In this document: piece by piece, positions 1 to 64,000 of the stretch | How positions within the stretch are numbered: position 1 is the first letter of the stretch | Layout: every line of letters begins with the position of its first letter | Sequence record: NC_061449.1 | Reading direction: 5' to 3' (one strand) | DNA: 64,000 bases | Made by a program: the position numbers and the translations under genes | Notes under the pieces: model-generated | The model's database searches: none | Told to the model about the DNA's origin: nothing | Seen by the model: the letters and a program-made list of their open reading frames with translations, nothing else

Positions 1-1509
1 ATGGAAATGTTTTCGCTTGGCCTTGAAGTTAGGGCCATTCGAACAGTAACGAACCCAAAGATTAAGGAAGCATACAGGACGGCCATGATGGGCCGTCTTG
101 GCGTTTCTCACTTTAGTTCGGAAGTCACGCGCAAAGCATTCCGCCGCATAACTAAGCTGGTGGAAGTTAAGAGCGAAATAATTGAATGGGATGACTTGTT
201 GGAAGATCCTAACCTGAGCGAGGAGTTCAGGGATAGTCTGCGTGAGGCAGAGGAAACACCAGCGAAGACCATGAAGGGGTTCGATAAGATCTACGACAGT
301 CTGGAGAAGTATCGCCAGCGTCGTGATATCATGAACCTGGGTAAGATGATTGCCAAAGACTTCGGGGAAGCTGACCCGGAAGAGTTTGACGAGCAGACGT
401 ATATGCAAGAGCTGGCAGATAAGCTCGGGCAAGCGCAGCGTGGCACACGAACGACAGAGAAAGTCTGGACGTTTGGTGGCAAGAAGTCGAACGCAACCAA
501 GTTAGCGAAGCAGGTAATCACTAACCCGAAAGAAGTGATGTACAAGACTGGCTTCACAAGCTACGACAAAAAGAACGGCGGTTGGCCGACTACTGGCGTG
601 GTGTTGTTAGCTGGTTCAACGTCCGGCGGTAAGTCTGTGTTGTCGATGAACATCGCAGACCGCATGGCAAAGATCAATGGCATTCACTGTCTCAAGGTCA
701 CTCTCGAAATGACCGCCGAGCAGGAAATGAAGCGTATGCTGTCCATGATCAGTGGCATCGACTTCTGGAAGATCAAGCAAGGCAAACTCTCGCAGCGTGA
801 GCAGAAAGAACTGCTGAAAGCCGCGAAGAAGTACGACAAGCTCATGAGCAAGTCGAAGGGCCGTAACTCGTTCACCTCACCTGAGCGCGGCATGTCGATT
901 GATGACGTTCTGTATATGTCGATTCCATATGGCGTACACGTAACTTTCATCGACTACGTTGGTCTGCTTGAAGGTATCGACAACGACAACCAGTGGCGCG
1001 AGCTGTCTACAGTTGTTCGTAAAGCGAAAGTACACGCGTCAGCAACAGGTCAGCTTGTTGTTATCCTGTGTCAGCTTGATGATCAGTCTGGACGTATTCG
1101 TTACTCTGGCGGTATGCGTGAGCACGCCGACGTTGTATGGGCATGGAACTACTCTGACCCAGAAGTGCGTGAAGGTAAAATCATTCCTGTTCAGGTAATG
1201 AAAGCGCGTGATGGTGAGCTGTTCGAGATGCCTCTGAAAGACGTGTTTGAGAAAATGCGTGTTGAAGATGCAGAAGAAGGCACAGAAGTTCCGAAATCGA
1301 AAGCTATCTCTGCTGATGATATGGAGGGTGGCGGAGAGTCCAAGAAGAAATTCGGAAAAGGTAATTTCAAGAAGAAGGATAAGATTGAGATTAAGAAGTC
1401 TCGTCGTGGCGCTGCTGCGTTCCTCAATTCAGGCAACGATAGCGATGACGACGATGATGACGACCTACCGAAGAAAAAGAAAAAGCGTAAGTCGTATGAC
1501 GTAGCTTAG
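1..1509 (+). CDS. DnaB-like replicative helicase (SF4); true start may lie at or before the window edge
   Basis: Walker A GSTSGGKS, 'TLEM' motif, Walker B FIDYVGLL, 'LCQL', 'SGGMREHADVV'; Lys/Asp-rich low-complexity C-tail. Confidence 0.85.
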   Translation: MEMFSLGLEVRAIRTVTNPKIKEAYRTAMMGRLGVSHFSSEVTRKAFRRITKLVEVKSEIIEWDDLLEDPNLSEEFRDSLREAEETPAKTMKGFDKIYDSLEKYRQRRDIMNLGKMIAKDFGEADPEEFDEQTYMQELADKLGQAQRGTRTTEKVWTFGGKKSNATKLAKQVITNPKEVMYKTGFTSYDKKNGGWPTTGVVLLAGSTSGGKSVLSMNIADRMAKINGIHCLKVTLEMTAEQEMKRMLSMISGIDFWKIKQGKLSQREQKELLKAAKKYDKLMSKSKGRNSFTSPERGMSIDDVLYMSIPYGVHVTFIDYVGLLEGIDNDNQWRELSTVVRKAKVHASATGQLVVILCQLDDQSGRIRYSGGMREHADVVWAWNYSDPEVREGKIIPVQVMKARDGELFEMPLKDVFEKMRVEDAEEGTEVPKSKAISADDMEGGGESKKKFGKGNFKKKDKIEIKKSRRGAAAFLNSGNDSDDDDDDDLPKKKKKRKSYDVA

Positions 1510-1517
1510 GAGTCTTC

Positions 1518-1760
1518 ATGGACAATATCGAATGGCTCGTCTTTGATGACGAAGCCCGTAATAACATAGACAAGGATTATGTCTATCACGTTCGCACCAA
1601 GGAGGGTGCTGAACTCTCTGGCATGTACCCTAATGGCAACGGGTTCCACTGTCAGAATCCAGGCGAACCTAATCGTACTGATATGAGTGACGTTTCTCAC
1701 TATGCAGTGCAGATGACGTTCGACGATCACGCCGACAAGTACGTGTTCAAACGTGAGTAA
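1518..1760 (+). CDS. hypothetical protein
   Basis: 80-aa ORF, AGGAG RBS upstream, tight packing. Confidence 0.6.
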   Translation: MDNIEWLVFDDEARNNIDKDYVYHVRTKEGAELSGMYPNGNGFHCQNPGEPNRTDMSDVSHYAVQMTFDDHADKYVFKRE

Positions 1761-2556
1761 GCGTTACGAAGGTCCGTACGGACTCGTCGAGTCCGACAAC
1801 ATGGTTCCTCGCTGGACGTACCCTGTTAAGCATGGACAGATACGCCGAGTAGAAGCGTGGGAACTTGATACAATGCCAAACACCACTATGCGTGTGCGTA
1901 TGGTGAATGACATTCATGCAATCCACAGTACACCTGTAGAGGAACACGATGACGACTCACTCGACCTCGACGAAGAAGCCGCAGCGATCTCAAAAACTGA
2001 GTCCCGACTTCTTATCAAGCCTCGACTCAATGAAGTCCGTTCCCGTAAAAATAAAGACCACGTTGGTCCAGAAAACGTCTTCACAGTCCCAGCCGAAGTA
2101 ATCGACGGTACACTGGACAGTGTTGACGAACACGCGCAGACGTTCCGTGACTATCTGCTGCATCAGGTATTCAGCCCGATACTTGGGTTTGATATTGCAG
2201 CCGGTGAAGTAGAAGCGATCTCGAAAGACTGCCTCAAAACAGACCTAGAGATTGACAGTGAGCTTGTGCCTTATATTGAGCGCGTAGGGCTTGCTAACAT
2301 CATCGGTGTGATGCTGTCTAAGTCGCAGTCAGTGCCTGAGTCTGTGCGCAGTGATGTGCTGAAAGACTGGCTAATCAAATCGTTTGATGACGTGCGAGCA
2401 GAGCACAAAGCGAAGACAGGCAGTAATACGTTACGTGCCCAACTTCGTCGCTTGATGCACGGTAACGACGAGCTGGTTGCTAAAGGTGCTGGCATAGGTA
2501 CAACCCGCGGATTTACTGAATACAGGAAGAAGCAGAACGAGAATGGCCAAGCCTAA
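1753..2556 (+). CDS. hypothetical protein (position would fit terminase small subunit)
   Basis: 267-aa ORF overlapping the terminase large subunit start; function inferred from position only. Confidence 0.55.
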   Translation: MSKRYEGPYGLVESDNMVPRWTYPVKHGQIRRVEAWELDTMPNTTMRVRMVNDIHAIHSTPVEEHDDDSLDLDEEAAAISKTESRLLIKPRLNEVRSRKNKDHVGPENVFTVPAEVIDGTLDSVDEHAQTFRDYLLHQVFSPILGFDIAAGEVEAISKDCLKTDLEIDSELVPYIERVGLANIIGVMLSKSQSVPESVRSDVLKDWLIKSFDDVRAEHKAKTGSNTLRAQLRRLMHGNDELVAKGAGIGTTRGFTEYRKKQNENGQA

Positions 2557-5371
2557 AAAAGGCCCAGCATTCACGATACGTCCGAAACGAATAGCTGCAT
2601 TCGATGCGCTGCTTGGTGACGACGTTAAGGCGGATGCCGCATCCGATATGGATTTCTTATCGGAGAATAGTTCGAGTGGGATTAACTTTCTCGAAAAGGG
2701 CGAGGTTAACATTGTTGACCTCGTTGAAGGTGCTTTAGAACAACGCACACTTGTGCCGCGTGATTTGAAGTTTGATGACAGTTCGATGCCCCGCGCCAAG
2801 AACTTCCTTGAGTGGTGTACTAGTCCAGACTTCTTAAAAGCCGACCCGTATCTCGAACAGGCCATGATTGGTCTGCGCTTGTTTGGTGAGATCTGCGTTA
2901 AGTGCTCACCGAACTTGCAATGGATGTACACTGAAAACCATGAGCCACAAGAAACGACAGCCGCGATAGAGACACACTTACACCTACTGCATAACGGTGT
3001 GTGCCCTCATTGCGGCGCTCGTCGTTCTGAGATGATTCGCAGAAAAGAGATGAACTTCTACAACGAGCTGGCTGTGAACGCCGGACAGCGTTGTGTGATT
3101 GCTTCAACTCCTGTGTTGACCTCTCGTGGTATCATGCCTATCGGACACATGATGATTGGTCATGACAGTCCTGGATTCCATAAGCCGCAGCGTAACTTCA
3201 ATGCGCACAACGGCCGTGAGATCAAGAACGTCAGCCAAGTCTACGTGTCAGATGAAGCACCAACCAAAGTCGTCACGCTCGCTAATGGCATGTGGATTGA
3301 AGCAACTCATGAGCACCCTGTGCGCACTGAGCAAGGCTTTAAGAAAGTGTCTAAGCTGCGTGGCGGTGAGCGTATCGAAATCAAACTCGGTACGAACTCG
3401 TGGGGCAAGATACAGCGTCCAGTCTCTATCTATGATGCTGGTCTATCTACGCGAGAAGAAGCGCTGCGTTATATTGCTGAACGTAGTGTGCCTCTTGGCG
3501 AAAAGATGCAGTACGTTACCGAAGACCCAGACGCACTTCAAATGGTGTGGTCGATTCTAATCAACGCTGGCCACATGCCGCAGATCGTTCACGGTACGCG
3601 CATGTGGAGCTTGGTGTATGACTTGACTGAACAACCCGAGTGCCGTTCTGTTCACGTCGAGGTAATCTCCGTTGATGATGGTACGCCGCAGGTCACGTAT
3701 GACTTGCAGATGGAAGGACTGCCGCAGTTCGTTGCGTCCGGCCTTGTGCATCACAACAGCGGGAAGTCGGTTGTAGTAGCGATGATCTCGACCTATCTGA
3801 CGCACAGACTGCTTATGTCGCAGTCGCCTACCGGCATCTTGGGCATCGACAGCACAACCGTATTGCACGGTACGTTCGTTGCCCTGACACAGAAGCAAGC
3901 GTCTGATACACTCTGGACTCCGTACTTCAACTACATCATGGGTAGTCCGTGGTTCCAAGCATATCATGATCTGATTCGCAAACACGAACGCCGTTACGGC
4001 ATCGAGGTGATGAAGATTCGTGATACGTTCGTTCTGTACGGACACAGGAACTTCGTTATCTACCCTGCCGGGCCTGATGGTCGTATTCTTCGTGGTCGAA
4101 CCCGTGTACTTGCGGTAATCGACGAAGTGGCGTATTTCGATAACGACGCCCAATCCAAGAAGATCAAAGTCAGTGCTGGTGCTGTGTACGGTGCACTTGA
4201 CCGTTCACTTGCAACTGTTCGTTCTGCCGAGATGCGGCAAGTCGAATCTGGTTATGATGAAGCATTCACGGGATATTTCTGTAACATCAGTAGTCCAGTT
4301 CACGCCCGTGATAAGATTAACGAATTGCTTCGTATGTCAGTAGGCTCTGAGAAGCTGCTGGGTATTCATGCTCCTACATGGAAGATGAACCCGACAATGC
4401 CTCGCACCTCTGAGTTCTTAGTCGAAGCGTTTCGTCGTGACCCGGTAGGTGCAGCCCGAGATTACGGAGCAGAAGCACCGTTGTCAGCTAACCCATTCAT
4501 CACGCAGCCTACGTTTATCTCAGATGCTATACGTGAGAAAGGTCGTTCGATGTGTACTTATACCCACCACATCATTCGACACAAAGACGGTGAACGCCAG
4601 CGCTATGGTAGTCTCGTCAAAGCGGCAACGACAACCAAAGCGTCGATACTTGCAATTGACGCAGGCTTCTCGAACAACAGCTTCGCACTCGTTACAGGCT
4701 CACGCGATGAAGCCGGTATTATCAGTGTCGATTGTCTGGTAGAGATCGTACCGAAGCCTGGCATCCCTCTGAACTACACCCTCATATTTGACGAGCTATT
4801 GATTCCGCTATGTCGTGCGCGTAACGTCCGCGTAATGCTTGCTGACCAGTGGCAGTCACTCAAGTTGTTGCAGGATGCAAAACTGAAAGTGGATTCCATT
4901 GAGGAGTCCGACCAGTACAGCTTGAAGTATCAGGATATGTGGACTGTTAAGACGATGTTCGAATCGCAGCCTAGTCGTATCAGTCTGCCTCGAATGACTC
5001 ACGCGAAAACTATCGCTGACACGTTGAAATACGACGGCGATGAATACCCTCAGTGCTTCGAGAACAAACCAACAGAGCACTTGATCATGCAGTTGCAGAC
5101 TGTGCAAGATACAGGCCGCAGCGTAATCAAGAACACAGGGGCAACCGATGACTTGTGGCGAGCAATGGCACTCATGGTCTACGGATTTGAGTGTGGTGAG
5201 TACGACGAGTATCTGACGAAAGCGCCAGAAGTCTCAGTCAACCGTGACCCGAATCGCTTGGGTCGCGTAGCGCATAGACTCAACTCAGGCTCTGCTGGTA
5301 GTTCACGACAGGCGCTCACTGGTGGTCGAGTTCTTGGTTCTGCTCGCACTCGAATGATTGGCCGTAAATAA
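2543..5371 (+). CDS. terL: terminase large subunit, intein-containing
   Basis: After removing the intein, Walker A reads NAGQR-SGKS; Walker B VIDEVAYF; nuclease motif LAIDAGFSNNSF; C-terminal DDLWRA; CxxC pairs in the N-terminal part. Confidence 0.85.
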   Translation: MAKPKKGPAFTIRPKRIAAFDALLGDDVKADAASDMDFLSENSSSGINFLEKGEVNIVDLVEGALEQRTLVPRDLKFDDSSMPRAKNFLEWCTSPDFLKADPYLEQAMIGLRLFGEICVKCSPNLQWMYTENHEPQETTAAIETHLHLLHNGVCPHCGARRSEMIRRKEMNFYNELAVNAGQRCVIASTPVLTSRGIMPIGHMMIGHDSPGFHKPQRNFNAHNGREIKNVSQVYVSDEAPTKVVTLANGMWIEATHEHPVRTEQGFKKVSKLRGGERIEIKLGTNSWGKIQRPVSIYDAGLSTREEALRYIAERSVPLGEKMQYVTEDPDALQMVWSILINAGHMPQIVHGTRMWSLVYDLTEQPECRSVHVEVISVDDGTPQVTYDLQMEGLPQFVASGLVHHNSGKSVVVAMISTYLTHRLLMSQSPTGILGIDSTTVLHGTFVALTQKQASDTLWTPYFNYIMGSPWFQAYHDLIRKHERRYGIEVMKIRDTFVLYGHRNFVIYPAGPDGRILRGRTRVLAVIDEVAYFDNDAQSKKIKVSAGAVYGALDRSLATVRSAEMRQVESGYDEAFTGYFCNISSPVHARDKINELLRMSVGSEKLLGIHAPTWKMNPTMPRTSEFLVEAFRRDPVGAARDYGAEAPLSANPFITQPTFISDAIREKGRSMCTYTHHIIRHKDGERQRYGSLVKAATTTKASILAIDAGFSNNSFALVTGSRDEAGIISVDCLVEIVPKPGIPLNYTLIFDELLIPLCRARNVRVMLADQWQSLKLLQDAKLKVDSIEESDQYSLKYQDMWTVKTMFESQPSRISLPRMTHAKTIADTLKYDGDEYPQCFENKPTEHLIMQLQTVQDTGRSVIKNTGATDDLWRAMALMVYGFECGEYDEYLTKAPEVSVNRDPNRLGRVAHRLNSGSAGSSRQALTGGRVLGSARTRMIGRK
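3092..3757 (+). mobile_element. intein (222 aa, mini or degenerate endonuclease) in the terminase Walker A motif
   Basis: Starts CVIASTPVLT (block A), block B ATHEHPV, ends GLVHHN followed by Ser +1. Confidence 0.9.
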
Positions 5372-5414
5372 AAAGCTAATTTAGACGAGACAAGTTATTA
5401 CGAGGAATAAGATC

Positions 5415-5630
5415 ATGAGTAAGCACTACAACCCGTTGCTGAACAACAACTCTGTAAAGTCAGAGTCAAGCGCTACACAGGTGGACAGTACGAGTGCCGC
5501 GTTCGTAGTTGAAAGCGCTAACGTCTGTCCTAAGTGCAGTTCTTCTACAGTGCCGACACAATTGCTCTCAGGTGAGGGTGTTATGTTTTGCACTAGCTGC
5601 CGCGTGAGTCTCGCAATCCCTTTGAAGTGA
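5415..5630 (+). CDS. small zinc-ribbon protein
   Basis: CPKC…CTSC pairs, GAGG RBS. Confidence 0.65.
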   Translation: MSKHYNPLLNNNSVKSESSATQVDSTSAAFVVESANVCPKCSSSTVPTQLLSGEGVMFCTSCRVSLAIPLK

Positions 5631-5637
5631 GGTAAAG

Positions 5638-7572
5638 ATGGGTATTCAGGTTGGTCGTCGTCAACTGGGCGGCGCACCCCAAGAGCCTGCGAAGAAGAAA
5701 CAAAGTTCTCTCGGAGCAGCCTCTTTACCACGCGAGATAGGCAAAGCAATCCGCAGTGAGAGTTCGCGTCGTCACACAGACTTCGTATCTCAATCTGCGG
5801 GTGGCGCAGGAATGGCTGCCGGTAATATGCAAATTGGTACCGTGCCTCTTGATATCGACTTAGAGCCGATGATGGAAGGTATGGACTATGATGCTGACGA
5901 CCGACAGCTATTCAACGTCTACCGCGATATGTATCACTTCGACCCAATCTGCGGTTCATACGTAGACTTGTTCTCAACGCTGCCATTCTCCGATGTGAGT
6001 TTCAGTGGCGCGAAGGACAGTGTGCTTGAGCCGTATTACGAAGTGAACGAACGTCTGTCACTGACCACCAGTATGCCGAACATCACGACTGATATTCAGG
6101 TTACTGGCGCGTTCGTTGGCAGTATGATCTACAACAAAGACCGTAAGAAGTTCATTGACCTGATGACGCACCGTTACGACAACATCGACGTAACGCCACT
6201 GCCGTTTATCAGTCAGGACCCAATGTTTGAGCTGCGCATCCCTCAGTATGTGAAGTCTGCTTTCGCTAAAGAAGGTAAACGTATTGACGCGCTGAAAAAA
6301 GAGCTGGGCAGTGGGTTCGTTGATAAGTTGATGAACGACACGACGATGGAACTCGATCCCATCGGCACAATCTACATTCCACGTAAGACGTTCAGCTTCG
6401 GCGAGGGTATCTCGGTGTTACGCCGTGTGCTGCCGATCTGGCTGATCGAAAAGAACCTGTATCGTGGTACGCTGATTGAGTCTGGTCGTCGTCAACGCGG
6501 TATCTTACATGCCCAGCTGGGTGATGGTGATCAGTGGGAACCGTCGCAAGAAGAAATGGACTTTATGACCGACCTTCTTCTGTCTGCGGATAGTGACCCG
6601 ATTGGATCTATCATCACAACGCGTCTGGGTGTGAACATCAGTGAGTTCCGTCAAGGCGGTGACTTCTGGAAGATTACGGACATCTGGGACCAGACTGCTC
6701 AATTCAAAATGCGAGCTATGGGTATCAGTGAGGCCTTCCTTAGCGGTGAAGCGAACTATGACTCGGGTGCTGCTGGCCTGACGATTTTCGTTGAAGCGAT
6801 GCGAGCGTTCCGTGATCATCTGACGCGTAAAGTCTACTACGAGAAAGTCTTCCCTCTTATCAGTATGATGAACGGCCTTGCTGTTCAACGTAACGGTAAG
6901 ATCATCAAGAAGAACAATCTCATGGAAGGCGGCCTGACCGAAGTAATGTACAAACTGAATGACGGTAGCAAACTGTTTATTCCGAACGTGCATTGGTCTA
7001 AGCAACTGCGTCCTGATGTTGACCAAGCGATGATGGAAAACTTACGTGCGATGACTGAACTGGGTGTTCCGGTTCCATTACGTGCAATCGCTGCGGCTGG
7101 CGGGTACAACTTCGACCAGATTCTTATGGATCAGGATGAAGACCTCGCAATGCGTCGCAAGCTGATGGCGTATCGCAAACGTCAGTCTGAAATCGACGCC
7201 GAGTTCGCTCCGCCTGAACCTGGTGCTGGTGGTGAGGGTGATAGCTTTAGCTCGACCAGTAGCCTGTCTGCTGATCTGAAGCGTCGCCGTCGTCACGTAG
7301 CGGGCATTGGTCTATCGTCTGCCGTTCTCGGTGGTGAGCCGCGTAAGCTGCTTAATCGAGACTGGGGTGAGCGTTCTGAAATCTTCGAACTGTCCAAGAC
7401 AGGCAAGAAGAAGCACGTCTTCCGTCAGTCTGTCGCTAACTCAAAAGCTAACGACCAGATCTGGAAAGCGGCGAAGAACTACGAAGCCAACAAAACGATG
7501 CCTCTTGACAACGGCAAGGTGTCATTCCAGCCGACTGCTCATGAGCTTCGTGCAATGTCGAGAATCCGTTAA
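5638..7572 (+). CDS. probable portal protein
   Basis: 644 aa, just downstream of terminase; RRQRGILHAQLG resembles the T4 gp20-type clip region; helical character. Confidence 0.6.
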   Translation: MGIQVGRRQLGGAPQEPAKKKQSSLGAASLPREIGKAIRSESSRRHTDFVSQSAGGAGMAAGNMQIGTVPLDIDLEPMMEGMDYDADDRQLFNVYRDMYHFDPICGSYVDLFSTLPFSDVSFSGAKDSVLEPYYEVNERLSLTTSMPNITTDIQVTGAFVGSMIYNKDRKKFIDLMTHRYDNIDVTPLPFISQDPMFELRIPQYVKSAFAKEGKRIDALKKELGSGFVDKLMNDTTMELDPIGTIYIPRKTFSFGEGISVLRRVLPIWLIEKNLYRGTLIESGRRQRGILHAQLGDGDQWEPSQEEMDFMTDLLLSADSDPIGSIITTRLGVNISEFRQGGDFWKITDIWDQTAQFKMRAMGISEAFLSGEANYDSGAAGLTIFVEAMRAFRDHLTRKVYYEKVFPLISMMNGLAVQRNGKIIKKNNLMEGGLTEVMYKLNDGSKLFIPNVHWSKQLRPDVDQAMMENLRAMTELGVPVPLRAIAAAGGYNFDQILMDQDEDLAMRRKLMAYRKRQSEIDAEFAPPEPGAGGEGDSFSSTSSLSADLKRRRRHVAGIGLSSAVLGGEPRKLLNRDWGERSEIFELSKTGKKKHVFRQSVANSKANDQIWKAAKNYEANKTMPLDNGKVSFQPTAHELRAMSRIR

Positions 7573-7907
7573 TGTACAACGTGTCAACGTGTCCAATTGA
7601 CGGTACTGAGAAGGTGGTTGTGTATCGCCACCCTATCTTTACCGATTACGGTTTAGGCTTAAAGATTAATCGCGACGGCGAGATGACAGTTGTAGAATGC
7701 AACATCGTCACTGGCGTAATTGACGGTCAGTCTAAGCTGGAAACCATCACAGATCACAGCGCACCACTTGATGTTCAATTGTGGTGTTTTACGTGTATGG
7801 TGACTCTGCGTGAATCTGTAAATAGACAGAGCCTATCATTAGATGCCTCATTCCCGAATAACGGAGGCATCGTTTATTATAACCAAAATCAGGAGAGTAC
7901 ATCGTGA
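7572..7907 (+). CDS. hypothetical protein
   Basis: ORF overlapping both neighbours (coupled). Confidence 0.55.
   Translation: MYNVSTCPIDGTEKVVVYRHPIFTDYGLGLKINRDGEMTVVECNIVTGVIDGQSKLETITDHSAPLDVQLWCFTCMVTLRESVNRQSLSLDASFPNNGGIVYYNQNQESTS
7816..7824 (+). promoter_or_regulatory. CTGTAAATA motif (putative phage promoter element)
   Basis: Exact copy about 80 nt upstream of ORF 7904. Confidence 0.5.
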
Positions 7908-8290
7908 GTGGATTATTCCCGCATCGCGTTATCGATCAAAAAGAAGGTTTCGTATTCATCGTTCAGCCTGCTGACGACAACGATCCTGATGCAGTAGAAG
8001 CAGCACAGGAAGTTGAAGCCATCCTGGTAGAAGCGTGGCCGACTGCTCCTTCTGAACTGACCGTTGAAAACGTGAAAGACCCAGAAGAAGCAGAACTGAT
8101 CTACGCTGACATTGCGCAACTGCTGGAAGAAGCAGAACGCGAAGAAGCGAAACAGATCGTAATCACCAGCGTCGTTATTGCTGGCAATCTGGCAATCGTC
8201 AACTGTATGCTCACTGGTGAGGATCTGGAAGACGAAGATGAAGACGAAGACGATGATTCCGTTGAAGCCGACGAAGAAGACTTCGATTAA
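7904..8290 (+). CDS. highly acidic hypothetical protein
   Basis: 128 aa, D/E-rich C-terminus, GGAG RBS. Confidence 0.7.
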   Translation: MSGLFPHRVIDQKEGFVFIVQPADDNDPDAVEAAQEVEAILVEAWPTAPSELTVENVKDPEEAELIYADIAQLLEEAEREEAKQIVITSVVIAGNLAIVNCMLTGEDLEDEDEDEDDDSVEADEEDFD

Positions 8291-8299
8291 CGTCTGTCG

Positions 8300-8319
8300 T
8301 GAGGACCTTCGGGTCCTCA
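8300..8319 (+). promoter_or_regulatory. perfect C(UUCG)G hairpin overlapping the RBS/start of the next ORF
   Basis: TGAGGACC-TTCG-GGTCCTCA; the stem contains GAGGA and the A of the ATG at 8319. Confidence 0.7.
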
Positions 8320-8453
8320 TGAATCTAGCCGACGCGAATGTCGCATACGCAGCAAAGTTCCTTACGAACAAGACAGACGATGAAGCCCGTGCTCTGCTTG
8401 CTGCGCTCAAGAACGAGGAAGTAGAATCACTGTATAACTTCTTGGTGGCGTAA
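8319..8453 (+). CDS. small hypothetical protein (44 aa)
   Basis: ATG at 8319 in frame with track ORF 8178..8453; its stop overlaps the next ATG. Confidence 0.55.
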   Translation: MNLADANVAYAAKFLTNKTDDEARALLAALKNEEVESLYNFLVA

Positions 8454-8950
8454 TGGAAACAAATTCAGTGGACGAAAGTCCTAATAACGCAAGGCATCGC
8501 ATCTTCTTTAAGCAGCCGAAACGAGTCCCTCCCTTCGATACAGCTTTCGTTCGTTCCTCAAACAAGGAAGGTCTGAAAGTTCTCCTATCGGCTGCTCCTG
8601 AACATTGTCAGATTATTTTGTTTACGGACGGTCCCGGCGCCGCTTACGCCTTGAAACGCCTCTTTAAGCGCAACTTCAAACTCTGTTCGCAAGCTCCACA
8701 ACTTGACCTTAGGACACTTACGTTCACCGGTCAGGTCGTTCTACAGTTCGTTCGCGGTGGTGCAGTCGTAGACCCACTCGCTCGTTACTTCTGCGCTGGT
8801 GATAGCTATCTGCATGAGCTTGCCCAGACGACGAAGATTGCCGAAGTCGATACAGACACGATTGATATGTTCTGTTGCGGCTTAGGGTTTCATCGTGCGT
8901 TACGTGAGCGTGGTCGAGGTCGTTCTCTCGTATTCGCGGAGGAACAATGA
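8453..8950 (+). CDS. hypothetical protein
   Basis: 165-aa coupled ORF. Confidence 0.6.
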   Translation: METNSVDESPNNARHRIFFKQPKRVPPFDTAFVRSSNKEGLKVLLSAAPEHCQIILFTDGPGAAYALKRLFKRNFKLCSQAPQLDLRTLTFTGQVVLQFVRGGAVVDPLARYFCAGDSYLHELAQTTKIAEVDTDTIDMFCCGLGFHRALRERGRGRSLVFAEEQ

Positions 8951-9978
8951 GTGGTAGATCGTTTGCCAGTATAGGGAAAACCCCTACACCCGGCTCAGTA
9001 CCAAAGATGAAGATCAAGTACGGCAAGAAGCCGATGCTTCACGTTGTTGATGCGTCGAACTGGATGTGTCGTGCTTACTTCGCTACGCAGAAAAGTCCTA
9101 CGTATGCAAAAGACGGTACGCCGACTTATGGCCTGCGCCAGTTCCTGTATATGGTTAAGGACCTGATTGATATTGCTGCGAAAGACCCGAACGGTGCGTA
9201 TCTCGCTTTTTGCTTCGACCCAAGCTCAAGCGATACGTGGCGTTATCGTGCAATTCAACAATGGGCTGCTGAACACAAGAAGAAATACATTCGTCAGGTG
9301 TTCAAGAAGTCGAGCGACTACAAGGGTAACCGCGACCGAACTCAGACAGTAGAGCTTGGTCCGCAGATGACTCTTGCGCGTGAGATCTTGCAAATGGCAG
9401 GCTACTACGTAGGGATTAAAAAGCCTTACGAGTGCGATGACCTTGTAGGTACATTGAGCGACCGCTTCAAGCATGACTATCTGATCAAGCTGTATTCGCG
9501 TGATAAAGACTATGTGCAGTTGGTCGATCACAAAAACGTTGAGCTTATCATGCAAGCGCAGTCGAACGCTCCTGAACGCCGCTTCGATTTCAAAACAGCA
9601 CAGGGTTTCTTTGGTGTTCCTGCTGATCGTGTTATTGATATGCTCGCACTCTGCGGAGACGGCGTCGATAACGTTCCAGGCATTCCTGGGCTTGGCGAGA
9701 AGACCTCGATTGAGCTTATCAATAAGTGGGGAGGCGCGTTAGGTATTCGTGACGCTCTGCTCAGTGGTAAGTTGAAATCAAATGCCGGTTGGGCGAAAGC
9801 ACTGACCATGCAAGTACCGGCTATGGATATTGAATTGCAAATGGAGCTTGTAACTATCGACCGTAACGTTCCGTGTTTGCCTCGCAACATCGAAGCGTTC
9901 GCTCCGAGCAGACCAGACATAAAAGCGCTGAAAGCTACTAAGAAGCGCCTGGCTCTGCCTCAACTATTACACGTCTAG
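8947..9978 (+). CDS. 5'-3' exonuclease / flap endonuclease (PolA N-terminal, T4 RNase H-like)
   Basis: VVDASNWMCRAYFA, YKGNR, YECDDLVGTL, SRDKDYVQL, LCGDGVDNVPGIPGLGEKT (helix-hairpin-helix). Confidence 0.92.
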   Translation: MSGRSFASIGKTPTPGSVPKMKIKYGKKPMLHVVDASNWMCRAYFATQKSPTYAKDGTPTYGLRQFLYMVKDLIDIAAKDPNGAYLAFCFDPSSSDTWRYRAIQQWAAEHKKKYIRQVFKKSSDYKGNRDRTQTVELGPQMTLAREILQMAGYYVGIKKPYECDDLVGTLSDRFKHDYLIKLYSRDKDYVQLVDHKNVELIMQAQSNAPERRFDFKTAQGFFGVPADRVIDMLALCGDGVDNVPGIPGLGEKTSIELINKWGGALGIRDALLSGKLKSNAGWAKALTMQVPAMDIELQMELVTIDRNVPCLPRNIEAFAPSRPDIKALKATKKRLALPQLLHV

Positions 9979-9989
9979 AAGAGGACAGC

Positions 9990-10532
9990 ATGACGGAAAA
10001 GATTACGCAGTTGGAGAAATGGTTTGATGCAGCGAAAGTCGCATTCAAGATGGGGACAGTCAACCCTGATGGTGATGCTGCGTTGCTGTTGGCAATCCAT
10101 AAACGTCTGGTGAAAGAAGCCGAAGATTCAGGTGACGAAGATACTGTGACCGCAGCTCGGGTAGATCTGGAGGAATTTCTTGCAGACCTGCGCAAAGAGC
10201 TTCGCATGTACGACCTGATCTGTCGTCGCTTCAACACTGACCTGTACCCGAACATCAAAGTCGGTGATGACGTCAAAATCTATATCGCACTCATGGCACA
10301 AACGCCGGGTAGTGCTGTAATGGCAATGACGTACCTGTATCTCGCTCGCTGCTACACGCTGCAAGACATGATTCTGAACTTTCTCCCGAACGGCTTCCCT
10401 GCTAACGATGCTCTTGGCCTTACGTGGAGCATTCAGAAAGGGAACAGTGATTCGTTTACCGGAAATCTGGTGGACGATATTGAAACTGTAAATAGCCTGT
10501 ACAATAAGATGTATAGCTCTGGAGATAAGTAA
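9990..10532 (+). CDS. hypothetical protein
   Basis: 180-aa ORF with GAGG RBS. Confidence 0.65.
   Translation: MTEKITQLEKWFDAAKVAFKMGTVNPDGDAALLLAIHKRLVKEAEDSGDEDTVTAARVDLEEFLADLRKELRMYDLICRRFNTDLYPNIKVGDDVKIYIALMAQTPGSAVMAMTYLYLARCYTLQDMILNFLPNGFPANDALGLTWSIQKGNSDSFTGNLVDDIETVNSLYNKMYSSGDK
10486..10494 (+). promoter_or_regulatory. CTGTAAATA motif
   Basis: Exact copy 37 nt upstream of ORF 10532. Confidence 0.55.
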
Positions 10533-11125
10533 TGGATTTGTCTGCTATCGGTTACGCCCCGAAGCAGTTTCGAGTAATTCCCGTCGAGAAGGGCAATCTC
10601 GTTACTGACTTCATTCAAGGTAAGTTTCGCGTTATCGGCGTTGAGTGCAACGCTCGCGGTGCTTACGGTAGTCCTATTCAAAAGAGTATTGCACGTCGCT
10701 TCCCGGAAGTTGTGCGCAAGGTCGAATCAATCGACTACGAACACGAACTGACAATCGGTAAGACGCACATGATCCGTGTCGGTACTCAATATCGCCGCAA
10801 TATGTTTGTTGCTAACATGCACATTGCTCGCGGTTTTGGTCTGGGTCTCAATGGATCTTCTGCTGGAGCCCACAAGCCCATCAATCGTTTCAGTGAGAAG
10901 TTCCTCACGCGGGCGTTTGAAGACTTGTTGGAGCAGTGCGATAAAGAGAATGTTGCACTTGACCGACAGATCGCTATTCAGCGTTTCTATGGCGGACTCG
11001 GCGGGGTTTCGTGGGAAGAAGTATGTGTGGTGCTCGACGCTATCTGCGAAAAGTATCAGTTCAACATGTACGCTTATCTCCCTCGTAACTACAACACTAA
11101 CTTTGTGCGGGGCGTTGCGCAATAA
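10532..11125 (+). CDS. macrodomain-like protein (Poa1p / phage type)
   Basis: KGNLVTDF…IGVECNARGAYGSPIQKSIARRFPE…YGGLGGVSWEEV, matching the macrodomain pattern GD/N-L…CN…G…IA…FP…GxGGxxW. Confidence 0.7.
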   Translation: MDLSAIGYAPKQFRVIPVEKGNLVTDFIQGKFRVIGVECNARGAYGSPIQKSIARRFPEVVRKVESIDYEHELTIGKTHMIRVGTQYRRNMFVANMHIARGFGLGLNGSSAGAHKPINRFSEKFLTRAFEDLLEQCDKENVALDRQIAIQRFYGGLGGVSWEEVCVVLDAICEKYQFNMYAYLPRNYNTNFVRGVAQ

Positions 11126-11140
11126 CTCTGGGGTGTATTG

Positions 11141-11482
11141 ATGAATACAATACGCGGATTTGATTGGCTCTTTTACGGAGATGGAACCGATAGTGGCCAA
11201 CACTCAATTTTAAGTATCGTCGTTGAACAAGCGACGAAATCAATACAGGTAGAAGTGAAGCCAGGATGCGCCGTACCTGTAATTCAAGCGATTCAGGAAA
11301 ACGAAGTCCTGTACGCTCAGGCAGATAACGGTCTGTATCGAGTTCGCTATAGCTGTTCGTTCCGCAATCTTGATGCTAACGTTTTCCCGAAAGACAAAAC
11401 AACCTTCCGTTTGAAACTCATTGCATGTGATTTTCTTGCGGGCGTAACAACGCACGATAAGATGTCGGAGTACGTGCCATGA
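11141..11482 (+). CDS. hypothetical protein
   Basis: ORF in tight array. Confidence 0.55.
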   Translation: MNTIRGFDWLFYGDGTDSGQHSILSIVVEQATKSIQVEVKPGCAVPVIQAIQENEVLYAQADNGLYRVRYSCSFRNLDANVFPKDKTTFRLKLIACDFLAGVTTHDKMSEYVP

Positions 11483-12240
11483 TTACTGTACAGAAAATTG
11501 AAGCCCGTTTAAAGAGACTGGACTATACTCGGCCCTCACCTAGTCGTGAGATGCTTGAGGGACTTATGAAAGATGGACGCACTCGCATTCTAAGCAAATC
11601 AGCTTCGAGTGACTTGTGCAAAGACTCGTTGGAATACTTCGAGTTCTGTCTTTCTCAGGTCGGCTCTTTCTGTACTGCTTCGTATAATGCTGTAGAGATT
11701 GGTCTTTCTCTCAACATTCAACCGATCTACATAGCTGCTGCAATTAATCTTTACGGCAGCGACTGGCAGTTCCGTTTCCTTGAGCTTAAACGCTTTGGTC
11801 AGTTAGCTAGGGGTGACTACTCTGTGTGGAAATCGGCTGGGACATGGTTCGGTTTGGGTGAGTGTCGTCGTCGTTTGGTACGCGCTGGTACAACATCTGA
11901 GATCTCAACCGGCCAGTCTATCCTGCGTATGGCAGTACGCAAAGGTGAGATGGACAAGATACGTCAGATTGCAGAAACGCATCCACATCGCATGATGTCC
12001 ATTTTGGATAGAAAATGCGAGCCTTTGTATACTGACCCACGTATCGTTGCGTCAAAGAAAGCGCGTGAGAAAGCAAAAGCTGATGCCGCCGCTGCTGGCA
12101 AAAAGTTGGCGGAACCTCGCGCGTACAATGATCTAGCTGCTGTGTTCAACGGTCCTATTACACCGCCAGATAAGACGCGTGGCTTTAGTGATTCCTCGGA
12201 AACACGAGGCACTGTTAGCGGTCGTCGTTTTCGTGTTTAA
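11479..12240 (+). CDS. hypothetical protein
   Basis: 253-aa coupled ORF. Confidence 0.65.
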   Translation: MITVQKIEARLKRLDYTRPSPSREMLEGLMKDGRTRILSKSASSDLCKDSLEYFEFCLSQVGSFCTASYNAVEIGLSLNIQPIYIAAAINLYGSDWQFRFLELKRFGQLARGDYSVWKSAGTWFGLGECRRRLVRAGTTSEISTGQSILRMAVRKGEMDKIRQIAETHPHRMMSILDRKCEPLYTDPRIVASKKAREKAKADAAAAGKKLAEPRAYNDLAAVFNGPITPPDKTRGFSDSSETRGTVSGRRFRV

Positions 12241-12250
12241 GGAAAAAATA

Positions 12251-12634
12251 ATGGATAAGAAGTTAATCAGTACCCTCGTAAACAGTCTAAGTTCAGAGCC
12301 GCGTGGTCTTGCTGGAAAGTATGCAGACAAATCTGTTGGTCAGATCGCCAAAGAAGAAATTGGCATCTCGTTTATCGTAAATAACGCATTTGCCATGGAG
12401 CATCTTCTCTGGATGCCTGACCTTGAAGACAAATGGTTTGTACCTACAGAATCTCTCAACGATCTGTCTGCTGGTCTTATCGGTCATGTGGGTGCCGTGC
12501 CTGTCTATAGTGACTGGTATTATGGCCGCCCTGAGGACCGTATGCGTCCTTGCGATAAAATCCCGCGCGTCGGTGTTGTTCAAAATAACACGAACGAAAT
12601 TTTCCTGCTTACTGTCGAGCAATTTCGTCAGTAA
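12251..12634 (+). CDS. hypothetical protein
   Basis: ATG after AAGGA RBS, in frame with track ORF 12179..12634. Confidence 0.6.
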   Translation: MDKKLISTLVNSLSSEPRGLAGKYADKSVGQIAKEEIGISFIVNNAFAMEHLLWMPDLEDKWFVPTESLNDLSAGLIGHVGAVPVYSDWYYGRPEDRMRPCDKIPRVGVVQNNTNEIFLLTVEQFRQ

Positions 12635-12685
12635 AGGCTGCGAACGGTAATTTCGAGCGTCAAAACAAATAACGGAAATCTAATC

Positions 12686-13456
12686 ATGAGCAACGTTGAT
12701 AAAACAATGCCAGAAGGTCGCTGGGAGTTCAATGAGCCAGTTGCTGCTGTGTTCGATAACATGCTGCAAAACTCAATTCCTTCCTATGATCGTATGCGCG
12801 ATCTGACCTATCGTCTCGGTCGCCAGTTCGTAACTCCTGGTTCAGCTATCGTTGACCTGGGCGCTTCACTCGGCCGTGCTATCGAACCGTTCTGTGCTGA
12901 GTTCGGCGAGTACATGTATCTTCACGCTGCTGATCGTCCTGAGCCTGATCGTGAAGTTGGCAACATGTATTGCTGCTACGAGGTCGCGCCAGCAATGCTG
13001 GAGCGTCTGCGTGAAAACCCTGTGCTGAAAACGGCTAAAGCGAAAATCAGTAGCGAGTCGCTGGTGGAAGTAGACACGTTCCGCTTCGGCGAGCAGGTAG
13101 AGTGTTCGCTCATTCTGTCTGTGCTTACTCTCCAGTTCACGCCGATTGAGCACCGTCAGCACATTTTGGAGAAAGTGTACGACTCGTTGCAGAAAGGCGG
13201 TGCGTTCATTCTCGTTGAGAAAGTGTTGGGTGACGACAACTTCCTCGACCGTCTGCTTGTTGATACTTACTACGGCATGAAGGGCGACAACGGTTATTCG
13301 CAAGAGAGCATTGCGACGAAACGCAAAGCGCTTGAAGGTGTACTCGTACCTGTCAAGGCCGCGTGGAACGAAGAACTGCTGCGCAAAGCAGGCTTCGACC
13401 GCGTTGAATGTTTCTACCGCGATCTTAACTTCGCCGGATGGATCGCAATTAAGTAA
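12686..13456 (+). CDS. cmoA: carboxy-S-adenosyl-L-methionine synthase (CmoA family)
   Basis: WEFNEPVAAVFDNMLQNSIPSY, DLGASLG, TLQF, LVEK, NGYSQESIATKRKALEGV parallel E. coli CmoA ([51 protein letters not shown]), including the Arg199 equivalent. Confidence 0.9.
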   Translation: MSNVDKTMPEGRWEFNEPVAAVFDNMLQNSIPSYDRMRDLTYRLGRQFVTPGSAIVDLGASLGRAIEPFCAEFGEYMYLHAADRPEPDREVGNMYCCYEVAPAMLERLRENPVLKTAKAKISSESLVEVDTFRFGEQVECSLILSVLTLQFTPIEHRQHILEKVYDSLQKGGAFILVEKVLGDDNFLDRLLVDTYYGMKGDNGYSQESIATKRKALEGVLVPVKAAWNEELLRKAGFDRVECFYRDLNFAGWIAIK

Positions 13457-13463
13457 GGGAAGT

Positions 13464-14729
13464 ATGATGAAAGTAAACGGGCGTATCTTAGCAATCGTGC
13501 CACACAAGACCCTCCAGGACAGGACTAAGTCTGGTGTTGGTGCGTACATTGATGGACTTGAAGCGTACGGCTTCTGCGACTTCATCACTGACGGTGAAAA
13601 CAGCTCTGTCACCAAGAGCCTGTGGTTTAACTACGGTGATACCACTCTAAGCGACGGTTACAAAGTTGGTCACATCCAGAGTGCTCTGCTTGAAGCGCTC
13701 GACCGCATTCCGTATCGTGCAATTATTTGTAGCACCTACGAAGCTGTCGAAGCTGCTGTCGGTCTTGGTCTGCCTAAGATTATGCCCGTTTACTATCGTT
13801 CACACAACAGCTTCCTGTTAACGCAGGACCTGAATGGGCTTGGTGCTGAGAAGATGCACCGTGCGTTGCTGCAAGCGCCTGTGACTGGTCTGCGCATCTT
13901 AGCGAACTGTGATTCAACTGCGCGTGTGCTGTCTGAGATTTATAAAACTGAGGCTGCTGTCGCGTATAACGCATTCAGTGTATCTGACTACAATCCACCT
14001 GCGAAACGTAAACCTTCGCTGTTGATTATCTGTCGCTACGAAAAGGTTAAGCGTCCTGCGTTTGCTGCGCGTATCGCTGCTGCGTCTGGCTTACCTGTTC
14101 GTGTTATGACCGGCTCTGATCGTCAGGTCAAAAGCTGGGAGAAAGAGCTTGCTGATGCAGGCGTAAAAGATTACCAAGTCGTCAGTGGTTTGTCTGGTGA
14201 CGAGAAGATGGCGTTCATCGGACAATGTACCGTAGCGCTGTCATGTGCCGAAGTAGAGTCATTCGCTAACGGTGTGCGTGAGACTATCCCGTACTGCCCG
14301 ACGTTCGTTGTGCAAACTTCTAAGTACGATTGGGCGCGAGACTATACGCGCTTCTGCTCTGAGAACAAGCACATCCACATTCGCACTGTTGATCGTGTGA
14401 CTGCGAAAGAGGTGGAAGAACTGGGCAATGAGATTGCTTACTGGGCCCGCACCAAGTATCTGACTAAAGCTGAACGCGTTACGCTGCTGACCGAATGGTG
14501 CAAGCGCGTGGACAAAGGCTGGGCCGACTTCATGAAGAATGCAGTCGTGCCTGATGACGGCAAGCCGATGAAGACCGACCTGTCGAAAGAACTCGAAGAA
14601 AAAGGCGTAGTAGATTGGTCGAAGACGCAGACGTTAATGCGTACTGTAAAAGCTATACACAAGTGTCATGCTCGTATGGGCTTGACGTTCGATGGCACCA
14701 AAATCAAAACGAAAGGGAGGAAGAAATGA
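13464..14729 (+). CDS. GT-B fold glycosyltransferase (GT4-like)
   Basis: N-terminal SGVGAY, LLIICRYEKVKRP (R…K donor-binding pattern), ESFANGVRE (E-x7-E motif). Confidence 0.75.
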   Translation: MMKVNGRILAIVPHKTLQDRTKSGVGAYIDGLEAYGFCDFITDGENSSVTKSLWFNYGDTTLSDGYKVGHIQSALLEALDRIPYRAIICSTYEAVEAAVGLGLPKIMPVYYRSHNSFLLTQDLNGLGAEKMHRALLQAPVTGLRILANCDSTARVLSEIYKTEAAVAYNAFSVSDYNPPAKRKPSLLIICRYEKVKRPAFAARIAAASGLPVRVMTGSDRQVKSWEKELADAGVKDYQVVSGLSGDEKMAFIGQCTVALSCAEVESFANGVRETIPYCPTFVVQTSKYDWARDYTRFCSENKHIHIRTVDRVTAKEVEELGNEIAYWARTKYLTKAERVTLLTEWCKRVDKGWADFMKNAVVPDDGKPMKTDLSKELEEKGVVDWSKTQTLMRTVKAIHKCHARMGLTFDGTKIKTKGRKK

Positions 14730-15757
14730 GCGTGATTGGTGATATCTATAATATTCCGCAACCGTACGCGATGTTCTGTGGTAACGCCACGACGAAAGCA
14801 ATGGCGAAGATCACTGCCGGTATGGTTGAGTGGGCGTCAGAGAAAGTCTGCTGTGTAGTTGACGATGCTAATAACCTGTTCCCTGAAATGCCTCACGTTG
14901 AAATTCGTGACCTCAATAAGACCGATGCAGAAACTCTGGTCATCGGGTTTGCGCCTTTTGGCGGTCAGATTAACGAAGACATTGATCGCGCTATCTGCGA
15001 AGCATTGAAGCGTGGCCTGAACGTTGCTGCTGCTCTGCACGTCAAGCTGTCTGACAATCCTAAATACTTCGCTCTAGCTCGTGAGCATGGGGTATCGCTG
15101 TATGACTTCCGCCACCACCCTGAGCAATATCCTCTGGGCACTGGTCTTCCTCGTGCCGGTGTTCGTGTTCTTACTGTTGGTACTGACTGTTCGTGCGGTA
15201 AGAAATTTACTGCACTCGCACTGACTAAGAAGCTGACCGAGCTGAAACAGAAAGCTGTGTTCTGTGCTACCGGTCAAACTGGTTTTCTGATTAGCGGTCG
15301 CGGCATCAACAACGACACTGTGGTCGCTGACTTCCTTGCTGGTGCTGCTGAGTGGCTGTCACCTGCTGACGAAGAAGCTATCTATCTGATTGAAGGTCAA
15401 GGTGCGTTACGCCATCCGGCGTACACTGGTGGCAGCATGAGTCTGATTGCTGGCTCCCAGCCCGACGCTATCGTTGTCTGCCACACTGTTGGCCGTAACT
15501 TCATGATGAACACCGAGCGCGAGATCAACATCGTTGACGAGATCTCTGCTAATCTCGCTGCTGCCGCAATGCACGACTGGTACCCGAAAGTCGTCGGTAT
15601 CAGTATCAACTTCTGCGAAGTGAAGATGACGAAGAAAGAGCGCGAAGTATATTTGCGTAATCTTTCTAAAAGCAGTGGTTACGTGGCGTTTGACCCACAA
15701 GCTGGCGGTGAAGAGTTTGACCGTGTTGCGCACTACATCACGACGCTCAAACGCTGA
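14726..15757 (+). CDS. DUF1611 family protein (DgcN-like, P-loop)
   Basis: VLTVGTDCSCGKKFTALAL, ATGQTGFLI, DFLAGAAEWL, IEGQGALRHPAY, GSQPDAIVVCH; ATGA overlap with the GT gene. Confidence 0.85.
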   Translation: MSVIGDIYNIPQPYAMFCGNATTKAMAKITAGMVEWASEKVCCVVDDANNLFPEMPHVEIRDLNKTDAETLVIGFAPFGGQINEDIDRAICEALKRGLNVAAALHVKLSDNPKYFALAREHGVSLYDFRHHPEQYPLGTGLPRAGVRVLTVGTDCSCGKKFTALALTKKLTELKQKAVFCATGQTGFLISGRGINNDTVVADFLAGAAEWLSPADEEAIYLIEGQGALRHPAYTGGSMSLIAGSQPDAIVVCHTVGRNFMMNTEREINIVDEISANLAAAAMHDWYPKVVGISINFCEVKMTKKEREVYLRNLSKSSGYVAFDPQAGGEEFDRVAHYITTLKR

Positions 15758-16701
15758 TGAAAGTCTTAATCGACAATGCCGCGTTAGCGAGTAATGCGGC
15801 CTATTTAAAATCACTCGCTCCGTCCATGATTCCGGTTGTGAAAGGTAATTTCTACGGTCATGGTTTAGATTGTGTGAGAGCATTCTCCTTAGGGTTTGAG
15901 GTGCTCGCTGTCCATAGCGACCGCGAAGCACTTGCGCTGCGTGAACTCGAACTCGACCACACGCTGTTAATTCTCGGCGGTGTATACGGTCGCATGTGGA
16001 ATACAGTGCCTGTTCTGAACGCAAAGCAAGTCGGCAAGTATGAAGGACGATACGCTGTGTTTGCTGATTGGGGCTGTCGTCGCATCAACGTCAAGCCCGA
16101 AGATCTCACGCACCCACCCGCGTTGATTCTTGTTCACTCGGATGACTATCGTGTGCCTGTGTCTGAGTACGACGCTAATGAGATCGCACAACGCTACAAC
16201 GTGCCACTGTCTATGCTGTCTGTAGGCTCAAGCATGAACGTGCTCGATCAATATTCACCGAAGTTGAAACCTCGTGTCGGTATGGCAATTACCGGATATA
16301 GTAGCGATGAAACTGTGAACGGTAATTTGTGTGTAGCGAAGACAGTGCTTGCTCGTACCTGCGATAAGCTGGATGCGGGTCGAGTATTCGGTTACGGTGC
16401 GTTGGTGCCTAACAGCGCAGACAAGTTCCTGTACTCGATTGATGTTGGTTATTACGATAACCTGTATCAGTCCAACAAGAACACACCTGTGTATTGTCCT
16501 GATGCACCACATGCACAGGTCACGCTTCTCACAGGCGTTGCCAACGCAATCAGCATGAACCATGCCTTCGTATTGTCAGATATCGAGCTACCGTTTGACT
16601 CTGAGATTGAAATACTCGGACCTAACGTTCGCGCAGACTATCTGGCTAAACTCCACGGAACAACAACTGCGAATATTTTAAGGCTGGGTAATCATGGCTA
16701 A
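15757..16701 (+). CDS. alr: PLP-dependent amino-acid racemase (alanine racemase family)
   Basis: PVVKGNFYGHG (PLP Lys), EALALR, FGYGA (catalytic Tyr), GYYDN, ISMNH. Confidence 0.85.
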   Translation: MKVLIDNAALASNAAYLKSLAPSMIPVVKGNFYGHGLDCVRAFSLGFEVLAVHSDREALALRELELDHTLLILGGVYGRMWNTVPVLNAKQVGKYEGRYAVFADWGCRRINVKPEDLTHPPALILVHSDDYRVPVSEYDANEIAQRYNVPLSMLSVGSSMNVLDQYSPKLKPRVGMAITGYSSDETVNGNLCVAKTVLARTCDKLDAGRVFGYGALVPNSADKFLYSIDVGYYDNLYQSNKNTPVYCPDAPHAQVTLLTGVANAISMNHAFVLSDIELPFDSEIEILGPNVRADYLAKLHGTTTANILRLGNHG

Positions 16702-17563
16702 ACACGTTTTGCGCAAGCTGTTTGAACAGCACGTTAAAGCAGAGGTCAAAGATGACAAGGTGGCAGTGCTGCTGTCCAGTGGTCTTGACGGACTTGTTAG
16801 CGGGCTTGCTGCCCATGACTTAGGAAAGAAGGTACACGCCTTTACTTTCCAAATGGGCGACAACGAAAGTTTCGACAGCAAACACGCACGTAAAGTCGCA
16901 GAGAAGATGGGATGGGAGTTCACGCTTGTGAAAGTCCCTACGTCTGACAGCGCTATCGTACAGGGTTGGAAAGCGCTTCACGCGAAGTACCGTTGCGTTA
17001 AGAAGCGCGACTATGAGTGCGCATATCCTATGGTGTATTGCTACAAGGCAATCAAGGATGCAGGTTACAAGTATGTACTGAGCGGCCTTGTCGCTGATGC
17101 CTACTTCTGTTTTGCGCGTAACACTCACATCGCTAAAATCAGCGGACCGCACAGCGTACTCGAAAAGTTCGACGAGTACCGCAAAGCATATTGGGCACCG
17201 TGGTTCAAGAGCGGTAAGAAGTCTCTCGGCGTTGATGGATATAACCCTAGCGGTATGCTGCAACACGAAATGCTGTGCGACTCTTTCGGTCTGACGCACG
17301 TTAACCCGTGGCTGATAAAGAAAGTCCATGACTACTTCATTGGTCGTTCATGGCAAGAACTAAATCAACCCAAGCAGAAAATGCCAATAACAGAAGCATG
17401 GGCTGATCACATCGCGGTTGTAGGCCATCGCCCGCATCGCGGTTATCAAACAGAAGCTGGAGTACCTGCGTACTTCGAACGCTTACTGGATAATCCTGAG
17501 ATCAACTTCAACGGTCGCAAGCGTGTTATGGACCTTGCCCGTGATTGGTCAACGAGGACTTAA
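16694..17563 (+). CDS. asparagine-synthetase-like ATP-dependent amide ligase (synthetase domain only)
   Basis: VAVLLSSGLDG PP-loop, HAFTF…DSKHARKVAEKMG, YVLSGLVADAYF (cf. VLSGEGADELF); no N-terminal glutaminase domain. Confidence 0.8.
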   Translation: MAKHVLRKLFEQHVKAEVKDDKVAVLLSSGLDGLVSGLAAHDLGKKVHAFTFQMGDNESFDSKHARKVAEKMGWEFTLVKVPTSDSAIVQGWKALHAKYRCVKKRDYECAYPMVYCYKAIKDAGYKYVLSGLVADAYFCFARNTHIAKISGPHSVLEKFDEYRKAYWAPWFKSGKKSLGVDGYNPSGMLQHEMLCDSFGLTHVNPWLIKKVHDYFIGRSWQELNQPKQKMPITEAWADHIAVVGHRPHRGYQTEAGVPAYFERLLDNPEINFNGRKRVMDLARDWSTRT

Positions 17564-17564
17564 C

Positions 17565-18185
17565 ATGTTAGTACACATCATTGACGGAAACGTGGGCGGT
17601 AACTATGTGTTCCACAAGCTGCAAGAGTCTGGTATCAACGCGCGTGTCCATGCGCCTAGTGACCCACGCCGCCGTGCAGTAGCAGCAACCTACCCTTCGC
17701 TGTCTATGGGATTTACTCCCGAAGAGATCGAGAAGCATATCGGTAATGTGCTTGGCACCTATCGAGGCCTGTTCTTGATTAGCAGTTATGTAGGTTCGCT
17801 GGTGGCTCGTAGCATGATTGACCAGTGTGGTCAGAGTCATAACATCATTTATTGCGATGATCTACAGTGTGGGTCTATGCCTGTTGTTGCTTCCTCAATT
17901 TCTGTAAATGTATATCAGAAGCAACGACGACTCGGACGTATTGCAGGTAGACTCAAACACTTCGACCTCGACCACGAATTTATTATCGCTGATAAATCAG
18001 TGCGATTTGCGTCAGGTTCAGAGTTTGATGAACACGGCGCGCGTGAAGAACTGGACGATACGCCTAAGTTTCTATCGAGTCCGTCAATGATTGTTGCTGC
18101 ACACAAACTCGGTGTGAAGCGCAGCATGTATCACAACTATGCAGGTCTGGTGCGAGAGTTCCTTGAAAAGCGCCAGCAGCAATAA
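17565..18185 (+). CDS. hypothetical protein, possibly degenerate Asp/Glu racemase (MurI) fold
   Basis: N-terminus HIIDGNVGGNYV resembles MurI IFDSGVGGLSV; the canonical catalytic CNT is not present (ISSYVGS instead). Confidence 0.55.
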   Translation: MLVHIIDGNVGGNYVFHKLQESGINARVHAPSDPRRRAVAATYPSLSMGFTPEEIEKHIGNVLGTYRGLFLISSYVGSLVARSMIDQCGQSHNIIYCDDLQCGSMPVVASSISVNVYQKQRRLGRIAGRLKHFDLDHEFIIADKSVRFASGSEFDEHGAREELDDTPKFLSSPSMIVAAHKLGVKRSMYHNYAGLVREFLEKRQQQ

Positions 18186-18197
18186 CGCGAGGGCACG

Positions 18198-18461
18198 ATG
18201 ATTAATCGCTTTCAGTTAAAACGAGTTCCAGTGATTGAAGCCTGTCAGTGGAACGGTGAGAACGTTGAGGAGATGAATGAGTTTCTCAACGGCAGCGGTT
18301 ACGTTGTAGGGCGTTACGTTCAAATCGGTATGACGGACCAGTACGGCAAGCCTACTCTTGCGAACGTGGCAGTTGGCAACTATGCAATAAAACACGAAGA
18401 TGGTAAGTTCGATGCAATCACAGCATCCGAGCTGCACACCAACTACGTGTTGGCAGATTGA
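18198..18461 (+). CDS. small conserved phage-type protein
   Basis: VIEACQWNGENVEEM…GNYAIKHEDGKF pattern common in phage small proteins. Confidence 0.65.
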   Translation: MINRFQLKRVPVIEACQWNGENVEEMNEFLNGSGYVVGRYVQIGMTDQYGKPTLANVAVGNYAIKHEDGKFDAITASELHTNYVLAD

Positions 18462-18468
18462 GGGCACG

Positions 18469-18924
18469 ATGAACCTGTTTTCTATTTTAAAGCAGCAAGT
18501 GAAGAAAGCGCTATCAACCGAAGCGAACCACGAGCCTGAGATTCGCTCTCTGTTCGACTGGCGTTACTCTGTGGAAATCAAAGGCCAGATGTATATCGTC
18601 GGTAAGACTGGCGCTAACACCTGCTTCTATATCGAGCCAGGTACTTCTGAGCCTATCGCTTGTTACCCTGATGCGTTACTCGAAAAGATCGACGAGTGGG
18701 GAGCGAGCAAGTACGTGTCGTATTCGATCTTCTTCAAACGCTTCGATAGCCCTGTTGCTGAGAACATCAAAACTCTCGAAAAGGCAATGAGCGGCAAACC
18801 GAAGACCTTTAAGAAAGGCTACTTCATCTGTGGTGTGACACCGAAAGGCAAGCGTGAGAAACTCTATCGCTTGCAGCAAGGTCTGTCAGGTATGCAGTGG
18901 GTAGCTGTGGAGAAACAAGCATGA
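18469..18924 (+). CDS. hypothetical protein
   Basis: ATG after GAGGG RBS. Confidence 0.6.
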   Translation: MNLFSILKQQVKKALSTEANHEPEIRSLFDWRYSVEIKGQMYIVGKTGANTCFYIEPGTSEPIACYPDALLEKIDEWGASKYVSYSIFFKRFDSPVAENIKTLEKAMSGKPKTFKKGYFICGVTPKGKREKLYRLQQGLSGMQWVAVEKQA

Positions 18925-19130
18925 GTAAGCGCATTCAATTCCTTTTGTCCTGTAGCGCGTTTGTCTCAGGCTTGCTTCTGACGCTGGTGATCTTCGCTCT
19001 GATTGTGTTCAATGTTGTTATGGACATATCAAAGGAAGTAACCACACCTCTGCTGATCGTTCTCGTTGTTTGTTTTATTAACAACATGTCAACGGTGTTC
19101 TTGATGCGGACCAACAACTCTAAATCGTAA
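18921..19130 (+). CDS. small membrane protein (2 TM)
   Basis: Two hydrophobic stretches, ATGA overlap. Confidence 0.6.
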   Translation: MSKRIQFLLSCSAFVSGLLLTLVIFALIVFNVVMDISKEVTTPLLIVLVVCFINNMSTVFLMRTNNSKS

Positions 19131-19159
19131 CGCACGGTCTGTCCGTGTGAGGAGCAAGT

Positions 19160-19453
19160 ATGATTAGTGACATTACAGTCGGCCATATCTACAAGTCGCC
19201 TAGCGACAAGCCATTTATTGTTGACTGCATTGCTGCACACGGACAGGATTGCTCATTGCCTATGGTTGTCTATCGTAATCTCGAACCTACGTCAGACAGA
19301 CCTGCGGATAGCGTGTGGGTAATCCCTGAGTCGTTGTTTGTGATGCAGTTCTCTGAGTACGAATCAGGAGAGCACCATGAACACAACGAGCTTGTATCAT
19401 CATCTGGAGTCAAGGGGGTTTGCTCCTTCTTTCTATCACTGCTGGCTAAGTGA
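19160..19453 (+). CDS. DUF1653-like small protein
   Basis: GHIYKSPSDKPFIV…PMVVYRNL…VWVIPESLF pattern. Confidence 0.6.
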   Translation: MISDITVGHIYKSPSDKPFIVDCIAAHGQDCSLPMVVYRNLEPTSDRPADSVWVIPESLFVMQFSEYESGEHHEHNELVSSSGVKGVCSFFLSLLAK

Positions 19454-19890
19454 AACGCAAATGACCGTGCCGCTGTTTGGCTTCGACCGAGCTATGCGTG
19501 GTCTACAGGTCTACACACCAGATGCACCAAAGCATGATAAGAACCCGAAAGCGTGTCGCTACTTCACGCGAGCATTCGGCGGCAAGCAGTTGGTGTGGGG
19601 ATCGGAAATTAAACCTGAACGGGTCGACCGTCTTCTTAACTGAGTCTGTGTTCAAGGCGTGTGCTCTGCATCGCGTTGGACTCAACGCTTGGTCCGTTCT
19701 AGGTTCAGATGTTAGTCTGCACCTTTATCGTCAGTTGCGTCTTCTCGGTCTACGTTTCGTCTGTCTTGGTGACAACGATGCCGCAGGTGAAAAGTTTAGT
19801 CAGACGTTTGGACTAGGCACCACCAGCAAAGACCTTGACGAAATGACTGACAGTGAACTTCTCGATTTAACTCTCCCATTCGTAAGGTAA
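19377..19890 (+). pseudogene. TOPRIM (primase-like) gene split by a +1 frameshift near 19597-19608
   Basis: Frame A ends …KQLVWGSE; frame B continues LNLNGSTVFLTESVFKA…SVLGS…LGDNDAAG (TOPRIM E and DxD motifs); removing one base gives about 170 aa. Confidence 0.75.
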
Positions 19891-19895
19891 CTGAA

Positions 19896-20348
19896 ATGCC
19901 AAACGTAAATGAAGCACAAAAGAAGCACAAGATCATCGTGCGTATTCTCGGTGATGTTGGTAGTGGTAAGTCGGCTGCGTACTGCCGCATTGCAGCGATG
20001 TTGAAAGACAGTGGTGCGACCGTTGTTCACGCTGACGAGAAAGCATGGAACATGTTGCAGAATGCTGGTGAAGCAGCCTCGGCTCAAGCTGATCTGTATC
20101 AGTTTGCTCCAGAAGTTGTTCTGGAAGAGGCCTGCATTCGCACTGACTCGGCTATGTCGAAAAATCAGATCATGCAGTATTTCGCGTATGCCCATCTGCC
20201 TACGCATTTGCAGCGTGTAAGTAAACCGTTCGCGCTGCTGGCTCAAGAGATGGACCAGTATCTGCCTGACGGTGCTGAGAAGTCTGCTGGTCTGCGTAAA
20301 CTTCTCGAAGCTAAAGACTGCGCTGTTCGTGCAGTAGTCGCCAAGTAA
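19896..20348 (+). CDS. fusion: N-terminal P-loop-like segment plus C-terminal helical hairpin (Acb2/Tad1-like)
   Basis: ILGDVGSGKS; C-terminal YFAYAHLP…LPDGAEKSAGLRKLLEAKDCAVRA. Confidence 0.6.
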   Translation: MPNVNEAQKKHKIIVRILGDVGSGKSAAYCRIAAMLKDSGATVVHADEKAWNMLQNAGEAASAQADLYQFAPEVVLEEACIRTDSAMSKNQIMQYFAYAHLPTHLQRVSKPFALLAQEMDQYLPDGAEKSAGLRKLLEAKDCAVRAVVAK

Positions 20349-20362
20349 TCTGGAGGACAAAC

Positions 20363-20746
20363 ATGCCTCGTTTTATTCGACCGCCTGTGATCGTTAAGTC
20401 CGTACCTACTGTATCAACTACGTCAGCTACTGACTTTTTCGGTCAGCTCGCTCCTGTTAACCACGTTGTTAATCTTGACGCAGTGCAGGCGTTGCATCGT
20501 GAGATGATTGGCGCAGGGCACATCGAACAGTTCACTACTGATATCGGTCTGCACCCGAACGACGTTCTGCCTGATAACGAGAGTCACGTAAGTGTGCCAG
20601 CTCTTGCTTTCTTCCTTGAAGGTGGTGAGTGTGAAATCTGGTACTTCTGCGGACCTGAGCGTACTCTGGCTGAATGGGCTGCTGTGCGCGATAAGGTTGA
20701 GCAGGCTGTGTTCGATAACTCGTACTATCATGAGATCGAAGCCTAA
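20363..20746 (+). CDS. hypothetical protein
   Basis: GGAGG RBS, 127 aa. Confidence 0.65.
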   Translation: MPRFIRPPVIVKSVPTVSTTSATDFFGQLAPVNHVVNLDAVQALHREMIGAGHIEQFTTDIGLHPNDVLPDNESHVSVPALAFFLEGGECEIWYFCGPERTLAEWAAVRDKVEQAVFDNSYYHEIEA

Positions 20747-20773
20747 TAACCTAAACAGCTAAAGGAGGCGATC

Positions 20774-20800
20774 ATGAGCGATTGGTTCTACGACTGGTAA
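20774..20800 (+). CDS. putative 8-aa micro-peptide MSDWFYDW
   Basis: Perfect AAGGAGG SD about 6 nt before ATG, directly followed by a terminator. Confidence 0.35.
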   Translation: MSDWFYDW

Positions 20801-20806
20801 TAAACA

Positions 20807-20832
20807 AAGGGTGGCCATTTGGCTGCCCTTTT
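20807..20832 (+). terminator. intrinsic terminator
   Basis: AAGGGTGGCC-ATTT-GGCTGCCCTT then T residues. Confidence 0.75.
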
Positions 20833-20870
20833 CTGATCTTAGACAACTAAAACAAGCCCATAAGGACCAT

Positions 20871-20920
20871 GTAGAACCGTGCGTAGACAGTATAGAACCA
20901 TGCGTAGGCAGCGTAGAAAC
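20871..20920. repeat. imperfect 21-bp tandem repeat (about 2.4 copies)
   Basis: GTAGAACCGTGCGTAGACAGT / ATAGAACCATGCGTAGGCAGC / GTAGAAAC. Confidence 0.7.
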
Positions 20921-20957
20921 ACCACCTTTTTCTTGAGCAATGGGAAGCGCTTAAAAA

Positions 20958-20966
20958 CTGTAAATA
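20958..20966 (+). promoter_or_regulatory. CTGTAAATA motif
   Basis: Intergenic, 18 nt upstream of the dam ATG. Confidence 0.65.
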
Positions 20967-20984
20967 CTGATAAAGGAGAGAAAA

Positions 20985-21827
20985 ATGACCGTAATCAGTC
21001 CAATCCGTTATCAGGGCAATAAGCGAAGCCTTATCCCTCTTATTCTTGAGCACACACCAAGCGTACAAGACTGTCCGCGTATGGTCGATGTGTTTGGTGG
21101 TAGTGCCACTGTGTGCGCTAACATGCCTCAGAAGTTTCGTGTGTACAACGAGCTTAGTCCTCAGGTGTTTGAGATCGTTAAGATGCTGGTTGAGCAAGAC
21201 CCGAAGAAAACTCTCGGTCAAGTCAAGCGTCTGGTAAAACACTGGTGCCTGACAAACAGCAACGAAGCGAACTATGATGCGTTTCGAACTGTCGTCCAGA
21301 AGAAGCGTACACCGATATTGCATTACGTTGCACACAGACATGCGCACTCGAATATGCTGCGCTTCAACCAGCAGGGTGTGTACAACGTAGGCTTTGGTGA
21401 TCGTGGTCTGATTGGAAAGTTCGACGAGCTGGAGCACGAACTCACTACTTTCCACAGTCACATGCAGGGTGTCCACCTGACGAACATGAAGTACGGTAAG
21501 TTACTGAGTCGCTTAGGCCACCAACTGAACTACAACACGTTCTGTTACTTCGACCCGCCGTATCTGGCGAGCGGTGCAATGCAGTACGGCAAGTGGACTG
21601 AAACGAATGAGCGTAACCTGCTTGCTACTCTGGAGCAACTCAATCGCTTAGGCGTACCGTGGATGTTGAGCAACGTAACCGAACACCGACACTTCTCAAA
21701 CGATTTGTTGAAGCGCTGGTTAAAGAAACACGCAACGACCGTGTTGTACCCGAACAAAAGCTATGCGATGAACAATGGCCAGAGTGGCTCGCATGGTACT
21801 GTTGAAATTCTGGCAATGAACTACTGA
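20985..21827 (+). CDS. dam: DNA adenine methyltransferase (Dam / D12 class)
   Basis: SPIRYQGNKRSL, DVFGGSATV, YFDPPY; GATC specificity not established. Confidence 0.88.
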   Translation: MTVISPIRYQGNKRSLIPLILEHTPSVQDCPRMVDVFGGSATVCANMPQKFRVYNELSPQVFEIVKMLVEQDPKKTLGQVKRLVKHWCLTNSNEANYDAFRTVVQKKRTPILHYVAHRHAHSNMLRFNQQGVYNVGFGDRGLIGKFDELEHELTTFHSHMQGVHLTNMKYGKLLSRLGHQLNYNTFCYFDPPYLASGAMQYGKWTETNERNLLATLEQLNRLGVPWMLSNVTEHRHFSNDLLKRWLKKHATTVLYPNKSYAMNNGQSGSHGTVEILAMNY

Positions 21828-21905
21828 GGCTGCTGTGTCTCCACTAAGAAGTAATCTGTAAAACAATAACGTACCAACCATTTGACTACATATTAAGGAT
21901 ATAAA

Positions 21906-22487
21906 ATGAAAGAGTTCCTGTCTAAGTATTTCGACCTGCGTGAGTACGATAGCTGGCCACTGGCTGCGCTGTTCTTCGGTGCTGCGTTCTCAATCGTTAG
22001 TGACTTCCTGTTCGACTATAATGCGCTCTGGCCTGTTCTGGTTGTCTTCGCAGTTTATTCGGTCGCTATCATCCTTGATACACGCAAGATCATGGATAGC
22101 GGCCACACGGCACCATCATGGGGATGGCTGTTCTTCGTGCCTGTCTATCTGTGGAAACGCGACACGCTTACGCAAAAGAAAAACCGCAACATTAGCTACG
22201 CGTGGTTGATTCTGTGTGTTCTGTCTTTTGGCAGTGGCTTCTATGCTATGAACAAAGACAATCACACTGCGGTAGAGCAGGACGTGTGCAGTGTGCTCGA
22301 TACGCTCGATAGCATGAAAGCAAACAACGTGACCTGCGTTCGTGCGTACAACATGGAAGAACAATACGACGGTTACTGGAAAGGCAGTGCGCATCTGTCC
22401 AACAACCGCGACGTAAACGTAAGTGCCGACTACAACAAAGAGAAAGGCATGGTGTACGTTCAAATTCACAGTCTGCTTGGAGAGTAA
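21906..22487 (+). CDS. membrane protein
   Basis: Several N-terminal TM segments plus a soluble C-terminal domain with a Cys pair. Confidence 0.7.
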   Translation: MKEFLSKYFDLREYDSWPLAALFFGAAFSIVSDFLFDYNALWPVLVVFAVYSVAIILDTRKIMDSGHTAPSWGWLFFVPVYLWKRDTLTQKKNRNISYAWLILCVLSFGSGFYAMNKDNHTAVEQDVCSVLDTLDSMKANNVTCVRAYNMEEQYDGYWKGSAHLSNNRDVNVSADYNKEKGMVYVQIHSLLGE

Positions 22488-22488
22488 C

Positions 22489-23187
22489 ATGGAACAGGAA
22501 CAAGATCTGCGAGATATGCCTCAGCATATCGTTAACGGCTTCTCCTTCCGCGAGGGTTCAGCCAAGCTCATGTCTTTCGCACTTGACGTTGTACGCCTCG
22601 GTGGTAAGATCGAAGAATCTTTCTGGGAAGATCATCTCGTGGAAGACCTGAACAAGATTGATCTCATGAGTCTTGTCCACATTACTGGCCCTGTGATTGA
22701 TCGTTGTCAGTTTGATTTGTTTGAGTCGCTGGAGCGCTGTCGCAGGAACGCGCACGTCCTGCTTGAAGCGATTATCTACGGTTACGATCTGCTGATGCAG
22801 GAACTGGAGACTGCTTTCCTCGAAGAAGATGGTGCCTCTCTATTCATTCGCCGCAACAAAACGAACATGTTTAGCCGCGAACTGATTCAGTACCTGACGC
22901 GTCCTGCCGAAGAGAAAGACATTCTGATGCTTCACGCGTATCGTCGTCAGTCTGCCGGTCTGTGTGACGCCGAGCCTGTTGTGTTGGGCATTCGCACCAC
23001 TGATAGCAATCAGTTCGTTTGGAACGGTGAGTGGCGGGCGTATCTGACGATGCCACTGGAGATGCGCAAGATGCACTTCCGCAACTGGTACTACAATCAC
23101 GCTCTGACCGAGCATCGCATGAAAGCGATGATCAGCGCGTATCTGCATCACAAATTCCCCGAGCAGTTCGGAGGTAAGAGTGCATAA
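22489..23187 (+). CDS. hypothetical protein
   Basis: ATG after GGAG, long ORF. Confidence 0.65.
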   Translation: MEQEQDLRDMPQHIVNGFSFREGSAKLMSFALDVVRLGGKIEESFWEDHLVEDLNKIDLMSLVHITGPVIDRCQFDLFESLERCRRNAHVLLEAIIYGYDLLMQELETAFLEEDGASLFIRRNKTNMFSRELIQYLTRPAEEKDILMLHAYRRQSAGLCDAEPVVLGIRTTDSNQFVWNGEWRAYLTMPLEMRKMHFRNWYYNHALTEHRMKAMISAYLHHKFPEQFGGKSA

Positions 23188-23653
23188 CTTCGCTGAACTG
23201 CGCGAGCGTCTGGTGCAGGCGCTCGATATGTCTATCGTGAGTAGCGGACAGTCTGCTTGTTACGTCGATGCAACAGGCAAACCCATGGGTCTGGTAAGTC
23301 ACTGGTGCCCTGAGTCTGCTGAAAACATTCTGCTTGTGATCGAGCGTTACGGTCTGCATGTAGAACGTACAGTCGACCCGAAACACAAACCTAGGCCTGG
23401 CGAAGAAGACAGAATTGTGTGGCAGTTCAACGTGTGGTCACGCAATCCGATCTATCGCACACTGTCTCAGGACTACGGACGCATCTTGCAGCACGGTCCG
23501 CGTATCGTCGGTCCGGACCTGACTACTGCTGTGTTTACGTGGGCAGTGCTTCGTGCCGAACGCGTTAAGCAATTACGTGAGTCTAAAACTGAAGGGAAGC
23601 TCTACAACTTCGGTACGCTGCGGGAGAAGGTGTATGTATCACCAGCTCAGTGA
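23180..23653 (+). CDS. hypothetical protein
   Basis: GTG after GGAGG. Confidence 0.6.
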   Translation: MHNFAELRERLVQALDMSIVSSGQSACYVDATGKPMGLVSHWCPESAENILLVIERYGLHVERTVDPKHKPRPGEEDRIVWQFNVWSRNPIYRTLSQDYGRILQHGPRIVGPDLTTAVFTWAVLRAERVKQLRESKTEGKLYNFGTLREKVYVSPAQ

Positions 23654-24044
23654 CGACGCAACGTCCGATGAAATCCGCCAGTATTACGAACGGATTCATC
23701 AGGACGCCGAAGCGATCATGCAGCAGGTGTGGGCGCTTCGTGGTTGGACGGTGCGTTGGGAATGGCACAATGGCATTTGCGACGATTGTGAGTTTGTCTT
23801 TGACGAGACAGGCAAGTGTCGTGGCACTAAGTCAGATGCTATTCCTCAACAGGTTGGTATAGCTGACCGCATCGACGCGCTAAAGCTGACGGTTACGCAT
23901 ACCAAGAAATCTGTAAAGATCAGTAACAAACTTGCTGATACGCCAGTTGAAGGAAAAGGTCGTAATGTACGGCTTGCATATCTCGACTGGTTGCTTAACC
24001 TTGAAAAGCAAAAAGCTGAGGAGAAAAAGTGCGCTGCAACTTAA
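23634..24044 (+). CDS. hypothetical protein
   Basis: ATG after GGAG in frame with track ORF 23553..24044. Confidence 0.55.
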   Translation: MYHQLSDDATSDEIRQYYERIHQDAEAIMQQVWALRGWTVRWEWHNGICDDCEFVFDETGKCRGTKSDAIPQQVGIADRIDALKLTVTHTKKSVKISNKLADTPVEGKGRNVRLAYLDWLLNLEKQKAEEKKCAAT

Positions 24045-24550
24045 ACGAATTACCGATGAACCTCGATCAGGCTGAACACATCATGGCCAGTGTGTTTACG
24101 CTTGCTGGCGCATCGAAGTCTAAACGCCGCGCTACCGCTGCGATGTTGATTCACTTCCACAATGGCTTCCCTACTGTGATCAGTAGCGGTGTTAACGGTA
24201 CTGAGCCTGGTGCAAGCAACGTCATGGAGAACGAAGACCTGACTCTTTCTCTCGACACAGTTATCCATGCAGAGGTGAACTGCCTCAACCGCATGGAAGA
24301 ATACAGCATGTGGGCGAACGAAGAAGACATTCTGTTTTGCACCGACTCACCGTGCCCGAACTGTCTTGCTGACCTCGAAGCCGAAGGCGTTAAGACCGTT
24401 GTGTACGCGCGTGAGTATCGCCTGACTGATCATCTGGACGCATCTCCCATCAAGATGTTCTGTCTGGATATGGACAGCGTTGTCCAGCGTATGCAGCACG
24501 GCATCGACCGCATCAAAGAAGTGATCGCAACAACACCAGCGTCTAACTAA
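24029..24550 (+). CDS. dCMP deaminase-like zinc deaminase
   Basis: SSGVNGT, HAEVNC and SPCPNC zinc motifs, VVYAREYR. Confidence 0.85.
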   Translation: MRCNLNELPMNLDQAEHIMASVFTLAGASKSKRRATAAMLIHFHNGFPTVISSGVNGTEPGASNVMENEDLTLSLDTVIHAEVNCLNRMEEYSMWANEEDILFCTDSPCPNCLADLEAEGVKTVVYAREYRLTDHLDASPIKMFCLDMDSVVQRMQHGIDRIKEVIATTPASN

Positions 24551-24575
24551 GACCAATAACTGAGAGGCTCTCAAC

Positions 24576-25328
24576 ATGGAAAGCAAATTCGAATCGGGTT
24601 TTAAATGCCGCCCTCTGACTAAAGAGCAACAGGACGAAGCGTTCCGTGCGTTCGATAGGCAGCAACAAGAGTCACTTGAGCGTCTTGTGCAGATGATTGA
24701 ATCTGATCCCGTGTTGAGGGCCCAGCACGAAGCGGCTCGTCGCTATGACCACCAGCAGAAGTTTGGTAACTTAGACTTCTCCAAACTCGAAGACAGGGTT
24801 ATGGCTAATGCTGTCATGGGTAGCATGTCTTCACCGCGCAGTAACATCGAAGAACTTTCTGGTACGCTTGAACATTCGTCAGGTGTTGTTCGTGGTGTTG
24901 TGCAGCGCTTCCCGCGTATGTCAGATAACCTGCCGCGTGATGGTCGCATTAAAGTTGACGTAGCACCAGGGAAACGTATGCTGCAAACTGATATTCATTT
25001 GGGTAATGTGAAGACTGCTGATTTGACTGACGCTATTGCCGCAGTTGCATTCGGTCTTAGTGGCGAACAACTTGGCGTTATTCCTGCTGAGTCTGGTGGT
25101 GGTCAATCTACACCAGAACATCTCCCTCTGCATTATCTGCAATCTGAGAAGGGTCCAGACTACGTTACGGTGGATGCTAAGACAGGACAGACCGTTCACA
25201 TCCAGTACAAAGCGGGTGGTGGGTGGTCTGCTGAACGTCGTGATCGTGCTGCAACGTCAACTTCTGACCGCAAGAAGCTCCGTGCTAAAACACGCGCACA
25301 AAAGAAAGCGCGCCGTAAACAACGTTAA
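24576..25328 (+). CDS. hypothetical protein with basic C-tail
   Basis: 250-aa ORF. Confidence 0.65.
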   Translation: MESKFESGFKCRPLTKEQQDEAFRAFDRQQQESLERLVQMIESDPVLRAQHEAARRYDHQQKFGNLDFSKLEDRVMANAVMGSMSSPRSNIEELSGTLEHSSGVVRGVVQRFPRMSDNLPRDGRIKVDVAPGKRMLQTDIHLGNVKTADLTDAIAAVAFGLSGEQLGVIPAESGGGQSTPEHLPLHYLQSEKGPDYVTVDAKTGQTVHIQYKAGGGWSAERRDRAATSTSDRKKLRAKTRAQKKARRKQR

Positions 25329-25337
25329 GGTATTGCT

Positions 25338-25826
25338 ATGTCTGATTTTAATGAGTTCAAAGATAGTTTTCTTCGAGCTGTTGGTGTAGACCCAAAACTG
25401 CTCGACTTACCCGAAGACCCAGATGGTGCTGAGATCTTTAACAGCCTATCCTCCAACGATCAACGTAAAGTCCGAATAGGTCTTGCGTTGATGCAACTTC
25501 AAATCCCTGATGAAGTTCGTTATGAGTTGCTAACGAACCATCTGGACGAAACTGAGCGTCTGGTTAATACTGCGTATCAGGACCTGGGTGCCTCGCTTGT
25601 GAACAAGCTGGCTCAAGCAGGCGACGCGGAAACTAAATCGACACTCGGTAGTGTTCGTCTGGCTATGCTGATGAACATTCTGGGTTTTGATGATGCCACT
25701 CTCACTGGCGTCTTGACCGACCCTATTCTCGCTCGTCGTGCCAGCCTTGTTGCTGTGACGTGCATGAACGAGATGGGTCAGAAAATCCAACAATTGTACG
25801 ACGAGAAAAGCAATGAGCCAACCTAA
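25338..25826 (+). CDS. hypothetical protein
   Basis: 162-aa ORF. Confidence 0.65.
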   Translation: MSDFNEFKDSFLRAVGVDPKLLDLPEDPDGAEIFNSLSSNDQRKVRIGLALMQLQIPDEVRYELLTNHLDETERLVNTAYQDLGASLVNKLAQAGDAETKSTLGSVRLAMLMNILGFDDATLTGVLTDPILARRASLVAVTCMNEMGQKIQQLYDEKSNEPT

Positions 25827-25977
25827 CAATCCATTAGCAGATTACTTCAACGCAGACGCAGTTATCCCAGGCGTAGACGACGCAGAAGATCGTGTCGAAG
25901 CTATGCGCGACGGAGGCGGCGAAGTCGTTGACGATAAAGATGCTGATGGTTGCGAAAGCGGCGCCTGTAAAATCTAA
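25813..25977 (+). CDS. 54-aa protein mimicking the C-terminal redox tail of ribonucleotide reductase alpha (NrdA)
   Basis: Translated by hand: MSQPNNPLADYFNADAVIPGVDDAEDRVEAMRDGGGEVVDDKDADGCESGACKI*; E. coli NrdA ends …TRDG…QDDGCESGACKI; below the ORF-track size cut-off. Confidence 0.75.
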   Translation: MSQPNNPLADYFNADAVIPGVDDAEDRVEAMRDGGGEVVDDKDADGCESGACKI

Positions 25978-25980
25978 CTC

Positions 25981-26003
25981 ATGGGGCCTAGTGCCCCATT
26001 TTT
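25981..26003 (+). terminator. intrinsic terminator
   Basis: ATGGGGC-CTAGT-GCCCCAT then TTTT. Confidence 0.7.
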
Positions 26004-26015
26004 GTTTTGGGGAAC

Positions 26016-26546
26016 ATGATGCAAACAGCTTATCGTTGTAAGCACTGCAAGTACGTTCATATCGGTAAAGTCAGTAGCTGCGACTGTCAAGGCAGTAAGA
26101 AATTTGAATACACGTTGGTGAAAATCATCGACGTGCCTGAGAACGAAGACGGTGTTCCTGACTTCAAAGATCTCAAACACTCACGCGCTCAACGTTACGT
26201 CAACGTAAAGAACGGAACGTATGGCAACGGCATTTATGAGCTACGTGAAAAGCGAGAAGGTGAGCGCTACTGGTGGACGCATCTGGGTCAGATGCAAAGC
26301 GGTCTTGACAGCACTGACGCAGGCTATAAGATGTGCGAAGACAACCGCAAAGCTAACTGCGTTCTGGCTGCGGCCGGCCCTGTGATGCTCGAAGCGTTGT
26401 ACATGACCTATCAGTATTTCCATCGTAAGCGTTTGGTACAAGGCGATACGCCACAGACCGCTATGCGACTCTCCATCATCGCAGATGCAATTCGTCAAGG
26501 CACAGACCTGTCTGTGTTCGATACGCCTCAAGTACCTAAGGAGTAA
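26016..26546 (+). CDS. hypothetical protein with Cys-rich N-terminus
   Basis: YRCKHC…CDC. Confidence 0.6.
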   Translation: MMQTAYRCKHCKYVHIGKVSSCDCQGSKKFEYTLVKIIDVPENEDGVPDFKDLKHSRAQRYVNVKNGTYGNGIYELREKREGERYWWTHLGQMQSGLDSTDAGYKMCEDNRKANCVLAAAGPVMLEALYMTYQYFHRKRLVQGDTPQTAMRLSIIADAIRQGTDLSVFDTPQVPKE

Positions 26547-27188
26547 GTGATGTTTTACGATATTCTGAAAGCGATACCTGCGATCATCCTGTGCTATATT
26601 CTTTGGCGTTATGTCATGAACAAGGTCGAACGTGACCGTCACCTGATTAAAGCACAGGAGCACTATAACTGCGGGCGTCTGGATCGTGGCAACGTCTGGG
26701 TACATTTGAAGACAGGCCGACCGTATACTGTGCTGTGTCTAACCAATACAGGTACTTCAAAGGCCGGGTGGGAAATCAATGTCATCTACACGAATGACTT
26801 CCAACAGATCTTCAACAGGCCATTCAGCGAGTTTTGCCACAAGTTCACACACGTTAGTCGTGGTGAAAATAAGGAACAATTCAATACCACTCTTGCGTGG
26901 ATGCAGATGGAGGCTAACACGCGAATCACTCTGCCGAAAGAGGGTGAGATTTGGGTTGAGAGTTCTCGACGCAACGAGCCTCCACAGAAACTGGCAGCAC
27001 AAGGACATGTCGCAAAAGTCTTTCCACTGCGTGTCCGCATTGATCTTGTGTTGGGTATTGGTCAAGCCCATCCTATCGTTGTGTATACTGTAAATGAAGA
27101 ACACCAAACAGCGATGTTACTTTCGCAGTTTATCTTCGTTTATCACAAAGAGGTCGAAGCCAATGACACAGCAAGCGCTAGTGTTTAA
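26547..27188 (+). CDS. hypothetical protein with DUF1653-like domain(s) and N-terminal TM
   Basis: GNVWVHLKTGRPYTV…VIY…NRPFSEF; second similar unit GEIWVE…IVVY…LLSQF. Confidence 0.6.
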   Translation: MMFYDILKAIPAIILCYILWRYVMNKVERDRHLIKAQEHYNCGRLDRGNVWVHLKTGRPYTVLCLTNTGTSKAGWEINVIYTNDFQQIFNRPFSEFCHKFTHVSRGENKEQFNTTLAWMQMEANTRITLPKEGEIWVESSRRNEPPQKLAAQGHVAKVFPLRVRIDLVLGIGQAHPIVVYTVNEEHQTAMLLSQFIFVYHKEVEANDTASASV

Positions 27189-27510
27189 GTACGTGATGTT
27201 CGTCCGCACTCGTAATAAAGAGCGCACGGACGGCGTACACATGCCAGTGATATTCCCGTCGCATATCATGCACTCTGATATGGATGAGGCAATGATTGGT
27301 TACGCGGTATATAATGGCCACGTGGAGAATCACTACTACCAGCAGATGAAAGCTGTGTCTGCTGGCTTCATCGATCTGCGTACCCTTCAATGCTTCGGCG
27401 AGTCTGAGTCTCTGGAACTGAAATCACGTCCAGAAGACAGCGCGATTATCGCAGAGTACATGAAGACTCAAGGCAAAGGCGCAGAAGCACCGCCGGAGGT
27501 TGACGAGTGA
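27163..27510 (+). CDS. hypothetical protein
   Basis: ATG after GAGG; MKAVSAGF…CFGESESLELKSRPED phage-type motif. Confidence 0.6.
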   Translation: MTQQALVFKYVMFVRTRNKERTDGVHMPVIFPSHIMHSDMDEAMIGYAVYNGHVENHYYQQMKAVSAGFIDLRTLQCFGESESLELKSRPEDSAIIAEYMKTQGKGAEAPPEVDE

Positions 27511-27848
27511 TGGACATTCTCAAAGCAATCTGGAACAGTCCGTTTTGGGATAGCCCCGCCTCAGCATTCGTCGTGCCTGTTGTTCTCATTGGTTTCTTTG
27601 TGCTGACCGAGTACCTTGAGCGTAGAACGTTTCGCCTGTCACGCAAAGCATTTGCAGACGGCTGGGACCCACAGAATGACACGCGCTTTCGTCACAAGTG
27701 GTTTCCGTCCATGACGTGTCGCCTTGTATATTACTCGAACAGTCCGAACGACAAGTTCACACCGTCGGTATTGGTTCAAAGAAGCAGCGGGCGTTACGTT
27801 GAATTGCCAGCCTATGTTTTACGTTATCGCTATAACGAGATCAAATAA
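27507..27848 (+). CDS. hypothetical membrane-anchored protein
   Basis: One N-terminal TM. Confidence 0.55.
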   Translation: MMDILKAIWNSPFWDSPASAFVVPVVLIGFFVLTEYLERRTFRLSRKAFADGWDPQNDTRFRHKWFPSMTCRLVYYSNSPNDKFTPSVLVQRSSGRYVELPAYVLRYRYNEIK

Positions 27849-28198
27849 TGCCTCCTGTAATTCGTTTCAACGAACAAACCTGCGAACTGCTGAAAAAGAC
27901 TTTCGGCATTGATTCACCTTTCATTGTCGTGCGTCGTGAGCGCATCATCGAAGACGGTAAGCCTTTCGGTGAGCGTGTCTATTTGAACAACGGCATTCAC
28001 ACCGTGACTGTGCCTAACGTACAGGGTCTCGACTTCGGCGATAAGCTGTATCTCGCCGAAGATATGGAAGTGTATGAGTGGCACCCGCACTTCGGCCTTC
28101 ATCCTACCATTCATCATTCTGTAAGCAATAACCAGAAGACTGCGCTCTCGTTCGGCCTTCATCCTATCATCTACCATAAAGACAGTCGGAACTCTTAA
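27848..28198 (+). CDS. hypothetical protein with duplicated C-terminal FGLHP motif
   Basis: 16-bp direct repeat TTCGGCCTTCATCCTA at 28091 and 28151. Confidence 0.6.
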   Translation: MPPVIRFNEQTCELLKKTFGIDSPFIVVRRERIIEDGKPFGERVYLNNGIHTVTVPNVQGLDFGDKLYLAEDMEVYEWHPHFGLHPTIHHSVSNNQKTALSFGLHPIIYHKDSRNS

Positions 28199-29298
28199 TG
28201 AACAAGCAACCTCTTGATCTGCGCGATCCAAATCAATACGAAGTTTACTCTCTGCACTGCGTAGACGAACAGTACATCAACCTAGGCAACGCTATTCTGG
28301 CGTGTGGTACTGACGAATCAGATCTCGGTCGCACCGAAGATACGTGGCGTACTCTGATTGGCGTCGGCTTCCAGTTGTCTAATACACTGATCGCTTTCCC
28401 TGCGCTGCTGTCTGCACGTAAGAACTGGTTCGCTGCTGTGGATGAAACCTGCTGGTTCATGCGCGGCGACACGAACATCAGCACTCTCCAGTCTAAAATC
28501 TGGAACGAATGGGCAGATGAAGAAGGCGAATGCGGTCCTATCTACGGTGAGATGTGGCGGCGCTGGCCTGACCTGAAAGCGTACTACGACTACACGCAAC
28601 CACAGCACTCTGAGCCTACTGCTGAGATGATTCGTGTGCGTAACGAAATCCTGCGTATGCGCGAAGACGGGTATATCGAAACGCAACTGACTGACGGGCG
28701 CATTCTGTTCGAAGGTCAGATTGACCAGTTCGCTAACGCACTGCATCAGGTTATGGCGCGTTCTCGCTCTCGTCGTATTCGCGTTCAGGCATTCAACCCT
28801 GCGTATCAGAACATGCAGGGTCTGCCTCCGTGTCACACCGAATTTGAGTTCAATGTGACTCAGCCTACTCAGTACGAGATCGCACAGATGGAAGCGCGCG
28901 GTATGGCTCCGTCTGACGCATCGTTGCATATCGTTGTGACCATGCGTTCCAATGATGTGCTGCTCGGGCGCCCGTTCAACATCATGGGCTACAGCGCGAT
29001 GCACCAACTGATTGCCAAGTGGGCTGGGTTGAACGTAGGTAGCTTTACGCTGAACACGACGAACACGCATCTGTATACGCATCACTTCGAAGCGTTCGAA
29101 CAGCAGAAGCAACAATGGGCGGCGCTCAGTGACCTGATGAAGAAAACTGGTCAGCCTATTCAATACCCGCTGCTCGAAATCAGCGACGACATTCTCGGCC
29201 TAACGCCAGAAGAGTTGCTGGACAACGCAACGGTCGAGTGGTTCCAACTTCTCGACTACTCCCCTGCACCAGCAGTCAAAGGGCGTGTTACCAAATGA
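28198..29298 (+). CDS. thyA: thymidylate synthase
   Basis: IWNEWADE…GPIYGEMWRRW, RR, LPPCH catalytic Cys, RSNDVLLGRPFNI, HLY. Confidence 0.92.
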   Translation: MNKQPLDLRDPNQYEVYSLHCVDEQYINLGNAILACGTDESDLGRTEDTWRTLIGVGFQLSNTLIAFPALLSARKNWFAAVDETCWFMRGDTNISTLQSKIWNEWADEEGECGPIYGEMWRRWPDLKAYYDYTQPQHSEPTAEMIRVRNEILRMREDGYIETQLTDGRILFEGQIDQFANALHQVMARSRSRRIRVQAFNPAYQNMQGLPPCHTEFEFNVTQPTQYEIAQMEARGMAPSDASLHIVVTMRSNDVLLGRPFNIMGYSAMHQLIAKWAGLNVGSFTLNTTNTHLYTHHFEAFEQQKQQWAALSDLMKKTGQPIQYPLLEISDDILGLTPEELLDNATVEWFQLLDYSPAPAVKGRVTK

Positions 29299-29945
29299 AT
29301 AACGATAACTTCATTTTGATTAAACGCCTGAGTGCGTTCCTATATGTGGGGTATGCAGAGCAGGAGCTGTATATCCCACGTCGTGGCGTTCAGAGCATTC
29401 ACGTTGTCATTCCTGATCCGAAAGGTGATGACGAACCTATTCTGGACATGCAGGCGCGTTGCATCTATCATCTGCCGCACAACTGTTTCATTCTGCAAGC
29501 AACGCAGAACGACGAAGCCTCTGAGTCAATGTGTGCTATGAAGTCGCATTGCAAGTACAACGAAGGTCTGTTCCAGAAGTCAGTACACGGCCGCGAGCAA
29601 GCTGCCCTTAACCTGATTATGAACGAGCTGCGTGACGCAGAAACAGATCACCCGACGTGGCCGGAAGAATGTATTCACGCTGCGTCCATTGTCGTCGAAG
29701 AAGCAGGTGAGTTGCTGCGGGACTGCGCTACGTTTGAAGAAAACGGTGATGAACGTCTGATCGTTAACATGCAGTTGGAAGCGGTGCAGACAGGTGCAAT
29801 GGCAGTGCGCTTCATTAAGAATCTGCCGTTCAGCCAGAAGCGCACTATCCCACACAACGCTCTGCGTTCTATCCTCGAATCTGAAATGTCGCCAGAAGAA
29901 CAACTGATTGAGTTGCGTCGTCTGGTGCAAAATGGAGTGAGCTGA
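29295..29945 (+). CDS. protein with C-terminal MazG-like (all-alpha NTP pyrophosphatase) domain
   Basis: HPTWPEE…IVVEEAGEL…LEAVQTGAMAVRF. Confidence 0.65.
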   Translation: MNNDNFILIKRLSAFLYVGYAEQELYIPRRGVQSIHVVIPDPKGDDEPILDMQARCIYHLPHNCFILQATQNDEASESMCAMKSHCKYNEGLFQKSVHGREQAALNLIMNELRDAETDHPTWPEECIHAASIVVEEAGELLRDCATFEENGDERLIVNMQLEAVQTGAMAVRFIKNLPFSQKRTIPHNALRSILESEMSPEEQLIELRRLVQNGVS

Positions 29946-30835
29946 TGAAACTGTTAGGCTACGCTGCCTGTGGCGGCACACCCTTTCGTATTCTGCGTGT
30001 AGAAGACGCAGGTAAACTCACTGACGGTACGCACGAACGTATTGACCTGTTCGACTGTATCTTCACTAACGTTGACGTGTCGCACGACATTGATACAGGT
30101 CATGCTATTCTCTCGCTGCCTGAACCTACTGACTGGCGTGTCGATATGACCAGTAAGATGTTCACTAAAGAATACATGGACTGGTTCAACGGTTACACAC
30201 CGACAATCGAAGTCCTACTGAACGCCCACAAGCTGAAAGCGATTCTGCCGAACATCACGCAGGAGTTTGACCAGTTCGTTGTGTGGCTGAAAGAGCAAAT
30301 AGCGAAGATGCCAACGCTCGAAGTTGAGTTTAAGCACGACACACTGAAAGCTGTTAAGACAGGCAACAAGTACGACATTTGGATGTTGTACAAACACTAT
30401 CTGATGGTTGACGGCAATCTGATTGTGACGCGTAACCCTGAAGGTGATGTTATCTTCCACGATGCGCACATCTCTGAAAAGGGTACGCAACATTGGTTGC
30501 TTGAGCACAACAAAGAGATGATGCGCCTAGCAGCAGAAAACGATCTGCTTGCTGCATACATCACGTTCGGCGTTGACCGTGGTGCGCCTAAGTACCAGTA
30601 TACGTTCGTTGCCCGCGACGGTGGTTACACGACTCGTCCTGTAGATGATGCAGAGTTCACGCACATCTCAATTCGCGGTCAGATGCCTGTCGTGTTGTTC
30701 AAAGACGAAGGCGCTAATCTGAATCTCACTGTGAGCATCGAACAGCACTTCCCTCAGAAGTATCTGGACTTTGAACGCAGTGCTCGGCCAACAATCGGCT
30801 ACAACCATGCACTAAATCTGATTCGTTTCATCTGA
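29945..30835 (+). CDS. hypothetical protein
   Basis: 296-aa coupled ORF. Confidence 0.65.
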   Translation: MKLLGYAACGGTPFRILRVEDAGKLTDGTHERIDLFDCIFTNVDVSHDIDTGHAILSLPEPTDWRVDMTSKMFTKEYMDWFNGYTPTIEVLLNAHKLKAILPNITQEFDQFVVWLKEQIAKMPTLEVEFKHDTLKAVKTGNKYDIWMLYKHYLMVDGNLIVTRNPEGDVIFHDAHISEKGTQHWLLEHNKEMMRLAAENDLLAAYITFGVDRGAPKYQYTFVARDGGYTTRPVDDAEFTHISIRGQMPVVLFKDEGANLNLTVSIEQHFPQKYLDFERSARPTIGYNHALNLIRFI

Positions 30836-30885
30836 GGCGCTGTCTCTTGTTCAGCATAATTTGATTATCTAACAGGAGACTTGCC

Positions 30886-31221
30886 ATGAAATATGATCCG
30901 AAGAAAGACTTTCACCCTTTTCAATATCTGGGTGCACCTAAAGTTCCGCACACAGGCTTCTTAGGCAGCACAGTGAACTTAGTCGAGAACGACGTAAACA
31001 TCGGTCAAGACGAATGCACGTTTGAGTTTACTGTCGCCCAGATGAATGAGATGGACAGAGGTACTGTTACGTTCCGGGCGAAAGACTCGGGCGGAGGTAT
31101 CGACATTAAGAAATGCTCGGTCTCTGGTCTGAAAATGGTAATTAAGCTGGACCGTCGTGTTGTGCAGTTCGGCAAAGTTCAGGTCGAATGGCAAACGACA
31201 CCCCGACACTATTACTACTAA
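30886..31221 (+). CDS. hypothetical protein
   Basis: AGGAG RBS, 111 aa. Confidence 0.6.
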   Translation: MKYDPKKDFHPFQYLGAPKVPHTGFLGSTVNLVENDVNIGQDECTFEFTVAQMNEMDRGTVTFRAKDSGGGIDIKKCSVSGLKMVIKLDRRVVQFGKVQVEWQTTPRHYYY

Positions 31222-31263
31222 TCTGTAAAGACAGAGAAAGAGCAACCGAAAAGAGATACGACA

Positions 31264-31974
31264 ATGGCAAAAACTGCTATCAAAGCAAAGGAAGGGAAAA
31301 AGAAAAAGAACGACGGACTAAAGTTTGAGTTGAAGAAACTCAACTCCGTCGCCCAGTTGAAAGGTGCAGCGTACAACCCACGCTTCATTACAGACAGTCG
31401 CCTGAAAGCGCTCGAAGGTTCTTTGGGTAGTTTCGGTGACCTGTCTGGTATCGTGTTCAACAACAACGTCAAATCGGGCGTGTTGATCTCTGGCCACCAG
31501 CGCCTGAAATCAATCGAGGGCTGGAAGACTCGCATCGAGGTCCAGAAGTCTGTTGATAAGCACGGTACAATCGGTCTGGGCTACATTCACGCAACGCATC
31601 CAAAGAAAGCTGATAAGGTGATCAGCATTCCTCTGCGTATCGTGAACTGGACCGATAAGAAAGCTGAGTATGCTGCAAACATCGCGGCGAACGCTCACGG
31701 CGGTGAGTTCGATAACAAGAAACTCGCCAAGCTGGTTGAACAGCTCGACCTCAACACAATCAAGCCTCAGTTACTTGGTCTTGACCCGTTAGAGATTCGC
31801 GGCCTGCAACAAAAGCTGAAAGTACAGGCTGTTGTGCAGGACGAAAAACGCGCTGGCAAGACTACCGGCCAGATGAACGGTAGTACCGGTAAGTTCAATG
31901 AGTACAACGCCGATGATGTTGGCGATACTCTGAACTGCACCTGCCCGCGCTGTGGATTTAAGTTCGAGGGATAA
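31264..31974 (+). CDS. ParB/sulfiredoxin-like N-terminal domain protein with C-terminal CPxCG zinc knuckle
   Basis: LKGAAYNPRFI…SLGSFG…LISGHQRLKSI; ends CTCPRCGFKFEG; directly upstream of the C5-MTase. Confidence 0.8.
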   Translation: MAKTAIKAKEGKKKKNDGLKFELKKLNSVAQLKGAAYNPRFITDSRLKALEGSLGSFGDLSGIVFNNNVKSGVLISGHQRLKSIEGWKTRIEVQKSVDKHGTIGLGYIHATHPKKADKVISIPLRIVNWTDKKAEYAANIAANAHGGEFDNKKLAKLVEQLDLNTIKPQLLGLDPLEIRGLQQKLKVQAVVQDEKRAGKTTGQMNGSTGKFNEYNADDVGDTLNCTCPRCGFKFEG

Positions 31975-31975
31975 T

Positions 31976-34105
31976 ATGATCATCAAGCCGCCTACGATGA
32001 AGGAAATCAACAAGCTGGATAAACCCTGGCGTGGTATGAGTTTCTTCGCAGGTTGCGGTGGTTCTTCTACCGGCCACAAGATGGCCGGTATCAACATCTT
32101 GCTGAGTAACGAGTTTGTTGACCCAGCAAGAGAGTCATATGAAGCGAACCACCCGACAACTAAAGTGCTGCCTCATGACATTCGCCGCCTCGATCCCGGT
32201 AAGCTGTTACGTTACTGCGGTCTCGATAAAGGCGAACTTGATTTACTTGACGGTAGTCCTCCATGCTTCACCGAAGACACTATCATTCATACAGCAGACG
32301 GCATGAAGTTCATCTCGGACATGAACGTCGGCGACAGAGCGATGACCAGTGTCGGGCAGTATTACCCCGTATACGACACAATGGTCAGACCGTATGTCGG
32401 TACGATGCACAAAGTTGAAACGCTGATCAGCAGTAACAAGGCGACGCCAGAGCATCCGTTCTTCGTTAGACGTGCTCTGGCCGAAGGTGGTTACTCTGAC
32501 CCGTTCTGGTGTGATGCGAAAGACGTGCAGGAAGGCGACTTGCTTGGCACTCCTCGAGTTACTCCAGACCAACAGCCGGGTGTGTATTACGATCAGATTG
32601 CGCAACTGCCTAAGACGATTCAGCAGTGGGTGAGCATTCCTGAGTTCTGGTGGATGGTGGGGCACTGGTGCGATCGGGGTTCAATCGAAACCGTTAGCGG
32701 CATTGAAGTCGTTAGCTTCGAATCGCATACCAGTCTTGAGAACGCGATGATTGAGCAGGCGTTTGACGCGCTCAAACTCAGTAGCCTGAATCGTATCGAC
32801 ACGATGACTGCGCAACGTAAAACGTTCCGTACTGTTATCGATGCAGAGCTGGTACAGTTCTTGCGTCGTTTCGTAAGTCAGGGCAACAACACGTTCTCCC
32901 GTCGTCTTCCTGCAATGATGTTCCACATGAGCGCCGAGCTGAAACAACAATTCATTCTCGGTTGTGCTGGGCATGACTATGTGACTGCTATGGGCACGGG
33001 TCTAGCGATCACATCAAGCAGCAAACGCTTCCTGCTTGAGCTTAACTACCTGTGCTGTTCTGCTTTCAATCGCCCTCTGTTTAACGGTATGATTTGGGGT
33101 GATGTTTACTTCGGTAGCACCATGACACCCCGCGAGCGTAACAGTTCGCGTGAGCATATAGGCTACCTGTTCCTGCAGGACGAGCACAACTTCTTCCACG
33201 AGTTCAGTGATAGCGATTCGCATCTCTGGACCGAAGTGATTGAGAACCTTGCGTATCAAGCAACGTGCGACGTGTACAATTTCTCTGTTGAAACAGACGA
33301 AACGTATGTGGCTAACGGTGTTGTAGTCCACAACTGCAAAGGCTTCTCGACTGCTGGTGTAAAAGAAGAAGGCTGGGGCAAAGAGGTTAAGTACAGCGAC
33401 AATAAATATCAGCAGGTGGATGACCTGTTCGATCAGTATTGTCGTATGCTGCAAGGCATGATGCCTAAGGTGTTCACGGCAGAAAACGTTAGTGGTCTTG
33501 TGAAGGGGATCTCGAAAGGGTATTTCCTTGAGATCATGAAGACGTTCGACAAGCTCGGTTATTATGTACGAGCGCCAATGCTGAATGCCTGTTGGCTAGG
33601 TGTACCTCAGTCGCGTGAGCGTATCATCTTCATGGGTGTGCGTAAAGACATAGCCCATGCGCTTGGCTATAAGTCGGCTCGCGAGGCTGTGCCTGATGTT
33701 ATCCCGTGCGATACGCAAGCCTTCCTGGGTGATGCGTTGCCTCACATCTTACGATACAAGACGACGCAGAAAGACCTGATCAAGTATCTGCCTGCAATTA
33801 ACGGACCGATGCCTACGATTACAGCGTCTGATGCAATCGCGTATGAAACCGCGCGTTTCTCGTCTGCTGGGTTTATCGAAGATAACAAAGGCCATCGCCG
33901 TAAACTGACCATCGACGAACTGCTGGTAGTATCTGGAATGCCGTCTGACTATAAGCTGGTTGGCAAATTCGAAGAACAGTGGGAACGTCTTGGTCGTGTC
34001 TGTGTGCCAGCAATGACACACGCAGCATCGAAGGCTTTCATCGAACATATTCTTTTGCCTTACGCGAAGAAGAAAAAGAAAAAGCCCGGCGATATATTTA
34101 AATAA
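31976..34105 (+). CDS. C5-cytosine DNA methyltransferase family, intein-split; candidate carboxymethyltransferase
   Basis: Motif I FFAGCGG, IV GSPP-C (split by intein), VI AENV, VIII QSRERI, IX RKLTIDEL, motif X ERLGRVCVP (Arg where GN[AS]V has Asn); ATG at 31976 after GAGGG. Confidence 0.9.
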   Translation: MIIKPPTMKEINKLDKPWRGMSFFAGCGGSSTGHKMAGINILLSNEFVDPARESYEANHPTTKVLPHDIRRLDPGKLLRYCGLDKGELDLLDGSPPCFTEDTIIHTADGMKFISDMNVGDRAMTSVGQYYPVYDTMVRPYVGTMHKVETLISSNKATPEHPFFVRRALAEGGYSDPFWCDAKDVQEGDLLGTPRVTPDQQPGVYYDQIAQLPKTIQQWVSIPEFWWMVGHWCDRGSIETVSGIEVVSFESHTSLENAMIEQAFDALKLSSLNRIDTMTAQRKTFRTVIDAELVQFLRRFVSQGNNTFSRRLPAMMFHMSAELKQQFILGCAGHDYVTAMGTGLAITSSSKRFLLELNYLCCSAFNRPLFNGMIWGDVYFGSTMTPRERNSSREHIGYLFLQDEHNFFHEFSDSDSHLWTEVIENLAYQATCDVYNFSVETDETYVANGVVVHNCKGFSTAGVKEEGWGKEVKYSDNKYQQVDDLFDQYCRMLQGMMPKVFTAENVSGLVKGISKGYFLEIMKTFDKLGYYVRAPMLNACWLGVPQSRERIIFMGVRKDIAHALGYKSAREAVPDVIPCDTQAFLGDALPHILRYKTTQKDLIKYLPAINGPMPTITASDAIAYETARFSSAGFIEDNKGHRRKLTIDELLVVSGMPSDYKLVGKFEEQWERLGRVCVPAMTHAASKAFIEHILLPYAKKKKKKPGDIFK
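32264..33334 (+). mobile_element. intein (357 aa) with degenerate LAGLIDADG-like region, inserted at the catalytic Cys
   Basis: Starts CFTEDT, block B ATPEHPFFV, block F/G VYNFSVETDETYVANGVVVHN, +1 residue Cys (the catalytic PC Cys). Confidence 0.92.
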
Positions 34106-34113
34106 GGGCGTCT

Positions 34114-34218
34114 ATGTTCTACGTAGGCTTAGGGTTAGGTGTCGTGATTGGAATCGTTCTCACGATATTCTGTCTGTGGTTTTTCTTCCTGAAGGACTTC
34201 GCGGTATTTCGACCGTGA
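34114..34218 (+). CDS. 34-aa single-TM protein
   Basis: MFYVGLGLGVVIGIVLTIFCLWFFFLKDFAVFRP; below the track cut-off. Confidence 0.45.
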   Translation: MFYVGLGLGVVIGIVLTIFCLWFFFLKDFAVFRP

Positions 34219-34251
34219 CCAAAGAGGACAAGGAAGTCCGGGAGATTTAAA

Positions 34252-34815
34252 ATGGCATACTGTTTAGTTCGTTCTATGATGATTGCGCATGTGCAAGATG
34301 GTCAGTTGGTTTGTTCTAAGTACAAGATCAAACTGGGAGGCGCAAACTCTACAGAGCTGTTCAACTTCATGCAGCGTGTGTTCTATGAGTACAATGGCCG
34401 CATTCTACTCGAAGACGAACAGGACCGTGATGTTCTGCCTACGCTCAACTACCGCAAGCAGGCTAAAGTGCTTGAAGGTACAGGCAGCGTGTTCTCGCGT
34501 ATTGTTCAGCTCGCGGTAAAACACAACATCACGAATTGTCGTCTGGTCAATTGCTTCAAAGACAGCGACGTGGGCTTCATGTTCTATCTACTGCAACCAA
34601 CCGTAGTCGCCTGTCAGATTCTTGAGACAGACAAAGAAGAACTGGTCGGTAAAACGTTGCTGGTGGGCGCCGACGCTGACGTTGATTATGTCGGCCGCAA
34701 TGTCGTGCCTGTTATCTGCGGTGAAAACTTCGACGTTGATGATAAGCTGTTAGGCAACAACATGTTCTCGCTGTATGACGATAGCAGCAAGCTCATGGTA
34801 ATGGTCGGTAAGTAA
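34252..34815 (+). CDS. hypothetical protein
   Basis: 187-aa ORF, GGAG RBS. Confidence 0.6.
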   Translation: MAYCLVRSMMIAHVQDGQLVCSKYKIKLGGANSTELFNFMQRVFYEYNGRILLEDEQDRDVLPTLNYRKQAKVLEGTGSVFSRIVQLAVKHNITNCRLVNCFKDSDVGFMFYLLQPTVVACQILETDKEELVGKTLLVGADADVDYVGRNVVPVICGENFDVDDKLLGNNMFSLYDDSSKLMVMVGK

Positions 34816-34816
34816 C

Positions 34817-34987
34817 ATGATACGCTACCCGATAATCTTCTTCGCTACATGGATTCTGGTAGCGTATGCGTTATCCACAGTGGACGTTACTTACGAGTGG
34901 TGTGAAAAGATTGGCATGGTGTCTGGTGCTATCATCACTCACTTTGAAATGAAATGGCAGCGCTTCATCAAGGAGCAAAGCCGATAG
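34817..34987 (+). CDS. small hydrophobic protein (56 aa)
   Basis: MIRYPIIFFATWILVAYALS…; directly after the previous stop. Confidence 0.45.
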   Translation: MIRYPIIFFATWILVAYALSTVDVTYEWCEKIGMVSGAIITHFEMKWQRFIKEQSR

Positions 34988-35057
34988 CCGCCGAGTAATC
35001 GGCATCTCGGTGTGTAGCACAAACGTGACTACACCCTCTACCTAAAAGGTATGTACT

Positions 35058-35726
35058 ATGACTAAGCAACACACTTCCTATAGTTCTGCATTCGCAATCG
35101 GTGAAAAGGCCTTGCTGTCTCTCGATAACTTCGGACAAAGCAAAGTACCGTACGGTGTTATTGAAGGCTGCATGTTCTACGGCGAGCAGCGCATGTTTCG
35201 CGTCAGCCTGTTTGTGAACGACGGACCAGAGAATAAACCGTCAGCGTTCTTACATCAAGGTCGACCTGTTGATGGTTTCCTTGCGGACGATCTGAAAGCT
35301 ATCACCGACTATCAGTACGCAGATCACATCGGACATATCGGTCGCTTCGAAGATCCAAAGCACGAAGCAATCGGTGATACTCAGTTCAAAACAGGCCAGC
35401 TGGTGGAAGTTGATATTGACCTTGAGATCCCAGGTGAGTACGACAAGTTCAACATCCCTGTGCTGATTACAGGCGTTACTTATGTTGAAGGTAAGGTGCT
35501 GTACGAAGTGAGTATTCAACGTGCTTACTACACTGACGGTCGTATTACTGGAGGTCGTTTAGTTCGTGATACTTTGAGCAATATCGACAGCATCTACATT
35601 AAGCCTATGCACGGCTGGCCGAAGACTTGCCTCGAAACAGAAGGTGACTTCCGATTACAGGGAACCGTCACAGGTCGTGTGAGTTGTGCGACTGAGAATC
35701 AGAGCGCTAAACCGCGTTCTAAGTAA
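35058..35726 (+). CDS. hypothetical protein with two similar small beta-barrel-like units
   Basis: FAIGEKALL…VIEGCMF…FRVSL and FKTGQLVEV…LITGVTY…YEVSI. Confidence 0.6.
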   Translation: MTKQHTSYSSAFAIGEKALLSLDNFGQSKVPYGVIEGCMFYGEQRMFRVSLFVNDGPENKPSAFLHQGRPVDGFLADDLKAITDYQYADHIGHIGRFEDPKHEAIGDTQFKTGQLVEVDIDLEIPGEYDKFNIPVLITGVTYVEGKVLYEVSIQRAYYTDGRITGGRLVRDTLSNIDSIYIKPMHGWPKTCLETEGDFRLQGTVTGRVSCATENQSAKPRSK

Positions 35727-35733
35727 CATCATG

Positions 35734-35770
35734 TGGGTGGCCTAGGCTGCCCATTTTTGTTTTTTTTTTT
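35734..35770 (+). terminator. intrinsic terminator with long T tail
   Basis: TGGGTGGC-CTAG-GCTGCCCA then TTTTTG and an 11-T run. Confidence 0.8.
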
Positions 35771-35809
35771 ATGTATAATTTTATTGTACATTTCTTCGTT
35801 CGAGGTACG

Positions 35810-36811
35810 ATGTTCATGCAATTCGCAATAGCAAATACATTAGGGATTCCAGCAGACGTTCTAGCTTCGGCGAAAGCACGGCTGCTGTTATTCGACGCGT
35901 CTGTAGACCCAAAGCTCGCCGTAAAAGATTGGACACGATATGCCGTTCAATGTAGAGGAGTAATAGCAAGTCTTGTTGGCAGTGTGTATACCACAGGACA
36001 GATTCAAGGTGTGCGTGACAGAAAACATTATCCTGCAACTGGTGGTGCTCTTTCGTCTTCTGCGCAAACAACACCTCTGGCCGCTACTAACTACACAACT
36101 CTGGCAGATCTCGATACGAGTAATTCCAGTCTCGGTATCAAGTACGGAAATCGAATAAGACTACCATCCAGCACAGTCGCACCTCCCACATGGGATAGTG
36201 ATGGTTACGGACTCCCACAAGATCTGATGATCATTTCTTCCAAAGCAGGTGAGTTGAAGGCTGAGGTGAGTGCAAGCGTCAGTTGTTATTTCACCAGAAC
36301 GTTCAAGCCCGATCCGAATCGCACCATAACTCGAACGAACACTATAAATAGCTATTCTGTTCTTCGTGGTATCAAGTTAAATAAGACTGCGGTCAACTTG
36401 AATTTTCGTATAGCTCCCGCAGTGTTGTCACAGTCTAAAGTCGCAGATCTGCCTGCAGGGATCTTTCTTGCCAATAGAGCAATTCAGGGAGTCTACTACG
36501 AAACTGAGTATTACAAAACAAGCTATGCACCTGTAGATAAATTTCAGAATGGTGACGCTGGATATATTCCTCTAGGGACCGTTAGTAAGATTCCAGTTTA
36601 TCTGGACTCAACAGAAGAGGATGAAACCGTGGTGCCGACTTGGGCGGCGCTGCAAGTTGACTCAATTGGAGGCGAATCCATTCTGAGATTCACTGTAGGA
36701 GAAGATGGAGATTTTATTCCTACGTCATCTTGTGTTCCTGGCAAGTACATGAAGCTGGTGGAAAATCCAAATAGGATGCTGCGCATCCGTCAACATCTAC
36801 AGAACCTGTGA
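35810..36811 (+). CDS. virion-fibre-family paralog (related to the 47-58 kb array), isolated cassette
   Basis: KARLLLFDASVDP resembles RQRMFLFADNVEPP / RRRMFLFSDDVEPP of ORFs 57658 and 56595; T/S-rich; bounded by terminators. Confidence 0.55.
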   Translation: MFMQFAIANTLGIPADVLASAKARLLLFDASVDPKLAVKDWTRYAVQCRGVIASLVGSVYTTGQIQGVRDRKHYPATGGALSSSAQTTPLAATNYTTLADLDTSNSSLGIKYGNRIRLPSSTVAPPTWDSDGYGLPQDLMIISSKAGELKAEVSASVSCYFTRTFKPDPNRTITRTNTINSYSVLRGIKLNKTAVNLNFRIAPAVLSQSKVADLPAGIFLANRAIQGVYYETEYYKTSYAPVDKFQNGDAGYIPLGTVSKIPVYLDSTEEDETVVPTWAALQVDSIGGESILRFTVGEDGDFIPTSSCVPGKYMKLVENPNRMLRIRQHLQNL

Positions 36812-36818
36812 AAAATAA

Positions 36819-36843
36819 GGGTGGCTTCGGCCGCCCATTTTTG
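36819..36843 (+). terminator. intrinsic terminator (UUCG loop)
   Basis: GGGTGGC-TTCG-GCCGCCC then ATTTTT. Confidence 0.8.
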
Positions 36844-36853
36844 TATCTGAATA

Positions 36854-36862
36854 CTGTAAATA
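36854..36862 (+). promoter_or_regulatory. CTGTAAATA motif
   Basis: Intergenic, immediately after a terminator, 16 nt before ATG 36879. Confidence 0.7.
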
Positions 36863-36878
36863 TCTGACAGGAGGAAAC

Positions 36879-37220
36879 ATGAAAGATGATCTGCATGGTA
36901 TTCGAGACTTCATCAAAGGTCGCCTAGATGAAGAAACGAAGGACATTGCTATGAGTGATGACATGGTGCTTAGCCGCACTCGTGACATTGCTGGTGGCGT
37001 TGTCCGAGCTATCACTCGCACGGTGCGTAATGACGGTTTCAGCATTACCTGTGACAGCACCAACAACACGCAGGAGATGATTGATAACAATGTTCTGGCT
37101 GTTAACATCGTTGTCAACGATCCGCATTTAATAAATCAATTACTCAGAGGGAACGACAATGCTAAAACGTCTATTAGCCTTGTTCTGCCGCAAGAAGAAG
37201 CCAGTCCAAAAGACTTTTGA
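36879..37220 (+). CDS. hypothetical protein
   Basis: AGGAGG RBS. Confidence 0.6.
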   Translation: MKDDLHGIRDFIKGRLDEETKDIAMSDDMVLSRTRDIAGGVVRAITRTVRNDGFSITCDSTNNTQEMIDNNVLAVNIVVNDPHLINQLLRGNDNAKTSISLVLPQEEASPKDF

Positions 37221-37611
37221 AGAAAAGCTGCACAAACTCGGTGGCTATCAACCTGCCGAGAAGACCAGCGACTATGATCTGACTGCGCGAGTTGATCGTC
37301 ACGGCCGAACGCATTTCGCCAAAGACGAAAAGCCAGTCAAGACTACGCCTATGCCTCCGCGTAAAAACTTCAACGGTCAGACTCGTCGCGGTATGACAGT
37401 CAATCAGGCTTCTTCTAATCGTGCTCAGACAGACGATTTGATGCTCGCTATGATGATGCAGCAAACCTATGTTGCGCCGTCACCCATTCGTTCACACGAC
37501 GATAACTGCCGTGTAGATCACACGCCAAGCTATCGCCATAGTGATCCTGATCCAAGCCCGTCATACGATGGCGGTTCTGATTCTGGCTACAGTGGAGGCG
37601 GTTGTGATTAA
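37159..37611 (+). CDS. hypothetical protein with S/G/D-rich tail
   Basis: GAGGG RBS; ends SYDGGSDSGYSGGGCD. Confidence 0.6.
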   Translation: MLKRLLALFCRKKKPVQKTFEEKLHKLGGYQPAEKTSDYDLTARVDRHGRTHFAKDEKPVKTTPMPPRKNFNGQTRRGMTVNQASSNRAQTDDLMLAMMMQQTYVAPSPIRSHDDNCRVDHTPSYRHSDPDPSPSYDGGSDSGYSGGGCD

Positions 37612-37945
37612 ACGTCTAATGAACTGGATAGGCTTGATGCTTATCTCAGAAAAGAACAAGCGCAAGCTGCGTCAGCACGAAGCAATGATGCGCGCCTGCA
37701 CCGACGTGTATGACTGGTGCGGTGCAGACCTACCGCAGACGGCAGAAGCGGTTGAGTACGTTCGTACACGCGCTCTCGGTTATGAGAACCGATTGAACAT
37801 TCATAACGGTAAAATCATGACGCCGTATGAGTGTCACACAGGTATCAGCGATTGGCGTGATGCTATGCGCCGTAAGTATCTGCATAGCGAAGTGGACTTT
37901 GACGGGCATACGTTCACTGCACCAAAGAACGAATCTGTAAACTAA
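37604..37945 (+). CDS. hypothetical protein
   Basis: GTG after GGAGG. Confidence 0.55.
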   Translation: MIKRLMNWIGLMLISEKNKRKLRQHEAMMRACTDVYDWCGADLPQTAEAVEYVRTRALGYENRLNIHNGKIMTPYECHTGISDWRDAMRRKYLHSEVDFDGHTFTAPKNESVN

Positions 37946-37976
37946 GAACACAATCAACATATACCGAGAATAAACT

Positions 37977-38441
37977 ATGGAACGTAACACTGACGAAAAG
38001 ATTGTGGTACTGGACGCTGATGTGTATCGCACTCTTGTACAATACGCAGAATGCGGTGAACGCGACTGCGGGACTAACTTCTTTGGGAAATCCGTGAAAG
38101 AACTCGAAAAACACGCGCGACATTTCAATTCGCACTTACGTCCTCCGTTTGAGCGTATGCTTGAAAACGAACGTCTGGGTAAAGCAGAGCGTCGTCGCCT
38201 CGTAAAGAAAGCTCGTCGCCTGAGTTCGCAGCGCGAGCCTGTACGTTTCCTTGTTGACCACCAGCACAAGGTCATCTACCCTATCATCATTACCGGCGTG
38301 TCGTCTGATAATCAACTGCGTTTGAAGTATCACGCACTGTCAGATGGATGGGACTCATGCGCTATGGTCGACCGCATCTTCGAAACACCAGAAGAGTTGC
38401 CTCAGTCGTATCGTATGCTCAAGGAAGGGGAAATGGTCTGA
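37977..38441 (+). CDS. hypothetical protein
   Basis: 154-aa ORF. Confidence 0.6.
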   Translation: MERNTDEKIVVLDADVYRTLVQYAECGERDCGTNFFGKSVKELEKHARHFNSHLRPPFERMLENERLGKAERRRLVKKARRLSSQREPVRFLVDHQHKVIYPIIITGVSSDNQLRLKYHALSDGWDSCAMVDRIFETPEELPQSYRMLKEGEMV

Positions 38442-38842
38442 TGAAAGCACTGTCTATTCGCCAACCGTGGGCATGGCTGATTACTCAAGGCCACAAGAAG
38501 ATTGAGAACCGTACGTGGGATACAAAGAAGCGCGGACGTTTTCTCATTCACGCCAGCTCGAAGCGTCCTAGTGACGATGACATGCAGGCTGCTAAAGAGA
38601 TCTGCGATAAGCTGCACATCAAGCTACCGGAGAAGCACGAGTTTGTGCTTGGTGCTATCGTTGGTTACGCTACGTTGTGTGGCACGACAACGAAGTCTGA
38701 CGATCCATTCTTCTTCGGCCCTGTCGGTCTACAACTGAAAGACTGCCGTGCCGTTGAGCCTATCCGCTTCAAGGGCGCTCTCAGTTTCTTCAACACACCG
38801 TACTGTGTCGTAGGCGGTAATGTGATCTTGTCTCCACGATGA
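38441..38842 (+). CDS. ASCH domain protein
   Basis: MKALSIRQPWAWLITQGHKKIENRTW…RGRFLIHAS…GAIVG…KGALSFF. Confidence 0.9.
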   Translation: MKALSIRQPWAWLITQGHKKIENRTWDTKKRGRFLIHASSKRPSDDDMQAAKEICDKLHIKLPEKHEFVLGAIVGYATLCGTTTKSDDPFFFGPVGLQLKDCRAVEPIRFKGALSFFNTPYCVVGGNVILSPR

Positions 38843-39054
38843 GGCCCATACTGGTTGTTCATAGAGGCAAATTGCTGCTTGCTCAACTGGTAAACGAAGA
38901 TCGCAATGACGTGTACTTTGTTCGGCATATAAAAGTGCGGAACGTGAACATGTACGTTACAGGACTCGCACCAGTTGCTACTGTTGTGTTTCTCTATGGC
39001 TACTCGCCTACTGCTGATGACTATGAGGTTGTCAGGCAGATGCGGGGTATGTAA
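38839..39054 (+). CDS. small hypothetical protein
   Basis: ATGA overlap, ends just before a terminator. Confidence 0.5.
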   Translation: MRPILVVHRGKLLLAQLVNEDRNDVYFVRHIKVRNVNMYVTGLAPVATVVFLYGYSPTADDYEVVRQMRGM

Positions 39055-39057
39055 AAC

Positions 39058-39083
39058 AAGGGGTGGCCTCGTGCTACCCTTTT
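39058..39083 (+). terminator. intrinsic terminator
   Basis: AAGGGGTGGC-CTCGT-GCTACCCTT then TT. Confidence 0.65.
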
Positions 39084-39100
39084 CGCGTTTAAGGAGCACC

Positions 39101-39517
39101 ATGTTACCGTTTGCACCTAAGACCCGTGTAGTTAGTATGCGTAATGGCAATAAGGATTACGACGTGCGTATCGACCGTGAGACTAAGTGGGGAAATAAAT
39201 TTTATATGACCCATGAGTCTGTGGCCGAGCGTGATAGGGTATGCGACGAACACGAAATAGATTTGTGGTTAAAGATCTATGACGGTGAGATACGCATAAG
39301 TCATTTGCTTGAACTCTACGGCAAGCGACTGGGCTGCTGGTGTAGCCCGAAGCGCTGTCACGGTGACGCATTAGCAAGAGCAGCAGAATGGGCGTACAAT
39401 GCAAACTGTAAATGGGAGCGTATAAAAGCCACTTACAGGAAACGCCGTCGTGCAGCAGCCAAAGCCAATCGTCAAAAAGACAGGAAGAAAGTTTCTCGCC
39501 GCAAGTCCATCTCTTAA
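39101..39517 (+). CDS. DUF4326 family protein
   Basis: VRIDRETKWGNKF…LYGKRLGCWCSPKRCHGDAL. Confidence 0.85.
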   Translation: MLPFAPKTRVVSMRNGNKDYDVRIDRETKWGNKFYMTHESVAERDRVCDEHEIDLWLKIYDGEIRISHLLELYGKRLGCWCSPKRCHGDALARAAEWAYNANCKWERIKATYRKRRRAAAKANRQKDRKKVSRRKSIS

Positions 39518-40016
39518 AGCAGTCAATTGGGAAGTGTATGTGAGTCCGTTTAGCGGTACTGCTTACGGGCAGTTCGCTGTAGCGTGGGGAGATTCCTACG
39601 TTGTGATTCACACGCTCGACGCAACTGATGCGCTCCGTGATACCTGTGATCAACTCTATCTGGACAAGTTAGACAAGATCATTATCAGCCTTAGCACATT
39701 CATGGATCTATTGGGTACCACAAATATCGGCCATAGTCGTGAGTGGTTGAACCCTATTGAAACTGGAGCCACAGGGAGCGTGGCATTCTGCTATTCAGTC
39801 ACTCCTACAGAAGCCACCATATATTTCGAACTCGCATCTTGTACGGAGAAGATCCGCTTCTACCCTGCACCTACAGGTCGCAGCAGGCTACGCAACCTCA
39901 AGACCTATCTTGGTCGTCTGCACAAAGAGCTGGTGGTACATAGACAGGCCATGTCTGAAACTATGAGCGTAGTTAACGAAACAAGGGCTATGTTGAAATC
40001 TGTAAATAAAGCATAG
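39450..40016 (+). CDS. hypothetical protein (start uncertain)
   Basis: Long ORF filling the gap. Confidence 0.55.
   Translation: MQQPKPIVKKTGRKFLAASPSLKAVNWEVYVSPFSGTAYGQFAVAWGDSYVVIHTLDATDALRDTCDQLYLDKLDKIIISLSTFMDLLGTTNIGHSREWLNPIETGATGSVAFCYSVTPTEATIYFELASCTEKIRFYPAPTGRSRLRNLKTYLGRLHKELVVHRQAMSETMSVVNETRAMLKSVNKA
40000..40008 (+). promoter_or_regulatory. CTGTAAATA motif
   Basis: 37 nt upstream of ATG 40046. Confidence 0.55.
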
Positions 40017-40045
40017 AATCACTATACCTAGAATAAGGACCTATT

Positions 40046-40372
40046 ATGGCAATGACAGAATTGCAGTTTGCTCTTTCCATGTTTGCTCAGAAATGTACTG
40101 AGGCAGCATTGCTGGCCACAGAGGCGCAGCAGTTTGGTATGGAACACAAAGACGGTGGCGGCAAGACAGTCGAGGAACGTCTGTACAGCAACATGCGTGA
40201 TATTGATGCGGCTCGCTATCTGCTCGAAGAAAAGACGCGCGGGTTTGAGTACGTTCCTGATCTTATTCGTTCTTTGGACCGTACCGACGAATTGAGAGCG
40301 CTCATGGAACAGGCCAAAGATAGCGGCCATGTTATGCGTGAAGACGAAGACGACGAAGACGAGGATGAATAA
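40046..40372 (+). CDS. hypothetical protein, acidic tail
   Basis: AAGGA RBS. Confidence 0.6.
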   Translation: MAMTELQFALSMFAQKCTEAALLATEAQQFGMEHKDGGGKTVEERLYSNMRDIDAARYLLEEKTRGFEYVPDLIRSLDRTDELRALMEQAKDSGHVMREDEDDEDEDE

Positions 40373-40887
40373 TGAGCTATTCATTTGTTGTTGAGTGGAA
40401 CATCCGCTTAAAGCCTGATACGCCGAAAGAAGTTATCAGCATGTTGAAAGCGTGGCACAAGCACCCACACCGCTTCGACGAGTTTTTGCATCTCGGCGTT
40501 GACGTTAGTGCTGCGCTGGGGTGCCGTGATAGTGAAGGCTTCGCAGGTGTTGTGCCTGAGCGCAACTTCATTCACGGTAGTGGTGTGGTATCTTATATTC
40601 GCACCTGCGCTAACTTCTCTCGTCGCTCTCAGGGGACAGACCGTCTGTTAGGATTCATCAACTGGCTTGAGCCCTACATCGACCATCGCGACGACGTGAT
40701 TGGTATCATGCGCGGCGAAGACGACCTGTATGATATTCACGATGATCGCGTGAACATGTGGTCTGACGAACCTCATGTTCCTACTAAAACTTATTACGAA
40801 ATTCGCGTCGTTAACAACCATGCTCAAATCAAATACGCGCGTGGTGATCTCTACAACCTCTATCCGTGGGTACAACATGCTTACTAA
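40372..40887 (+). CDS. hypothetical protein
   Basis: Coupled ORF. Confidence 0.6.
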   Translation: MSYSFVVEWNIRLKPDTPKEVISMLKAWHKHPHRFDEFLHLGVDVSAALGCRDSEGFAGVVPERNFIHGSGVVSYIRTCANFSRRSQGTDRLLGFINWLEPYIDHRDDVIGIMRGEDDLYDIHDDRVNMWSDEPHVPTKTYYEIRVVNNHAQIKYARGDLYNLYPWVQHAY

Positions 40888-41551
40888 TATCGCTCGCCTC
40901 GTCGCTACACAAGCACACACAGGTCAGGTACGCAAGTACACTAACGAACCCTACATCAATCATCCGCTGCGTGTTGCACAGTGGTTGTCGCAGTTTCACG
41001 TAGGTGAACTGATTGAAGCCGCTGCTATCTGCCACGATGTTATCGAAGACACAGGCGTTGGCCACAGTGCTCTCGAAATGACTGTCGGCACACAGGTTGC
41101 TGATCTGGTTCTCGAAGTAACCAACAACGAATACCCTGAAGGTACGCCTCGTATCGAGAAGTTTTGGGGCAACATCATTAAGTTGCTGAACGCCAGTCAT
41201 CAGGCGCAGACGCTCAAGTGCGGTGACTGCTATGACAACTGCAAAGACGTGTACGAGCTGGACCCGTCGTATGCTGCGCGTTACATCGCAGAGAAGTTCT
41301 TCATGATTCGTTTGTTCACTCGCGCTCAGGGTGACGTGCGTTCGGCCGTGCTGCAACTGCTGTCTGATATCTTCAACAAAATGTCCGACGGGCATCGCAT
41401 CTACTGTCTGGAGTATATGCAGCGTCTGGAACGTGAATGCCCAGACAGCCTGTTGATCCATTTCCACAATGCGCTGGCCGAAGCACAGAACTACAACGGC
41501 TACACGCTGCGTATCGGAGATTCATATGGAACTGAAACTGCCTCCGTTTAA
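40877..41551 (+). CDS. HD-domain hydrolase, RelA/SpoT-hydrolase (small alarmone hydrolase, Mesh1-like)
   Basis: AHTGQVRKYTNEPYINHP, AICHDVIEDT, VLEVT, KCGDCYDN. Confidence 0.85.
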   Translation: MLTNIARLVATQAHTGQVRKYTNEPYINHPLRVAQWLSQFHVGELIEAAAICHDVIEDTGVGHSALEMTVGTQVADLVLEVTNNEYPEGTPRIEKFWGNIIKLLNASHQAQTLKCGDCYDNCKDVYELDPSYAARYIAEKFFMIRLFTRAQGDVRSAVLQLLSDIFNKMSDGHRIYCLEYMQRLERECPDSLLIHFHNALAEAQNYNGYTLRIGDSYGTETASV

Positions 41552-41888
41552 AACGCGTGACACCCGCGTCGAGCACATGGCCATTCAAGACAAACAAGCC
41601 ACTGCTATTATGCGAGTCAATGAGACTCGCTGGTGGGGCTTCAAGAAGCGTGAGTTGTGTATTGTTATCAACTGCCGTAAGATAACACGCAAAGAACCTG
41701 AATGGGCATCGTATGTTAAATGGGAAGACGGTTACATGGTCGCTCCTGTTTGCAGCGATAGCGATGTGCTTGAGGTGGCGAACCGTACGCTGCGGGATAT
41801 GCGCAATCTGCACTTCAAAGACTTTGGCCAGTTGCTGGCCTATCGGTTGTCTATTCACATAAGGAAGAATCATGGCAGAACAGTTTGA
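41526..41888 (+). CDS. hypothetical protein
   Basis: ATG after GGAG. Confidence 0.55.
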   Translation: MELKLPPFKTRDTRVEHMAIQDKQATAIMRVNETRWWGFKKRELCIVINCRKITRKEPEWASYVKWEDGYMVAPVCSDSDVLEVANRTLRDMRNLHFKDFGQLLAYRLSIHIRKNHGRTV

Positions 41889-42519
41889 GTTGACGGCCAA
41901 AGATGTTGAAGCGTATTGGCGAGGTCGTGCGTACATTGAAGCTGCTCGTTTGGCTCATGATGCGCACGATGACAAGACTGCTAATACCATGACGTATCAG
42001 GCGATTGAGCCTTATCTCGAACAAGGCCGTGCTGCTATTGCTGACGAACAAGCGGCGCATACAGGTGATGATTTGCCTGACGCAGTGTTTGAAGAAGGGC
42101 AGACGCTTGAAGCACGTTTCGTTGTGCTGCTCGCTCTGATGCTGGACAGTGATCGACACGAAGTTGGCGGGAAAACGATTCTTTCTATGGCGCATCTGTC
42201 TGCGGCCGCGCGTGATAAGAAGATCGTGCTGGTGCTTAATGGCCACAACACTGCGCTTGCTCGAAGCCTTGCGCTTGAGTCAGGTTACGAAGTGCGTGAT
42301 TCTGGTTTGATTGAAGCTGCTCGCGCTATGAACGATAAGCTAATCAGACGCACCGAGATGACGGGTTTCTTCGAACTCGATACACCTCGTGTACGCAAAG
42401 AGCCTGACCCTAATCTGAAAGCCGTTCGTCAGAAGCATAATCGTGTAGGCAGACATTCAGGCCACCAGCGTTTCAGCGCGAAGCCTGCTCGTCAGAACTT
42501 CAAAGGCCGAGGCCGATGA
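41872..42519 (+). CDS. hypothetical protein with basic C-tail
   Basis: AAGGA RBS, 215 aa. Confidence 0.6.
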   Translation: MAEQFELTAKDVEAYWRGRAYIEAARLAHDAHDDKTANTMTYQAIEPYLEQGRAAIADEQAAHTGDDLPDAVFEEGQTLEARFVVLLALMLDSDRHEVGGKTILSMAHLSAAARDKKIVLVLNGHNTALARSLALESGYEVRDSGLIEAARAMNDKLIRRTEMTGFFELDTPRVRKEPDPNLKAVRQKHNRVGRHSGHQRFSAKPARQNFKGRGR

Positions 42520-42896
42520 TTCACGAAATGTATGCGATTGAATACGCGAACAATATTCCTACTCGTATTCACGTATTTAAGGCGGAAGCAGACTCGCAGC
42601 AATCTGATTACCGTGCGCTAGTCAGCATGGGCGCTTTCGATAGGCGTATGGGTTTGATTTGTGCTCGCGATCTTACGGCCAAACGCTTCTGGCTGAAACG
42701 CAAGTTTGAGTGGGAACAACTGGTGGAGAGCGACCGACGTATGATGCGTCTACGTCATTCTCCTATTTGGATTAATCTTCCAAAGCAGATACACGAAGAC
42801 CTATGGTCGTTCTATCGTGCAGTCGGCTGGGATTACAAGCAGAAGAAATTCGTTGACCAAAAATCCACTATCTCTGCCACAGCAGCATCCGCTTGA
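42516..42896 (+). CDS. hypothetical protein
   Basis: ATGA overlap. Confidence 0.55.
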   Translation: MIHEMYAIEYANNIPTRIHVFKAEADSQQSDYRALVSMGAFDRRMGLICARDLTAKRFWLKRKFEWEQLVESDRRMMRLRHSPIWINLPKQIHEDLWSFYRAVGWDYKQKKFVDQKSTISATAASA

Positions 42897-43009
42897 TGTG
42901 GTATCGACGCGCACGGGAGTCTTTCTCGATGTGCTTAATAATGAAAAGACGCCAGCAGGTGAATGTATCAGTAGTGTTGTAGATGCTGTCCTTGCTCAGG
43001 GGAGTGACA

Positions 43010-43363
43010 ATGTTGAAAGATTGGTTGATAACAACGGAGACAGTCGTACACACGCTGACTGTTGATCTCAAAGAGGGTACAGCAGTTGGTGTTGTCGAAA
43101 CTATCTACTACGGTCCTAAACGCTTAGGCAAGCGCCTCATCCACAGCACAAGCATAGCCTGCATGTGTCACGATATTTATCGTCGTCATTTGACGTGGAC
43201 AGAAGCAAATAGCATGTCTGACTTGCTTCCTAAGTACAACACAGCGAAGTCATTGAGTCGTAGACTGCGCACTGAACTTAACAAACTCGTTGCAGAAGGT
43301 AAAGTACATGGCGAGTCCATTAGCGGAAATCAACATCGGCAGCCCGTTGCCGGACAGCAGTGA
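43010..43363 (+). CDS. hypothetical protein
   Basis: ATG after GGGAG. Confidence 0.5.
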   Translation: MLKDWLITTETVVHTLTVDLKEGTAVGVVETIYYGPKRLGKRLIHSTSIACMCHDIYRRHLTWTEANSMSDLLPKYNTAKSLSRRLRTELNKLVAEGKVHGESISGNQHRQPVAGQQ

Positions 43364-44036
43364 CCTGATCTTCAAACAGATTCTTGATGGTAGCATTGAG
43401 ATTCTGGACAGCACACTCGACTTGCACAAGCAAAGCAATGTGCTGCTACGTAACACCAAAGAGTTGGGTATTGATATACTCAACGGTACTTGGACCTATA
43501 CGCCTAAGTATACGTATGAGAACAGACATCCTCTGGCATATACGTTCGGTCACATGATGGCTGATCCAAATAGCACGTATCAGGAACTGGCCAAAGAGCT
43601 TACGTCCAAAGCGGAGCAAGACTTGTTCTATGGTCCGTTGCGTAAGCTCCGTGCGTTCTTGATTAACCATGACACAGCTACAGGTAAAACTAATCTGCGT
43701 CTGCCTGATGCGTGGGAAGTTCGCATTGACGACAATCTGAATATGCGTGACTTCATGGGTATCGTCGAAGGCTATGTCGCCACGCAGATGCGTCAGGAAA
43801 TCTCTGCGCTTGTGTATGAGCGATACTATGCGTCAGGTGATACTGCTAAAGACGCCAAAGCCCGTCTACTGGTCAGCAACGGTAAAGTGAACATGGTAGA
43901 CCCTGAGCGCAACTACACCGTCTGCGCTGCTACCTTGTTTGATATGACGCCTGTGTTCAAGTTCATCTCTCGTCCGTGGGATCACGGTCTGACGCAAGAG
44001 CATTTGCGCGCCTATCGCAAGTTAGTAAATCTGTAA
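43308..44036 (+). CDS. hypothetical protein
   Basis: Long ORF. Confidence 0.6.
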   Translation: MASPLAEINIGSPLPDSSDLIFKQILDGSIEILDSTLDLHKQSNVLLRNTKELGIDILNGTWTYTPKYTYENRHPLAYTFGHMMADPNSTYQELAKELTSKAEQDLFYGPLRKLRAFLINHDTATGKTNLRLPDAWEVRIDDNLNMRDFMGIVEGYVATQMRQEISALVYERYYASGDTAKDAKARLLVSNGKVNMVDPERNYTVCAATLFDMTPVFKFISRPWDHGLTQEHLRAYRKLVNL

Positions 44037-44039
44037 ATA
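44031..44039 (+). promoter_or_regulatory. CTGTAAATA motif
   Basis: 54 nt upstream of ATG 44094. Confidence 0.6.
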
Positions 44040-44093
44040 CTAACTGCTAAAGTTATCTGTCTAAACTAACTATCATCAAAAGAGGAACAAAGC

Positions 44094-44801
44094 ATGGCTT
44101 CTAAAGAACGTGGCGGTGTTGTGGACAATTCAAGCAAATCAGCAAAAGCTGGTGGTGCTGGTAAACGTGTCACTGCGCCTGTATATAACGGTACTCAAAC
44201 TTCTGCGCACGTAGCTTCTGCTGCATCTACCGCAAGTAGTCCAGTGGCGGGCGGCCTGTCGCTTGCTGCACAACTCTACAGCCGGGCTGATAGCCTGCGC
44301 TATGCCACATCCACTCTGGCCGATACGTTGCAGCGTCTGGGTCTGTACGAACCTGCTCCTGCTAAAGGCGAGGATCTGGCATCAGGCGCGCACGATAACG
44401 TGCTGCGTGTGCTCAACGAAGACCTGAACAGTGCAATGCGTTTCGCCAATAACGTTCTGTTTGAGTCTGTTCACGGTAGCGACGAAGAGGAAATCAGCGA
44501 AGACTGCGAACAAGAGAAAGAAGTTCAAGGTGCTATTCACAAAACGCAATTCGGGCGCAGCGTTTACGGTGACGCACAGACAGCTATCGCTCGTCTGCTG
44601 AGTATTCAGAGCATGGCTAACCGCATCAATCTGTCTCTGGTCGGCGTTGAAGGTCCTGTTGATTGTCGCGCTTCTCAGGTAGTTGACAGCGTTCACAACT
44701 GCCTGTGCAATCTGGCGGATCACATCGACGATACCGTCACGACGCTGCATCGCGTTAACTCTGACCTGTCCATCAACCTGCTGGGAGCTATTTCAGAATG
44801 A
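44094..44801 (+). CDS. hypothetical helical protein
   Basis: GAGG RBS; low-complexity N-terminus. Confidence 0.65.
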   Translation: MASKERGGVVDNSSKSAKAGGAGKRVTAPVYNGTQTSAHVASAASTASSPVAGGLSLAAQLYSRADSLRYATSTLADTLQRLGLYEPAPAKGEDLASGAHDNVLRVLNEDLNSAMRFANNVLFESVHGSDEEEISEDCEQEKEVQGAIHKTQFGRSVYGDAQTAIARLLSIQSMANRINLSLVGVEGPVDCRASQVVDSVHNCLCNLADHIDDTVTTLHRVNSDLSINLLGAISE

Positions 44802-45790
44802 TCGATTTCGCTGCTGTTAAATTCGACGAAGATCGTATGCCGTATATTGTTGAGCGCGGCGAGAAGGGTAAGTTTAAGCGTCGCTACCTGAATGATGCGG
44901 AACAACAAGCACACAAAGAGTGGGACGCCGAGCGTGTTCGTAAACTGAACGAAGCTGCCGTTCGTCCTGCTCGCGGCCAAACTGCATCGTTCCAGAACGT
45001 TGATACTGTCGGTGCTGATCGTGCCGCTGCGCGTAACTCTACTCTGCGTACCGGTTACGGTCCGACTGATGGTCCTACTGGTCCTGTCGGACCTGGACCT
45101 TGCCCTGCAGGTGAGTTCTCTCCGATCCCTCCATCAATCGAAAGCGGCTCAGACACAGACGTCCCTGTTGGTCCGCGTGTTGCGCGCCGCTCTGTCAGTC
45201 TGATGGATAGCATTGCGCATCTGACCATCGCGCTGTATGAGTTCGGCGCGATTGACAATGCCTGTGTTGCTGATCTGCGTTCGCGTATCATCGATCTGTT
45301 TGAAGGACAGAACGAAGACAGCGCTGGCACCATTCGTGAAGAAGGCGCACTGATTCCAGCCTACGACTATGTTCGTGGCATGGCGCACTACATGCACAAT
45401 GCGTACTTCGAGTCACGTACTCAGGCTCCATTAAAAGTTGTGGGCTGGCACGCCGCACCGATCATCACTCTGACTCAGTTCCTGATGGGTCAAGTATTCC
45501 CTGACGGTGATATGGCATCTCGCGCCCAGTCTGGCGTACTGCTCAACCGTGCGGATGAAGATATTCGTGCGCTCGCTCTGGACATTGTGACTGTCTACAA
45601 CAACATTCAGGCTGACATTAGCGAAACAGGTAATCGCCTGCTGGGTGAAGCACCTACCGAAATCGGTGAAATCAACGTAGGCTTCGGTGAACTGTCCAAG
45701 CTCGATGTTGTGCGTGGCGTTGATGAAATGCTGGAGTATCTGGTAATTCGCATCGACAGTCTGACACAGATGCTGCGCGATCAACTGTAA
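44798..45790 (+). CDS. hypothetical helical protein with Pro/Gly linker
   Basis: ATGA overlap; GPTDGPTGPVGPGPCP linker. Confidence 0.65.
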   Translation: MIDFAAVKFDEDRMPYIVERGEKGKFKRRYLNDAEQQAHKEWDAERVRKLNEAAVRPARGQTASFQNVDTVGADRAAARNSTLRTGYGPTDGPTGPVGPGPCPAGEFSPIPPSIESGSDTDVPVGPRVARRSVSLMDSIAHLTIALYEFGAIDNACVADLRSRIIDLFEGQNEDSAGTIREEGALIPAYDYVRGMAHYMHNAYFESRTQAPLKVVGWHAAPIITLTQFLMGQVFPDGDMASRAQSGVLLNRADEDIRALALDIVTVYNNIQADISETGNRLLGEAPTEIGEINVGFGELSKLDVVRGVDEMLEYLVIRIDSLTQMLRDQL

Positions 45791-45806
45791 TCTGCTATAG
45801 AAATAG

Positions 45807-45846
45807 AAAAGGGCGGCCCTCGTAATTGAGAGTCGCCCTTTTTTTT
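45807..45846. terminator. bidirectional intrinsic terminator between convergent gene blocks
   Basis: AAAAGGGCGGC…GTCGCCCTTTTTTTT, A-run on one side and T-run on the other. Confidence 0.85.
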
Positions 45847-45848
45847 CG

Positions 45849-46313
45849 TTATAGCGCTAAACCTATACCGATAGCTGCTGCAATGCGCGTCAACCACAAT
45901 TGAAAATCGGCAGACTTCTGATCTTCAATACGTGCCTTACGCTCTGCTGATAAGTCATCGGATAGTCCGTTCGCCCTCACCTCTTCGGCTTGAGCCAAAC
46001 GCAGTAGTTTGTTGCGTTCTTCAATCGTCAGGTTCAACACATCGAGTAACTTGTTTCGTTCTTCGGTGCGCGTCTTGTCTGACTCATACAAATTGATCAA
46101 ATCAACCATTCCCTTATTGTCGAGCACTGCAACCTTCTTGTCGTCTACAACTTTGACAACGACTTGAGGCTTGGCAGGAACGGCTTCCTTTTCCCACTCA
46201 ACACGATTGATCTGCTGAATGTCTTGCATGGTTGTTTTCTTGGTTGGTTCGATGCCAGACAACGAACTACAACCAGTAACTAGCAAGCACAGGAGTAACG
46301 TGATTATTTTCAT
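45849..46313 (-). CDS. spanin-like lipoprotein (o-spanin or unimolecular spanin)
   Basis: Lipobox LLVTG|C, coiled-coil, hydrophobic C-terminus WLTRIAAAIGIGLAL. Confidence 0.6.
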   Translation of the reverse strand: MKIITLLLCLLVTGCSSLSGIEPTKKTTMQDIQQINRVEWEKEAVPAKPQVVVKVVDDKKVAVLDNKGMVDLINLYESDKTRTEERNKLLDVLNLTIEERNKLLRLAQAEEVRANGLSDDLSAERKARIEDQKSADFQLWLTRIAAAIGIGLAL

Positions 46314-46606
46314 AGCTTATTGTACCTGTCCACCAGCTCGTCCATGCTGTCTTCTTTGGTCGGAGGCTTAACATCAGTCTCAGGCTTCCGCGTGTTCAGT
46401 TCTTTCACCGCCTCGTTGACAGTCTTGCTGTCTTGGACTTGGTTCTCGATTGCTGCTTCACGCGTATTGTCAGCGGCTTTCTGTTCACCTGCGGTAGTTG
46501 AAGGGCTTGTCTTCGGACGACGGAACAACAACGCCGTAACGACAAGCACAATAACAGATGCGAAAACCTTCCAGTATTTTCTCACGATCTCAATAGCCTT
46601 AGACAT
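46310..46606 (-). CDS. i-spanin-like inner-membrane protein
   Basis: N-terminal TM (VFASVIVLVVTALLF) followed by a polar periplasmic-type segment; overlaps the lipoprotein gene by 4 nt. Confidence 0.5.
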   Translation of the reverse strand: MSKAIEIVRKYWKVFASVIVLVVTALLFRRPKTSPSTTAGEQKAADNTREAAIENQVQDSKTVNEAVKELNTRKPETDVKPPTKEDSMDELVDRYNKL

Positions 46607-46620
46607 AATCACGCACTCCA

Positions 46621-46929
46621 CTATTCTGCTTTGTCTTTATCCTGCTCCTGCGCTTTGGTTGTCTGCATGTTGACAAGGTTCTCAACTGTGAACGCCAAAG
46701 AGAAGTAGGTAAGATGGTCTGTCTGGCCGTTCATCAGTAAACCAATGAACATACCTGTAGACACAAACACTGCGGCTACGGAGGAGATTGGATTCAGCGT
46801 CCAATACTCTTTCCAGTTTAAGCCTTCTCGCTTGGTCTTGACCACATAGTTCATCAAGACGCCGCCAACATATGAAAGAAAGAAGGCTACGATTTGAATC
46901 GTTGGCATTTGTGATAAAACATCACCCAT
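46621..46929 (-). CDS. holin-like membrane protein
   Basis: 102 aa, 2-3 TM, charged C-terminus, next to spanin-like genes. Confidence 0.5.
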   Translation of the reverse strand: MGDVLSQMPTIQIVAFFLSYVGGVLMNYVVKTKREGLNWKEYWTLNPISSVAAVFVSTGMFIGLLMNGQTDHLTYFSLAFTVENLVNMQTTKAQEQDKDKAE

Positions 46930-46950
46930 GTTTAATACTCCCTATTAGAC

Positions 46951-46980
46951 AAAAAGAAAGGGCAGCCGAAGCCGCCCTTA
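46951..46980 (-). terminator. intrinsic terminator (UUCG loop)
   Basis: Minus strand: AAGGGCGGC-TTCG-GCTGCCCTTTCTTTTT. Confidence 0.8.
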
Positions 46981-46984
46981 TCGA

Positions 46985-47224
46985 TCAAAGTTGATCAGCT
47001 GTGATCTGACCATCTTGATACAGTTCACGCTTGCGCGTTTTCCATGCAGAGGAGACTTCTGAGAAGAACTCCTTCATACGGTCGTCGTCAAGTTCAAACG
47101 GTTGCTGTACGCCATACTTCTCGCACATACCGTTAAACGTTGTCGCGTACTCTTGTTGAAGCAGAGATTTGTCAGCGCTCACGCTCGTGTACTGCTGCGC
47201 TTTCAGGGCTACTGTTAGTTGCAT
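46985..47224 (-). CDS. small hypothetical protein
   Basis: KYGV…ELDDDRMKEFF…WK phage-type motif; GAGG RBS. Confidence 0.6.
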   Translation of the reverse strand: MQLTVALKAQQYTSVSADKSLLQQEYATTFNGMCEKYGVQQPFELDDDRMKEFFSEVSSAWKTRKRELYQDGQITADQL

Positions 47225-47259
47225 GATACCGTCCTCTTAATGTGTACTCGCATAAATTA

Positions 47260-47859
47260 TTATACGAATTTCAAAATGAGGTCGTTGACGATCACTGCTT
47301 TCGACTGGTCGGTAGGTGCAGTGTTGTTTGCATACACCTTGCCTCCAACGAGTTTCAAATCAGCGTTCGAGTTCTCATTGCCTACACTACAGATAGCGAG
47401 GAATGCAGCACCTACATCGTTGTTGCCTGTCTGCAAGTTTACCGTATTCGAGTACGCACCTACAACGATACACCAAGTAGGCGTAGCGTCTTTCAGGAAG
47501 TAACACGAACGGTTATCACTGTACGAAACAGCAAGACGCATGTTCATCGCAGACGCAAGCAGCACAGGAACGTTAGCAGCATTAAGCGTCATCGCAGCCT
47601 TGTTGCCCGTCACACCACCAACATAATCAGCAACACGCGCAGACAGCAGTGGTCCCATACGCGTGTATATAGCGTTGTTACTCGCCAACTGAGTTGCCTC
47701 TGCAAGCAGAGCCTGAACTTCTGCTTTAGTAGGCATCGTGCCAGTATAAAACAGAATTGAGTTAGCAGTCGTGGTGAACGCTGTAGGGACTGAGGCACTC
47801 ACGAGGCTACTGTACGCGTTACGCATCATTGCGTTTGCCGTCGCAGGGAGCATTTTCAT
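47260..47859 (-). CDS. virion structural/fibre paralog (short type)
   Basis: FYTGTMPT…ATPTWCI…SVGNENSNADLKLVGG. Confidence 0.65.
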   Translation of the reverse strand: MKMLPATANAMMRNAYSSLVSASVPTAFTTTANSILFYTGTMPTKAEVQALLAEATQLASNNAIYTRMGPLLSARVADYVGGVTGNKAAMTLNAANVPVLLASAMNMRLAVSYSDNRSCYFLKDATPTWCIVVGAYSNTVNLQTGNNDVGAAFLAICSVGNENSNADLKLVGGKVYANNTAPTDQSKAVIVNDLILKFV

Positions 47860-48770
47860 TACACACCCTCCAGGAAGTTATCTGCGATACGAATAGTTAA
47901 ATCAGATACGGCCATAGTGCCATACTGACCAATAGACGACGTACCCAGAGTAATGTCAGCACCTACATCAAGCACCATGCCGTAGTAATCTTCTGGCACA
48001 GAACCCATATAAGCAGCAACGCCAGTTGGCACTGCGAGAGTCAGCGGAACAAGCACCACATGCGTGAATGCAGCAACAACAAAGTCACTTGCTTTCTCTG
48101 CGTAAGGTGTGAACATCAACTGGTTGGTAGACGCCGTACCGTTCATGCTCAAGCGCAGTTTACGGGCCACGATATCCAGACCGTCATTCATGCCTGACAC
48201 CACAGTAATGCGCGTCCAGACAAGAGTAGTAGGGTCCTGATACTCAAGACGGATATTGCCTGTATTGATCGCGCTTGCATTAGGTACGAAGATAGAACGA
48301 AAACGCAGAGTACGACCATAATCGTATTCTACAATATCGTTAGAATCCATAGAAGGACCTACACTGACAACCGTGTCAGAGCAAGCAGCAATGTTTGCCA
48401 GTACCTGCTGAGGAGTCTTCGACCATCCAGCTTGCGGTGTATAGCGAGAATACTCGGGATAGACAGCATACGTCTGCACAGCTTGTTTGGTCACAGGGTC
48501 AAACATCATACGACCTTGACCATACCCGCCGATAGGCATCAGACTGCGCACACGCGAGAACTGACGACAAAGAATACCGTTAGCATCTGCTACTTGTGTC
48601 TGATACTTTAGCTCGACAGCGGCGCGTGAACTCGCAACCAAATCGACGAACGATTTAGGTACGCTGCTACTACTACCAGTGCGGAAGAACGCTGCCCACC
48701 CACTGGAGTTAGCCAACGTACCGACTGTTTGCAGTAGCTGATACAGCGCTTGCTTTTCAGAGGTAATCAT
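47859..48770 (-). CDS. virion structural/fibre paralog (long type, discoidin-like insert)
   Basis: VEYDYGRTL…LEYQD…WTRI…ARKLRL. Confidence 0.6.
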   Translation of the reverse strand: MITSEKQALYQLLQTVGTLANSSGWAAFFRTGSSSSVPKSFVDLVASSRAAVELKYQTQVADANGILCRQFSRVRSLMPIGGYGQGRMMFDPVTKQAVQTYAVYPEYSRYTPQAGWSKTPQQVLANIAACSDTVVSVGPSMDSNDIVEYDYGRTLRFRSIFVPNASAINTGNIRLEYQDPTTLVWTRITVVSGMNDGLDIVARKLRLSMNGTASTNQLMFTPYAEKASDFVVAAFTHVVLVPLTLAVPTGVAAYMGSVPEDYYGMVLDVGADITLGTSSIGQYGTMAVSDLTIRIADNFLEGV

Positions 48771-48779
48771 AAATCCTCC

Positions 48780-49313
48780 TTAGAATTTGATACGCAGATC
48801 GGCAAGGCGCACAGGCTGGTTGAGAGCAACAGTACCACCGAGGATGCGCATATCAGCATTGGAGTTTTCATCGCCCACAGTGCCTGTAATGATGACTGTG
48901 GCGATGTTACCGTTAGAGAAGCCTCCCCACGCGTCCGATGTTTGTGCCGCTGTTGTCATACGCAGCATGAACCACGTAGGAGTTCCAGCAGCAGCCACAG
49001 TAGCAAGGCTAGACTGACCGCCGAGAGGTAACGACAAGATGTTGTTGTCGTAGTCCATTGTTGGCGTGATTGCCTGAACAGCGCAGTTGGCCAACATCTG
49101 AGATTGCGCCGCGAACGCCGAAATAGTGCTGGCTGTCCACGTAAACTGAGAAGCGGTTGTTGTGTTAAGTGCAGTTAACTGGTCGTCAGTAGGAGGCGTA
49201 CCCGAGAACAGCGCAACATGGATCAAGTTAGCTGCGATGCTAGACCCTGGTGTCATGCGTTGGAAAAGAGCGGCCATTGCCTGAGTGCTGTTGTATGCTT
49301 TAGACGCGCGCAT
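48780..49313 (-). CDS. virion structural/fibre paralog (short type)
   Basis: LFSGTPPT…AGTPTWF…GTVGDENSNADMRILGG; start reassigned to ATG 49313. Confidence 0.65.
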   Translation of the reverse strand: MRASKAYNSTQAMAALFQRMTPGSSIAANLIHVALFSGTPPTDDQLTALNTTTASQFTWTASTISAFAAQSQMLANCAVQAITPTMDYDNNILSLPLGGQSSLATVAAAGTPTWFMLRMTTAAQTSDAWGGFSNGNIATVIITGTVGDENSNADMRILGGTVALNQPVRLADLRIKF

Positions 49314-49314
49314 A

Positions 49315-50379
49315 TTAATAAACCTCCAGTGTTGCAGGACGATACGTAACAGTAAACGCACCAACAGCCTGTTCTTGGCCAGGTACGACGGTAGCATCGT
49401 TAAGCAGAAGATCGAAGTTCGCACTCTGCTTGAGATCGTCAGTGACGGTCAGACCGTAATGTGCGAAGATACGACTGTACGACACAGGGTTAATGTTAAT
49501 ACCAATTGAGATAGAACCCCATGAAGAACCGTAGATGACAGGCATCATCACCGCATGTTGGATCTTACCAAGAGTACGAGGAGAAGTACCAGCAGCATAG
49601 TCTCCGTAGAACTGAAGGGCAAAGGCACCATAGCCTGTAGATGCAAACGGGTTAGCAGCAGCTTTAGAAACAAAGCGGAAGCGACGACCTTGAACAGTCG
49701 CAGGCAGTTGATAGTATCGCTCAACGTTCGAGGTGTTGATTGCCAGATACGTAGTCACGTTAACAACATCGGTCCAAGTGCTACCATTCTGTACCTGCAA
49801 GTACAGAGCATTTGCAACAGCGGAATTGAGAACGTTGTTTGTACCAGTAGTCAGCGTAAGAGCGCCGAGTGAATTGAGAACAATCTCGGCGCCGAAGTCA
49901 TACTCAGCAATAGTCCACGAACCATCAGCGTTCGCAGTCTTGACCGGAATCACAGAAGAAGTAGATGACGGCGCAGCACACGCAGACTGAGTAGCAGATG
50001 TTGTAGAGCAGCAACGATGCAGCAGAATAGTAGCAAACAGCATGTCCAGTTGATACTGGAAGTTAGTGATGTTGGCTGCCACGTCCTGATATACGGCACT
50101 GTAGCCTGCAAAGGTAACTTTAGGCAACACACGTTTGCCGCGATACCCCTGAGCAGTAGTCCATGCTGGTGGGGGTGACGTCTGATAGCTGGTGGTGTTA
50201 GGAATAAGGTTCTGTTGTCCGCCTCCTGCTTGTGACTGCAAGAACGCACGACCAGATACCATGTTGTTCAGCAGCGTTTGCAGATCGTAGTTGACAACAG
50301 CAGGAAGATTCCCTTCCATAAATGCACCGTACATGACTGTAAGTGCGTTTTGATAAATCGGTAGGATTTTCATATTCAT
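49315..50379 (-). CDS. virion structural/fibre paralog (long type, discoidin-like insert)
   Basis: WTIAEYDFGAEI…LQVQNGSTWTDV…GRRFRFV. Confidence 0.65.
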   Translation of the reverse strand: MNMKILPIYQNALTVMYGAFMEGNLPAVVNYDLQTLLNNMVSGRAFLQSQAGGGQQNLIPNTTSYQTSPPPAWTTAQGYRGKRVLPKVTFAGYSAVYQDVAANITNFQYQLDMLFATILLHRCCSTTSATQSACAAPSSTSSVIPVKTANADGSWTIAEYDFGAEIVLNSLGALTLTTGTNNVLNSAVANALYLQVQNGSTWTDVVNVTTYLAINTSNVERYYQLPATVQGRRFRFVSKAAANPFASTGYGAFALQFYGDYAAGTSPRTLGKIQHAVMMPVIYGSSWGSISIGININPVSYSRIFAHYGLTVTDDLKQSANFDLLLNDATVVPGQEQAVGAFTVTYRPATLEVY

Positions 50380-50410
50380 ACCCTTGGTTTAAAGACAGTT
50401 CAAATTAATG

Positions 50411-50434
50411 ACGTGGCAGCCGAAGCCACCACGT
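50411..50434 (-). terminator. UUCG hairpin, probable terminator or processing site
   Basis: Minus strand GTGGTGGC-TTCG-GCTGCCAC; no clear U-tract. Confidence 0.5.
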
Positions 50435-50439
50435 GTGTC

Positions 50440-50964
50440 TTACAGTTGAATGGTAAGATCGAGGAAGCGATATGCTTGACCTGTCTTAATCGTACCGCCA
50501 ATGAACTGTAGTTCTGCATCACTGCCTTGAGCGCCAACAGAACCAATCCAGAATGGACCGCTAATGTATGCGCTATTTGCAAATCCGATCCAGTTGTTCG
50601 TAGCATTAGCAGGACAGATACGTGCGACGTAGAACGTAGGAGTACCATCGGCGACCCCCACAAGAGTGGATGCTTGGCCCGCAAGAGGCAAAGTAACTGT
50701 TCGAGTGCCTACGTTGACAATAGGTGTGATTGCGGCAGAGGCCAACACACCTAAGCAGTCAGACGAGCTAAGTCCGAGGTTGTTGCACACGAAACCCCAG
50801 TTAAGCAGGCTGTTAACAGCATTTGGGCCCATAGCATCTAATGCCTTGCTGATCTTCGGTGCAGTGCCTTTGAACAGACCGATATGAAGTGTGTTCGCAG
50901 CCAAAGTCGAAGCAGGAAAAGCTGCATTCATCTGAGCGAGCGAAAGACCTTTGTTACTAATCAT
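50440..50964 (-). CDS. virion structural/fibre paralog (short type)
   Basis: LFKGTAP…DGTPTFY…GSVGAQGSDAELQFIGG. Confidence 0.65.
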   Translation of the reverse strand: MISNKGLSLAQMNAAFPASTLAANTLHIGLFKGTAPKISKALDAMGPNAVNSLLNWGFVCNNLGLSSSDCLGVLASAAITPIVNVGTRTVTLPLAGQASTLVGVADGTPTFYVARICPANATNNWIGFANSAYISGPFWIGSVGAQGSDAELQFIGGTIKTGQAYRFLDLTIQL

Positions 50965-52037
50965 GCGCCCCTCCCGACGATAGCATCTTGTTTAACGCGA
51001 AACATCGGTACAGGTGCTTCGCCAAGCGCAAAGCTGTACGTTGTGTCTGGCATCAGCACGTCATACGAACCTGCCTGTTTGATATCGTCTGTGACAGTAA
51101 GGTGCGTCATACCAAAGTAGCGACCAGCGGCAGTTGCCTGAGCTGCGGGCACGTTGAAGTTCCACGGTGTGCTATTTGCATAGCTTGCGTAGTGCATCAG
51201 GTTAAGTACAGACATGTGCTTGTACTTACCTAACGTTCGTGGCTTAGTTCCTGTGTAGTTACCGTAGAACTGTAAGCTGAACGGATAGTGCCCTGTAGTT
51301 GACCACGGCCATGATGCTGTTTTGTTGATTAAACGGAACTTCTGTGCTTTGATTGTAGCAGGAAGCGTGTATGCCATAGGCGACCAGTTAGTCGTTGTGC
51401 GTACATTCGCATAACAGTCAACAGCATCTACCCACTGACCATCAACATAGGCTTGCAGCCAAGTACCATTAGTACCCAATGCCATAAGCGAACTTACAGT
51501 CGCTCCTACAGAGATTCCCACCAGACCTTTAAGTTCCATCTCGGCCCCGAAATCATATTCTGCAATCAACCAGTTACCGGCTTCTGTCAGATTGTATTGG
51601 GGGCTTAGATAGTAGCCTGTGCCTGTAGAGAACTGAGTACCGTAAGTACCCATTTTATGTGCCAGAATAGTTATTGCCACACTTTCGTTATATGCGTTGA
51701 CGATGTTTGCAAAACGAGCGTCCAGCGCAGGCAGACGGACCTTAGGTACTATGCGGGTGAGAGCACCGATAGCAGCTCCGTAACCCAAGTTGCCACTGAA
51801 CTCTACCCACGCAGGATAGAAGTTCGTGCCGAGAAAAGTTGAGGCAGTTACAGGAGTAAATTGCCAACGAAACGGTGCGACTGATACTGGCTGCTTTTGA
51901 AATAAGCGAATAGTGATAGCATCATTGAACGTGCTGTGAATACCGCGTTCGCCGCCAGCAGGCACATCCGTGTCATACAACAGACCTAGAGCGAACACAG
52001 AAGCTACGTTCGCTGCCTGATACGGAAAGAGTTCCAT
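50961..52037 (-). CDS. virion structural/fibre paralog (long type)
   Basis: WLIAEYDFGAEM…LQAYVDGQWVD…AQKFRLI; clearly paralogous to 49315..50379. Confidence 0.65.
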   Translation of the reverse strand: MELFPYQAANVASVFALGLLYDTDVPAGGERGIHSTFNDAITIRLFQKQPVSVAPFRWQFTPVTASTFLGTNFYPAWVEFSGNLGYGAAIGALTRIVPKVRLPALDARFANIVNAYNESVAITILAHKMGTYGTQFSTGTGYYLSPQYNLTEAGNWLIAEYDFGAEMELKGLVGISVGATVSSLMALGTNGTWLQAYVDGQWVDAVDCYANVRTTTNWSPMAYTLPATIKAQKFRLINKTASWPWSTTGHYPFSLQFYGNYTGTKPRTLGKYKHMSVLNLMHYASYANSTPWNFNVPAAQATAAGRYFGMTHLTVTDDIKQAGSYDVLMPDTTYSFALGEAPVPMFRVKQDAIVGRGA

Positions 52038-52046
52038 AATGCGTCC

Positions 52047-52625
52047 TTAGCTGAATGTGATGTTGTTGAGGGAGATAGTGCCATTCAGGTTGAACGTACC
52101 ATCACCGTTGTCTGTTAGTGGTGCACCCATGCTAATAAGGTCTTGCGGGGTGAACTCAAACACGGAAGCAATCGCCGCAGTACCTGTAGACATAACAGTT
52201 GTGTTAGTGCCAATCATCAGGTACATACGGTTGAATGCTTTCGCGTAACTGAAACGGCCAAGCGAGTTATTCAGGTCAAGTGTGCGCTTACCTCCACCAA
52301 CGTTGATTACGCGGACGATGCCAGAAGAAGCAAACGCAGTGTCCATTACTACACCCGGTGCGTTTGCTGCCAAATAAGTACGCAACGTGCTAAGACTGAA
52401 CAGGGCTTGCGCTTGGTTGCTCCATACATCATCTGGTACAGTGTCTCCCGAAGAGAACACAATGATTGCTGTAGGCTCAGTTGACGTAGGCATACCGCCT
52501 GACTGCAAATTACCAGAACTGTATCCAGTAATGGAATATGGCGACCATGGCCATTCTATTGTAGGGTTGATGGTAGACCCTAAAGAATCGCCGCGCATGT
52601 TGAGCATCGCTTTGGAGATATACAT
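52047..52625 (-). CDS. virion structural paralog (short, diverged)
   Basis: IIVFSSGDTVP; same size and position pattern as the other short members. Confidence 0.55.
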   Translation of the reverse strand: MYISKAMLNMRGDSLGSTINPTIEWPWSPYSITGYSSGNLQSGGMPTSTEPTAIIVFSSGDTVPDDVWSNQAQALFSLSTLRTYLAANAPGVVMDTAFASSGIVRVINVGGGKRTLDLNNSLGRFSYAKAFNRMYLMIGTNTTVMSTGTAAIASVFEFTPQDLISMGAPLTDNGDGTFNLNGTISLNNITFS

Positions 52626-53527
52626 CAGCTACTCCTCTGTGTGAAGCGAAGTTTAGGACAATACATCATGTTCTTCTTACTCGGAATAACCTGTTCAGTT
52701 AACTTGAACGGCCCCTGAGTACCGACAGCTCCGGCAGTGAACATGATTTCATCACTGTAGTTTATGTCGCCGTGGGTGAACGTGTTGCAGTGTGCGAGCG
52801 CTGCCCACGTAGGCGAAGTCACAGCAGCAGAAGACGGCACATCCACATCAGACAGGAACACATGAGGAACATGCGGACCGCCAGATGCGTTGTACTTGTA
52901 GCGATACTTCTTAGAAGCAACAGGGGATGAAAGCACACGACAGTTTGCATCCCCAGCCAGAGCAGAAGTAGCACCGAGTTGGATTTCATCACCGTTATCA
53001 TTCACCGCCACAAGGATGAAGCTATTGTTCGGAGTAGCGTTGTACTTCAGGTATTTGATCGTCACTGGAGTATCAAACTCGAAGTCGATATCCATCTGAG
53101 GGAATCGTGCCAGAGGTGCGCCGATACTTCCAGCGCCAATCAATGGTGTGATGTTACGATCAGTAGTGACTGAACGAGTGATACGATGAGGCACAAGTTG
53201 AGATACCACAATAGCAGCAGTGCCAATGGTCCCATAGTACGATACCCCTTTAGGTATGTACTGAGATTGCAGAGCAAGTGCAATGACGTTGCCGTTCTCA
53301 ATCCCAGTAATGGGGTTTCGCACAATACCGATAGCCTGATTATACATATCGGCAAGTGACTTATTGTTGAAGGCCGCTTCGAAGCCCTCTTTTGACGTAG
53401 GCAGTTTGCCACTGAACGCGAAGATATTCCAGCCTGCACCAACATTAGGATCATTGATCAGGCCGGCAGTATTCGTGATAGAGCCTAAAACTGACTGCGC
53501 CATTATACGTGTGTTAATGATCTTCAT
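52625..53527 (-). CDS. virion structural/fibre paralog (long type)
   Basis: IFAFSGKLPT, IDFEFDTPV…SKKYRY, GAVGTQG. Confidence 0.6.
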   Translation of the reverse strand: MKIINTRIMAQSVLGSITNTAGLINDPNVGAGWNIFAFSGKLPTSKEGFEAAFNNKSLADMYNQAIGIVRNPITGIENGNVIALALQSQYIPKGVSYYGTIGTAAIVVSQLVPHRITRSVTTDRNITPLIGAGSIGAPLARFPQMDIDFEFDTPVTIKYLKYNATPNNSFILVAVNDNGDEIQLGATSALAGDANCRVLSSPVASKKYRYKYNASGGPHVPHVFLSDVDVPSSAAVTSPTWAALAHCNTFTHGDINYSDEIMFTAGAVGTQGPFKLTEQVIPSKKNMMYCPKLRFTQRSS

Positions 53528-53982
53528 TAGCTCACCACCGGTGCAACAGATTTGTTATTTGCTTTCGTGTCGGACAGATCAAGCGCAGGCACCGACACAC
53601 GGAACACGATGTTATCGTACAGAGGTTCGATCGTTTGGTCTGTGACGAAAGACCCTGTGACGAGCGGTGCGTCTATACGAGGCGCGGCTAGATTAGACGC
53701 GAACGTCCGTGGCGTAAACTTAGACTGCACCTGAGTAGCGAGAGCACCCACCAGCACAATCTGATCAACCATATTGACCTGCTGCGCCTTTATCTGAGCG
53801 CGGCTATAAGTAACAAGGTTAAGCTGGTCCGCATCCGTTAGACGCTGACGGGTTGTTGTCGAAATACCCTCGGCAGTGCTACGCTTGTATGGTTGAGAGT
53901 CAGAACTGATCTCAATCTGAGACAGGACGAACACGAAGTCTGCAAAGAGATCTGGGTCATACGCAATAACTGGTACGAACAT
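53527..53982 (-). CDS. hypothetical structural protein
   Basis: Coupled ORF inside the array. Confidence 0.55.
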   Translation of the reverse strand: MFVPVIAYDPDLFADFVFVLSQIEISSDSQPYKRSTAEGISTTTRQRLTDADQLNLVTYSRAQIKAQQVNMVDQIVLVGALATQVQSKFTPRTFASNLAAPRIDAPLVTGSFVTDQTIEPLYDNIVFRVSVPALDLSDTKANNKSVAPVVS

Positions 53983-53983
53983 G

Positions 53984-55072
53984 TTATACTCCTTGTCTCA
54001 CGCTGTATCTGTTAATGATAGGCGTGTATGCGGCATTGCCTCCACCGTAACCACCAGTTACCTGCTGTATTGTTGCCGACACAGGTTTCTGAATTGCGTA
54101 GACAAACTGGTCAACTTGCTCGCCATCAAGGAAGACTGTGTGCGTGTTGGTGTTTGCGTCGTACACATACTTGAAGTGTACAACACGGCCCGACCACAAG
54201 GCAGCGTATGGTGATATAGGACGAACCACTTTTGCAGGCGCACTGCTTTGGTTTGCATTGTTCCAAATCAGCAGGCCTTTCTCATTGGAGCGGTCGAATG
54301 CGATAGCCAGTCTGTCTGTTAGGCTTGTGCCAATTTTAATCAGCGACCATTCAGCGTAGTCAGCAGTACCTGACTGGCTGTAGTCACACTCAATAGTGAA
54401 CGATTTGCTGCAATCAAAGTTAGGTACAGACGGTGTGGATATTACACCAGCAGTCCCGAGATCAATACCCTGACTGTCTGTAGATACTTTGGCGCCCGTG
54501 GATGTGTACGCAAGGCCAACATAGTCCGTGAAGGCTCCAGTGTTGAAGCATCCAAGGTCGAACGCTGTATACTCAGATCCAGTAAGCCATGTAGCACCCG
54601 TAGTTTCAGTCCACATCTGCGTCAGGCTAATCGAGAACGCGAGAATAGTAATCTGCGTCTTGTAGCCGTTCGGGTCGAACTTAACGTTCAGGTCAGGATA
54701 GAGCAGCGTAACGTCTGTACCAACAGTGAGACATATAGGCAGGATGCCACCGAGAATCAAATGTGTCGGTACACCCTCAGCCGTAGCAGTAAGAGAGCAA
54801 TCAGAGATAGACAGCTTGTTACGGTCGATAGTACGAACGCAGTTGGTACCTTTGGCAATCACGGTACAAATGCCTGTAGATGCAGCAAGAGCAGCATCAA
54901 ATACGTAACCGGCACCTGTAGCAGCCTGAAAGTTCAGACACTTGTTAATGTCTGCTTCTGTGTAGCCGCTATTGAGTTTCACCAGATAGCAGGACTTATC
55001 GTCCGCTGCGCTCTGGGCAAACAGTCGTGATAACTGAGGCACAGCAGAGTTTGCGAATAACTTATAGTTCAT
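53984..55072 (-). CDS. structural protein with C-terminal LamG/ConA-like domain
   Basis: FTIECDY…HFKYVYD…VFLDGEQV; start reassigned to ATG 55072. Confidence 0.6.
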   Translation of the reverse strand: MNYKLFANSAVPQLSRLFAQSAADDKSCYLVKLNSGYTEADINKCLNFQAATGAGYVFDAALAASTGICTVIAKGTNCVRTIDRNKLSISDCSLTATAEGVPTHLILGGILPICLTVGTDVTLLYPDLNVKFDPNGYKTQITILAFSISLTQMWTETTGATWLTGSEYTAFDLGCFNTGAFTDYVGLAYTSTGAKVSTDSQGIDLGTAGVISTPSVPNFDCSKSFTIECDYSQSGTADYAEWSLIKIGTSLTDRLAIAFDRSNEKGLLIWNNANQSSAPAKVVRPISPYAALWSGRVVHFKYVYDANTNTHTVFLDGEQVDQFVYAIQKPVSATIQQVTGGYGGGNAAYTPIINRYSVRQGV

Positions 55073-55073
55073 G

Positions 55074-56030
55074 TTATACCTCTGTAGACAGGCGAAGCTG
55101 GGCGACAGAAGCGAACTCACCTGGGCCCAGAGCGGTGGACAACAACTCGATAGGCTTGCCGCTACCGATAGCACCGACTTCACATGCGAAGTAAGTAGGG
55201 ATATAGCTGCCGTTGGCAAGAGCACCATAGTTAGTGTCTTGAATAACCACAAGCGCTGTCCTGATTGTCTTGTACGCAGCATTGCGGCCAACATCGGATG
55301 CAGTCACAGGCAGCACACGACGAGAGCCTGACGTCTGGATGAACCGATAGCGCTTTGAAGCAGGAACAGCAGAGGCAATCATGTTACCTTCTTGGTTCGC
55401 ACCGAGAGTCCACGCAACAGCAGTCCCCACGACACCGGCAGCATCGATAGGAGCAATCGTACCGGCACATGCAGTAGACATATCACCAACATCAGACAGC
55501 ACTGCATCAATTGTCACTGTGTAGTCATACGTCAGGTCAACTGTGGACAAATGTATGCCCGGCATCAATGCGTCGTGAGGAATACCTGCGTAGTCCCAAG
55601 GTCGATAGCCAGCAGGACCAACGCCCCACAGAGCTTTATTGCCCGCGTCGTTGCTGGTGGCATACGCTGTTTGAATCTGAACAGAAGCAGCACCGCTATA
55701 CCCTACCGGACGAGCCTTAGACGGATAGTGAACAGTCACACCGTTCTTGATTTCGTACACATGACCGGAACGTGCTTTCCAACCTTCCTGTTGGTCCATC
55801 AGAGGCAATAGACCTTCTGTGGTAGGACGCAGCACAAGACGAGTAGCAGCAACAGCGTTATCAAACAGGTTGCGCATATCGAGCAGGTGCTGAGAGAAAT
55901 TACCCTGATCAGCCATCTCTGTGTCAAAGAAGAACACGTTGACACCGTGACCATTAGCCGCATTTGATGCCCAGCCTGAGCCAAGCGACAGCACACTGAA
56001 GGGCAGTAAGTTGTGTCCTAAGATGCGCAT
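55074..56030 (-). CDS. virion structural/fibre paralog (long type)
   Basis: VDLTYDYTV…SKRYRF…CEVGAIGSG. Confidence 0.6.
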   Translation of the reverse strand: MRILGHNLLPFSVLSLGSGWASNAANGHGVNVFFFDTEMADQGNFSQHLLDMRNLFDNAVAATRLVLRPTTEGLLPLMDQQEGWKARSGHVYEIKNGVTVHYPSKARPVGYSGAASVQIQTAYATSNDAGNKALWGVGPAGYRPWDYAGIPHDALMPGIHLSTVDLTYDYTVTIDAVLSDVGDMSTACAGTIAPIDAAGVVGTAVAWTLGANQEGNMIASAVPASKRYRFIQTSGSRRVLPVTASDVGRNAAYKTIRTALVVIQDTNYGALANGSYIPTYFACEVGAIGSGKPIELLSTALGPGEFASVAQLRLSTEV

Positions 56031-56527
56031 TAGAACTCCTTAGAATCTTTGACAACGGTAGCGAGGAACTTACCGTTACGCAGGTTGGATGCAGACAGAA
56101 TTAAGTCTGCACCTGAGCCAGCAGCACCGATAGTCAGAATCAAGAAGCCTCCGTACGGCGTGCTTGAGATATCTTTGTTGAAGACAATCACGTTGTACTT
56201 GCTCAACAAATCGCTGATACTACCAGCGAATGTACCTTGCAGCGTAGCGCTCAAACGGAACTTATACTTGTTGTCCTGACCGTGAATCCAACGCACAGGG
56301 TTAACAGTAACAGAAGTCAGGTCAAGCACCGCAGTAGCACCGATTGCAGCCTGCACTGTAGTGCCGTCGGCAACAACAATGTTTGCAGGGTCAGGTACTT
56401 TAGCGAGGCAGATCGTCTTCTGCATATTCGATAGGCCATACTTCAACGGCGGATCAGAGGCAGGACGTTTGCCCGCATCTGGAATCACAATGCCGTTGGC
56501 GACCAAAGGGAATGAAACTATTTCCAT
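56030..56527 (-). CDS. virion structural paralog (short type)
   Basis: C-terminal IGAAGSGADLIL. Confidence 0.6.
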   Translation of the reverse strand: MEIVSFPLVANGIVIPDAGKRPASDPPLKYGLSNMQKTICLAKVPDPANIVVADGTTVQAAIGATAVLDLTSVTVNPVRWIHGQDNKYKFRLSATLQGTFAGSISDLLSKYNVIVFNKDISSTPYGGFLILTIGAAGSGADLILSASNLRNGKFLATVVKDSKEF

Positions 56528-56594
56528 TGTATATCTCCAGTTGACTCGCTTTAAATTACTGACAAGTTGAATCTTATAGGAAGTAGAACTTGTC

Positions 56595-57647
56595 TTACAT
56601 CAAAAACCGACGCTCTACCACATGAGGGCTGTAGGTGTTCATTGAAGCAACAGGCACCTCGTTGGGATCTATATCGGATGCAACATCAAAATCAACACCC
56701 GACTTAGACACGACAACATACACAGGAGCTGTACGCTCGAATGCTATAGGCATCGCACCCCACTTAATTCCATAGCTAGGTGTGTCTTCGTGTGTACCTT
56801 GACCGAAATAAACAGCGTCAGCCTGTGCAGCAGAACTACCGATAGCTGCGCCAGAATATGACGTTGTATACGACCAGCCACCTCCAGAAAAGTAATACGA
56901 ACCGTACGTCGATGATGCGTAAGGCTGAAACAGTCTCGGGAATATCGTGTTAGCAAATGTTTGATGGTCGTAAGGCGTACCGGCATAAAGTGGATCTAAG
57001 GTCATGACGTTGGTTGTCACGGTTGCTGTATCAGCAGCAATATTCAACGAGGTGATGCCGATGTTTTGTAGGTATGAAGTTTCTGAACGTGACCATCTGC
57101 CTATACCACTGCCCCCTCCTCCATAGATAGTGCCGCCACTGCTCGACGTCATACCAGCAGACGTTGTAGGCACAGAGTACAGAGACTTGGTAAACGTAGA
57201 CCCGTCGAATGCAGGTAGAACCATATCATAATAGGCGGGCACTATTGGATTGATGCTGCCATATGAATCAAGCAGACTCCCTCTACCTTCTTGTGCGGTG
57301 CTGGCACCTGCATCTAACTTACCGATAGCATAATATCGACAGAACATGTCAATAGCGCTTACGGTAGGGCTGCCATAATTCTGAGAGAAGCCTGACTTGC
57401 GAATAGACGGTGCGTAGTTGTAGTAAAGGCGATTGCCTTTCCACCCTGCACCTCGAACACACTGCATCTTATTCTGCGCATTGACGAGAGCGCAAAAGGA
57501 ACGTGACTTGTTAATCGTGTCAATCATCTCAGGATAAGACGATTTGTCTGTAGGTGGTTCTACGTCATCAGAGAACAGGAACATACGGCGTCGAGCCATT
57601 TCGATCTTCTTCTCTAACAACTGAGCCCCGTTGGATATGAAAAGCAT
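56595..57647 (-). CDS. virion structural/fibre paralog
   Basis: N-terminus nearly collinear with 57658..58701 (RRRMFLFSDDVEPP…FCALVNA…CVRGAGWKGNRLYYNY). Confidence 0.65.
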   Translation of the reverse strand: MLFISNGAQLLEKKIEMARRRMFLFSDDVEPPTDKSSYPEMIDTINKSRSFCALVNAQNKMQCVRGAGWKGNRLYYNYAPSIRKSGFSQNYGSPTVSAIDMFCRYYAIGKLDAGASTAQEGRGSLLDSYGSINPIVPAYYDMVLPAFDGSTFTKSLYSVPTTSAGMTSSSGGTIYGGGGSGIGRWSRSETSYLQNIGITSLNIAADTATVTTNVMTLDPLYAGTPYDHQTFANTIFPRLFQPYASSTYGSYYFSGGGWSYTTSYSGAAIGSSAAQADAVYFGQGTHEDTPSYGIKWGAMPIAFERTAPVYVVVSKSGVDFDVASDIDPNEVPVASMNTYSPHVVERRFLM

Positions 57648-57657
57648 ACTCAGTACC

Positions 57658-58701
57658 TCACATTAAATATTTCCTACTCATTTCCAACTCAGGCAGTTGT
57701 TTCATCTGCATTACAGGTTTGGTTCCAGGCGTCGCTAAACCTGTCTGTTCAAAATCTTCTTCCGCCTTTAGAATGACTGCATACATAGGATCGTTAGGCG
57801 TTTGACCAACGATAGGCATCATACCCCACACCAGAGGGTAATTGGCCGTATTAGCTTTGTTGCCTATGCCATAGATAAGACTCGCATCATCTGTCGCAGA
57901 TCTTCTGTACGGACCATTACTATAGGTCGTACCCGAACCGATTACGCTATCACTGTAGGGGCTGCGTGTGACAGTATACACCTTAGTGAACATAGTCATC
58001 GTTCTTGGCCCCACAGTCTGAGGGGATGTATCATATATAGCCCCAGATTGGGTTGAAATGGTTCGCGTAATAGTGGCGCGATCTAACGCAGCATTCAGCT
58101 CTGTGACTTGGATATGTTCAGCAAGAGTCGTAGTAGTCTCCTCGTGTCTGCCTGTAACTATCCCCAAGCTGGTGGTTGTATTCCAGTTCCGGGTATAGGA
58201 TAATGATAGACTAGGATATGTGACCAGAGGCGTAGATAGAGCAGACAGGGCAGAGCCGTCACAAGGAGGCAGTATCATTACTTTCTCTAGAGGACTCGTT
58301 GGCCGCGAATCATCTACGTTCTCAAGTAGACTTGACAACACGGTTAACCAGGTTCCGCCTCGAAGACGTCCGATGCTATAGTATTTCCCAAATACATCGA
58401 ATATAGTCTGCGTAGACGTGGCGTTCGAAGTCTCTATCGAGTTCGTAGGAACACCCAACGATGGGACGTAGTTATAGTAAAGATAGTTGTTTCTCCATCC
58501 AGCAGAGCGCACACATGACATACTCAGATCTGCATTGACCTTAGCGCAGAAGCCTCGTGACGCATTGATTTTAGTCAACACATCAAACATCGCTGTATTG
58601 CTATGCGGAGGCTCCACGTTGTCTGCAAACAGAAACATTCTCTGCCGTGCGATACTCACTTTCTTTTTCAGCACAACTGGTGCCCCGGATACGAAAATCA
58701 T
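57658..58701 (-). CDS. virion structural/fibre paralog
   Basis: RQRMFLFADNVEPP…FCAKVNA…CVRSAGWRNNYLYYNY. Confidence 0.65.
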   Translation of the reverse strand: MIFVSGAPVVLKKKVSIARQRMFLFADNVEPPHSNTAMFDVLTKINASRGFCAKVNADLSMSCVRSAGWRNNYLYYNYVPSLGVPTNSIETSNATSTQTIFDVFGKYYSIGRLRGGTWLTVLSSLLENVDDSRPTSPLEKVMILPPCDGSALSALSTPLVTYPSLSLSYTRNWNTTTSLGIVTGRHEETTTTLAEHIQVTELNAALDRATITRTISTQSGAIYDTSPQTVGPRTMTMFTKVYTVTRSPYSDSVIGSGTTYSNGPYRRSATDDASLIYGIGNKANTANYPLVWGMMPIVGQTPNDPMYAVILKAEEDFEQTGLATPGTKPVMQMKQLPELEMSRKYLM

Positions 58702-58768
58702 CAGTCACTCCTTGAAAATGGCAGCACAAGGTAAAAAGGCCCGTACCGTTAAGATACAGGCCTATATG

Positions 58769-59350
58769 TTACACTAGCAGACGACCTGCGATAGTAATTG
58801 CAACGCCGTTCAGTGTAGTGTCCGCGGTGTCAGGCGCAATAACACGAAGCTGGTCACCTGCAACCAGAATGATCTCTTGGTCCTGATAGGGAGCGAGAGG
58901 TGCAAACACACCGGTCTTAGAGCCAGCACCGAAAGTGATCGTACCAAGCTGAATAACAGCCTGAGTATTCGTATCATACACGCTTACTTTGAATGCTGCG
59001 AGTGCAGTAGCTGCAACATCGGCAGTGGCCATAGAGCCGGCAAAGTTTTTAATGATTGCGGTTGTGCGCACAGACAGGTAGCGAGCTATCTCCTGACCGC
59101 CAGCGTAGCGCTTGAGAACACTCATGCCTACGTCATAGGGATTTACAGACTGTAGTTGATTAACCCACTTGTTACGCACTTGAGAGTACGCATACAGACC
59201 AGGCTGATTAGAACCTGACACAGCAGTCAGATTCCACACACGACCATTGGAAGGGTTAGACGGAAAGGTAGGGCCAGATGAATTAGGGTCACCTGGTGCG
59301 CGGACGATCTGCGCTTGTTCGCCTGCGAGTTGAAGACCATACGTTAACAT
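58769..59350 (-). CDS. structural protein (tail/fibre associated)
   Basis: GPTFPSNPSNG N-terminal motif, beta-rich C-terminal domain. Confidence 0.6.
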   Translation of the reverse strand: MLTYGLQLAGEQAQIVRAPGDPNSSGPTFPSNPSNGRVWNLTAVSGSNQPGLYAYSQVRNKWVNQLQSVNPYDVGMSVLKRYAGGQEIARYLSVRTTAIIKNFAGSMATADVAATALAAFKVSVYDTNTQAVIQLGTITFGAGSKTGVFAPLAPYQDQEIILVAGDQLRVIAPDTADTTLNGVAITIAGRLLV

Positions 59351-59361
59351 TGTTTATCTCC

Positions 59362-59583
59362 TTAGGCGATTCGCACTTGACCCGTAACTGCATACGGGAA
59401 AATAACTTTGACAGTATTGTCATCGACGATAACCACATCGAGCGGAAGAACCTGATGAAGTCTCCCGTCAGGCTGCATCGTTGCTGTAGTAATCGCGACC
59501 ATACGCCCGAAGTTATGCGTAATCGTCCATTCAGAAGCGGCCTCTTCCTGTTTAAAGGTACGACCCATCGAATAGTTGATCAT
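59362..59583 (-). CDS. single 'THNxG' beta-repeat domain protein
   Basis: WTITHNFG…PLDVVIVDDNTVKVIF…GQV. Confidence 0.65.
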   Translation of the reverse strand: MINYSMGRTFKQEEAASEWTITHNFGRMVAITTATMQPDGRLHQVLPLDVVIVDDNTVKVIFPYAVTGQVRIA

Positions 59584-59594
59584 GCGAATCTCCC

Positions 59595-60191
59595 TTAGTA
59601 CAGAATAACAGTACCAGACTCAGGATTCTCGAAAGTAATCGTAAGCTGGTTAGTGCTATCATGCACGATAGATTTCGGCTGCACTTCTTTAGTGCCTTGA
59701 TAGACACGCACAGCAGGATTATAACCGAGGTTGTGAGTTACTACCCACGACGCTGCATCTTCGAAAGATGCAGTGAACGCAACGGTAGGTGCAGGCTGAC
59801 CGTTCTCAACACCAGACAGCAGCACAGCAGTACCGGCAACAGGCTCAGGCCACAGAATCACTGTAGTGTCAGCGTCCTGCGCATGAATAGATGACGGCAT
59901 GACAACATCACCGTTCTCGTCATAACACTGAACGATAGGCGTTGCGATGTTCATGTTGTGCTTCACTTCCCAGCGCGAAGACGCAGACGCTTGTGCGTAG
60001 CGGAACATCGTCATCTGCTGAGTCAGCGGCACCCACACAGGGAGGTCAAGCAACTCTACACAGAACATCAGGCGCTTGTCCATGAAGATAGCCATACCCG
60101 GCTGCGGGTTTTCAGGCCAATCTTGAACTTCTGCAAATTTGAAGTTCTTGATCGAACCAAACTCTAAATCGAGCGTCCCGAGGACTTTCAT
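59595..60191 (-). CDS. protein with two 'THNxG' beta-repeat domains
   Basis: WEVKHNMN…DADTTVILW and WVVTHNLG…STNQLTITF; start reassigned to ATG 60191. Confidence 0.65.
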   Translation of the reverse strand: MKVLGTLDLEFGSIKNFKFAEVQDWPENPQPGMAIFMDKRLMFCVELLDLPVWVPLTQQMTMFRYAQASASSRWEVKHNMNIATPIVQCYDENGDVVMPSSIHAQDADTTVILWPEPVAGTAVLLSGVENGQPAPTVAFTASFEDAASWVVTHNLGYNPAVRVYQGTKEVQPKSIVHDSTNQLTITFENPESGTVILY

Positions 60192-60210
60192 AAATCTTCT
60201 CCCGAAAGGT

Positions 60211-60240
60211 AAAAAGGGCAGGCAGATGCCCACCCTTTAT
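60211..60240 (-). terminator. intrinsic terminator
   Basis: Minus strand AAAGGGTGGGC-ATCT-GCCTGCCCTTTTT. Confidence 0.75.
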
Positions 60241-60257
60241 TAGGCTACTTAATCGAA

Positions 60258-61886
60258 TTACGCTTCTGGTTCAACGTAGGCGTTAGCACCAGTTACGAAT
60301 GCGATTGCGACTTTCTTCGCAGTAGTCAGCTCGACACGCAGGCTGTTAGCGTCGATGAACACGATTTCATCAGGGATGATCTGATAACCAGTGTCATCAA
60401 CAACGGTAACAGTACCGTACTTAACGCCAGCGTTGTGCGTGAAGGTGTGTGCAGTCGCAGCAGCATCACCAGCAGAAGTCTTGTTGTACTGGTACAGTTT
60501 TGCAGCAGAGCCGCCTGAGCCAGCAGCGATAGCGTCGTCAACGTACTTCTTGGTAGGAACGCTGGTATCAGTCAGCGGGTCAGTACCAGTCAGGGTCAGC
60601 GCTTTGACAGAACCACCGGTCGCGTCGATGAAGCCACCAGCAGTTTTAACAGCAGCAACATCAACGATGATTTTGCTGTTTTCTGTATCTTGTTTCAGAC
60701 CCGCGCCCAGGGCAGCGGCAGCAATCTGTGCGTAACCAACACCACCGTCAGCGATTGCCAGACCATCAACAGAACGTGCCAGAGTAGCGCCGTCGAGTTT
60801 AACGCGAGTGCTACCAGCGTTATCTTCCAGACCACCGGCAGCATCCAGCTTCGCAGTTACAGCGTTATCGGTAATCTGAACACCAGCACCAACTTTAACG
60901 TTAACAACGTTGCCGTCTTTTTCCAGACCGGCGCCAGCGTTGAACTCAGAAGCACCGCCAAAGGTAGTCCACTGAGTACCATCGAAGCGACGATACTCTT
61001 TGATCGCTTTAACCCAGGTCACAGCGCCGCCAGCTTCGCTGTCAGTCGGATCGAATACGATTACGAACTTGGTACCGTCGTAACGCACGATCATGTTGTC
61101 AACCAGATCGGTAATGCTACCGAAGTTCGGGTTGATCTGGTCAGCGGCCAGAATGATATACTGTTTGCCAGCTACCAGCTCTGGGTCGAGGGTGCCGTCC
61201 TGCTGGATAGCATCAGAGTCGTGCAGCCAGTCGATACCAGCGATAGCGTTTTCGATATCGATCTTACGAGCGGCATCGTTCGCGTTCACTGGAGCAGCCA
61301 GGTTAGCTACGGTGTTACCGTTAGCATCGAGGTCGCCAGTCAGTTGGCCGTTAGCAGCATTCAGCTTACCAGCAAGAGCAGTTTCGTTCGCGTTAGCTTT
61401 GTTGCTAACAGCAGTGATCTGAGACTGGACGTTTGAGCTTACACCAGACAGATAGCCCAGTTCAGCGGCAGTGACGTTGGAGGTTTGCAGTTCGCTGTCT
61501 GCTCCAGCGATCACAACACCGTTCTCAGTCAGGCCGGAGATTTTGTCTTGCTTGGTAGCAACAACGGTTTCAACGTGTTTCTTAGAAACAGCAGCGTTAT
61601 CACCAGAAGCAGACTGGTCTGGACCAGACAACAGCAGGTCCGCAGTCATCGGCACAGTACCGTCGGCAAGGATTACGCCTTCTACCGGACCGCTACCAGC
61701 ACCGAACTCTTTGATTTCAGTACCGTCGAAGTATTTGTACTTCTTATCGGTGCTGTTGTACCAGATACGGGCTTCTTGCGAAGCAACCAGATCACCTACA
61801 GCCGGGTCAGCAGCCAGAACTTCTGGACGGAAGTTCTTAATCTGGGCGCCGAGCATTAAATCAAGATTACCAGTACGCATTGTCAT
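60258..61886 (-). CDS. tail fibre / virion appendage protein
   Basis: DAVSKKHVE / DAARKIDIE / PTKKYVD fibre motifs, AGAGLEKDG / VGAGVQITD beta-spiral-like repeats, C-terminal THNAG domain. Confidence 0.75.
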   Translation of the reverse strand: MTMRTGNLDLMLGAQIKNFRPEVLAADPAVGDLVASQEARIWYNSTDKKYKYFDGTEIKEFGAGSGPVEGVILADGTVPMTADLLLSGPDQSASGDNAAVSKKHVETVVATKQDKISGLTENGVVIAGADSELQTSNVTAAELGYLSGVSSNVQSQITAVSNKANANETALAGKLNAANGQLTGDLDANGNTVANLAAPVNANDAARKIDIENAIAGIDWLHDSDAIQQDGTLDPELVAGKQYIILAADQINPNFGSITDLVDNMIVRYDGTKFVIVFDPTDSEAGGAVTWVKAIKEYRRFDGTQWTTFGGASEFNAGAGLEKDGNVVNVKVGAGVQITDNAVTAKLDAAGGLEDNAGSTRVKLDGATLARSVDGLAIADGGVGYAQIAAAALGAGLKQDTENSKIIVDVAAVKTAGGFIDATGGSVKALTLTGTDPLTDTSVPTKKYVDDAIAAGSGGSAAKLYQYNKTSAGDAAATAHTFTHNAGVKYGTVTVVDDTGYQIIPDEIVFIDANSLRVELTTAKKVAIAFVTGANAYVEPEA

Positions 61887-61904
61887 TCTCCTGAGTGCGT
61901 GGGA

Positions 61905-62648
61905 TTAGAAGTACAGGCTATCACAATCATCTAAGCTACAACGTAGCTTTTGATATGCGGCAACTCGTGCTTCTGTTAGATTGATATACTTATCATCAAT
62001 ATTGTACTTCACTCTGACAGGTACATCGTACCCATCAAGCAAGCCGTGACGTTGATATACTTCGAGGCGAAGTACCGGGGAACTGACCTGACAGCGTTCC
62101 ATGATGTTCAGGTCAATTTTATCTGCATAGATGAACGGTCGTTCGCGCTTACACATGATATAATCTATCTCGTGTAAATTAAAGAGTGTGAAGTTCATAT
62201 AGCCAATAATGAACTCAGCAATCAAACGGAACGATTCACTCATGTCCTGCCGAAACTGTTGTGTGAGAATCTGGTCAACATAGGGCCTGATAGCCATACG
62301 CATCTCATACCAACTCTCACAAAACAGCGCGGGGAAGTCTTCAGGGTGATGGGCCATGAGACCCAGCACACCATTTTCTGTATCTGCGAAAGAGCTTAAA
62401 ATGTCCGCAGCGTCAATGTCCGTTTCGACACCACAGCCTGTTGAAATAAATCGACGTTCAATCTCTCTCAACCAAGACTCTGATGCAGATAGGTATTGAA
62501 GTAGTGTTTCTCTGGCGGCAGCCGTGAACTCATGCCTGTTGGAATCTAAAACTTCTCCAAGCATGAAGGCTTTCGCTTTGTAGAAATCACAATAGCGTTC
62601 GGCAGTAAAGCGTCGAAACCCTATGTTATTCCTCAAATAGCCCATCAT
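61905..62648 (-). CDS. hypothetical protein
   Basis: 247-aa ORF. Confidence 0.6.
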   Translation of the reverse strand: MMGYLRNNIGFRRFTAERYCDFYKAKAFMLGEVLDSNRHEFTAAARETLLQYLSASESWLREIERRFISTGCGVETDIDAADILSSFADTENGVLGLMAHHPEDFPALFCESWYEMRMAIRPYVDQILTQQFRQDMSESFRLIAEFIIGYMNFTLFNLHEIDYIMCKRERPFIYADKIDLNIMERCQVSSPVLRLEVYQRHGLLDGYDVPVRVKYNIDDKYINLTEARVAAYQKLRCSLDDCDSLYF

Positions 62649-63163
62649 CGCAATGCCCTCAAATCATTCAACTCCGTATTGCCTTGAGCATTAGGGGTTG
62701 TATAAAGAGAACTGGATATGCTCTGCAAACGCAGACCGAGTTTCTCAAGTTCTTGCTGGTTTCCGCCCAACTTCTCAAGAACCTCTCGCATCAACTCGAC
62801 AGACCCTTGATGGTCGCGGGACTGTTGAGAGATGATTCGTTCGAAGCGCTGCATGGCACGAAGAACAGAGTTCAAGCCCTCTTTCATATCCAAATTATCA
62901 ACTGGCGCAGAATCAGAGATTGACTGTATCATCCGCATCATCTGTGCCAAGTCGGCTTGCAGCAATTCACCATCAGGGTTGATGGTCGATGCTGCTGCTT
63001 CCAGCTCTGCGTTCCGCTCTTTCAATTGCTCCAGTTCTTCAAGCTGAGGCAGTAGCTTCCACCAAACGTAGGCACCGCCCGCGATCAGTAGAACAACAGA
63101 GAAGACAGTCGCATAGTTGGACGCGAGCAACTTGTCTAAAATATCCGCCCACATTATATTCAA
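62645..63163 (-). CDS. membrane-anchored coiled-coil protein
   Basis: N-terminal TM followed by heptad-like helices. Confidence 0.6.
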   Translation of the reverse strand: MNIMWADILDKLLASNYATVFSVVLLIAGGAYVWWKLLPQLEELEQLKERNAELEAAASTINPDGELLQADLAQMMRMIQSISDSAPVDNLDMKEGLNSVLRAMQRFERIISQQSRDHQGSVELMREVLEKLGGNQQELEKLGLRLQSISSSLYTTPNAQGNTELNDLRALR

Positions 63164-63444
63164 CCCTTACAGGTGTTATCGTTCAGGTCAACGATGACCC
63201 GTTCGGCACCTGGTTCGTTTACGTCAGTGGTTTTGTACGTGTGCGCCATCCGAGGCTTGAACTCTAAGCAGCTTTGTCCGTAACGTCCATCGACAACACA
63301 AATGGCAGACAAGCAGCTAACATCTTCCTTGAGTATTAAATTTTCAGGAGACTGGTTAACACTCCTAACAGCAGTGATCACGAAACCAACCACAGCGAGA
63401 GCAATGACAACCACAATGGCAATCCTAATTCGCTTGGCTTGCAT
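63160..63444 (-). CDS. small membrane-anchored protein
   Basis: N-terminal TM, three Cys in the soluble part. Confidence 0.6.
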   Translation of the reverse strand: MQAKRIRIAIVVVIALAVVGFVITAVRSVNQSPENLILKEDVSCLSAICVVDGRYGQSCLEFKPRMAHTYKTTDVNEPGAERVIVDLNDNTCKG

Positions 63445-63509
63445 TTCGGGTTCTACCTCATGGGTCCTTTTATATGTCTGAAATTAGCGAACCACTTACG
63501 TATTGGAGG

Positions 63510-63998
63510 CTATTCCTCCAATACGCCGCTAATCTCCGAAAACATATTCTTGTACACTAAAGAACCATTCAGCTTGTCCAGTCTCTCAGGCAGAACGTAG
63601 AGGTGAGGCGATGTGCGCATGTTAGCCCACGTCTTCTCGTTACGATCCAGACCTCCAAGCATAGGTACGATAACCATACTCAGGTTCTTGTTTGCCTTGA
63701 CGAAACCAATGTCAATATGTTTCCTGTTTATGCTTCTGAACAACTTGTTGATTGCGTCCAAACCAACAGGTCGATTAAATTCCGTATCACTAACAGTATT
63801 GACAAGGCTGATAAGAAAACCTTTATCTTTGCTTTCAATGTCGAATAGGTCAGACTTTAAATCACCAACAGTGGACGCAGCGAAGTACGACACGTCATGC
63901 CCATAGTCTTTGAGACAAGCACCGAGCGCACGAGCTGATTCGATGTGCGCTACGTTGTCATCTCGTAGAATGTAAACAGGAGCATCAGCTTGGTACGT
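63510..63998 (-). CDS. hypothetical protein, 5'-truncated by the window edge
   Basis: The frame of track ORF 63510..63893 stays open to the window end (TYQADAPVYILRDDNVAHIESARALGACLKDYGHDV…). Confidence 0.6.
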   Translation of the reverse strand, partial: TYQADAPVYILRDDNVAHIESARALGACLKDYGHDVSYFAASTVGDLKSDLFDIESKDKGFLISLVNTVSDTEFNRPVGLDAINKLFRSINRKHIDIGFVKANKNLSMVIVPMLGGLDRNEKTWANMRTSPHLYVLPERLDKLNGSLVYKNMFSEISGVLEE

Positions 63999-64000
63999 GC

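Follow-up and report, generated by a model that had tools for sequence, protein, structure and literature searches.

The late promoter of bacteriophage T4, TATAAATA, is recognized by gp55 together with gp33 and the gp45 clamp, and the Bacillus phage SPO1 possesses a sigma cascade in which the host sigmaA is followed by gp28 and then by gp33/34. A further precedent is found in Pseudomonas phage Lu11, the genome of which was reportedly announced by Adriaenssens et al. in 2012. In the GenBank record of this phage (NC_017972 / JQ768459), a box is labeled “putative middle/late promoter”, and three of the annotated features read aaaaCTGTAAATAcatagta, aaaaCTGTAAATAcagtgta and aaaaCTGTAAATGgtgagta, with the core (A)AA-CTGTAAAT(A) shared with the box CTGTAAATA of the Erwinia jumbo phage pEa_SNUABM_17, or pEa17 for short in cross-genome comparisons. 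A literature search on CTGTAAATA/TGTAAATA and on Alexandravirus, Y3, AD1 and Lu11 promoters, which did not cover the Lu11 announcement, turned up no description of the box.

The jumbo phages Lu11 and PaBG and those of Dickeya and Erwinia have been defined as a group (‘Lupandier’; PMC7412058), to which pEa17 belongs by virtue of the conserved sigma-SSB-recombinase synteny with Lu11 and PaBG (shared sigma, SSB and UvsX module). Fire blight and soft rot are diseases for which phages of the Lu11 group are biocontrol candidates, and for about 70% of the genes in these phages no function is known. The window analyzed here consists of bases 1-64000 of the pEa_SNUABM_17 genome (NC_061449.1; Alexandravirus; 263,916 bp); the gene starts are 330 RefSeq coordinates, all validated as ORFs. 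Parts of the window are present in 20 public sequencing runs, including two wastewater metatranscriptomes, all in the form of assembled contigs, which do not show transcription; four of these, aligned to positions 36000-41900, revealed no transcript starts or ends. Judging from the sequence comparisons described below, it is very probable that CTGTAAATA acts as a one-piece promoter for the DNA-replication genes and for one of two sigma-factor genes.

Distribution and orientation of the box

Six exact copies of CTGTAAATA were found in the window, all on the plus strand (mean 0.46, maximum 3, in 100 dinucleotide shuffles), and 28 in the complete genome, 14 per strand, compared to about 2 expected. 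All 28 copies lie on the local coding strand, and 21 are located 6-101 nt ahead of a start codon; the same fraction, 21/28, is obtained for the 120 nt preceding a start on the same strand, compared to 7.6% expected (P about 2e-18). The remaining copies, about 7 of the 28, are deep intragenic or distant from any start. The earlier note, made from the window alone, had proposed a phage-specific promoter from six exact copies on the coding strand, 16-79 nt before start codons, and four near matches. All of these are present (Table 1), the exact copies at 79, 37, 18, 16, 37 and 54 nt from the next annotated start, and the positional enrichment that the note had suggested checking genome-wide is the one given above. 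Its assignments of one copy to a position right after a terminator (36854, behind a hairpin and T-run), of another to a methyltransferase gene (20958, before gp030) and of a variant to parB (31223, before the ParB-like gp048) were likewise borne out.

In 28 of its 29 genome copies, TGTAAATA is preceded by C. The 7-mer CTGTAAA, which ranked first among intergenic words in de novo discovery, occurs in pEa17 66 times in the sense and only once in the antisense orientation, and 39-42 copies lie within 100-120 nt of a start. The window holds seven further copies of this 7-mer, all sense, of which two are located upstream of starts (14644, gp019; 25965, gp039). The first of these is a weaker candidate because its upstream triplet is GTA, and the second is doubtful in function given that the gp038 stop codon lies inside it, a terminator hairpin lies downstream and the upstream triplet is CGC. 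Within genes, sense CTGTAAA is enriched (37 vs 17+/-4 in synonymous-codon shuffles) and antisense CTGTAAA is depleted (1 vs 9.8+/-2.8), a combination that argues for a promoter acting at the DNA level. Intrinsic terminators directly precede the box at eight sites, and one box lies in a 64-nt divergent gap, heading the minus-strand unit gp227-226. No tRNA and no Rfam family was matched in the sequence that follows the box at 84736.

Several sites in the window can be followed through related phages. At the syntenic position of the gp048 variant, SNUABM_33 (about 30.1 kb) and AD1 (about 29.2 kb) carry the exact CTGTAAATA. The terminator and box at 36819-36862 form a mosaic, portable module, which persists although the flanking genes differ between phages, and the variant at 37935 is kept in AD1 and SNUABM_20 but is missing where the upstream gene differs. 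The boxes at 40000 and 44031 are identical in four relatives. The predicted start for gp030, A20973, coincides with the Shine-Dalgarno sequence, and gp062 encodes a MazG-like NTP pyrophosphohydrolase.

Table 1. Box copies, candidate late promoters and one terminator in the window (distances are to the next annotated start)
Feature	Position	Strand	Context	Predicted +1
class B box agCTAATTTa (candidate late promoter)	5376..5382	+	32 nt to gp005 (gene ahead of the portal gene)	
exact CTGTAAATA (aatCTGTAAATA)	7816..7824	+	within gp007 3' end; 79 nt to gp008	G7831
exact box	10486..10494	+	within gp012 3' end; 37 nt to gp013 (phosphatase-like)	A10501
variant CTGTAAAAG	14644..14652	+	73 nt to gp019; upstream triplet GTA	
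exact box	20958..20966	+	238-nt intergenic gap; 18 nt to DNA methyltransferase gp030	A20973
variant aatCTGTAAAAC	21856..21864	+	intergenic; 41 nt to gp031	
variant CTGTAAAAT	25965..25973	+	45 nt to gp039; internal TAA is the gp038 stop codon	
variant ataCTGTAAATG	27088..27096	+	within gp040; 66 nt to gp041	
variant aatCTGTAAAGA	31223..31231	+	32 nt to ParB-like gp048	
intrinsic terminator (GGGTGGCTTCGGCCGCCC + T-run)	36819..36843	+	directly upstream of the box at 36854	
exact box	36854..36862	+	16 nt to gp054	A36869 (first base of AGGAGG Shine-Dalgarno)
variant aatCTGTAAACT	37935..37943	+	33 nt to gp057	
exact box	40000..40008	+	within gp061 3' end; 37 nt to gp062	A40015
exact box	44031..44039	+	54 nt to gp070; internal TAA is the gp069 stop	G44046
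class B box cgCTAATTTc (candidate late promoter)	63481..63487	-	36 nt to gp096	

Architecture of the box and the predicted start

The pEa17 consensus is A-W-W-CTGTAAATA. No -35 block was detected: across four genomes, no position between -55 and -5 rises above the background information content. A purine is present 7 nt after the 9-mer at 32 of 39 sites in pEa17, 25 of 30 in JA29, 27 of 29 in Lu11 and 9 of 10 in PaBG, and this conserved purine is predicted to be the transcript start. The 16- and 18-nt spacings to ATG leave room solely for a -10 element. TAAATA would occupy about -12 to -7, with CTG and the A/T triplet extending the box upstream; in this sigma70-type register, which we infer, T-12 and A-11 are present in the hexamer, but position -7 is occupied by A. 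A T at -7 is normally required by sigma2 domains of the sigma70 type, so the hexamer register assigned here could be wrong.

Proposed regulon and other promoter classes

Boxes of the CTGTAAATA type head the genes for DNA polymerase, the sliding clamp (gp169 in pEa17), the clamp loader, SSB, NAD-ligase, SbcD and topoisomerase II, as well as methyltransferases, nucleotide enzymes and the sigma70-like gp241, but structural genes do not carry the box. Structural and lysis genes, including those for the tail sheath, PAAR and endolysin, are preceded instead by a class B box, GCTAATTT, the TAATTT of which keeps T-12, A-11 and T-7. Outside Alexandravirus, the exact GCTAATTT 8-mer shows no enrichment, and the shorter TAATTT core is the shared part. 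A third class, ahead of early genes at 208-262 kb, combines an extended -10 element, TATGnTATAAT, with an upstream TGGACAAAAT box. The CTGTAAATA sites lack early elements of the host sigma70 type, be it -35/-10 or the extended -10 TGnTATAAT. Three promoter classes can be separated in pEa17, with the CTGTAAATA box tied to the replication genes; a middle timing for this class is suggested by the gene functions. A reliable promoter map provides exact coordinates and allows genes to be sorted into early, middle (replication) and late, and operon boundaries to be corrected.

Conservation of the box in related phages

In SNUABM_1, SNUABM_33 and AD1, 26-28 syntenic copies were identified compared to 1-2 for the reversed control, and the box is retained exactly at orthologous sites in sister phages. 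More distant relatives contain numerous copies of CTGTAAAT (48 in Lu11, 40 in Yoloswag and 39 in JA29 vs 6-8 for controls), and among upstream words discovered de novo the box ranks first in Dickeya phage JA29 as well as in Pseudomonas phage Lu11. CTGTAAA occurs 51 times in the sense and 11 times in the antisense orientation in Lu11, with 29 copies upstream of starts, and in JA29 the respective counts are 72, 10 and 30. The SSB gene is preceded by the box in pEa17, Yoloswag, JA29 and Lu11. In PaBG, by contrast, box copies are few (CTGTAAA 21 in total, 10 upstream of starts), yet the homologues of gp241 and gp329, the sigma-like proteins described below, are both kept. The word CTGTCAAT before the PaBG SSB gene was considered as a lineage-specific box and dropped, given that there are 3 copies and no enrichment.

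Two sigma-like proteins

The earlier note had suggested that a phage sigma factor or RNA polymerase reads the box. The first half of this proposal gained two candidates, gp241 and gp329. An RNA polymerase gene was not found: none is annotated, and a PF00940 search of the genome for a T7-type enzyme was also blank, but its controls were silent. The Pfam models Sigma70_r2 and Sigma70_r4 gave no match in the genome, although they missed gp241 too, so that none of these blank Pfam results carries information.

Regions 1.2-2 of sigma70 are matched by gp241 in a profile comparison (E=1e-4, W-W dyad conserved), by Foldseek (probability 1.00) and by superposition (Z 15.5 over 223 residues). The C-terminal part of gp241 is short, with the alignments stopping near sigma70 residues 583-585. 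Region 2.3-2.4 is almost invariant across the family, and the homologues in Lu11 and PaBG are 37% and 35% identical, respectively. In pEa17, a box lies 32 nt upstream of the gp241 start (41 nt from the first base of the 7-mer), and the homologues in JA29 and Yoloswag also have a box ahead of them; in Lu11 and PaBG, no box was found within 1.5 kb upstream of the homologue.

The unannotated gp329 has a homologue in PaBG, gp112 (E=2e-28), and is encoded within the operon gp326-330, behind early-type promoters. By sequence, nothing significant was obtained for gp329 in PDB profile searches or in profile-profile comparison with the gp241 family. In the predicted structure, a sigma2-like domain (Z 7.3-9.4, rmsd 2.4-3.0) best matches ECF sigma2 domains and is accompanied by a sigma4-like domain (Z 6.5, rmsd 2.1); the top Foldseek matches are ECF sigma H, and T4 gp55 (7d7d_F) reaches only Z 6.5. 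On this structural model, gp329 appears to be an ECF-like sigma, with Z scores that are middling for a helical protein. Both gp241 and gp329 are conserved in Lu11, PaBG and JA29, and the gp329 family comprises about 300 representative clusters in metagenomes. Neither the CTGTAAATA class nor the TAATTT class contains a -35 partner for the sigma4-like domain of gp329. The presence of this domain, next to a box without a -35 partner, counts against gp329 as the reader, and gp241, which may have no part that reads a -35 element, would fit a single box equally well.

Candidate readers of the box

There is strong support for a phage-specific promoter in the orientation and position of the box, in its avoidance of the antisense strand, in its conservation, and in the fact that it was recovered de novo in distant relatives. 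In a phage without an RNA polymerase, such a box would be read by the host core RNA polymerase with a phage-encoded sigma-like subunit. We consider it probable that the box is a phage-specific single-box middle promoter, used by the host core enzyme with such a subunit; the most likely cascade passes from gp329 to gp241. Host sigma70 would read the extended -10 early promoters; the early operon would provide the ECF-like gp329, which would read the CTGTAAATA box and turn on the replication genes and gp241 as a middle regulon; and gp241 would then read the TAATTT box before the virion and lysis genes.

The pairing of factors and boxes might be different, with gp241 itself reading the CTGTAAATA box in positive autoregulation and gp329 reading TAATTT or playing another role, an arrangement that we regard as rather unlikely. 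Alternative sigma factors often autoregulate, and the gp241 gene lies behind the box in three of the phages (pEa17, JA29 and Yoloswag), but a sigma factor made solely from its own promoter requires another trigger, and the Lu11 and PaBG homologues have no such box nearby. A firm sigma2 domain followed by a short C-terminal part fits a promoter without a -35 element; however, T-12, A-11 and T-7, the bases that an RpoD-like sigma2 domain reads best, are those of TAATTT, whereas CTGTAAATA lacks T-7. The box and the gp241 homologues co-occur from the Erwinia phages through Lu11, yet in PaBG the box is scarce despite the near-invariance of region 2.3-2.4.

In a reading that dispenses with a phage sigma altogether, a phage activator or appropriator might redirect the host sigma70 holoenzyme to the box, as MotA/AsiA do in T4 middle transcription. 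TAAATA has T-12, A-11 and A-9 in common with TATAAT and a TG just upstream, and AsiA-like proteins, which would suit this mechanism, were described by Iyer et al. (2021; PMC7824862) for some jumbo phages of group 2. Nevertheless, we find this improbable: T-7 is missing, no second conserved block for an activator is present within 55 nt upstream, clear sigma70-type extended -10 promoters of another form exist in the same genome, and there would be only one phage-specific box for the two conserved sigma-like proteins. Still further down in probability, and in our view very improbable, is a role of the word in RNA, where it would mark a site of processing or be bound by a translational regulator. 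Strict sense orientation upstream of start codons is also expected of an mRNA signal, but such a signal gives no rationale for the about ten-fold intragenic depletion on the untranscribed strand; nor is an upstream transcript expected at the eight sites just after terminators or in the divergent gap, and the box lies at variable distances, from 16 to 101 nt, ahead of the start codon.

With the gp329-to-gp241 cascade as the preferred reading, we tentatively extend it to the whole clade of jumbo phages without an RNA polymerase, from the Erwinia, Dickeya and Yersinia phages to Lu11 and PaBG, as a three-step programme that could perhaps be common to them, the gp329 family, made early, reading CTGTAAATA and turning on the replisome and the truncated sigma70-like factors of the gp241 family, which would subsequently read TAATTT. 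If so, the gp329 proteins would form a new family of sigma factors whose promoter grammar is unusual, a single box without a -35 element despite the sigma4-like domain, and the programme would add a second naturally occurring sigma cascade to that of the SPO1 type. Given that the box and the two sigma-like proteins are conserved from the Erwinia phages to Lu11, re-aiming of the host polymerase by jumbo phages without an RNA polymerase is directly testable.

Comparison with known systems

The box was already predicted in Lu11 in 2012, and pEa17 is a well-supported further example rather than a new kind of signal. The Lu11 promoters share with those of pEa17 the box itself (aaaaCTGTAAATA), the sense orientation upstream of genes and the SSB target next to a sigma gene, whereas the Lu11 box extends downstream (CTGTAAATA-n3-aGTA) and no box stands immediately before the Lu11 sigma gene. 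The Lu11 feature is a prediction without a described regulon, factor or class separation, in contrast to the three classes separated in pEa17.

The earlier note had likened the box to the T4 late promoter, and part of this likeness holds: both are single A/T-rich -10-type boxes without a -35 element, one base differs in the last eight, transcription is predicted to begin about 6-7 nt further on, and host core RNA polymerase with a phage specificity subunit is proposed for pEa17. In timing and in other respects the likeness fails: the pEa17 box has an obligatory C and an A/T triplet upstream, its regulon is replication rather than virion, the structural genes carry GCTAATTT, and the sigma-like proteins appear to be sigma70-like and ECF-like rather than minimal sigmas of the gp55 type. 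The T4 consensus TATAAATA itself occurs in only 3 copies in the pEa17 genome, the box being (C)TGTAAATA instead. Extended -10 promoters (TGn-TATAAT) similarly work without a -35 element and have TG just upstream of an A/T hexamer, but in the pEa17 box the TG is one position nearer the hexamer and A takes the place of T-7. The SPO1 cascade is similar in its three promoter classes and in that the phage sigma of one phase directs the next, as would be the case in pEa17 with gp329 in an early operon and a middle box before gp241; the pEa17 cascade, however, is deduced from gene position alone, each of its promoters consists of a single box, and its proteins show no sequence relationship to those of SPO1.

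A strand-specific box upstream of phage genes

Erwinia phage pEa_SNUABM_17 (pEa17; NC_061449.1 / MZ443777.1), a 263,916-bp member of the genus Alexandravirus hosted by Erwinia amylovora, contains 28 exact copies of the 9-mer box CTGTAAATA, compared with ~2 expected, and all 28 lie on the local coding strand. The window corresponds to bases 1-64000 of this genome. The 330 RefSeq genes, all of them valid open reading frames, were taken as coordinates; genes are on the plus strand up to 45.8 kb and on the minus strand from there to 187 kb, beyond which the plus strand predominates. An earlier note, made from the sequence of the window, had proposed a phage-specific promoter based on six exact copies 16-79 nt before start codons and four near matches; all of these are indeed present, the six copies on the plus strand and each near match ahead of a gene (see the table), whereas dinucleotide shuffles of the window averaged 0.46 copies, with a maximum of 3. 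The positional enrichment expected under this proposal holds genome-wide: 21 of the 28 exact copies precede a same-strand start by no more than 120 nt, a zone that comprises 7.6% of positions (binomial P ~2e-18), and 15 are wholly or partly intergenic, despite 95.4% of the genome being coding.

The leading C is present in 28 of the 29 genomic copies of the 8-mer TGTAAATA, and the final two positions of the 9-mer are softer. Four variants occur in the sense orientation only, CTGTAAACA (7/7), CTGTAAAGA (6/6), CTGTAAATG (5/5) and CTGTAAATC (3/3), and the 7-mer core CTGTAAA is found in 66 sense copies versus one antisense copy, with 42 copies within 120 nt upstream of starts.

Several exact copies are found in less typical settings. 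For the box preceding gp187, the predicted start site implies a transcript beginning at the A of the ATG, so that this gene has either a leaderless mRNA or a misannotated start codon. Both boxes inside gp316 are conserved in the related phages SNUABM_1, SNUABM_33 and AD1, and could be internal promoters or could be retained for some other reason. Searches for tRNAs and Rfam families in the region downstream of the box at 84736 were negative, and ARAGORN detected no tRNA genes in the whole 264-kb jumbo phage genome.

Promoter or RNA signal

Comparison of CTGTAAA counts within the coding sequences of all genes with 300 synonymous-codon shuffles showed that sense copies are enriched (37 vs 17+/-4) and antisense copies are depleted (1 vs 9.8+/-2.8). 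The depletion favors a promoter, which in the antisense orientation would fire against genes, and speaks against an mRNA signal because that strand is not transcribed. At eight sites, an intrinsic terminator lies directly ahead of the box, and one box sits within a 64-nt divergent gap, arrangements that also favor a promoter given that no upstream transcript is expected there. Spacing between box and start codon varies (6-102 nt, median 38 nt), and with the two shortest well-formed spacings, 16 and 18 nt, nothing but a -10-type element fits ahead of the Shine-Dalgarno sequence that immediately follows. Together with the conservation of the box, these observations provide good support for the proposal of the earlier note, and the box is very likely a promoter.

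At the 28 exact sites, the box is immediately preceded by A-W-W, and nothing else is common from -30 to +40; no -35-type block was identified out to -55 at all upstream sites of four genomes. A purine, mostly A, is located 7 nt past the 9-mer at most sites (pEa17, 32 of 39; JA29, 25 of 30; Lu11, 27 of 29; PaBG, 9 of 10). If TAAATA is taken as the -12 to -7 hexamer, this conserved purine falls exactly at +1, which yields the predicted transcription starts included in the table.

Positions of boxes, promoters, modules and candidate reader genes
Feature	Position	Strand	Remarks
Exact box	7816	+	79 nt to next annotated start; predicted transcript start 7831
Exact box	10486	+	37 nt; predicted 10501
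Exact box	20958	+	18 nt; predicted 20973
Exact box	36854	+	16 nt; predicted 36869
Exact box	40000	+	37 nt; predicted 40015
Exact box	44031	+	54 nt; predicted 44046
Near matches	21856, 27088, 31223, 37935		
Exact box	84736	-	run of A precedes; then ~1 kb without credible gene (83656-84744, minus strand)
Exact box	163902-163910	-	6 nt ahead of annotated gp187 ATG
Exact box	192686	-	heads short minus-strand unit within plus-strand region
Two exact boxes	248070 and 248250	+	inside 3-kb gp316, 180 nt apart, ~2.6 kb from next start
Terminator-box module	36812-36870		mosaic junction
Omission in wastewater contig	40041-40369		327 nt
(C)GCTAATTT box	5376-5382	+	single-box motif before gene ahead of portal gene
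(C)GCTAATTT box	63481-63487	-	single-box motif
(C)GCTAATTT boxes, 14 more	e.g. 76627, 83416, 101988, 169954, 187142		outside window
TATGnTATAAT + TGGACAAAAT promoters	210959, 220766, 227757, 239499, 242364, 255338, 259397	+	outside window
gp241	199604-200641		outside window; annotated sigma factor
gp329	262381-263520	+	hypothetical in annotation; just before window's first gene across record start

Conservation of the box and a terminator-box module

SNUABM_1, SNUABM_33 and Dickeya phage AD1 each contain 26-28 syntenic exact copies and only 1-2 copies of the reversed word, and at four window sites aligned with four relatives, the box is exactly retained. In the more divergent genomes, CTGTAAAT occurs 48 times in Lu11, 40 in Yoloswag and 39 in JA29 (6-8 in controls), and just 3 times in PaBG. 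We called genes in the whole genomes of Lu11, PaBG and JA29 and searched for enriched words de novo; this search of upstream regions placed CTGTAAA at the top in pEa17, JA29 and Lu11, and in PaBG, the word is present in a weaker form, as AAACTGTAAA. The gene for SSB has the box ahead of it in pEa17, Yoloswag, JA29 and Lu11.

At 36854, alignments with relatives show that the terminator and box are kept although the flanking genes have been exchanged on both sides, and wastewater contigs also break on either side. This mosaic junction, a ~55-nt terminator plus CTGTAAATA module that is common to relatives and wastewater contigs with different flanking genes, may be a recombination boundary for gene cassettes. 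Separately, one wastewater DNA contig omits exactly 327 nt, such that gp062 (MazG-like), behind the 40000 box, is gone; this is a natural cassette-deletion variant.

Probable promoter classes and their regulons

De novo enrichment yielded a second word, (C)GCTAATTT. CTAATTT is present in 19 genomic copies, of which 16 are within 120 nt before starts, 14 of them at 22-46 nt. Genes located behind GCTAATTT are those for the tail sheath (gp133), PAAR spike (gp111) and endolysin (gp197), the one ahead of the portal gene, and, in the virion block, several for large proteins of unknown function; the motif is a candidate late promoter. A TAATTT-type word is also found repeatedly ahead of genes in JA29, Lu11 and PaBG, and the hexamer is otherwise avoided (53 vs 145 expected in pEa17; 25 vs 60 in PaBG). 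A third class emerged from a listing of all intergenic gaps: host-type extended -10 promoters (TATGnTATAAT), found at 208-262 kb. They head small genes and the topoisomerase operon and are candidates for the early class; all of them have a conserved TGGACAAAAT box ~28 nt upstream, a distance too large for a normal -35.

The promoter classes are cleanly split by gene function. Behind CTGTAAATA or one of its variants lie the genes for the main DNA polymerase (gp171), sliding clamp (gp169), clamp loader (gp209), SSB (gp242), NAD-ligase (gp146), SbcD-like protein (gp184), topoisomerase II (gp325), methyltransferase (gp030), ParB-like protein (gp048), MazG-like protein (gp062), a phosphatase, and the sigma gene gp241. 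Given this replication regulon, with virion and lysis genes behind GCTAATTT, CTGTAAATA appears to act as a middle rather than a late promoter.

Candidate readers and a proposed two-sigma cascade

The earlier note had suggested a phage sigma factor or RNA polymerase. pEa17 has no annotated RNA polymerase, nor was one detected (genome annotation; T7-type profile search, with silent controls); the sigma factor part of the suggestion fared better, with two candidates located, the annotated gp241 and the model-based gp329. Phages of this kind, without an RNA polymerase and encoding sigma factors, have been placed in group 2 (Iyer et al. 2021, PMC7824862).

gp241 matches phrog_17569 and, weakly, Pfam Sigma70_r2. 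A 52-sequence profile aligned with regions 1.2-2.4 of RpoD (E=1e-4), including the tryptophan pair of region 2.3, and the top Foldseek hits of the AlphaFold model (pLDDT 82.5) are all E. coli sigma70. Superposition of the model on sigma70 residues ~110-446 covers 223 residues, with Z as high as 15.5. The short C-terminal part reaches sigma70 residues ~583-585 at best, so the model is compatible with the lack of a -35-reading helix. gp329 is homologous to PaBG gp112 (E=2e-28), a suspected sigma-like protein (PMC7412058). Sequence profile searches with gp329 gave no match, and its model (pLDDT 92.6) contains a sigma2-like domain (residues 145-250), whose best twelve structural neighbors are, with few exceptions, sigma2 domains of ECF, group 3 or group 4 factors (Z 7.3-9.4), and a sigma4-like domain (residues 288-379, Z 6.5, rmsd 2.1). 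For a helical protein, such Z values are middling, and it is the consistency of the hits rather than their size that makes gp329 likely, judging by the model, to be a second sigma factor missed by the annotation. Lu11, PaBG and JA29 retain both proteins, which belong to families that are large in metagenomes (~300 representative clusters for gp329).

CTGTAAATA is probably a middle-class promoter, recognized by host core enzyme that carries a phage sigma-like subunit. Neither CTGTAAATA nor TAATTT promoters have a -35 block that would point to the protein with the sigma4-like domain. The bases best read by an RpoD-like sigma2 are T-12, A-11 and T-7; the TAATTT box retains all three, and CTGTAAATA lacks T-7. 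The gene for gp329 belongs to the operon gp326-330, with early-type promoters ahead, and gp241 is directly behind a CTGTAAATA box in pEa17, JA29 and Yoloswag. Given these three features, the simplest cascade is one in which host sigma70 would read the early promoters, yielding gp329, which would read the CTGTAAATA middle promoters and turn on the replisome and gp241, which in turn would read the TAATTT late promoters. We tentatively favor gp329 as the reader of CTGTAAATA. That gp241 itself reads the box behind which it is encoded seems somewhat less likely. This proposed two-sigma cascade is a more interesting question than the box itself.

Relationship to known promoters

In our literature search, no published description of the box was found for any of these phages. 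The GenBank record of Lu11 labels aaaaCTGTAAATA... as "putative middle/late promoter", and CTGTAAATA adds a well-documented new member to this promoter type, which in Lu11 is a prediction only. The analogy with T4 late promoters drawn in the earlier note is apt with regard to the architecture; in timing, as indicated by the replication regulon, and in the type of factor, CTGTAAATA differs from the T4 late promoters.

What the first reader, a model, noticed from the sequence alone, without database searches (positions are those of the whole stretch)
12686..34105. Candidate phage DNA hypermodification pathway: carboxymethyl-cytosine further decorated with a (D-)amino acid and/or sugar
Seen in sequence: a translationally coupled operon at 12686-18185 (CmoA, GT-B glycosyltransferase, DUF1611, alanine racemase, asparagine-synthetase-like ligase, MurI-like ORF), plus a ParB-like gene and a C5-cytosine MTase with an Asn-to-Arg change in motif X at 31264-34105. 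Established: CmoA makes carboxy-SAM from SAM and prephenate; AsnB-type PP-loop domains adenylate a carboxylate and form amides; Alr makes D-amino acids; DUF1611/DgcN acts on D-Glu. Inference: Cx-SAM feeds the MTase to give 5-carboxymethyl-C, the ligase amidates the carboxyl with a racemase-derived D-amino acid, and the DUF1611 protein and/or GT add further acyl or glycosyl groups. I recall reports of phage CmoA-dependent cytosine carboxymethylation, so the core step may be known. A D-amino-acid / glycosyl extension would be the novel part. Alternative: the operon modifies virion proteins, tRNA or the host envelope.
Basis: partly seen in the sequence, partly recalled or inferred. Interest (0 to 1): 0.95.

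Follow-up and report, generated by a model that had tools for sequence, protein, structure and literature searches.

The report
Extended carboxymethyl-cytosine DNA hypermodification gene set
This Erwinia jumbo phage carries the recently published three-enzyme system that puts a carboxymethyl "handle" on DNA cytosine and amidates it, plus three conserved extra enzymes (a D-amino-acid N-acyltransferase relative, an amino-acid racemase and a sugar transferase) that predict a larger DNA base modification not yet described.

Summary
The window is Erwinia phage pEa_SNUABM_17 (Alexandravirus), bases 1-64000.
- CmoA
- a GT-B/GT4 glycosyltransferase
- a DUF1611/DgcN-family protein
- an alanine-racemase-family enzyme
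- an AsnB-like ligase
- a ParB-like protein
- a C5-cytosine methyltransferase homologue with Arg where HhaI has Asn

"MurI-like" is not supported: gp022 is an orphan.

The core pathway is already published (Yang et al., Nat Commun 2025, PMC12783734: CmoA, CmoX and CmoY make 5-carboxymethylcytosine-glycine amide in Synechococcus phage S-B43). That paper does not mention DUF1611, a racemase or a glycosyltransferase.

Here a distinct CmoY clade always sits beside a phage-only DUF1611 clade. The racemase and the GT4 are independent add-ons, and all four presence/absence combinations occur. In unrelated metagenomic phages these genes lie directly between CmoX and CmoY/CmoA.

The locus is therefore best read as an extended 5cxmC tailoring pathway that probably involves a D-amino acid and a sugar. 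The order of steps and the final structure are inferred, not shown.

Verdict: new variant of a known kind. It can be tested directly by LC-MS on cultured phages that carry different cassette variants.

The parts
12686..13456 (+). gp017, CmoA homologue (carboxy-SAM synthase)
   Evidence: PDB 4GEK (E. coli CmoA) 5.8e-30 over residues 11-256. TIGR00740 CmoA 2.2e-42 (145 bits, below the 193 cutoff). PHROG 4752 3.4e-80. 30% identical to SpCmoA.
13467..14729 (+). gp018, GT-B fold, GT4-like retaining glycosyltransferase
   Evidence: AF2 model pLDDT 82.2, pTM 0.81. Foldseek PDB top hits include tll1591, GlgM, SenB, BshA, MshA and TarM at E about 1e-10. Invariant E264-x7-E272. Homologue P0006 carries PF00534.
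14726..15757 (+). gp019, DUF1611 / DgcN-family protein (phage-specific clade)
   Evidence: Pfam DUF1611_C 6e-49 and DUF1611_N 2e-18. NCBIfam DgcN 7e-89, below cutoff. PDB 7XRJ 4.9e-58. P-loop GTDCSCGKK conserved. Phage sequences form a clade with 100/100 support, separate from bacterial ones.
15757..16701 (+). gp020, compact alanine-racemase-family PLP enzyme
   Evidence: Family profile matches PDB alanine racemases over the full length (4QHR 1.4e-13). It also hits serine racemase VanT, lysine racemase and a broad-spectrum racemase. K29, R173, Y213 and M267 are invariant.
16694..17563 (+). gp021, CmoY-type ATP-dependent amide ligase (AsnB C-terminal domain only), distinct clade
   Evidence: Pfam Asn_synthase 8e-15. 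34-36% identical to SpCmoY (5e-52). The clade has a deviant PP-loop, SSGLDG, instead of SGGVDS, and a roughly 10-residue insertion.
17565..18185 (+). gp022, orphan protein; membership in the pathway uncertain; not MurI-like
   Evidence: No hit in any library. Only 5 clusters in 1.8e9 representatives. Present after the cassette in AD1, Y3, SNUABM_5, L028 and L111. Absent from SNUABM_25, L012, L015 and L108.
18469..18924 (+). gp024, unknown 151-aa protein that accompanies Cmo cassettes (candidate member)
   Evidence: Homologues lie directly after the cassette in L012 (27%), L015 (48%) and L108/L109 (32%), and in all jumbo-phage variants. PHROG 23597, no function.
31264..31974 (+). gp048, ParB-like DNA-binding protein directly upstream of CmoX
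   Evidence: PHROG 620 ParB-like 3.8e-32. Homologues lie directly upstream of CmoX in L013 (43%) and near it in L108 (44%). The ParBc association with CmoX is reported in PMC12783734.
31976..34105 (+). gp049, CmoX (DNA cytosine C5-carboxymethyltransferase homologue) precursor, 709 aa; 352 aa after splicing
   Evidence: Best PDB hit 8YF3 (SpCmoX) 1.8e-52. SPPC, ENV and QxRxR motifs are present. Arg674 aligns with SpCmoX R350.
32264..33334 (+). Intein (357 aa) inserted so that the catalytic Cys of motif IV is the +1 extein residue
   Evidence: Pfam Hint_2 and Intein_splicing. TIGR01443 intein C-terminus 4.6e-6. Sequence reads 'CFTEDTII...VVVHN|CKGFSTAG'. In metagenome loci the same site is occupied in L011 and empty in L013.

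Best explanation
The two loci (12.7-18.9 kb and 31.3-34.1 kb) together encode an extended version of the CmoA/CmoX/CmoY cytosine hypermodification pathway.

Inferred from close homology to characterised enzymes:
1. CmoA makes carboxy-SAM from SAM and prephenate.
2. After its intein splices out and restores the PPC catalytic motif, CmoX transfers the carboxymethyl group to C5 of cytosine in phage DNA. The motif-X arginine holds the cofactor carboxylate.
3. The CmoY-type ligase adenylates that carboxylate and forms an amide.

Inferred from conserved gene linkage only:
4. A phage-specific DgcN-family (DUF1611) enzyme is an obligatory partner of this CmoY clade. Its only characterised relative makes N-acetyl-D-glutamate from acetyl-CoA and D-glutamate. 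It is therefore predicted to create an N-acyl-D-amino-acid linkage on or for the appended group.
5. The alanine-racemase-family enzyme supplies the D-amino acid where host pools do not suffice.
6. The GT4 enzyme adds a sugar from an NDP-sugar.

The predicted end product is a 5-carboxymethylcytosine amide carrying a D-amino-acid-derived and glycosylated substituent. Its presumed role is to shield phage DNA from host nucleases. The order of steps 3-6, the identity of the amine, amino acid and sugar, and the target sequence are unknown.
For: Homology of the core:
- CmoA.
- CmoX: best PDB hit is SpCmoX with Arg at the R350 position.
- CmoY: 34-36% identical to SpCmoY.
- ParB upstream of CmoX, as reported for CmoX neighbourhoods.
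- Biochemistry of the S-B43 enzymes: PMC12783734.

Linkage of the extra genes:
- L012: CmoX-GT-DUF1611-CmoY-CmoA, contiguous.
- L108/L109: CmoX-DUF1611-Alr-CmoY-CmoA, contiguous, in a different phage of about 100 kb.
- L015/L017: CmoA-GT-DUF1611-Alr-CmoY.
- L029: GT-DUF1611-CmoY.
- L028: CmoA-DUF1611-CmoY.

Co-occurrence:
- 34 phage records hold DUF1611 and 34 hold a CmoY at least 80% identical.
- The same 9 IMG/VR contigs hold both.
- All 50 Erwinia/Dickeya records with a CmoY-type ligase are matched in number by records with CmoX.
- Phage DUF1611 proteins form one clade with 100/100 support.

Other support:
- Catalytic residues are intact in the racemase and the GT4 EX7E motif is intact.
- A related cassette carries a DAHP synthase next to CmoY, which fits precursor-supply genes travelling with the pathway.
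Against: - There are no chemical data for this phage or any relative. I found no paper on DNA modification in Alexandravirus.
- In the window CmoX lies about 13 kb from the cassette.
- The characterised DgcN acts on a free amino acid with acetyl-CoA. How such an enzyme would act on DNA or on a ligase product is not obvious.
- The CmoY clade has a non-canonical PP-loop (SSGLDG), so even its ATP-dependent ligase activity is assumed.
- The acceptor of the GT4 is unknown. A simple amino-acid amide offers a hydroxyl only if the residue is Ser, Thr or similar.
- CmoA, DgcN and Alr hits all score below NCBIfam equivalog cutoffs.
- The intein's endonuclease motifs look degenerate, and splicing is assumed.
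Confidence: 0.68

Rival explanations
1. The pathway stops at a simple 5cxmC amide, as in S-B43. DUF1611, the racemase and the GT4 are unrelated auxiliary or host-takeover genes (D-amino-acid or envelope metabolism) that happen to sit in a hypervariable hotspot.
For: The position around 13 kb is a variable hotspot in this phage group, with at least five different cassettes. DgcN is a catabolic enzyme in bacteria. Alanine racemase and GT4 enzymes are classic cell-envelope enzymes.
Against: The genes lie between CmoX and CmoY/CmoA in unrelated phages with different backbones (L012, L108). The DUF1611 clade and this CmoY clade co-occur in every case: 34 and 34 records, the same 9 contigs, and 6 metagenome loci. 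The phage DUF1611 clade was found only in the Cmo context: 2 of 80 metagenome DUF1611 loci had it, and they were the two closest relatives.
Confidence: 0.12
2. DUF1611, the racemase and the GT4 do not act on DNA. They build or supply the small-molecule amine that CmoY ligates, for example a glycosylated or N-acylated D-amino-acid derivative. This would resemble mycothiol/bacillithiol-type assembly, which combines a GT4, a ligase and an acetyltransferase.
For: The top structural neighbours of gp018 include small-molecule GT4s (BshA, MshA, SenB, tetrahydrobiopterin glucosyltransferase). DgcN acts on a free D-amino acid. The CmoY clade has diverged from the glycine-using SpCmoY, with an insertion and an altered PP-loop.
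Against: The CmoY sequence stays 60-84% identical whether or not the GT and racemase are present. This is hard to reconcile with amines that differ by a sugar. All four GT/racemase combinations exist, which points to optional late decorations.
Confidence: 0.15
3. The system modifies RNA (tRNA), protein or virion components rather than DNA.
For: Bacterial CmoA serves tRNA cmo5U synthesis. RefSeq labels gp017 'tRNA methyltransferase'.
Against: The associated transferase is a C5-DNA-cytosine MTase homologue. It is closest to SpCmoX, which was shown to modify DNA, and it is preceded by a ParB-like DNA-binding protein. No CmoB-like gene was seen among the window genes I scanned.
Confidence: 0.03

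Closest known systems
CmoA-CmoX-CmoY system of Synechococcus phage S-B43 (5-glycylcarboxymethylcytosine; Yang et al., Nat Commun 2025, PMC12783734; SpCmoX structure PDB 8YF3)
   Same: Homologues of all three enzymes are present. CmoX keeps SPPC and the Arg that replaces HhaI Asn304. The ligase lacks the glutaminase domain. A ParB-like gene is associated. The phage carries its own CmoA.
   Different: - CmoX is split by an intein and lies about 13 kb from CmoA/CmoY.
- CmoY belongs to a separate clade (34-36% identity, PP-loop SSGLDG, insertion).
- The cassette adds a DgcN-family protein, an alanine-racemase-family enzyme and a GT4 glycosyltransferase. None of these is mentioned in that paper or its supplements.
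DgcN of the DgcN-DgcA D-glutamate catabolic pathway (Yu et al., ISME J 2023, cited in PMC12363236; NCBIfam NF041892; probable structure PDB 7XRJ)
   Same: Full-length similarity (7e-89; 7XRJ 4.9e-58) and the same two-domain DUF1611 architecture and P-loop. A link to D-amino acids is suggested by the adjacent racemase.
   Different: - It scores below the equivalog cutoff (298 vs 480 bits).
- It sits in a separate, phage-only clade.
- No DgcA racemase/epimerase partner is present.
- The context is DNA modification, not catabolism.
- Substrate and acyl donor are unknown.
Hydroxymethyl-pyrimidine hypermodification systems (T4 5hmC glucosylation by GT-B enzymes; amino-acid or polyamine-decorated thymidines of SP10, phiW-14, M6, ViI). 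Recalled from my own knowledge and from the discussion in PMC12783734.
   Same: The logic is the same: install a reactive handle on a pyrimidine C5, then decorate it with sugars or amino compounds using GT-B transferases and ligases. The decoration genes vary among related phages.
   Different: The handle is a carboxylate installed post-replicatively from Cx-SAM, not a hydroxymethyl group installed at the nucleotide level. The window's ThyA homologue keeps the dUMP-type Asn (PFNI), so it is not a dCMP hydroxymethylase.
Engineered M.MpeI N374K carboxymethyltransferase (Kohli laboratory; cited in PMC12783734)
   Same: A basic residue replaces the motif-X Asn and allows use of Cx-SAM.
   Different: The window's enzyme is natural, carries Arg rather than Lys, and belongs to a multi-enzyme pathway.

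Membership tests
CmoA/CmoX/CmoY 5cxmC hypermodification system (PMC12783734) | Phage-encoded CmoA (Cx-SAM synthase) homologue | tested here: met
   4GEK 5.8e-30. TIGR00740 2.2e-42 (below the curated cutoff). 30% identity to SpCmoA.
CmoA/CmoX/CmoY 5cxmC hypermodification system (PMC12783734) | C5-MTase homologue with an SPPC motif and Arg at the position of SpCmoX R350 / HhaI N304 | tested here: met
   8YF3 is the best PDB hit (1.8e-52). 'GSPP|C' is restored by intein removal. Arg674 aligns with R350.
CmoA/CmoX/CmoY 5cxmC hypermodification system (PMC12783734) | AsnB-like AMP-forming amide ligase without a glutaminase domain | tested here: met
   Pfam Asn_synthase 8e-15. 289 aa. 34-36% identity to SpCmoY. 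Its PP-loop deviates (SSGLDG).
CmoA/CmoX/CmoY 5cxmC hypermodification system (PMC12783734) | 5cxmC or its amide is chemically present in virion DNA | not testable with these tools
   Needs LC-MS/MS of digested phage DNA.
CmoA/CmoX/CmoY 5cxmC hypermodification system (PMC12783734) | The amine substrate is glycine (the 5gcxmC product) | not testable with these tools
   The glycine-pocket residues are shown only in figure images. The distinct CmoY clade suggests the substrate may differ.
DgcN (D-glutamate N-acetyltransferase, NF041892) | Scores above the equivalog cutoff and sits with DgcA in a D-Glu catabolic context | tested here: not met
   298 bits against a cutoff of 480. Separate phage clade. 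Its neighbours are Cmo genes, and no DgcA-type gene lies in the cassette.
DUF1611 superfamily (PF07755 + PF17396) | Both domains above the Pfam gathering score; P-loop present | tested here: met
   166.6 and 66.7 bits. GTDCSCGKK is conserved.
Alanine racemase family (PLP fold type III) | N-terminal barrel plus C-terminal domain, with the PLP Lys, the pyridine-N Arg and the catalytic Tyr | tested here: met
   The profile matches the full length of 4QHR (1.4e-13). K29, R173 and Y213 are invariant. It scores below the alr equivalog cutoff, so substrate specificity is open.
GT4 retaining glycosyltransferases (GT-B fold) | Two-Rossmann GT-B fold and the EX7E motif | tested here: met
   Foldseek hits at about 1e-10 to GT4 structures. 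E264-x7-E272 is invariant. The sequence-level signal is weak (PDB profile E 0.007).
Glutamate racemase MurI / Asp-Glu racemase superfamily (claimed for gp022) | Detectable similarity to the family and two catalytic cysteines | tested here: not met
   No hit in Pfam, NCBIfam or PDB, with the single sequence or the profile. Only one invariant Cys (C97).
Class 1 intein | Cys1, C-terminal His-Asn, and a +1 Cys/Ser/Thr | tested here: met
   'C-FTEDTII...VVVHN|C'. TIGR01443 4.6e-6. Intein-less allele at the same site in L013 and intein-containing allele in L011. Splicing activity was not tested.

The most novel reading that the evidence does not exclude
Alexandravirus-type phages decorate DNA cytosine with a peptide-like or glyco-amino-acid group built on 5-carboxymethylcytosine. 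The group contains a D-amino acid made by a phage racemase and attached or capped by a DgcN-family enzyme recruited from D-amino-acid catabolism, and a GT4 adds a sugar. I know of no earlier report of a D-amino acid in a natural DNA modification or of a DUF1611 enzyme acting in nucleic-acid modification; no search was run on either point. Natural cassette variants (with or without the GT, with or without the racemase, or with an oxygenase instead) would give a graded series of structures on near-identical genomes.
Probability: 0.4. Interest if true: 0.85.

Novelty: new variant of a known kind. Interest (0 to 1): 0.65.

Why it matters
The carboxymethyl handle on cytosine was shown only in late 2025. 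Its authors expected further amide decorations but characterised only glycine. This locus points to a specific, conserved and more elaborate branch, made of a DgcN-family enzyme with an optional racemase and an optional GT4.

Three things make it useful:
- It occurs in cultured Erwinia and Dickeya jumbo phages. These come as a natural series of cassette variants on nearly identical backbones, so comparative LC-MS could assign each gene's contribution quickly.
- It would give a biochemical role to the phage branch of DUF1611 and could add D-amino acids to the chemistry of natural DNA.
- Such modifications determine sensitivity to restriction and other defences. That is relevant because these phages are being developed as fire-blight biocontrol agents.

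Tried and rejected
- MurI-like identity of gp022: rejected. No hit in Pfam, NCBIfam, PHROGs or PDB with the single sequence or the profile. The AF2 model was too poor to use (pLDDT 42). An exhaustive profile search found only 5 small unannotated clusters.
- The GT acting on a 5hmC route: the ThyA homologue gp044 keeps the dUMP-type 'PFNI' Asn and PPCH and matches true thymidylate synthases, so it is not a dCMP hydroxymethylase. A dUMP hydroxymethylase cannot be excluded.
- Do racemase-associated DUF1611 proteins form their own subclade, which would argue for a changed substrate? The tree within the phage clade is unresolved.
- Glycine-pocket residues of SpCmoY: sought in the paper's supplements for comparison, but they appear only in images.
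- The original DgcN paper is not in the library. DgcN chemistry therefore rests on the NCBIfam name, on PMC12363236 and on my own recollection.
- IMG/VR scans with DUF1611 and CmoY-clade profiles returned only the same nine Alexandravirus-like genomes.
- A scan of 185,579 species genomes with the CmoY-clade profile found nothing.
- Promoter and terminator consensus scans were at background level and uninformative.
- No further modification-related genes were found among the other window ORFs I scanned.
- A literature search found no work on DNA modification in these phages.

Full report
**Identity of the window.** Region 12686-18185 is 100% identical to Erwinia phage pEa_SNUABM_17 (MZ443777 / NC_061449.1; 263,916 bp; genus Alexandravirus; host Erwinia amylovora). 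Window coordinates equal record coordinates. RefSeq annotates the genes of interest as 'hypothetical protein', except gp017 ('tRNA methyltransferase') and gp048 ('ParB-like partition protein').

**Checking the observation.**
- The junctions are ATGA, TGATG, an 8-nt overlap and a 1-nt spacer, which fits translational coupling. The whole 1-45 kb region is co-directional, so 'operon' boundaries are not defined by strand. Consensus promoter and terminator scans were at background.
- gp017 is a CmoA homologue: E. coli CmoA 4GEK 5.8e-30, TIGR00740 2.2e-42 (below the trusted cutoff), PHROG 4752 3e-80.
- gp019 has both DUF1611 domains (6e-49 and 2e-18). It matches NCBIfam DgcN (7e-89, 298 bits against a cutoff of 480) and PDB 7XRJ (4.9e-58) over its whole length.
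- gp020 gives weak single-sequence hits to alanine racemase. A profile of its seven-member family matches PDB alanine racemases end to end (4QHR 1.4e-13). It also hits VanT serine racemase, lysine racemase and a broad-spectrum racemase. The PLP lysine (VVKGNFYGHG), Arg173 (PRVGMA..GY), Tyr213 (GYG) and Met267 are invariant.
- gp021 is an Asn_synthase PP-loop domain without a glutaminase domain (8e-15).
- gp018 has no Pfam hit and only marginal sequence hits to GT4 enzymes. An AlphaFold model built on its eight-sequence family (pLDDT 82) has a GT-B fold. All 50 Foldseek hits listed are GT-B-fold enzymes, mostly GT4-type (tll1591, GlgM, SenB, BshA, MshA, TarM; about 1e-10). The family keeps an invariant E264-x7-E272, the GT4 EX7E signature.
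- gp048 matches PHROG ParB-like families (3.8e-32).

**The methyltransferase.**
- The best solved-structure match of gp049 is 8YF3 (1.8e-52), the published carboxymethyltransferase SpCmoX. HaeIII and HhaI are far behind.
- Counting along the alignment, Arg674 in 'LGRVCVP' aligns with R350 of SpCmoX ('VGRMVPP'). According to the paper this residue replaces HhaI Asn304 and contacts the Cx-SAM carboxylate.
Residues 97-453 are an intein (Hint_2, Intein_splicing, TIGR01443) that reads 'CFTEDTII...VVVHN' and is followed by Cys454. Removing it gives a 352-residue protein with a canonical motif IV, 'GSPPCKGFSTAG', so the catalytic cysteine is the +1 extein residue.
- Two metagenomic alleles of one related CmoX show the same site occupied (L011, 743 aa) and empty (L013, 341 aa, 'GSPPCSAFSNAG').

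**The one failed call.** gp022 is not MurI-like. It has no hit in Pfam, NCBIfam, PHROGs or PDB, as a sequence or as a profile, and it has only one invariant cysteine. Its AlphaFold model is unusable (pLDDT 42). An exhaustive profile search of 1.8 billion representatives found only five clusters of 205-216-residue proteins. It follows the cassette in several jumbo-phage relatives but is absent from SNUABM_25 and from the unrelated metagenomic cassettes. I treat it as a lineage-specific neighbour of unknown role.

**What is already known.** Yang et al. (Nat Commun, December 2025, PMC12783734) showed the following in Synechococcus phage S-B43:
- CmoA makes Cx-SAM.
- CmoX carboxymethylates C5 of cytosine in GC motifs.
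- CmoY, an AsnB-like ligase, amidates the product with glycine.
- Virion DNA contains the glycine amide.
- ParBc proteins often accompany CmoX.
- Other ligase clusters probably use other amines.

The window's proteins are homologues of all three enzymes: CmoA 30%, CmoY 34-36% (5e-52), and CmoX 30% and 56% in its two extein parts. Neither the paper nor its supplements mentions Erwinia, DUF1611, a racemase, a glycosyltransferase or inteins. I found no later paper on CmoX/CmoY and none on DNA modification in these phages.

**Evidence that the extra genes belong to the pathway.**

1. Cassette variants within the Erwinia/Dickeya jumbo phages. The position after CmoA is a hotspot with at least five cassettes:

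| Type | Example phages | Gene order |
|---|---|---|
| A | window, SNUABM_1, 3, 20, 23, 31, 32, 40 | CmoA-GT-DUF1611-Alr-CmoY-gp022 |
| B | AD1, Alexandra, SNUABM_16, 18, 22, 28, 33, 2910A | CmoA-DUF1611-CmoY-gp022 |
| C | SNUABM_25 group | CmoA-GT-DUF1611-CmoY |
| Y3 type | Y3 | CmoA-divergent ligase-2OG-Fe(II) oxygenase-gp022 |
| SNUABM_5 type | SNUABM_5 | CmoA-divergent ligase-gp022-like |

CmoX stays 77-98% identical across all of them. The counts of records with CmoX (48 Erwinia + 2 Dickeya) equal the counts with a CmoY-type ligase. The AD1 genome paper lists the methyltransferase, the asparagine synthase, the DNA-cytosine methyltransferase and its upstream neighbour as jointly absent from the relative JA11.

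2. Strict pairing of DUF1611 with one CmoY clade. DUF1611 occurs in 34 phage records, all of this group, and 34 records have a CmoY at least 80% identical. In IMG/VR the same nine contigs hold both.

3. Contiguous arrangements in unrelated metagenomic phages:

| Locus | Gene order |
|---|---|
| L012 | CmoX-GT-DUF1611-CmoY-CmoA |
| L108/L109 (a phage of about 100 kb) | ParB...CmoX-DUF1611-Alr-CmoY-CmoA |
| L015/L017 | CmoA-GT-DUF1611-Alr-CmoY-DAHP synthase |
| L029 | GT-DUF1611-CmoY-...-GNAT |
| L028 | CmoA-DUF1611-CmoY-gp022 |

Protein identities to the window are 36-48% for the GT, 46-57% for DUF1611, 38-51% for the racemase and 60-78% for CmoY.

4. All four combinations of GT and racemase presence occur on a constant DUF1611 + CmoY core.

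5. Phage DUF1611 proteins form one clade with 100/100 support, apart from bacterial DgcN-like sequences. Of 80 metagenomic DUF1611 loci, only the two closest relatives have Cmo neighbours.

6. The CmoY-clade profile found no relative in 185,579 species genomes.

This pattern is far from chance. It argues that DUF1611 is an obligatory partner of this ligase clade, and that the GT4 and the racemase are optional modules.

**Mechanism.**
- Steps 1-3 (Cx-SAM synthesis, carboxymethyl transfer by spliced CmoX, ATP-dependent amide formation) follow from homology to characterised enzymes.
- This CmoY clade has a conserved non-canonical PP-loop (SSGLDG instead of SGGVDS) and an insertion of about 10 residues. 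Its nucleophile, and even its dependence on a partner, may therefore differ from SpCmoY.
- The only characterised DUF1611 member, DgcN, N-acetylates D-glutamate and related D-amino acids with acetyl-CoA. This rests on the NCBIfam name, on PMC12363236 and on my recollection of Yu et al. 2023, which I could not read.
- The DUF1611 P-loop (GTDCSCGKK) resembles that of the dethiobiotin-synthetase/CobQ class of ATP-dependent carboxylate-activating enzymes. This comparison is from my own knowledge. A ligase-like role is therefore also conceivable.
- In all three lineages that have the racemase, it sits between DUF1611 and CmoY and overlaps both neighbours. The gene order therefore does not say which enzyme it serves.
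- Phages without the racemase could draw on host D-Ala or D-Glu pools. The DAHP synthase next to CmoY in L015 (TIGR00034 above cutoff; its match starts at about profile position 47, so it appears to lack the N-terminal segment) shows that precursor-supply genes do travel with this pathway, in that case presumably for prephenate.
- Most likely reading: the DgcN-type enzyme creates an N-acyl-D-amino-acid linkage on the appended group, either by capping a free D-alpha-amino group or by coupling a D-amino acid to an activated carboxyl. The racemase feeds it, and the GT4 adds a sugar last.
- A more speculative variant is that CmoY activates the carboxylate as a thioester or adenylate that the DgcN-type enzyme transfers to a D-amino acid.
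- None of these steps is shown.

**Rivals.**
- The extra genes could build a small-molecule amine before ligation. Small-molecule GT4s are among the closest structural neighbours of gp018. Against this, CmoY stays highly conserved whether or not the GT is present.
- They could be unrelated auxiliary genes in a hotspot. The contiguous CmoX...CmoA arrangements in unrelated phages contradict this.
- The target could be something other than DNA. The identity of CmoX and its ParB neighbour contradict this.

**Verdict.** The core is already known and the extension is undescribed. It is a new variant of a known kind, of good interest because it is concrete, conserved and immediately testable on cultured phages that form a natural series of cassette variants.

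Noticed in passing
window 32264-33334 (within gp049); L011:7783-10014 vs L013:1712-2737: A 357-aa intein sits exactly at the catalytic cysteine of the carboxymethyltransferase, so the PPC Cys is the +1 extein residue. A metagenomic relative exists both with and without an intein at the same site. The LAGLIDADG-like motifs in the window's intein look degenerate ('VGHWCDRGS') compared with L011 ('VGRFLGDGW').
   Followed up: partly
L015:14162-15025 (also L017): A phage-encoded DAHP synthase (TIGR00034 above cutoff; 287 aa; its match starts at about profile position 47, so it appears to lack the N-terminal segment) lies directly after CmoY. It plausibly boosts shikimate-pathway flux to prephenate, the CmoA co-substrate. 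No counterpart was seen in the window.
   Followed up: partly
window 18469-18924 (gp024); L012:4499-4978, L015:14991-15434, L108:11554-12006: A 150-aa protein family of unknown function (PHROG 23597) lies directly beside Cmo cassettes in four otherwise unrelated phage lineages. It may be an unrecognised pathway component.
   Followed up: partly
window 16694-17563 (gp021) and homologues: The DUF1611-associated CmoY clade has an invariant non-canonical PP-loop, SSGLDG, instead of SGGxDS. It also has an insertion of about 10 residues ('GKKSLGVDGYNPSG') that SpCmoY lacks.
   Followed up: partly
L010 (Erwinia phage Y3) 5821-7616; L009 (pEa_SNUABM_5) 5863-7394; L029:10557-11465: Other cassettes at the same hotspot pair CmoA with divergent ligases and, in Y3, a 2OG-Fe(II) oxygenase. 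The metagenomic L029 cassette has a GNAT acetyltransferase after CmoY. This suggests several different 5cxmC decorations within one phage group.
   Followed up: partly
window 28198-29298 (gp044): This gene is annotated 'hypothetical' but is a thymidylate synthase homologue (Pfam 1.2e-54; TIGR03284 above cutoff) with large insertions (366 aa). It keeps PPCH and the dUMP-type Asn (PFNI). A dCMP deaminase (24056-24550) and a Dam-type N6-adenine MTase (20985-21827) lie nearby.
   Followed up: partly
window 17565-18185 (gp022): A strongly conserved orphan: 28 invariant positions across 16 sequences, including D7, R37, S74, S78, D86, C97 and D143. Only five representative clusters were found in 1.8 billion proteins, and no confident fold could be predicted.
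   Followed up: yes

Follow-up and report, generated by a model that had tools for sequence, protein, structure and literature searches.

The window examined here, 64,000 nucleotides of sequence record NC_061449.1, comes from the Erwinia jumbo phage pEa_SNUABM_17, which has a genome of 263,916 bp. At 12686..13456 on the plus strand lies gp017, a cmoA homolog with an ATG start that encodes 256 amino acids and a predicted carboxy-SAM (Cx-SAM) synthase. RefSeq labels it a ‘tRNA methyltransferase’, the name also carried by its PHROG family (PHROG 4752, E 3.4e-80). A preliminary description of this DNA had proposed a phage-encoded CmoA that retains the catalytic Arg in KR(K)ALE and contains a short insertion, and all three points are borne out. 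Residues 11-256 match E. coli CmoA (4GEK) with an E-value of 5.8e-30 in phmmer, so that gp017 is a full-length homolog, and it is 30% identical to the assayed CmoA of phage S-B43 (E 1e-28). Comparison with the CmoA profile, proposed in the same description as a check, stands in its E-value (TIGR00740, E 2.2e-42) and falls short in its score, which at 145.4 bits is under the curated equivalog cut-off of 193.3. NF011995 (E 4e-31, 108.2 bits) is likewise below its cut-off of 285. gp017 is a divergent phage branch of CmoA and not an equivalog-level match.

SAM-binding motif I of gp017 reads DLGASLG (residues 57-63), and the acidic residue is present as well, with the Glu of YEV standing opposite the IDN Asp of E. 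coli CmoA. KRKALE occupies residues 212-217. R213 (codon 13322..13324, plus strand) aligns with residue 213 of the 4GEK chain, which is native R199 because the chain has 261 residues and the native protein 247, an offset of 14. R199 is said to contact the carboxylate of Cx-SAM, a role attributed to it by Kim and colleagues in 2013. Taken alone, R213 is not diagnostic, since S-B43 CmoA, whose activity is established biochemically, has Glu in the same column, and two environmental homologs, from the metagenomic contigs L028 and L032, have Lys there. The insertion, AADRPEPDREVG, comprises 12 residues (81-92; 12926..12961, plus strand) opposite a gap in the other CmoAs and stands between SAM-binding motif I and the acidic residue aligned with the IDN Asp. 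It is common to phages AD1, Y3, and SNUABM_7, takes a variant form in Yoloswag, and is missing from the CmoA of E. coli, S-B43, PaBG, Afa-NA1, and the two environmental homologs; judged by this alignment, it is lineage-specific.

The scores below both CmoA cut-offs and the lineage-specific insertion would also suit a resemblance to CmoA in what is otherwise an ordinary SAM-dependent methyltransferase, and the AF2 model of gp017, built from a 5-sequence alignment, is too poor for a check of the pocket (mean pLDDT 58, with the insertion and the R213 region below 50). Against this, the similarity to CmoA runs end to end and far exceeds that to any other methyltransferase family (E 2e-42 vs 2e-3), the general Pfam methyltransferase models match weakly, the KR/LEGV region is conserved in the alignment with CmoA homologs, and the genomic context described below fits a Cx-SAM system. 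An ordinary methyltransferase is therefore extremely improbable.

The preliminary description had noted no CmoB near gp017, had supposed an acceptor other than tRNA, and had called for a search of the remaining genome for cmoB and tRNAs. The CmoB profile TIGR00452 has no match in the window or in the complete 263,916-bp genome, while control genomes respond, and tRNA genes are likewise found neither in the window nor in the 264-kb genome. Together with the CmoX and CmoY homologs present in the window, these results lend comparative support to the proposal that the Cx-SAM made by gp017 would go to an acceptor other than tRNA ho5U. Alternatively, the phage CmoA could raise the Cx-SAM pool for host CmoB, keeping or boosting host tRNA cmo5U34 as a translation-tuning auxiliary gene. 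The sole established use of Cx-SAM in Enterobacterales is cmo5U, cmoA and cmoB are adjacent in the E. coli genome, and both RefSeq and PHROG name gp017 for tRNA; however, this phage lacks tRNA genes and cmoB, its host already has a CmoA, and cmoA is present or absent jointly with cmoX and cmoY and forms a single block with them in PaBG, L028, and L032. Service to host CmoB is thus very unlikely.

The missing partner of gp017 is, from its sequence, most likely a CmoX-type DNA cytosine carboxymethyltransferase encoded 18.5 kb downstream. This acceptor enzyme lies in the same window and had been overlooked in the preliminary description. The gene, gp049 (31976..34105, plus strand), encodes a 709-residue precursor of a cytosine-C5 (carboxy)methyltransferase homolog that contains an intein. 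PF00145 matches it with an E-value of 2.3e-36, and its best PDB match is SpCmoX (8YF3, E 1.8e-52), with M.HaeIII at 1e-14. The precursor has GSPPC at residues 93-97, and removal of the intein yields GSPPCKGFS, in which the SPPC signature is present. R674 (ERLGRVCVP) aligns with SpCmoX R350 (ERVGRMVPP of 8YF3). Yang et al. called CmoX by SPPC together with an Arg at the position of R350, where true methylases have Asn, and the R350N mutant of SpCmoX lost its activity (PMC12783734). The same authors published the same acceptor reasoning in December 2025 for Synechococcus phage S-B43, and found that host CmoA sufficed when CmoX was expressed in E. coli (PMC12783734). Since the host of this phage has its own CmoA, the phage copy could be a booster and not a requirement.

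Paired with cmoX is the ParB-like gp048 (31264..31974, plus strand; PHROG 620, E 3.8e-32), which is 42% identical to the PaBG ParB-like protein, itself encoded upstream of PaBG cmoX, and 45% identical to that of L028. It has no Pfam match at E<=0.01, so that the ParB domain goes undetected by Pfam.

The gp049 precursor is divided into an N-extein (residues 1-96; 31976..32263, plus strand) that ends in GSPP and is 56% identical to SpCmoX and 52% to PaBG CmoX, a 357-residue intein (residues 97-453; 32264..33334, plus strand) that starts with CFTEDT, has TPEH as block B, and ends in VVVHN, and a C-extein (residues 454-709; 33335..34105, plus strand). C454 is both the +1 residue of the intein and the catalytic Cys of motif IV (PPC-KGFS). 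All features of a class 1 intein are present, namely C97, T157-H160 (TPEH), H452-N453, and the +1 C454, and the Pfam Intein_splicing model scores 34.7 bits, just below its cut-off of 35.8. A Pfam search recognizes no homing-endonuclease domain in the intein. C97 and C454 each align to SpCmoX C98 and PaBG C100, the CmoX proteins of PaBG and L028 are uninterrupted exactly at this site, and the extein junction after removal of the intein, GSPPCKGFSTAGV, is identical to L028 CmoX. An intein occupies the catalytic Cys of CmoX in 51/51 database records of the clade. Between this phage and the diverged Y3, Yoloswag, and fHe-Yen9-02, the splicing residues are invariant while the middle region of the intein has drifted to 26-58% identity, a pattern that argues that CmoX is kept functional. 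As a counterpoint, a precursor that failed to splice would have no intact motif IV; splicing is predicted from the conserved residues.

cmoA itself opens a tightly packed run of genes, gp017 to gp022, in which the successive gaps of 10, −4, −1, −8, and 1 nt are operon-like. Scans for promoters and terminators in 11000-19000 and 30500-35000 returned the same counts as shuffled sequence and are hence uninformative. The first downstream gene, gp018 (13467..14729, plus strand), encodes a GT-B (GT4-like) glycosyltransferase, a predicted tailoring enzyme. It has no Pfam, PHROG, or NCBIfam match; its atlas feature matches are GT4 clusters (score 0.98), and a Foldseek search with its AF2 model (pLDDT 79, pTM 0.81) returns GT-B enzymes. 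The top hit is the glycosyltransferase of phage HY126 (9IQZ, E 5e-9), which shows no DNA substrate because all GT-B enzymes score about equally. Homologs of gp018 lie inside the module in L028, L030, L032, and L039.

The following gene, gp019 (14726..15757, plus strand), encodes a DUF1611/DgcN-like protein that is predicted to perform an acyl-transfer step on a D-amino acid. It matches PF07755 (E 4.8e-49), PF17396 (E 1.9e-18), and PDB entry 7XRJ (E 4.9e-58). DgcN is a D-glutamate N-acetyltransferase that yields N-acetyl-D-glutamate. Like DgcN (7XRJ), gp019 has the full-length DUF1611 architecture; unlike DgcN, it resides in a phage DNA-modification block, and the DgcN model NF041892 scores 298 bits over 318/326 profile positions, under the cut-off of 480, so that the equivalog level is not reached and identity of substrate is not implied. 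D-amino-acid chemistry is suggested by the adjacent racemase-type gene, gp020 (15757..16701, plus strand), which encodes a putative PLP enzyme of the alanine-racemase (Alr) family (PF01168, E 1e-9). Its VKGNFYGHG aligns with the PLP-Lys motif VKSNAYGHG of Alr, and the GY of its VGYYDN aligns with that of IGYGDG; we take the aligned residue to be the second catalytic Tyr of alanine racemase. The family scores are far under their cut-offs, including that of TIGR00492 (E 1.4e-9). Homologs of gp020 are found in 12 phage records and in L028, L032, L037, and L039.

Three genes past cmoA, gp021 (16694..17563, plus strand) encodes a type I CmoY homolog, an asparagine-synthetase (AsnS)-like, AMP-forming amide ligase. 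It is 34% identical to S-B43 CmoY over the full length (E 2e-53), matches PF00733 (E 8.1e-15) in the synthetase domain only, with no glutaminase domain, and has a variant PP-loop, SSGLDG, in place of SGGxDS. Type I CmoY is always coupled to a DUF1611/DgcN-like gene, which stands directly upstream of the (Alr-like)-CmoY type I unit in 6/6 metagenomic arrangements (eight contig loci). The ligase cassette has been swapped between sister phages whose CmoA proteins are 95% identical and whose CmoY proteins are 28% identical. AD1-type phages have just DUF1611 with a type I CmoY, Y3-type phages combine a type II CmoY with a 2OG oxygenase, SNUABM_2-type phages have a type III CmoY, and JA11-type phages lack the module. 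The last gene of the run, gp022 (17565..18185, plus strand), is a conserved downstream neighbor within the clade with no family match. Membership in the module was weighed for gp022 and rejected, as the PaBG protein at the corresponding position is dissimilar to it and the metagenomic modules lack it. A radical SAM gene that Day et al. report as co-varying with the module is located beyond the window, and its matches are to generic models only.

In this phage cmoA and cmoY share a tight block, at a distance of 3.2 kb, and the two loci are separated by 13.7 kb; because 18.5 kb lie between cmoX and cmoA, their linkage rests on other genomes. In PaBG the order ParB-cmoX-cmoA-x-cmoY is contiguous. 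L028, 24-61% identical to this phage, has ParB-cmoX-cmoA-GT-DUF1611-Alr-cmoY as a contiguous run on a single strand (GT, glycosyltransferase), and L032 has cmoX-GT-DUF1611-Alr-cmoY-cmoA, so that in both of these divergent metagenomic contigs the GT, DUF1611, and Alr-like genes adjoin cmoX, cmoA, and cmoY. cmoA, cmoX, and cmoY occur together in the same 51 records of Erwinia, Dickeya, and Yersinia phages, and all three are missing from the JA11/JA29/JA33 relatives, whose portal protein is 70% identical (PMC6143709, Table 5). In L039 a DAHP synthase gene directly follows cmoY (TIGR00034, 180.2 bits, above the cut-off of 173.2). DAHP synthase catalyzes the first step toward prephenate, and its position beside the L039 module argues for product supply. 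Neither DAHP synthase nor chorismate mutase is found among the genes of the pEa_SNUABM_17 genome.

These arrangements bear on two further explanations. CmoA might act mainly as a SAM sink that blunts SAM-dependent host defenses, with Cx-SAM incidental, a possibility that Yang et al. raised themselves and that suits an assayed phage CmoA whose rate is tenfold that of its E. coli counterpart (PMC12783734). It leaves unexplained both the strict co-occurrence and synteny of cmoA with a Cx-SAM-specific transferase and a carboxylate ligase and the DAHP synthase beside the L039 module. A role chiefly as a sink is highly improbable, and SAM depletion would be at most an added benefit.

Alternatively, the cmoA-GT-DUF1611-Alr-AsnS block may make a small molecule or modify a protein or glycan, and gp049 may be an ordinary DNA methylase. 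An example of such a product would be a carboxymethylated, amidated D-amino-acid sugar for virion ‘hairs’. Cx-SAM does serve natural-product pathways, such as those of TglE/F and MccS, glycosyltransferases, racemases, DgcN, and AsnS-like proteins are typical small-molecule enzymes, and the two loci are well apart in this phage. However, gp049 has the Cx-SAM Arg where true methylases have Asn and is far nearer to SpCmoX than to any methylase, cmoX lies within the same block as the GT, DUF1611, Alr-like, and cmoY genes in L028 and L032, and SpCmoY, to which gp021 is homologous over the full length, acts on DNA. A small-molecule, protein, or glycan product is accordingly improbable.

In the preferred reading, which draws on homology, signature residues, gene neighborhoods, and presence or absence across phages, gp017 is quite probably a phage Cx-SAM synthase whose product goes to DNA and not to tRNA, in a CmoA-CmoX-CmoY pathway with tailoring. 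CmoA would convert SAM and host prephenate into Cx-SAM, with which gp049 (CmoX) would place a carboxymethyl group on cytosine C5 of the phage DNA, giving 5cxmC. CmoX would be active only once the intein has spliced out, joining GSPP to the catalytic Cys. gp021 (CmoY type I) would then adenylate the 5cxmC carboxylate and couple an amine, and the DgcN-like DUF1611 protein, the Alr-like PLP enzyme, and the GT-B glycosyltransferase would tailor the product. The resulting adduct would then be glycosylated and may shield the phage DNA from host nucleases.

CmoA, CmoX, and CmoY take their predicted activities from the assayed S-B43 enzymes, to which they are 30-56% identical; the proposals for the coupled amine, the sequence of the steps, the tasks of the three additional enzymes, and the protection of the DNA are more tentative. 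As a best guess, the adduct would be a D-amino-acid amide; N-acetyl-D-glutamate, the DgcN product, has a structural analog in an N-(cytosin-5-yl-acetyl)-D-amino acid. We know of no precedent for DgcN, racemase, or glycosyltransferase chemistry on DNA, and an amino acid linked through its alpha-amine leaves no obvious free amine for an N-acetyltransferase, which counts against the tailoring scheme. Tentatively, and with somewhat less than an even chance of being right, the Erwinia/Dickeya/Yersinia jumbo-phage clade may make an undescribed, larger 5cxmC adduct, namely a D-amino-acid amide formed by the CmoY type I/DgcN-like pair with a dedicated racemase and then glycosylated. It would be encoded by a seven-gene module whose tailoring cassette is exchanged between phages with 95% identical CmoA, giving at least three chemistries, and whose transferase needs splicing at its own catalytic Cys.

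Such a system would lie in biocontrol phages that infect a plant pathogen, are well studied, and can be cultured, which makes them easy subjects for genetics and LC-MS. New chemistry downstream of the carboxyl handle is suggested by the D-amino-acid, acyl-transfer, and sugar enzymes, whose association with the module is conserved across 24-61% sequence divergence. The swap of ligase and tailoring genes among nearly identical phages is what an arms race with modification-dependent nucleases would be expected to produce, and the new amide ligases and an intein-gated carboxymethyltransferase could serve enzymatic DNA labelling.

Several known systems invite comparison. With the E. coli CmoA/CmoB pathway to tRNA cmo5U34, gp017 shares the CmoA fold, the sequence family, and the R199 equivalent; it differs in the lack of CmoB and tRNA genes, the 12-residue insertion, the score below the equivalog cut-off, and an acceptor predicted to be DNA. 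An annotated counterpart is in PaBG, a distant relative of this phage (portal 45% identical), in which genes 176-181 are annotated in the record but are not a studied system. Its ParB-like, CmoX, and CmoA homologs are 42-52% identical to those described here, and a cmoY homolog is present. Unlike this phage, PaBG has a contiguous block, a CmoX without an intein, a type III CmoY (29% identical), and tRNA genes, and its block contains no DUF1611, Alr-like, or glycosyltransferase gene.

Hypermodifications that combine a handle with tailoring are known from the glucosylation of 5hmC in T4 and from arabinosyl-5-hydroxycytosine in HY126 and RB69 (PMC13326640). The logic is alike, in that a reactive group is placed on a pyrimidine and then decorated, and the best structural match of gp018 is the HY126 glycosyltransferase; in contrast, the predicted handle here is a carboxylate and not a hydroxyl. 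The intein resembles the class 1 inteins of phage replication and packaging genes in its Cys1, TxxH, terminal HN, and +1 Cys and in its location at the most conserved active-site motif, but its host protein is a cytosine-C5 transferase, and its +1 nucleophile doubles as the catalytic Cys.

The nearest known system is CmoA-CmoX-CmoY of S-B43 (PMC12783734, Nat Commun 2025), with which this phage shares the same three families, the lack of CmoB, the SPPC signature with the Cx-SAM Arg, and an AsnS-like CmoY without a glutaminase domain. The ParB-like gene near cmoX is also reported for many contigs in PMC12783734. Given CmoX and CmoY homologs of the published system in the window, the core system is already known, and since a phage CmoA that feeds a DNA cytosine carboxymethyltransferase has been in print since 2025, the bare finding has ceased to be novel. 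This phage differs from S-B43 in its 30-56% identity, two split loci, an intein at the CmoX catalytic Cys, a distinct CmoY type with a DUF1611/DgcN-like gene, and the addition of an Alr-like enzyme and a GT-B glycosyltransferase. These extra Alr-like and glycosyltransferase enzymes make 5-glycylcarboxymethyl-C an unlikely final base. The words intein, DUF1611, racemase, and Erwinia are absent from the text of PMC12783734 and its supplements, one of which is covered in part; within that coverage, the CmoX intein, the three extra enzymes, and the ligase cassette swap go beyond the published account. gp017 most likely belongs to the phage DNA-camouflage system first described in 2025, in a more elaborate and undescribed version.

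The Erwinia amylovora jumbo phage pEa_SNUABM_17 (genus Alexandravirus) has a genome of 263,916 bp, and the window, which covers its bases 1-64000, is 100% identical to MZ443777/NC_061449. Its gp017 (12686-13456, + strand, ATG start) encodes a protein of 256 residues annotated in the databases as a "tRNA methyltransferase". gp017 matches E. coli CmoA (4GEK) end to end (E 5.8e-30), belongs to the phage family PHROG 4752 (E 3.4e-80), and is closer to the CmoA equivalog models than to any other methyltransferase family, though it stays below their curated cut-offs (145.4 bits vs 193.3 for TIGR00740). The near-complete CmoA motif set noted in the preliminary description is borne out, as residues 212-217 read KRKALE and R213 aligns with the native E. 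coli R199. The short insertion noted there, AADRPEPDREVG, occupies residues 81-92 and is common to close relatives only. The R213 column harbors glutamate in the biochemically active CmoA of Synechococcus phage S-B43 and lysine in two environmental homologs; thus, arginine at this position is compatible with a CmoA but is not proof of one.

The lack of a cmoB near gp017 extends to the complete genome, in which CmoB models that respond in control genomes find no match. ARAGORN likewise detects no tRNA genes in the window or in the whole genome. In contrast to the tRNA-less 264-kb pEa_SNUABM_17, its distant relative, the Pseudomonas jumbo phage PaBG, encodes a cluster of tRNAs ~5 kb upstream of the cmo genes. 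The earlier suggestion that carboxy-SAM (Cx-SAM) goes to a different acceptor gains support from CmoX and CmoY homologs within the window, and from co-occurrence and synteny elsewhere.

A phage CmoA without CmoB was the starting puzzle of Yang et al. (Nat Commun, Dec 2025, PMC12783734), and a CmoA feeding DNA cytosine carboxymethylation is already published for S-B43. The S-B43 CmoA produces Cx-SAM, which is the sole donor for CmoX, a C5-methyltransferase homolog that yields 5-carboxymethylcytosine in DNA; CmoY, an asparagine-synthetase-like ligase, then couples glycine to this base (PMC12783734). Two features define CmoX, an SPPC motif and Arg350; the latter touches the carboxymethyl group and takes the place of the asparagine found in true methylases. 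A ParB-domain gene is a frequent neighbor in these systems (PMC12783734).

gp021 (16694-17563) is 34% identical to SpCmoY of S-B43 over its full length (E 2e-53) and consists of the synthetase domain alone, although its PP-loop reads SSGLDG rather than SGGxDS. gp049 (31976-34105) is a PF00145 protein whose closest solved relative is SpCmoX (8YF3, E 1.8e-52), compared with only E 1e-14 for M.HaeIII. It carries both CmoX signatures, GSPPC and R674, the latter aligned to SpCmoX R350. Directly upstream, the ParB-like gp048 is 42% identical to the PaBG ParB-like protein that precedes PaBG cmoX.

The 709-residue length of gp049 is due to a putative intein of 357 residues (aa 97-453, nt 32264-33334) that interrupts motif IV. 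The insert begins with CFTEDT, contains an internal TPEH, and ends in VVVHN followed by C454; the Pfam intein model scores 34.7 against a cut-off of 35.8. The catalytic cysteine of SpCmoX and of PaBG CmoX aligns to both C97 and C454. Because the junction left after removal of the insert, GSPPCKGFSTAGV, is the same as in the uninterrupted protein of the metagenomic locus L028, the catalytic cysteine of CmoX is predicted to be the +1 nucleophile of the intein. The full-length insert is present in 51 of 51 clade records and absent from CmoX of PaBG, Flavobacterium phages, S-CRM01, and L028. Comparison of pEa_SNUABM_17, Y3, Yoloswag, and fHe-Yen9-02 gives 74-83% identity for the exteins but 35-66% for the intein and 26-58% for its middle, with no change in any of the splicing residues. 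The pattern is consistent with an intein that is old, fixed, and still able to splice. No endonuclease domain is recognizable in it. The terminase large subunit gp004 (2543-5371, + strand) is unusually long at 942 residues, and aa 226-405 give a weak Pfam intein-splicing match (E 1e-4, under the cut-off). The PaBG paper describes terminase inteins in related phages, and gp004 may hold a second intein of the window.

The phage database holds cmoA, cmoX, and cmoY in one and the same set of records (48 Erwinia, 2 Dickeya, and 1 Yersinia). In agreement with Day et al. 2018 (PMC6143709, Table 5), all three are missing from Dickeya phages JA11/JA29/JA33, relatives with a 70% identical portal. A radical SAM protein of 484 residues, encoded outside the window (genome 220814-222268; L017:1141-2595), matches generic models only; its homolog is present in AD1 and Y3 and not in JA11 (PMC6143709), a distribution that matches that of cmoA, cmoX, and cmoY. 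In PaBG, the order ParB, cmoX, cmoA, small ORF, cmoY is contiguous. Metagenomic contigs reached through environmental homologs of gp021 encode proteins 24-61% identical to those of the window in the blocks ParB-cmoX-cmoA-GT-DUF1611-Alr-cmoY (L028) and cmoX-GT-DUF1611-Alr-cmoY-cmoA (L032). A third contig, L039, has cmoA-GT-DUF1611-Alr-cmoY followed directly by a DAHP synthase (L039:10876-11739; TIGR00034, 180.2 bits, over the 173.2 cut-off). DAHP synthase opens the pathway to prephenate, the co-substrate of CmoA. This gene looks like an auxiliary gene feeding prephenate supply, and its position argues independently for a prephenate-consuming CmoA. Neither DAHP synthase nor chorismate mutase was found in the pEa_SNUABM_17 genome.

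Three further enzymes lie between cmoA and cmoY, the five genes being tightly packed with gaps of 10, -4, -1, and -8 nt. gp018 has no family match, but its AF2 model (pLDDT 79) adopts a GT-B fold closest in the PDB to a glycosyltransferase of phage HY126, which arabinosylates 5-hydroxycytosine of its own DNA (PMC13326640). gp019 is DUF1611/DgcN-like (298 bits, under the 480 cut-off), and gp020 resembles alanine racemases and has the PLP-Lys motif. Phage-database records number 34 for DUF1611, 21 for the glycosyltransferase, and 12 for the racemase-like gene. This clade accounts for every DUF1611 record, every racemase-like record, and every full-length homolog of the glycosyltransferase; the three matches outside it, in Xanthomonas and Synechococcus phages, are weak, partial glycosyltransferase hits. 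The position between cmoA and cmoY is constant for DUF1611 and the racemase-like gene, and within the clade also for the glycosyltransferase. Each of the six metagenomic gene arrangements recovered (eight contig loci) has DUF1611 immediately upstream of (Alr-like)-cmoY. The main argument that these enzymes would tailor the same DNA adduct as CmoA-CmoX-CmoY is this neighborhood, kept across such divergence. A GNAT acetyltransferase gene lies one to two small genes downstream of cmoY (L030:11192-12100/L031:11526-12434) on a 224-kb metagenomic jumbo-phage contig with the block GT-DUF1611-cmoY.

Within the clade, CmoA proteins share 67-97% identity, whereas CmoY forms three types with <37% identity between them. 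Type I occurs in pEa_SNUABM_17, AD1, and SNUABM_7, always alongside DUF1611; type II in Y3 and Yoloswag, with a 2OG-Fe(II) oxygenase nearby; and type III in SNUABM_2, SNUABM_30, SNUABM_5, fHe-Yen9-02, and PaBG. The Y3 oxygenase (L009:8954-9592; PF13640, E 1.6e-15) accompanies type II CmoY and thus suggests a hydroxylated adduct variant; that of Yoloswag (L010:8944-9585) is known by annotation only. The sister phages pEa_SNUABM_17 and pEa_SNUABM_2 share 95% identity in CmoA but 28% in CmoY, which argues that the ligase and tailoring genes are exchanged as one unit. Such exchange predicts differing final bases among sister phages.

In the proposed pathway, gp017 would synthesize Cx-SAM, gp049 would carboxymethylate C5 of DNA cytosine, and gp021 would perform an ATP-dependent amidation. 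By homology to the assayed enzymes, these three steps are likely. With a racemase-like gene and a DgcN-like protein in the block, a D-amino acid is the best guess for the coupled amine. An N-(cytosin-5-yl-acetyl)-D-amino acid would formally be an analog of N-acetyl-D-glutamate, the product of DgcN; the link to DgcN is only inferred. The glycosyltransferase would require a hydroxyl on the adduct, such as that of serine. The final base is directly identifiable by LC-MS of virion DNA.

In pEa_SNUABM_17, a further and independent DNA modification is probable through gp030 (20985-21827, + strand), a D12-class N6-adenine DNA methyltransferase (PF02086, E 1.9e-23) conserved in relatives. The thymidylate-synthase homolog gp044 (28198-29295, + strand, 366 residues; PF00303, E 1.2e-54; TIGR03284 over cut-off) matches its profile in two pieces with ~50-100 extra residues between. 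gp013 (10532-11125, + strand) has no Pfam match at E<=0.01; its AD1, Y3, and Yoloswag homologs are annotated as O-acetyl-ADP-ribose deacetylase or Appr-1-p processing (macro domain). Close relatives of the 12000-18000 block seem common in wastewater, manure, compost, and soil, since 15 runs, mostly metagenomes of these kinds, hold 26-59% of its sampled 31-mers.

Compared with the S-B43 CmoA-CmoX-CmoY system, homologs of all parts, including the ParB-like neighbor, are present in the window. The pEa_SNUABM_17 set differs in that it is split over two loci, its CmoX would be gated by a putative intein, and three conserved predicted tailoring enzymes are added.
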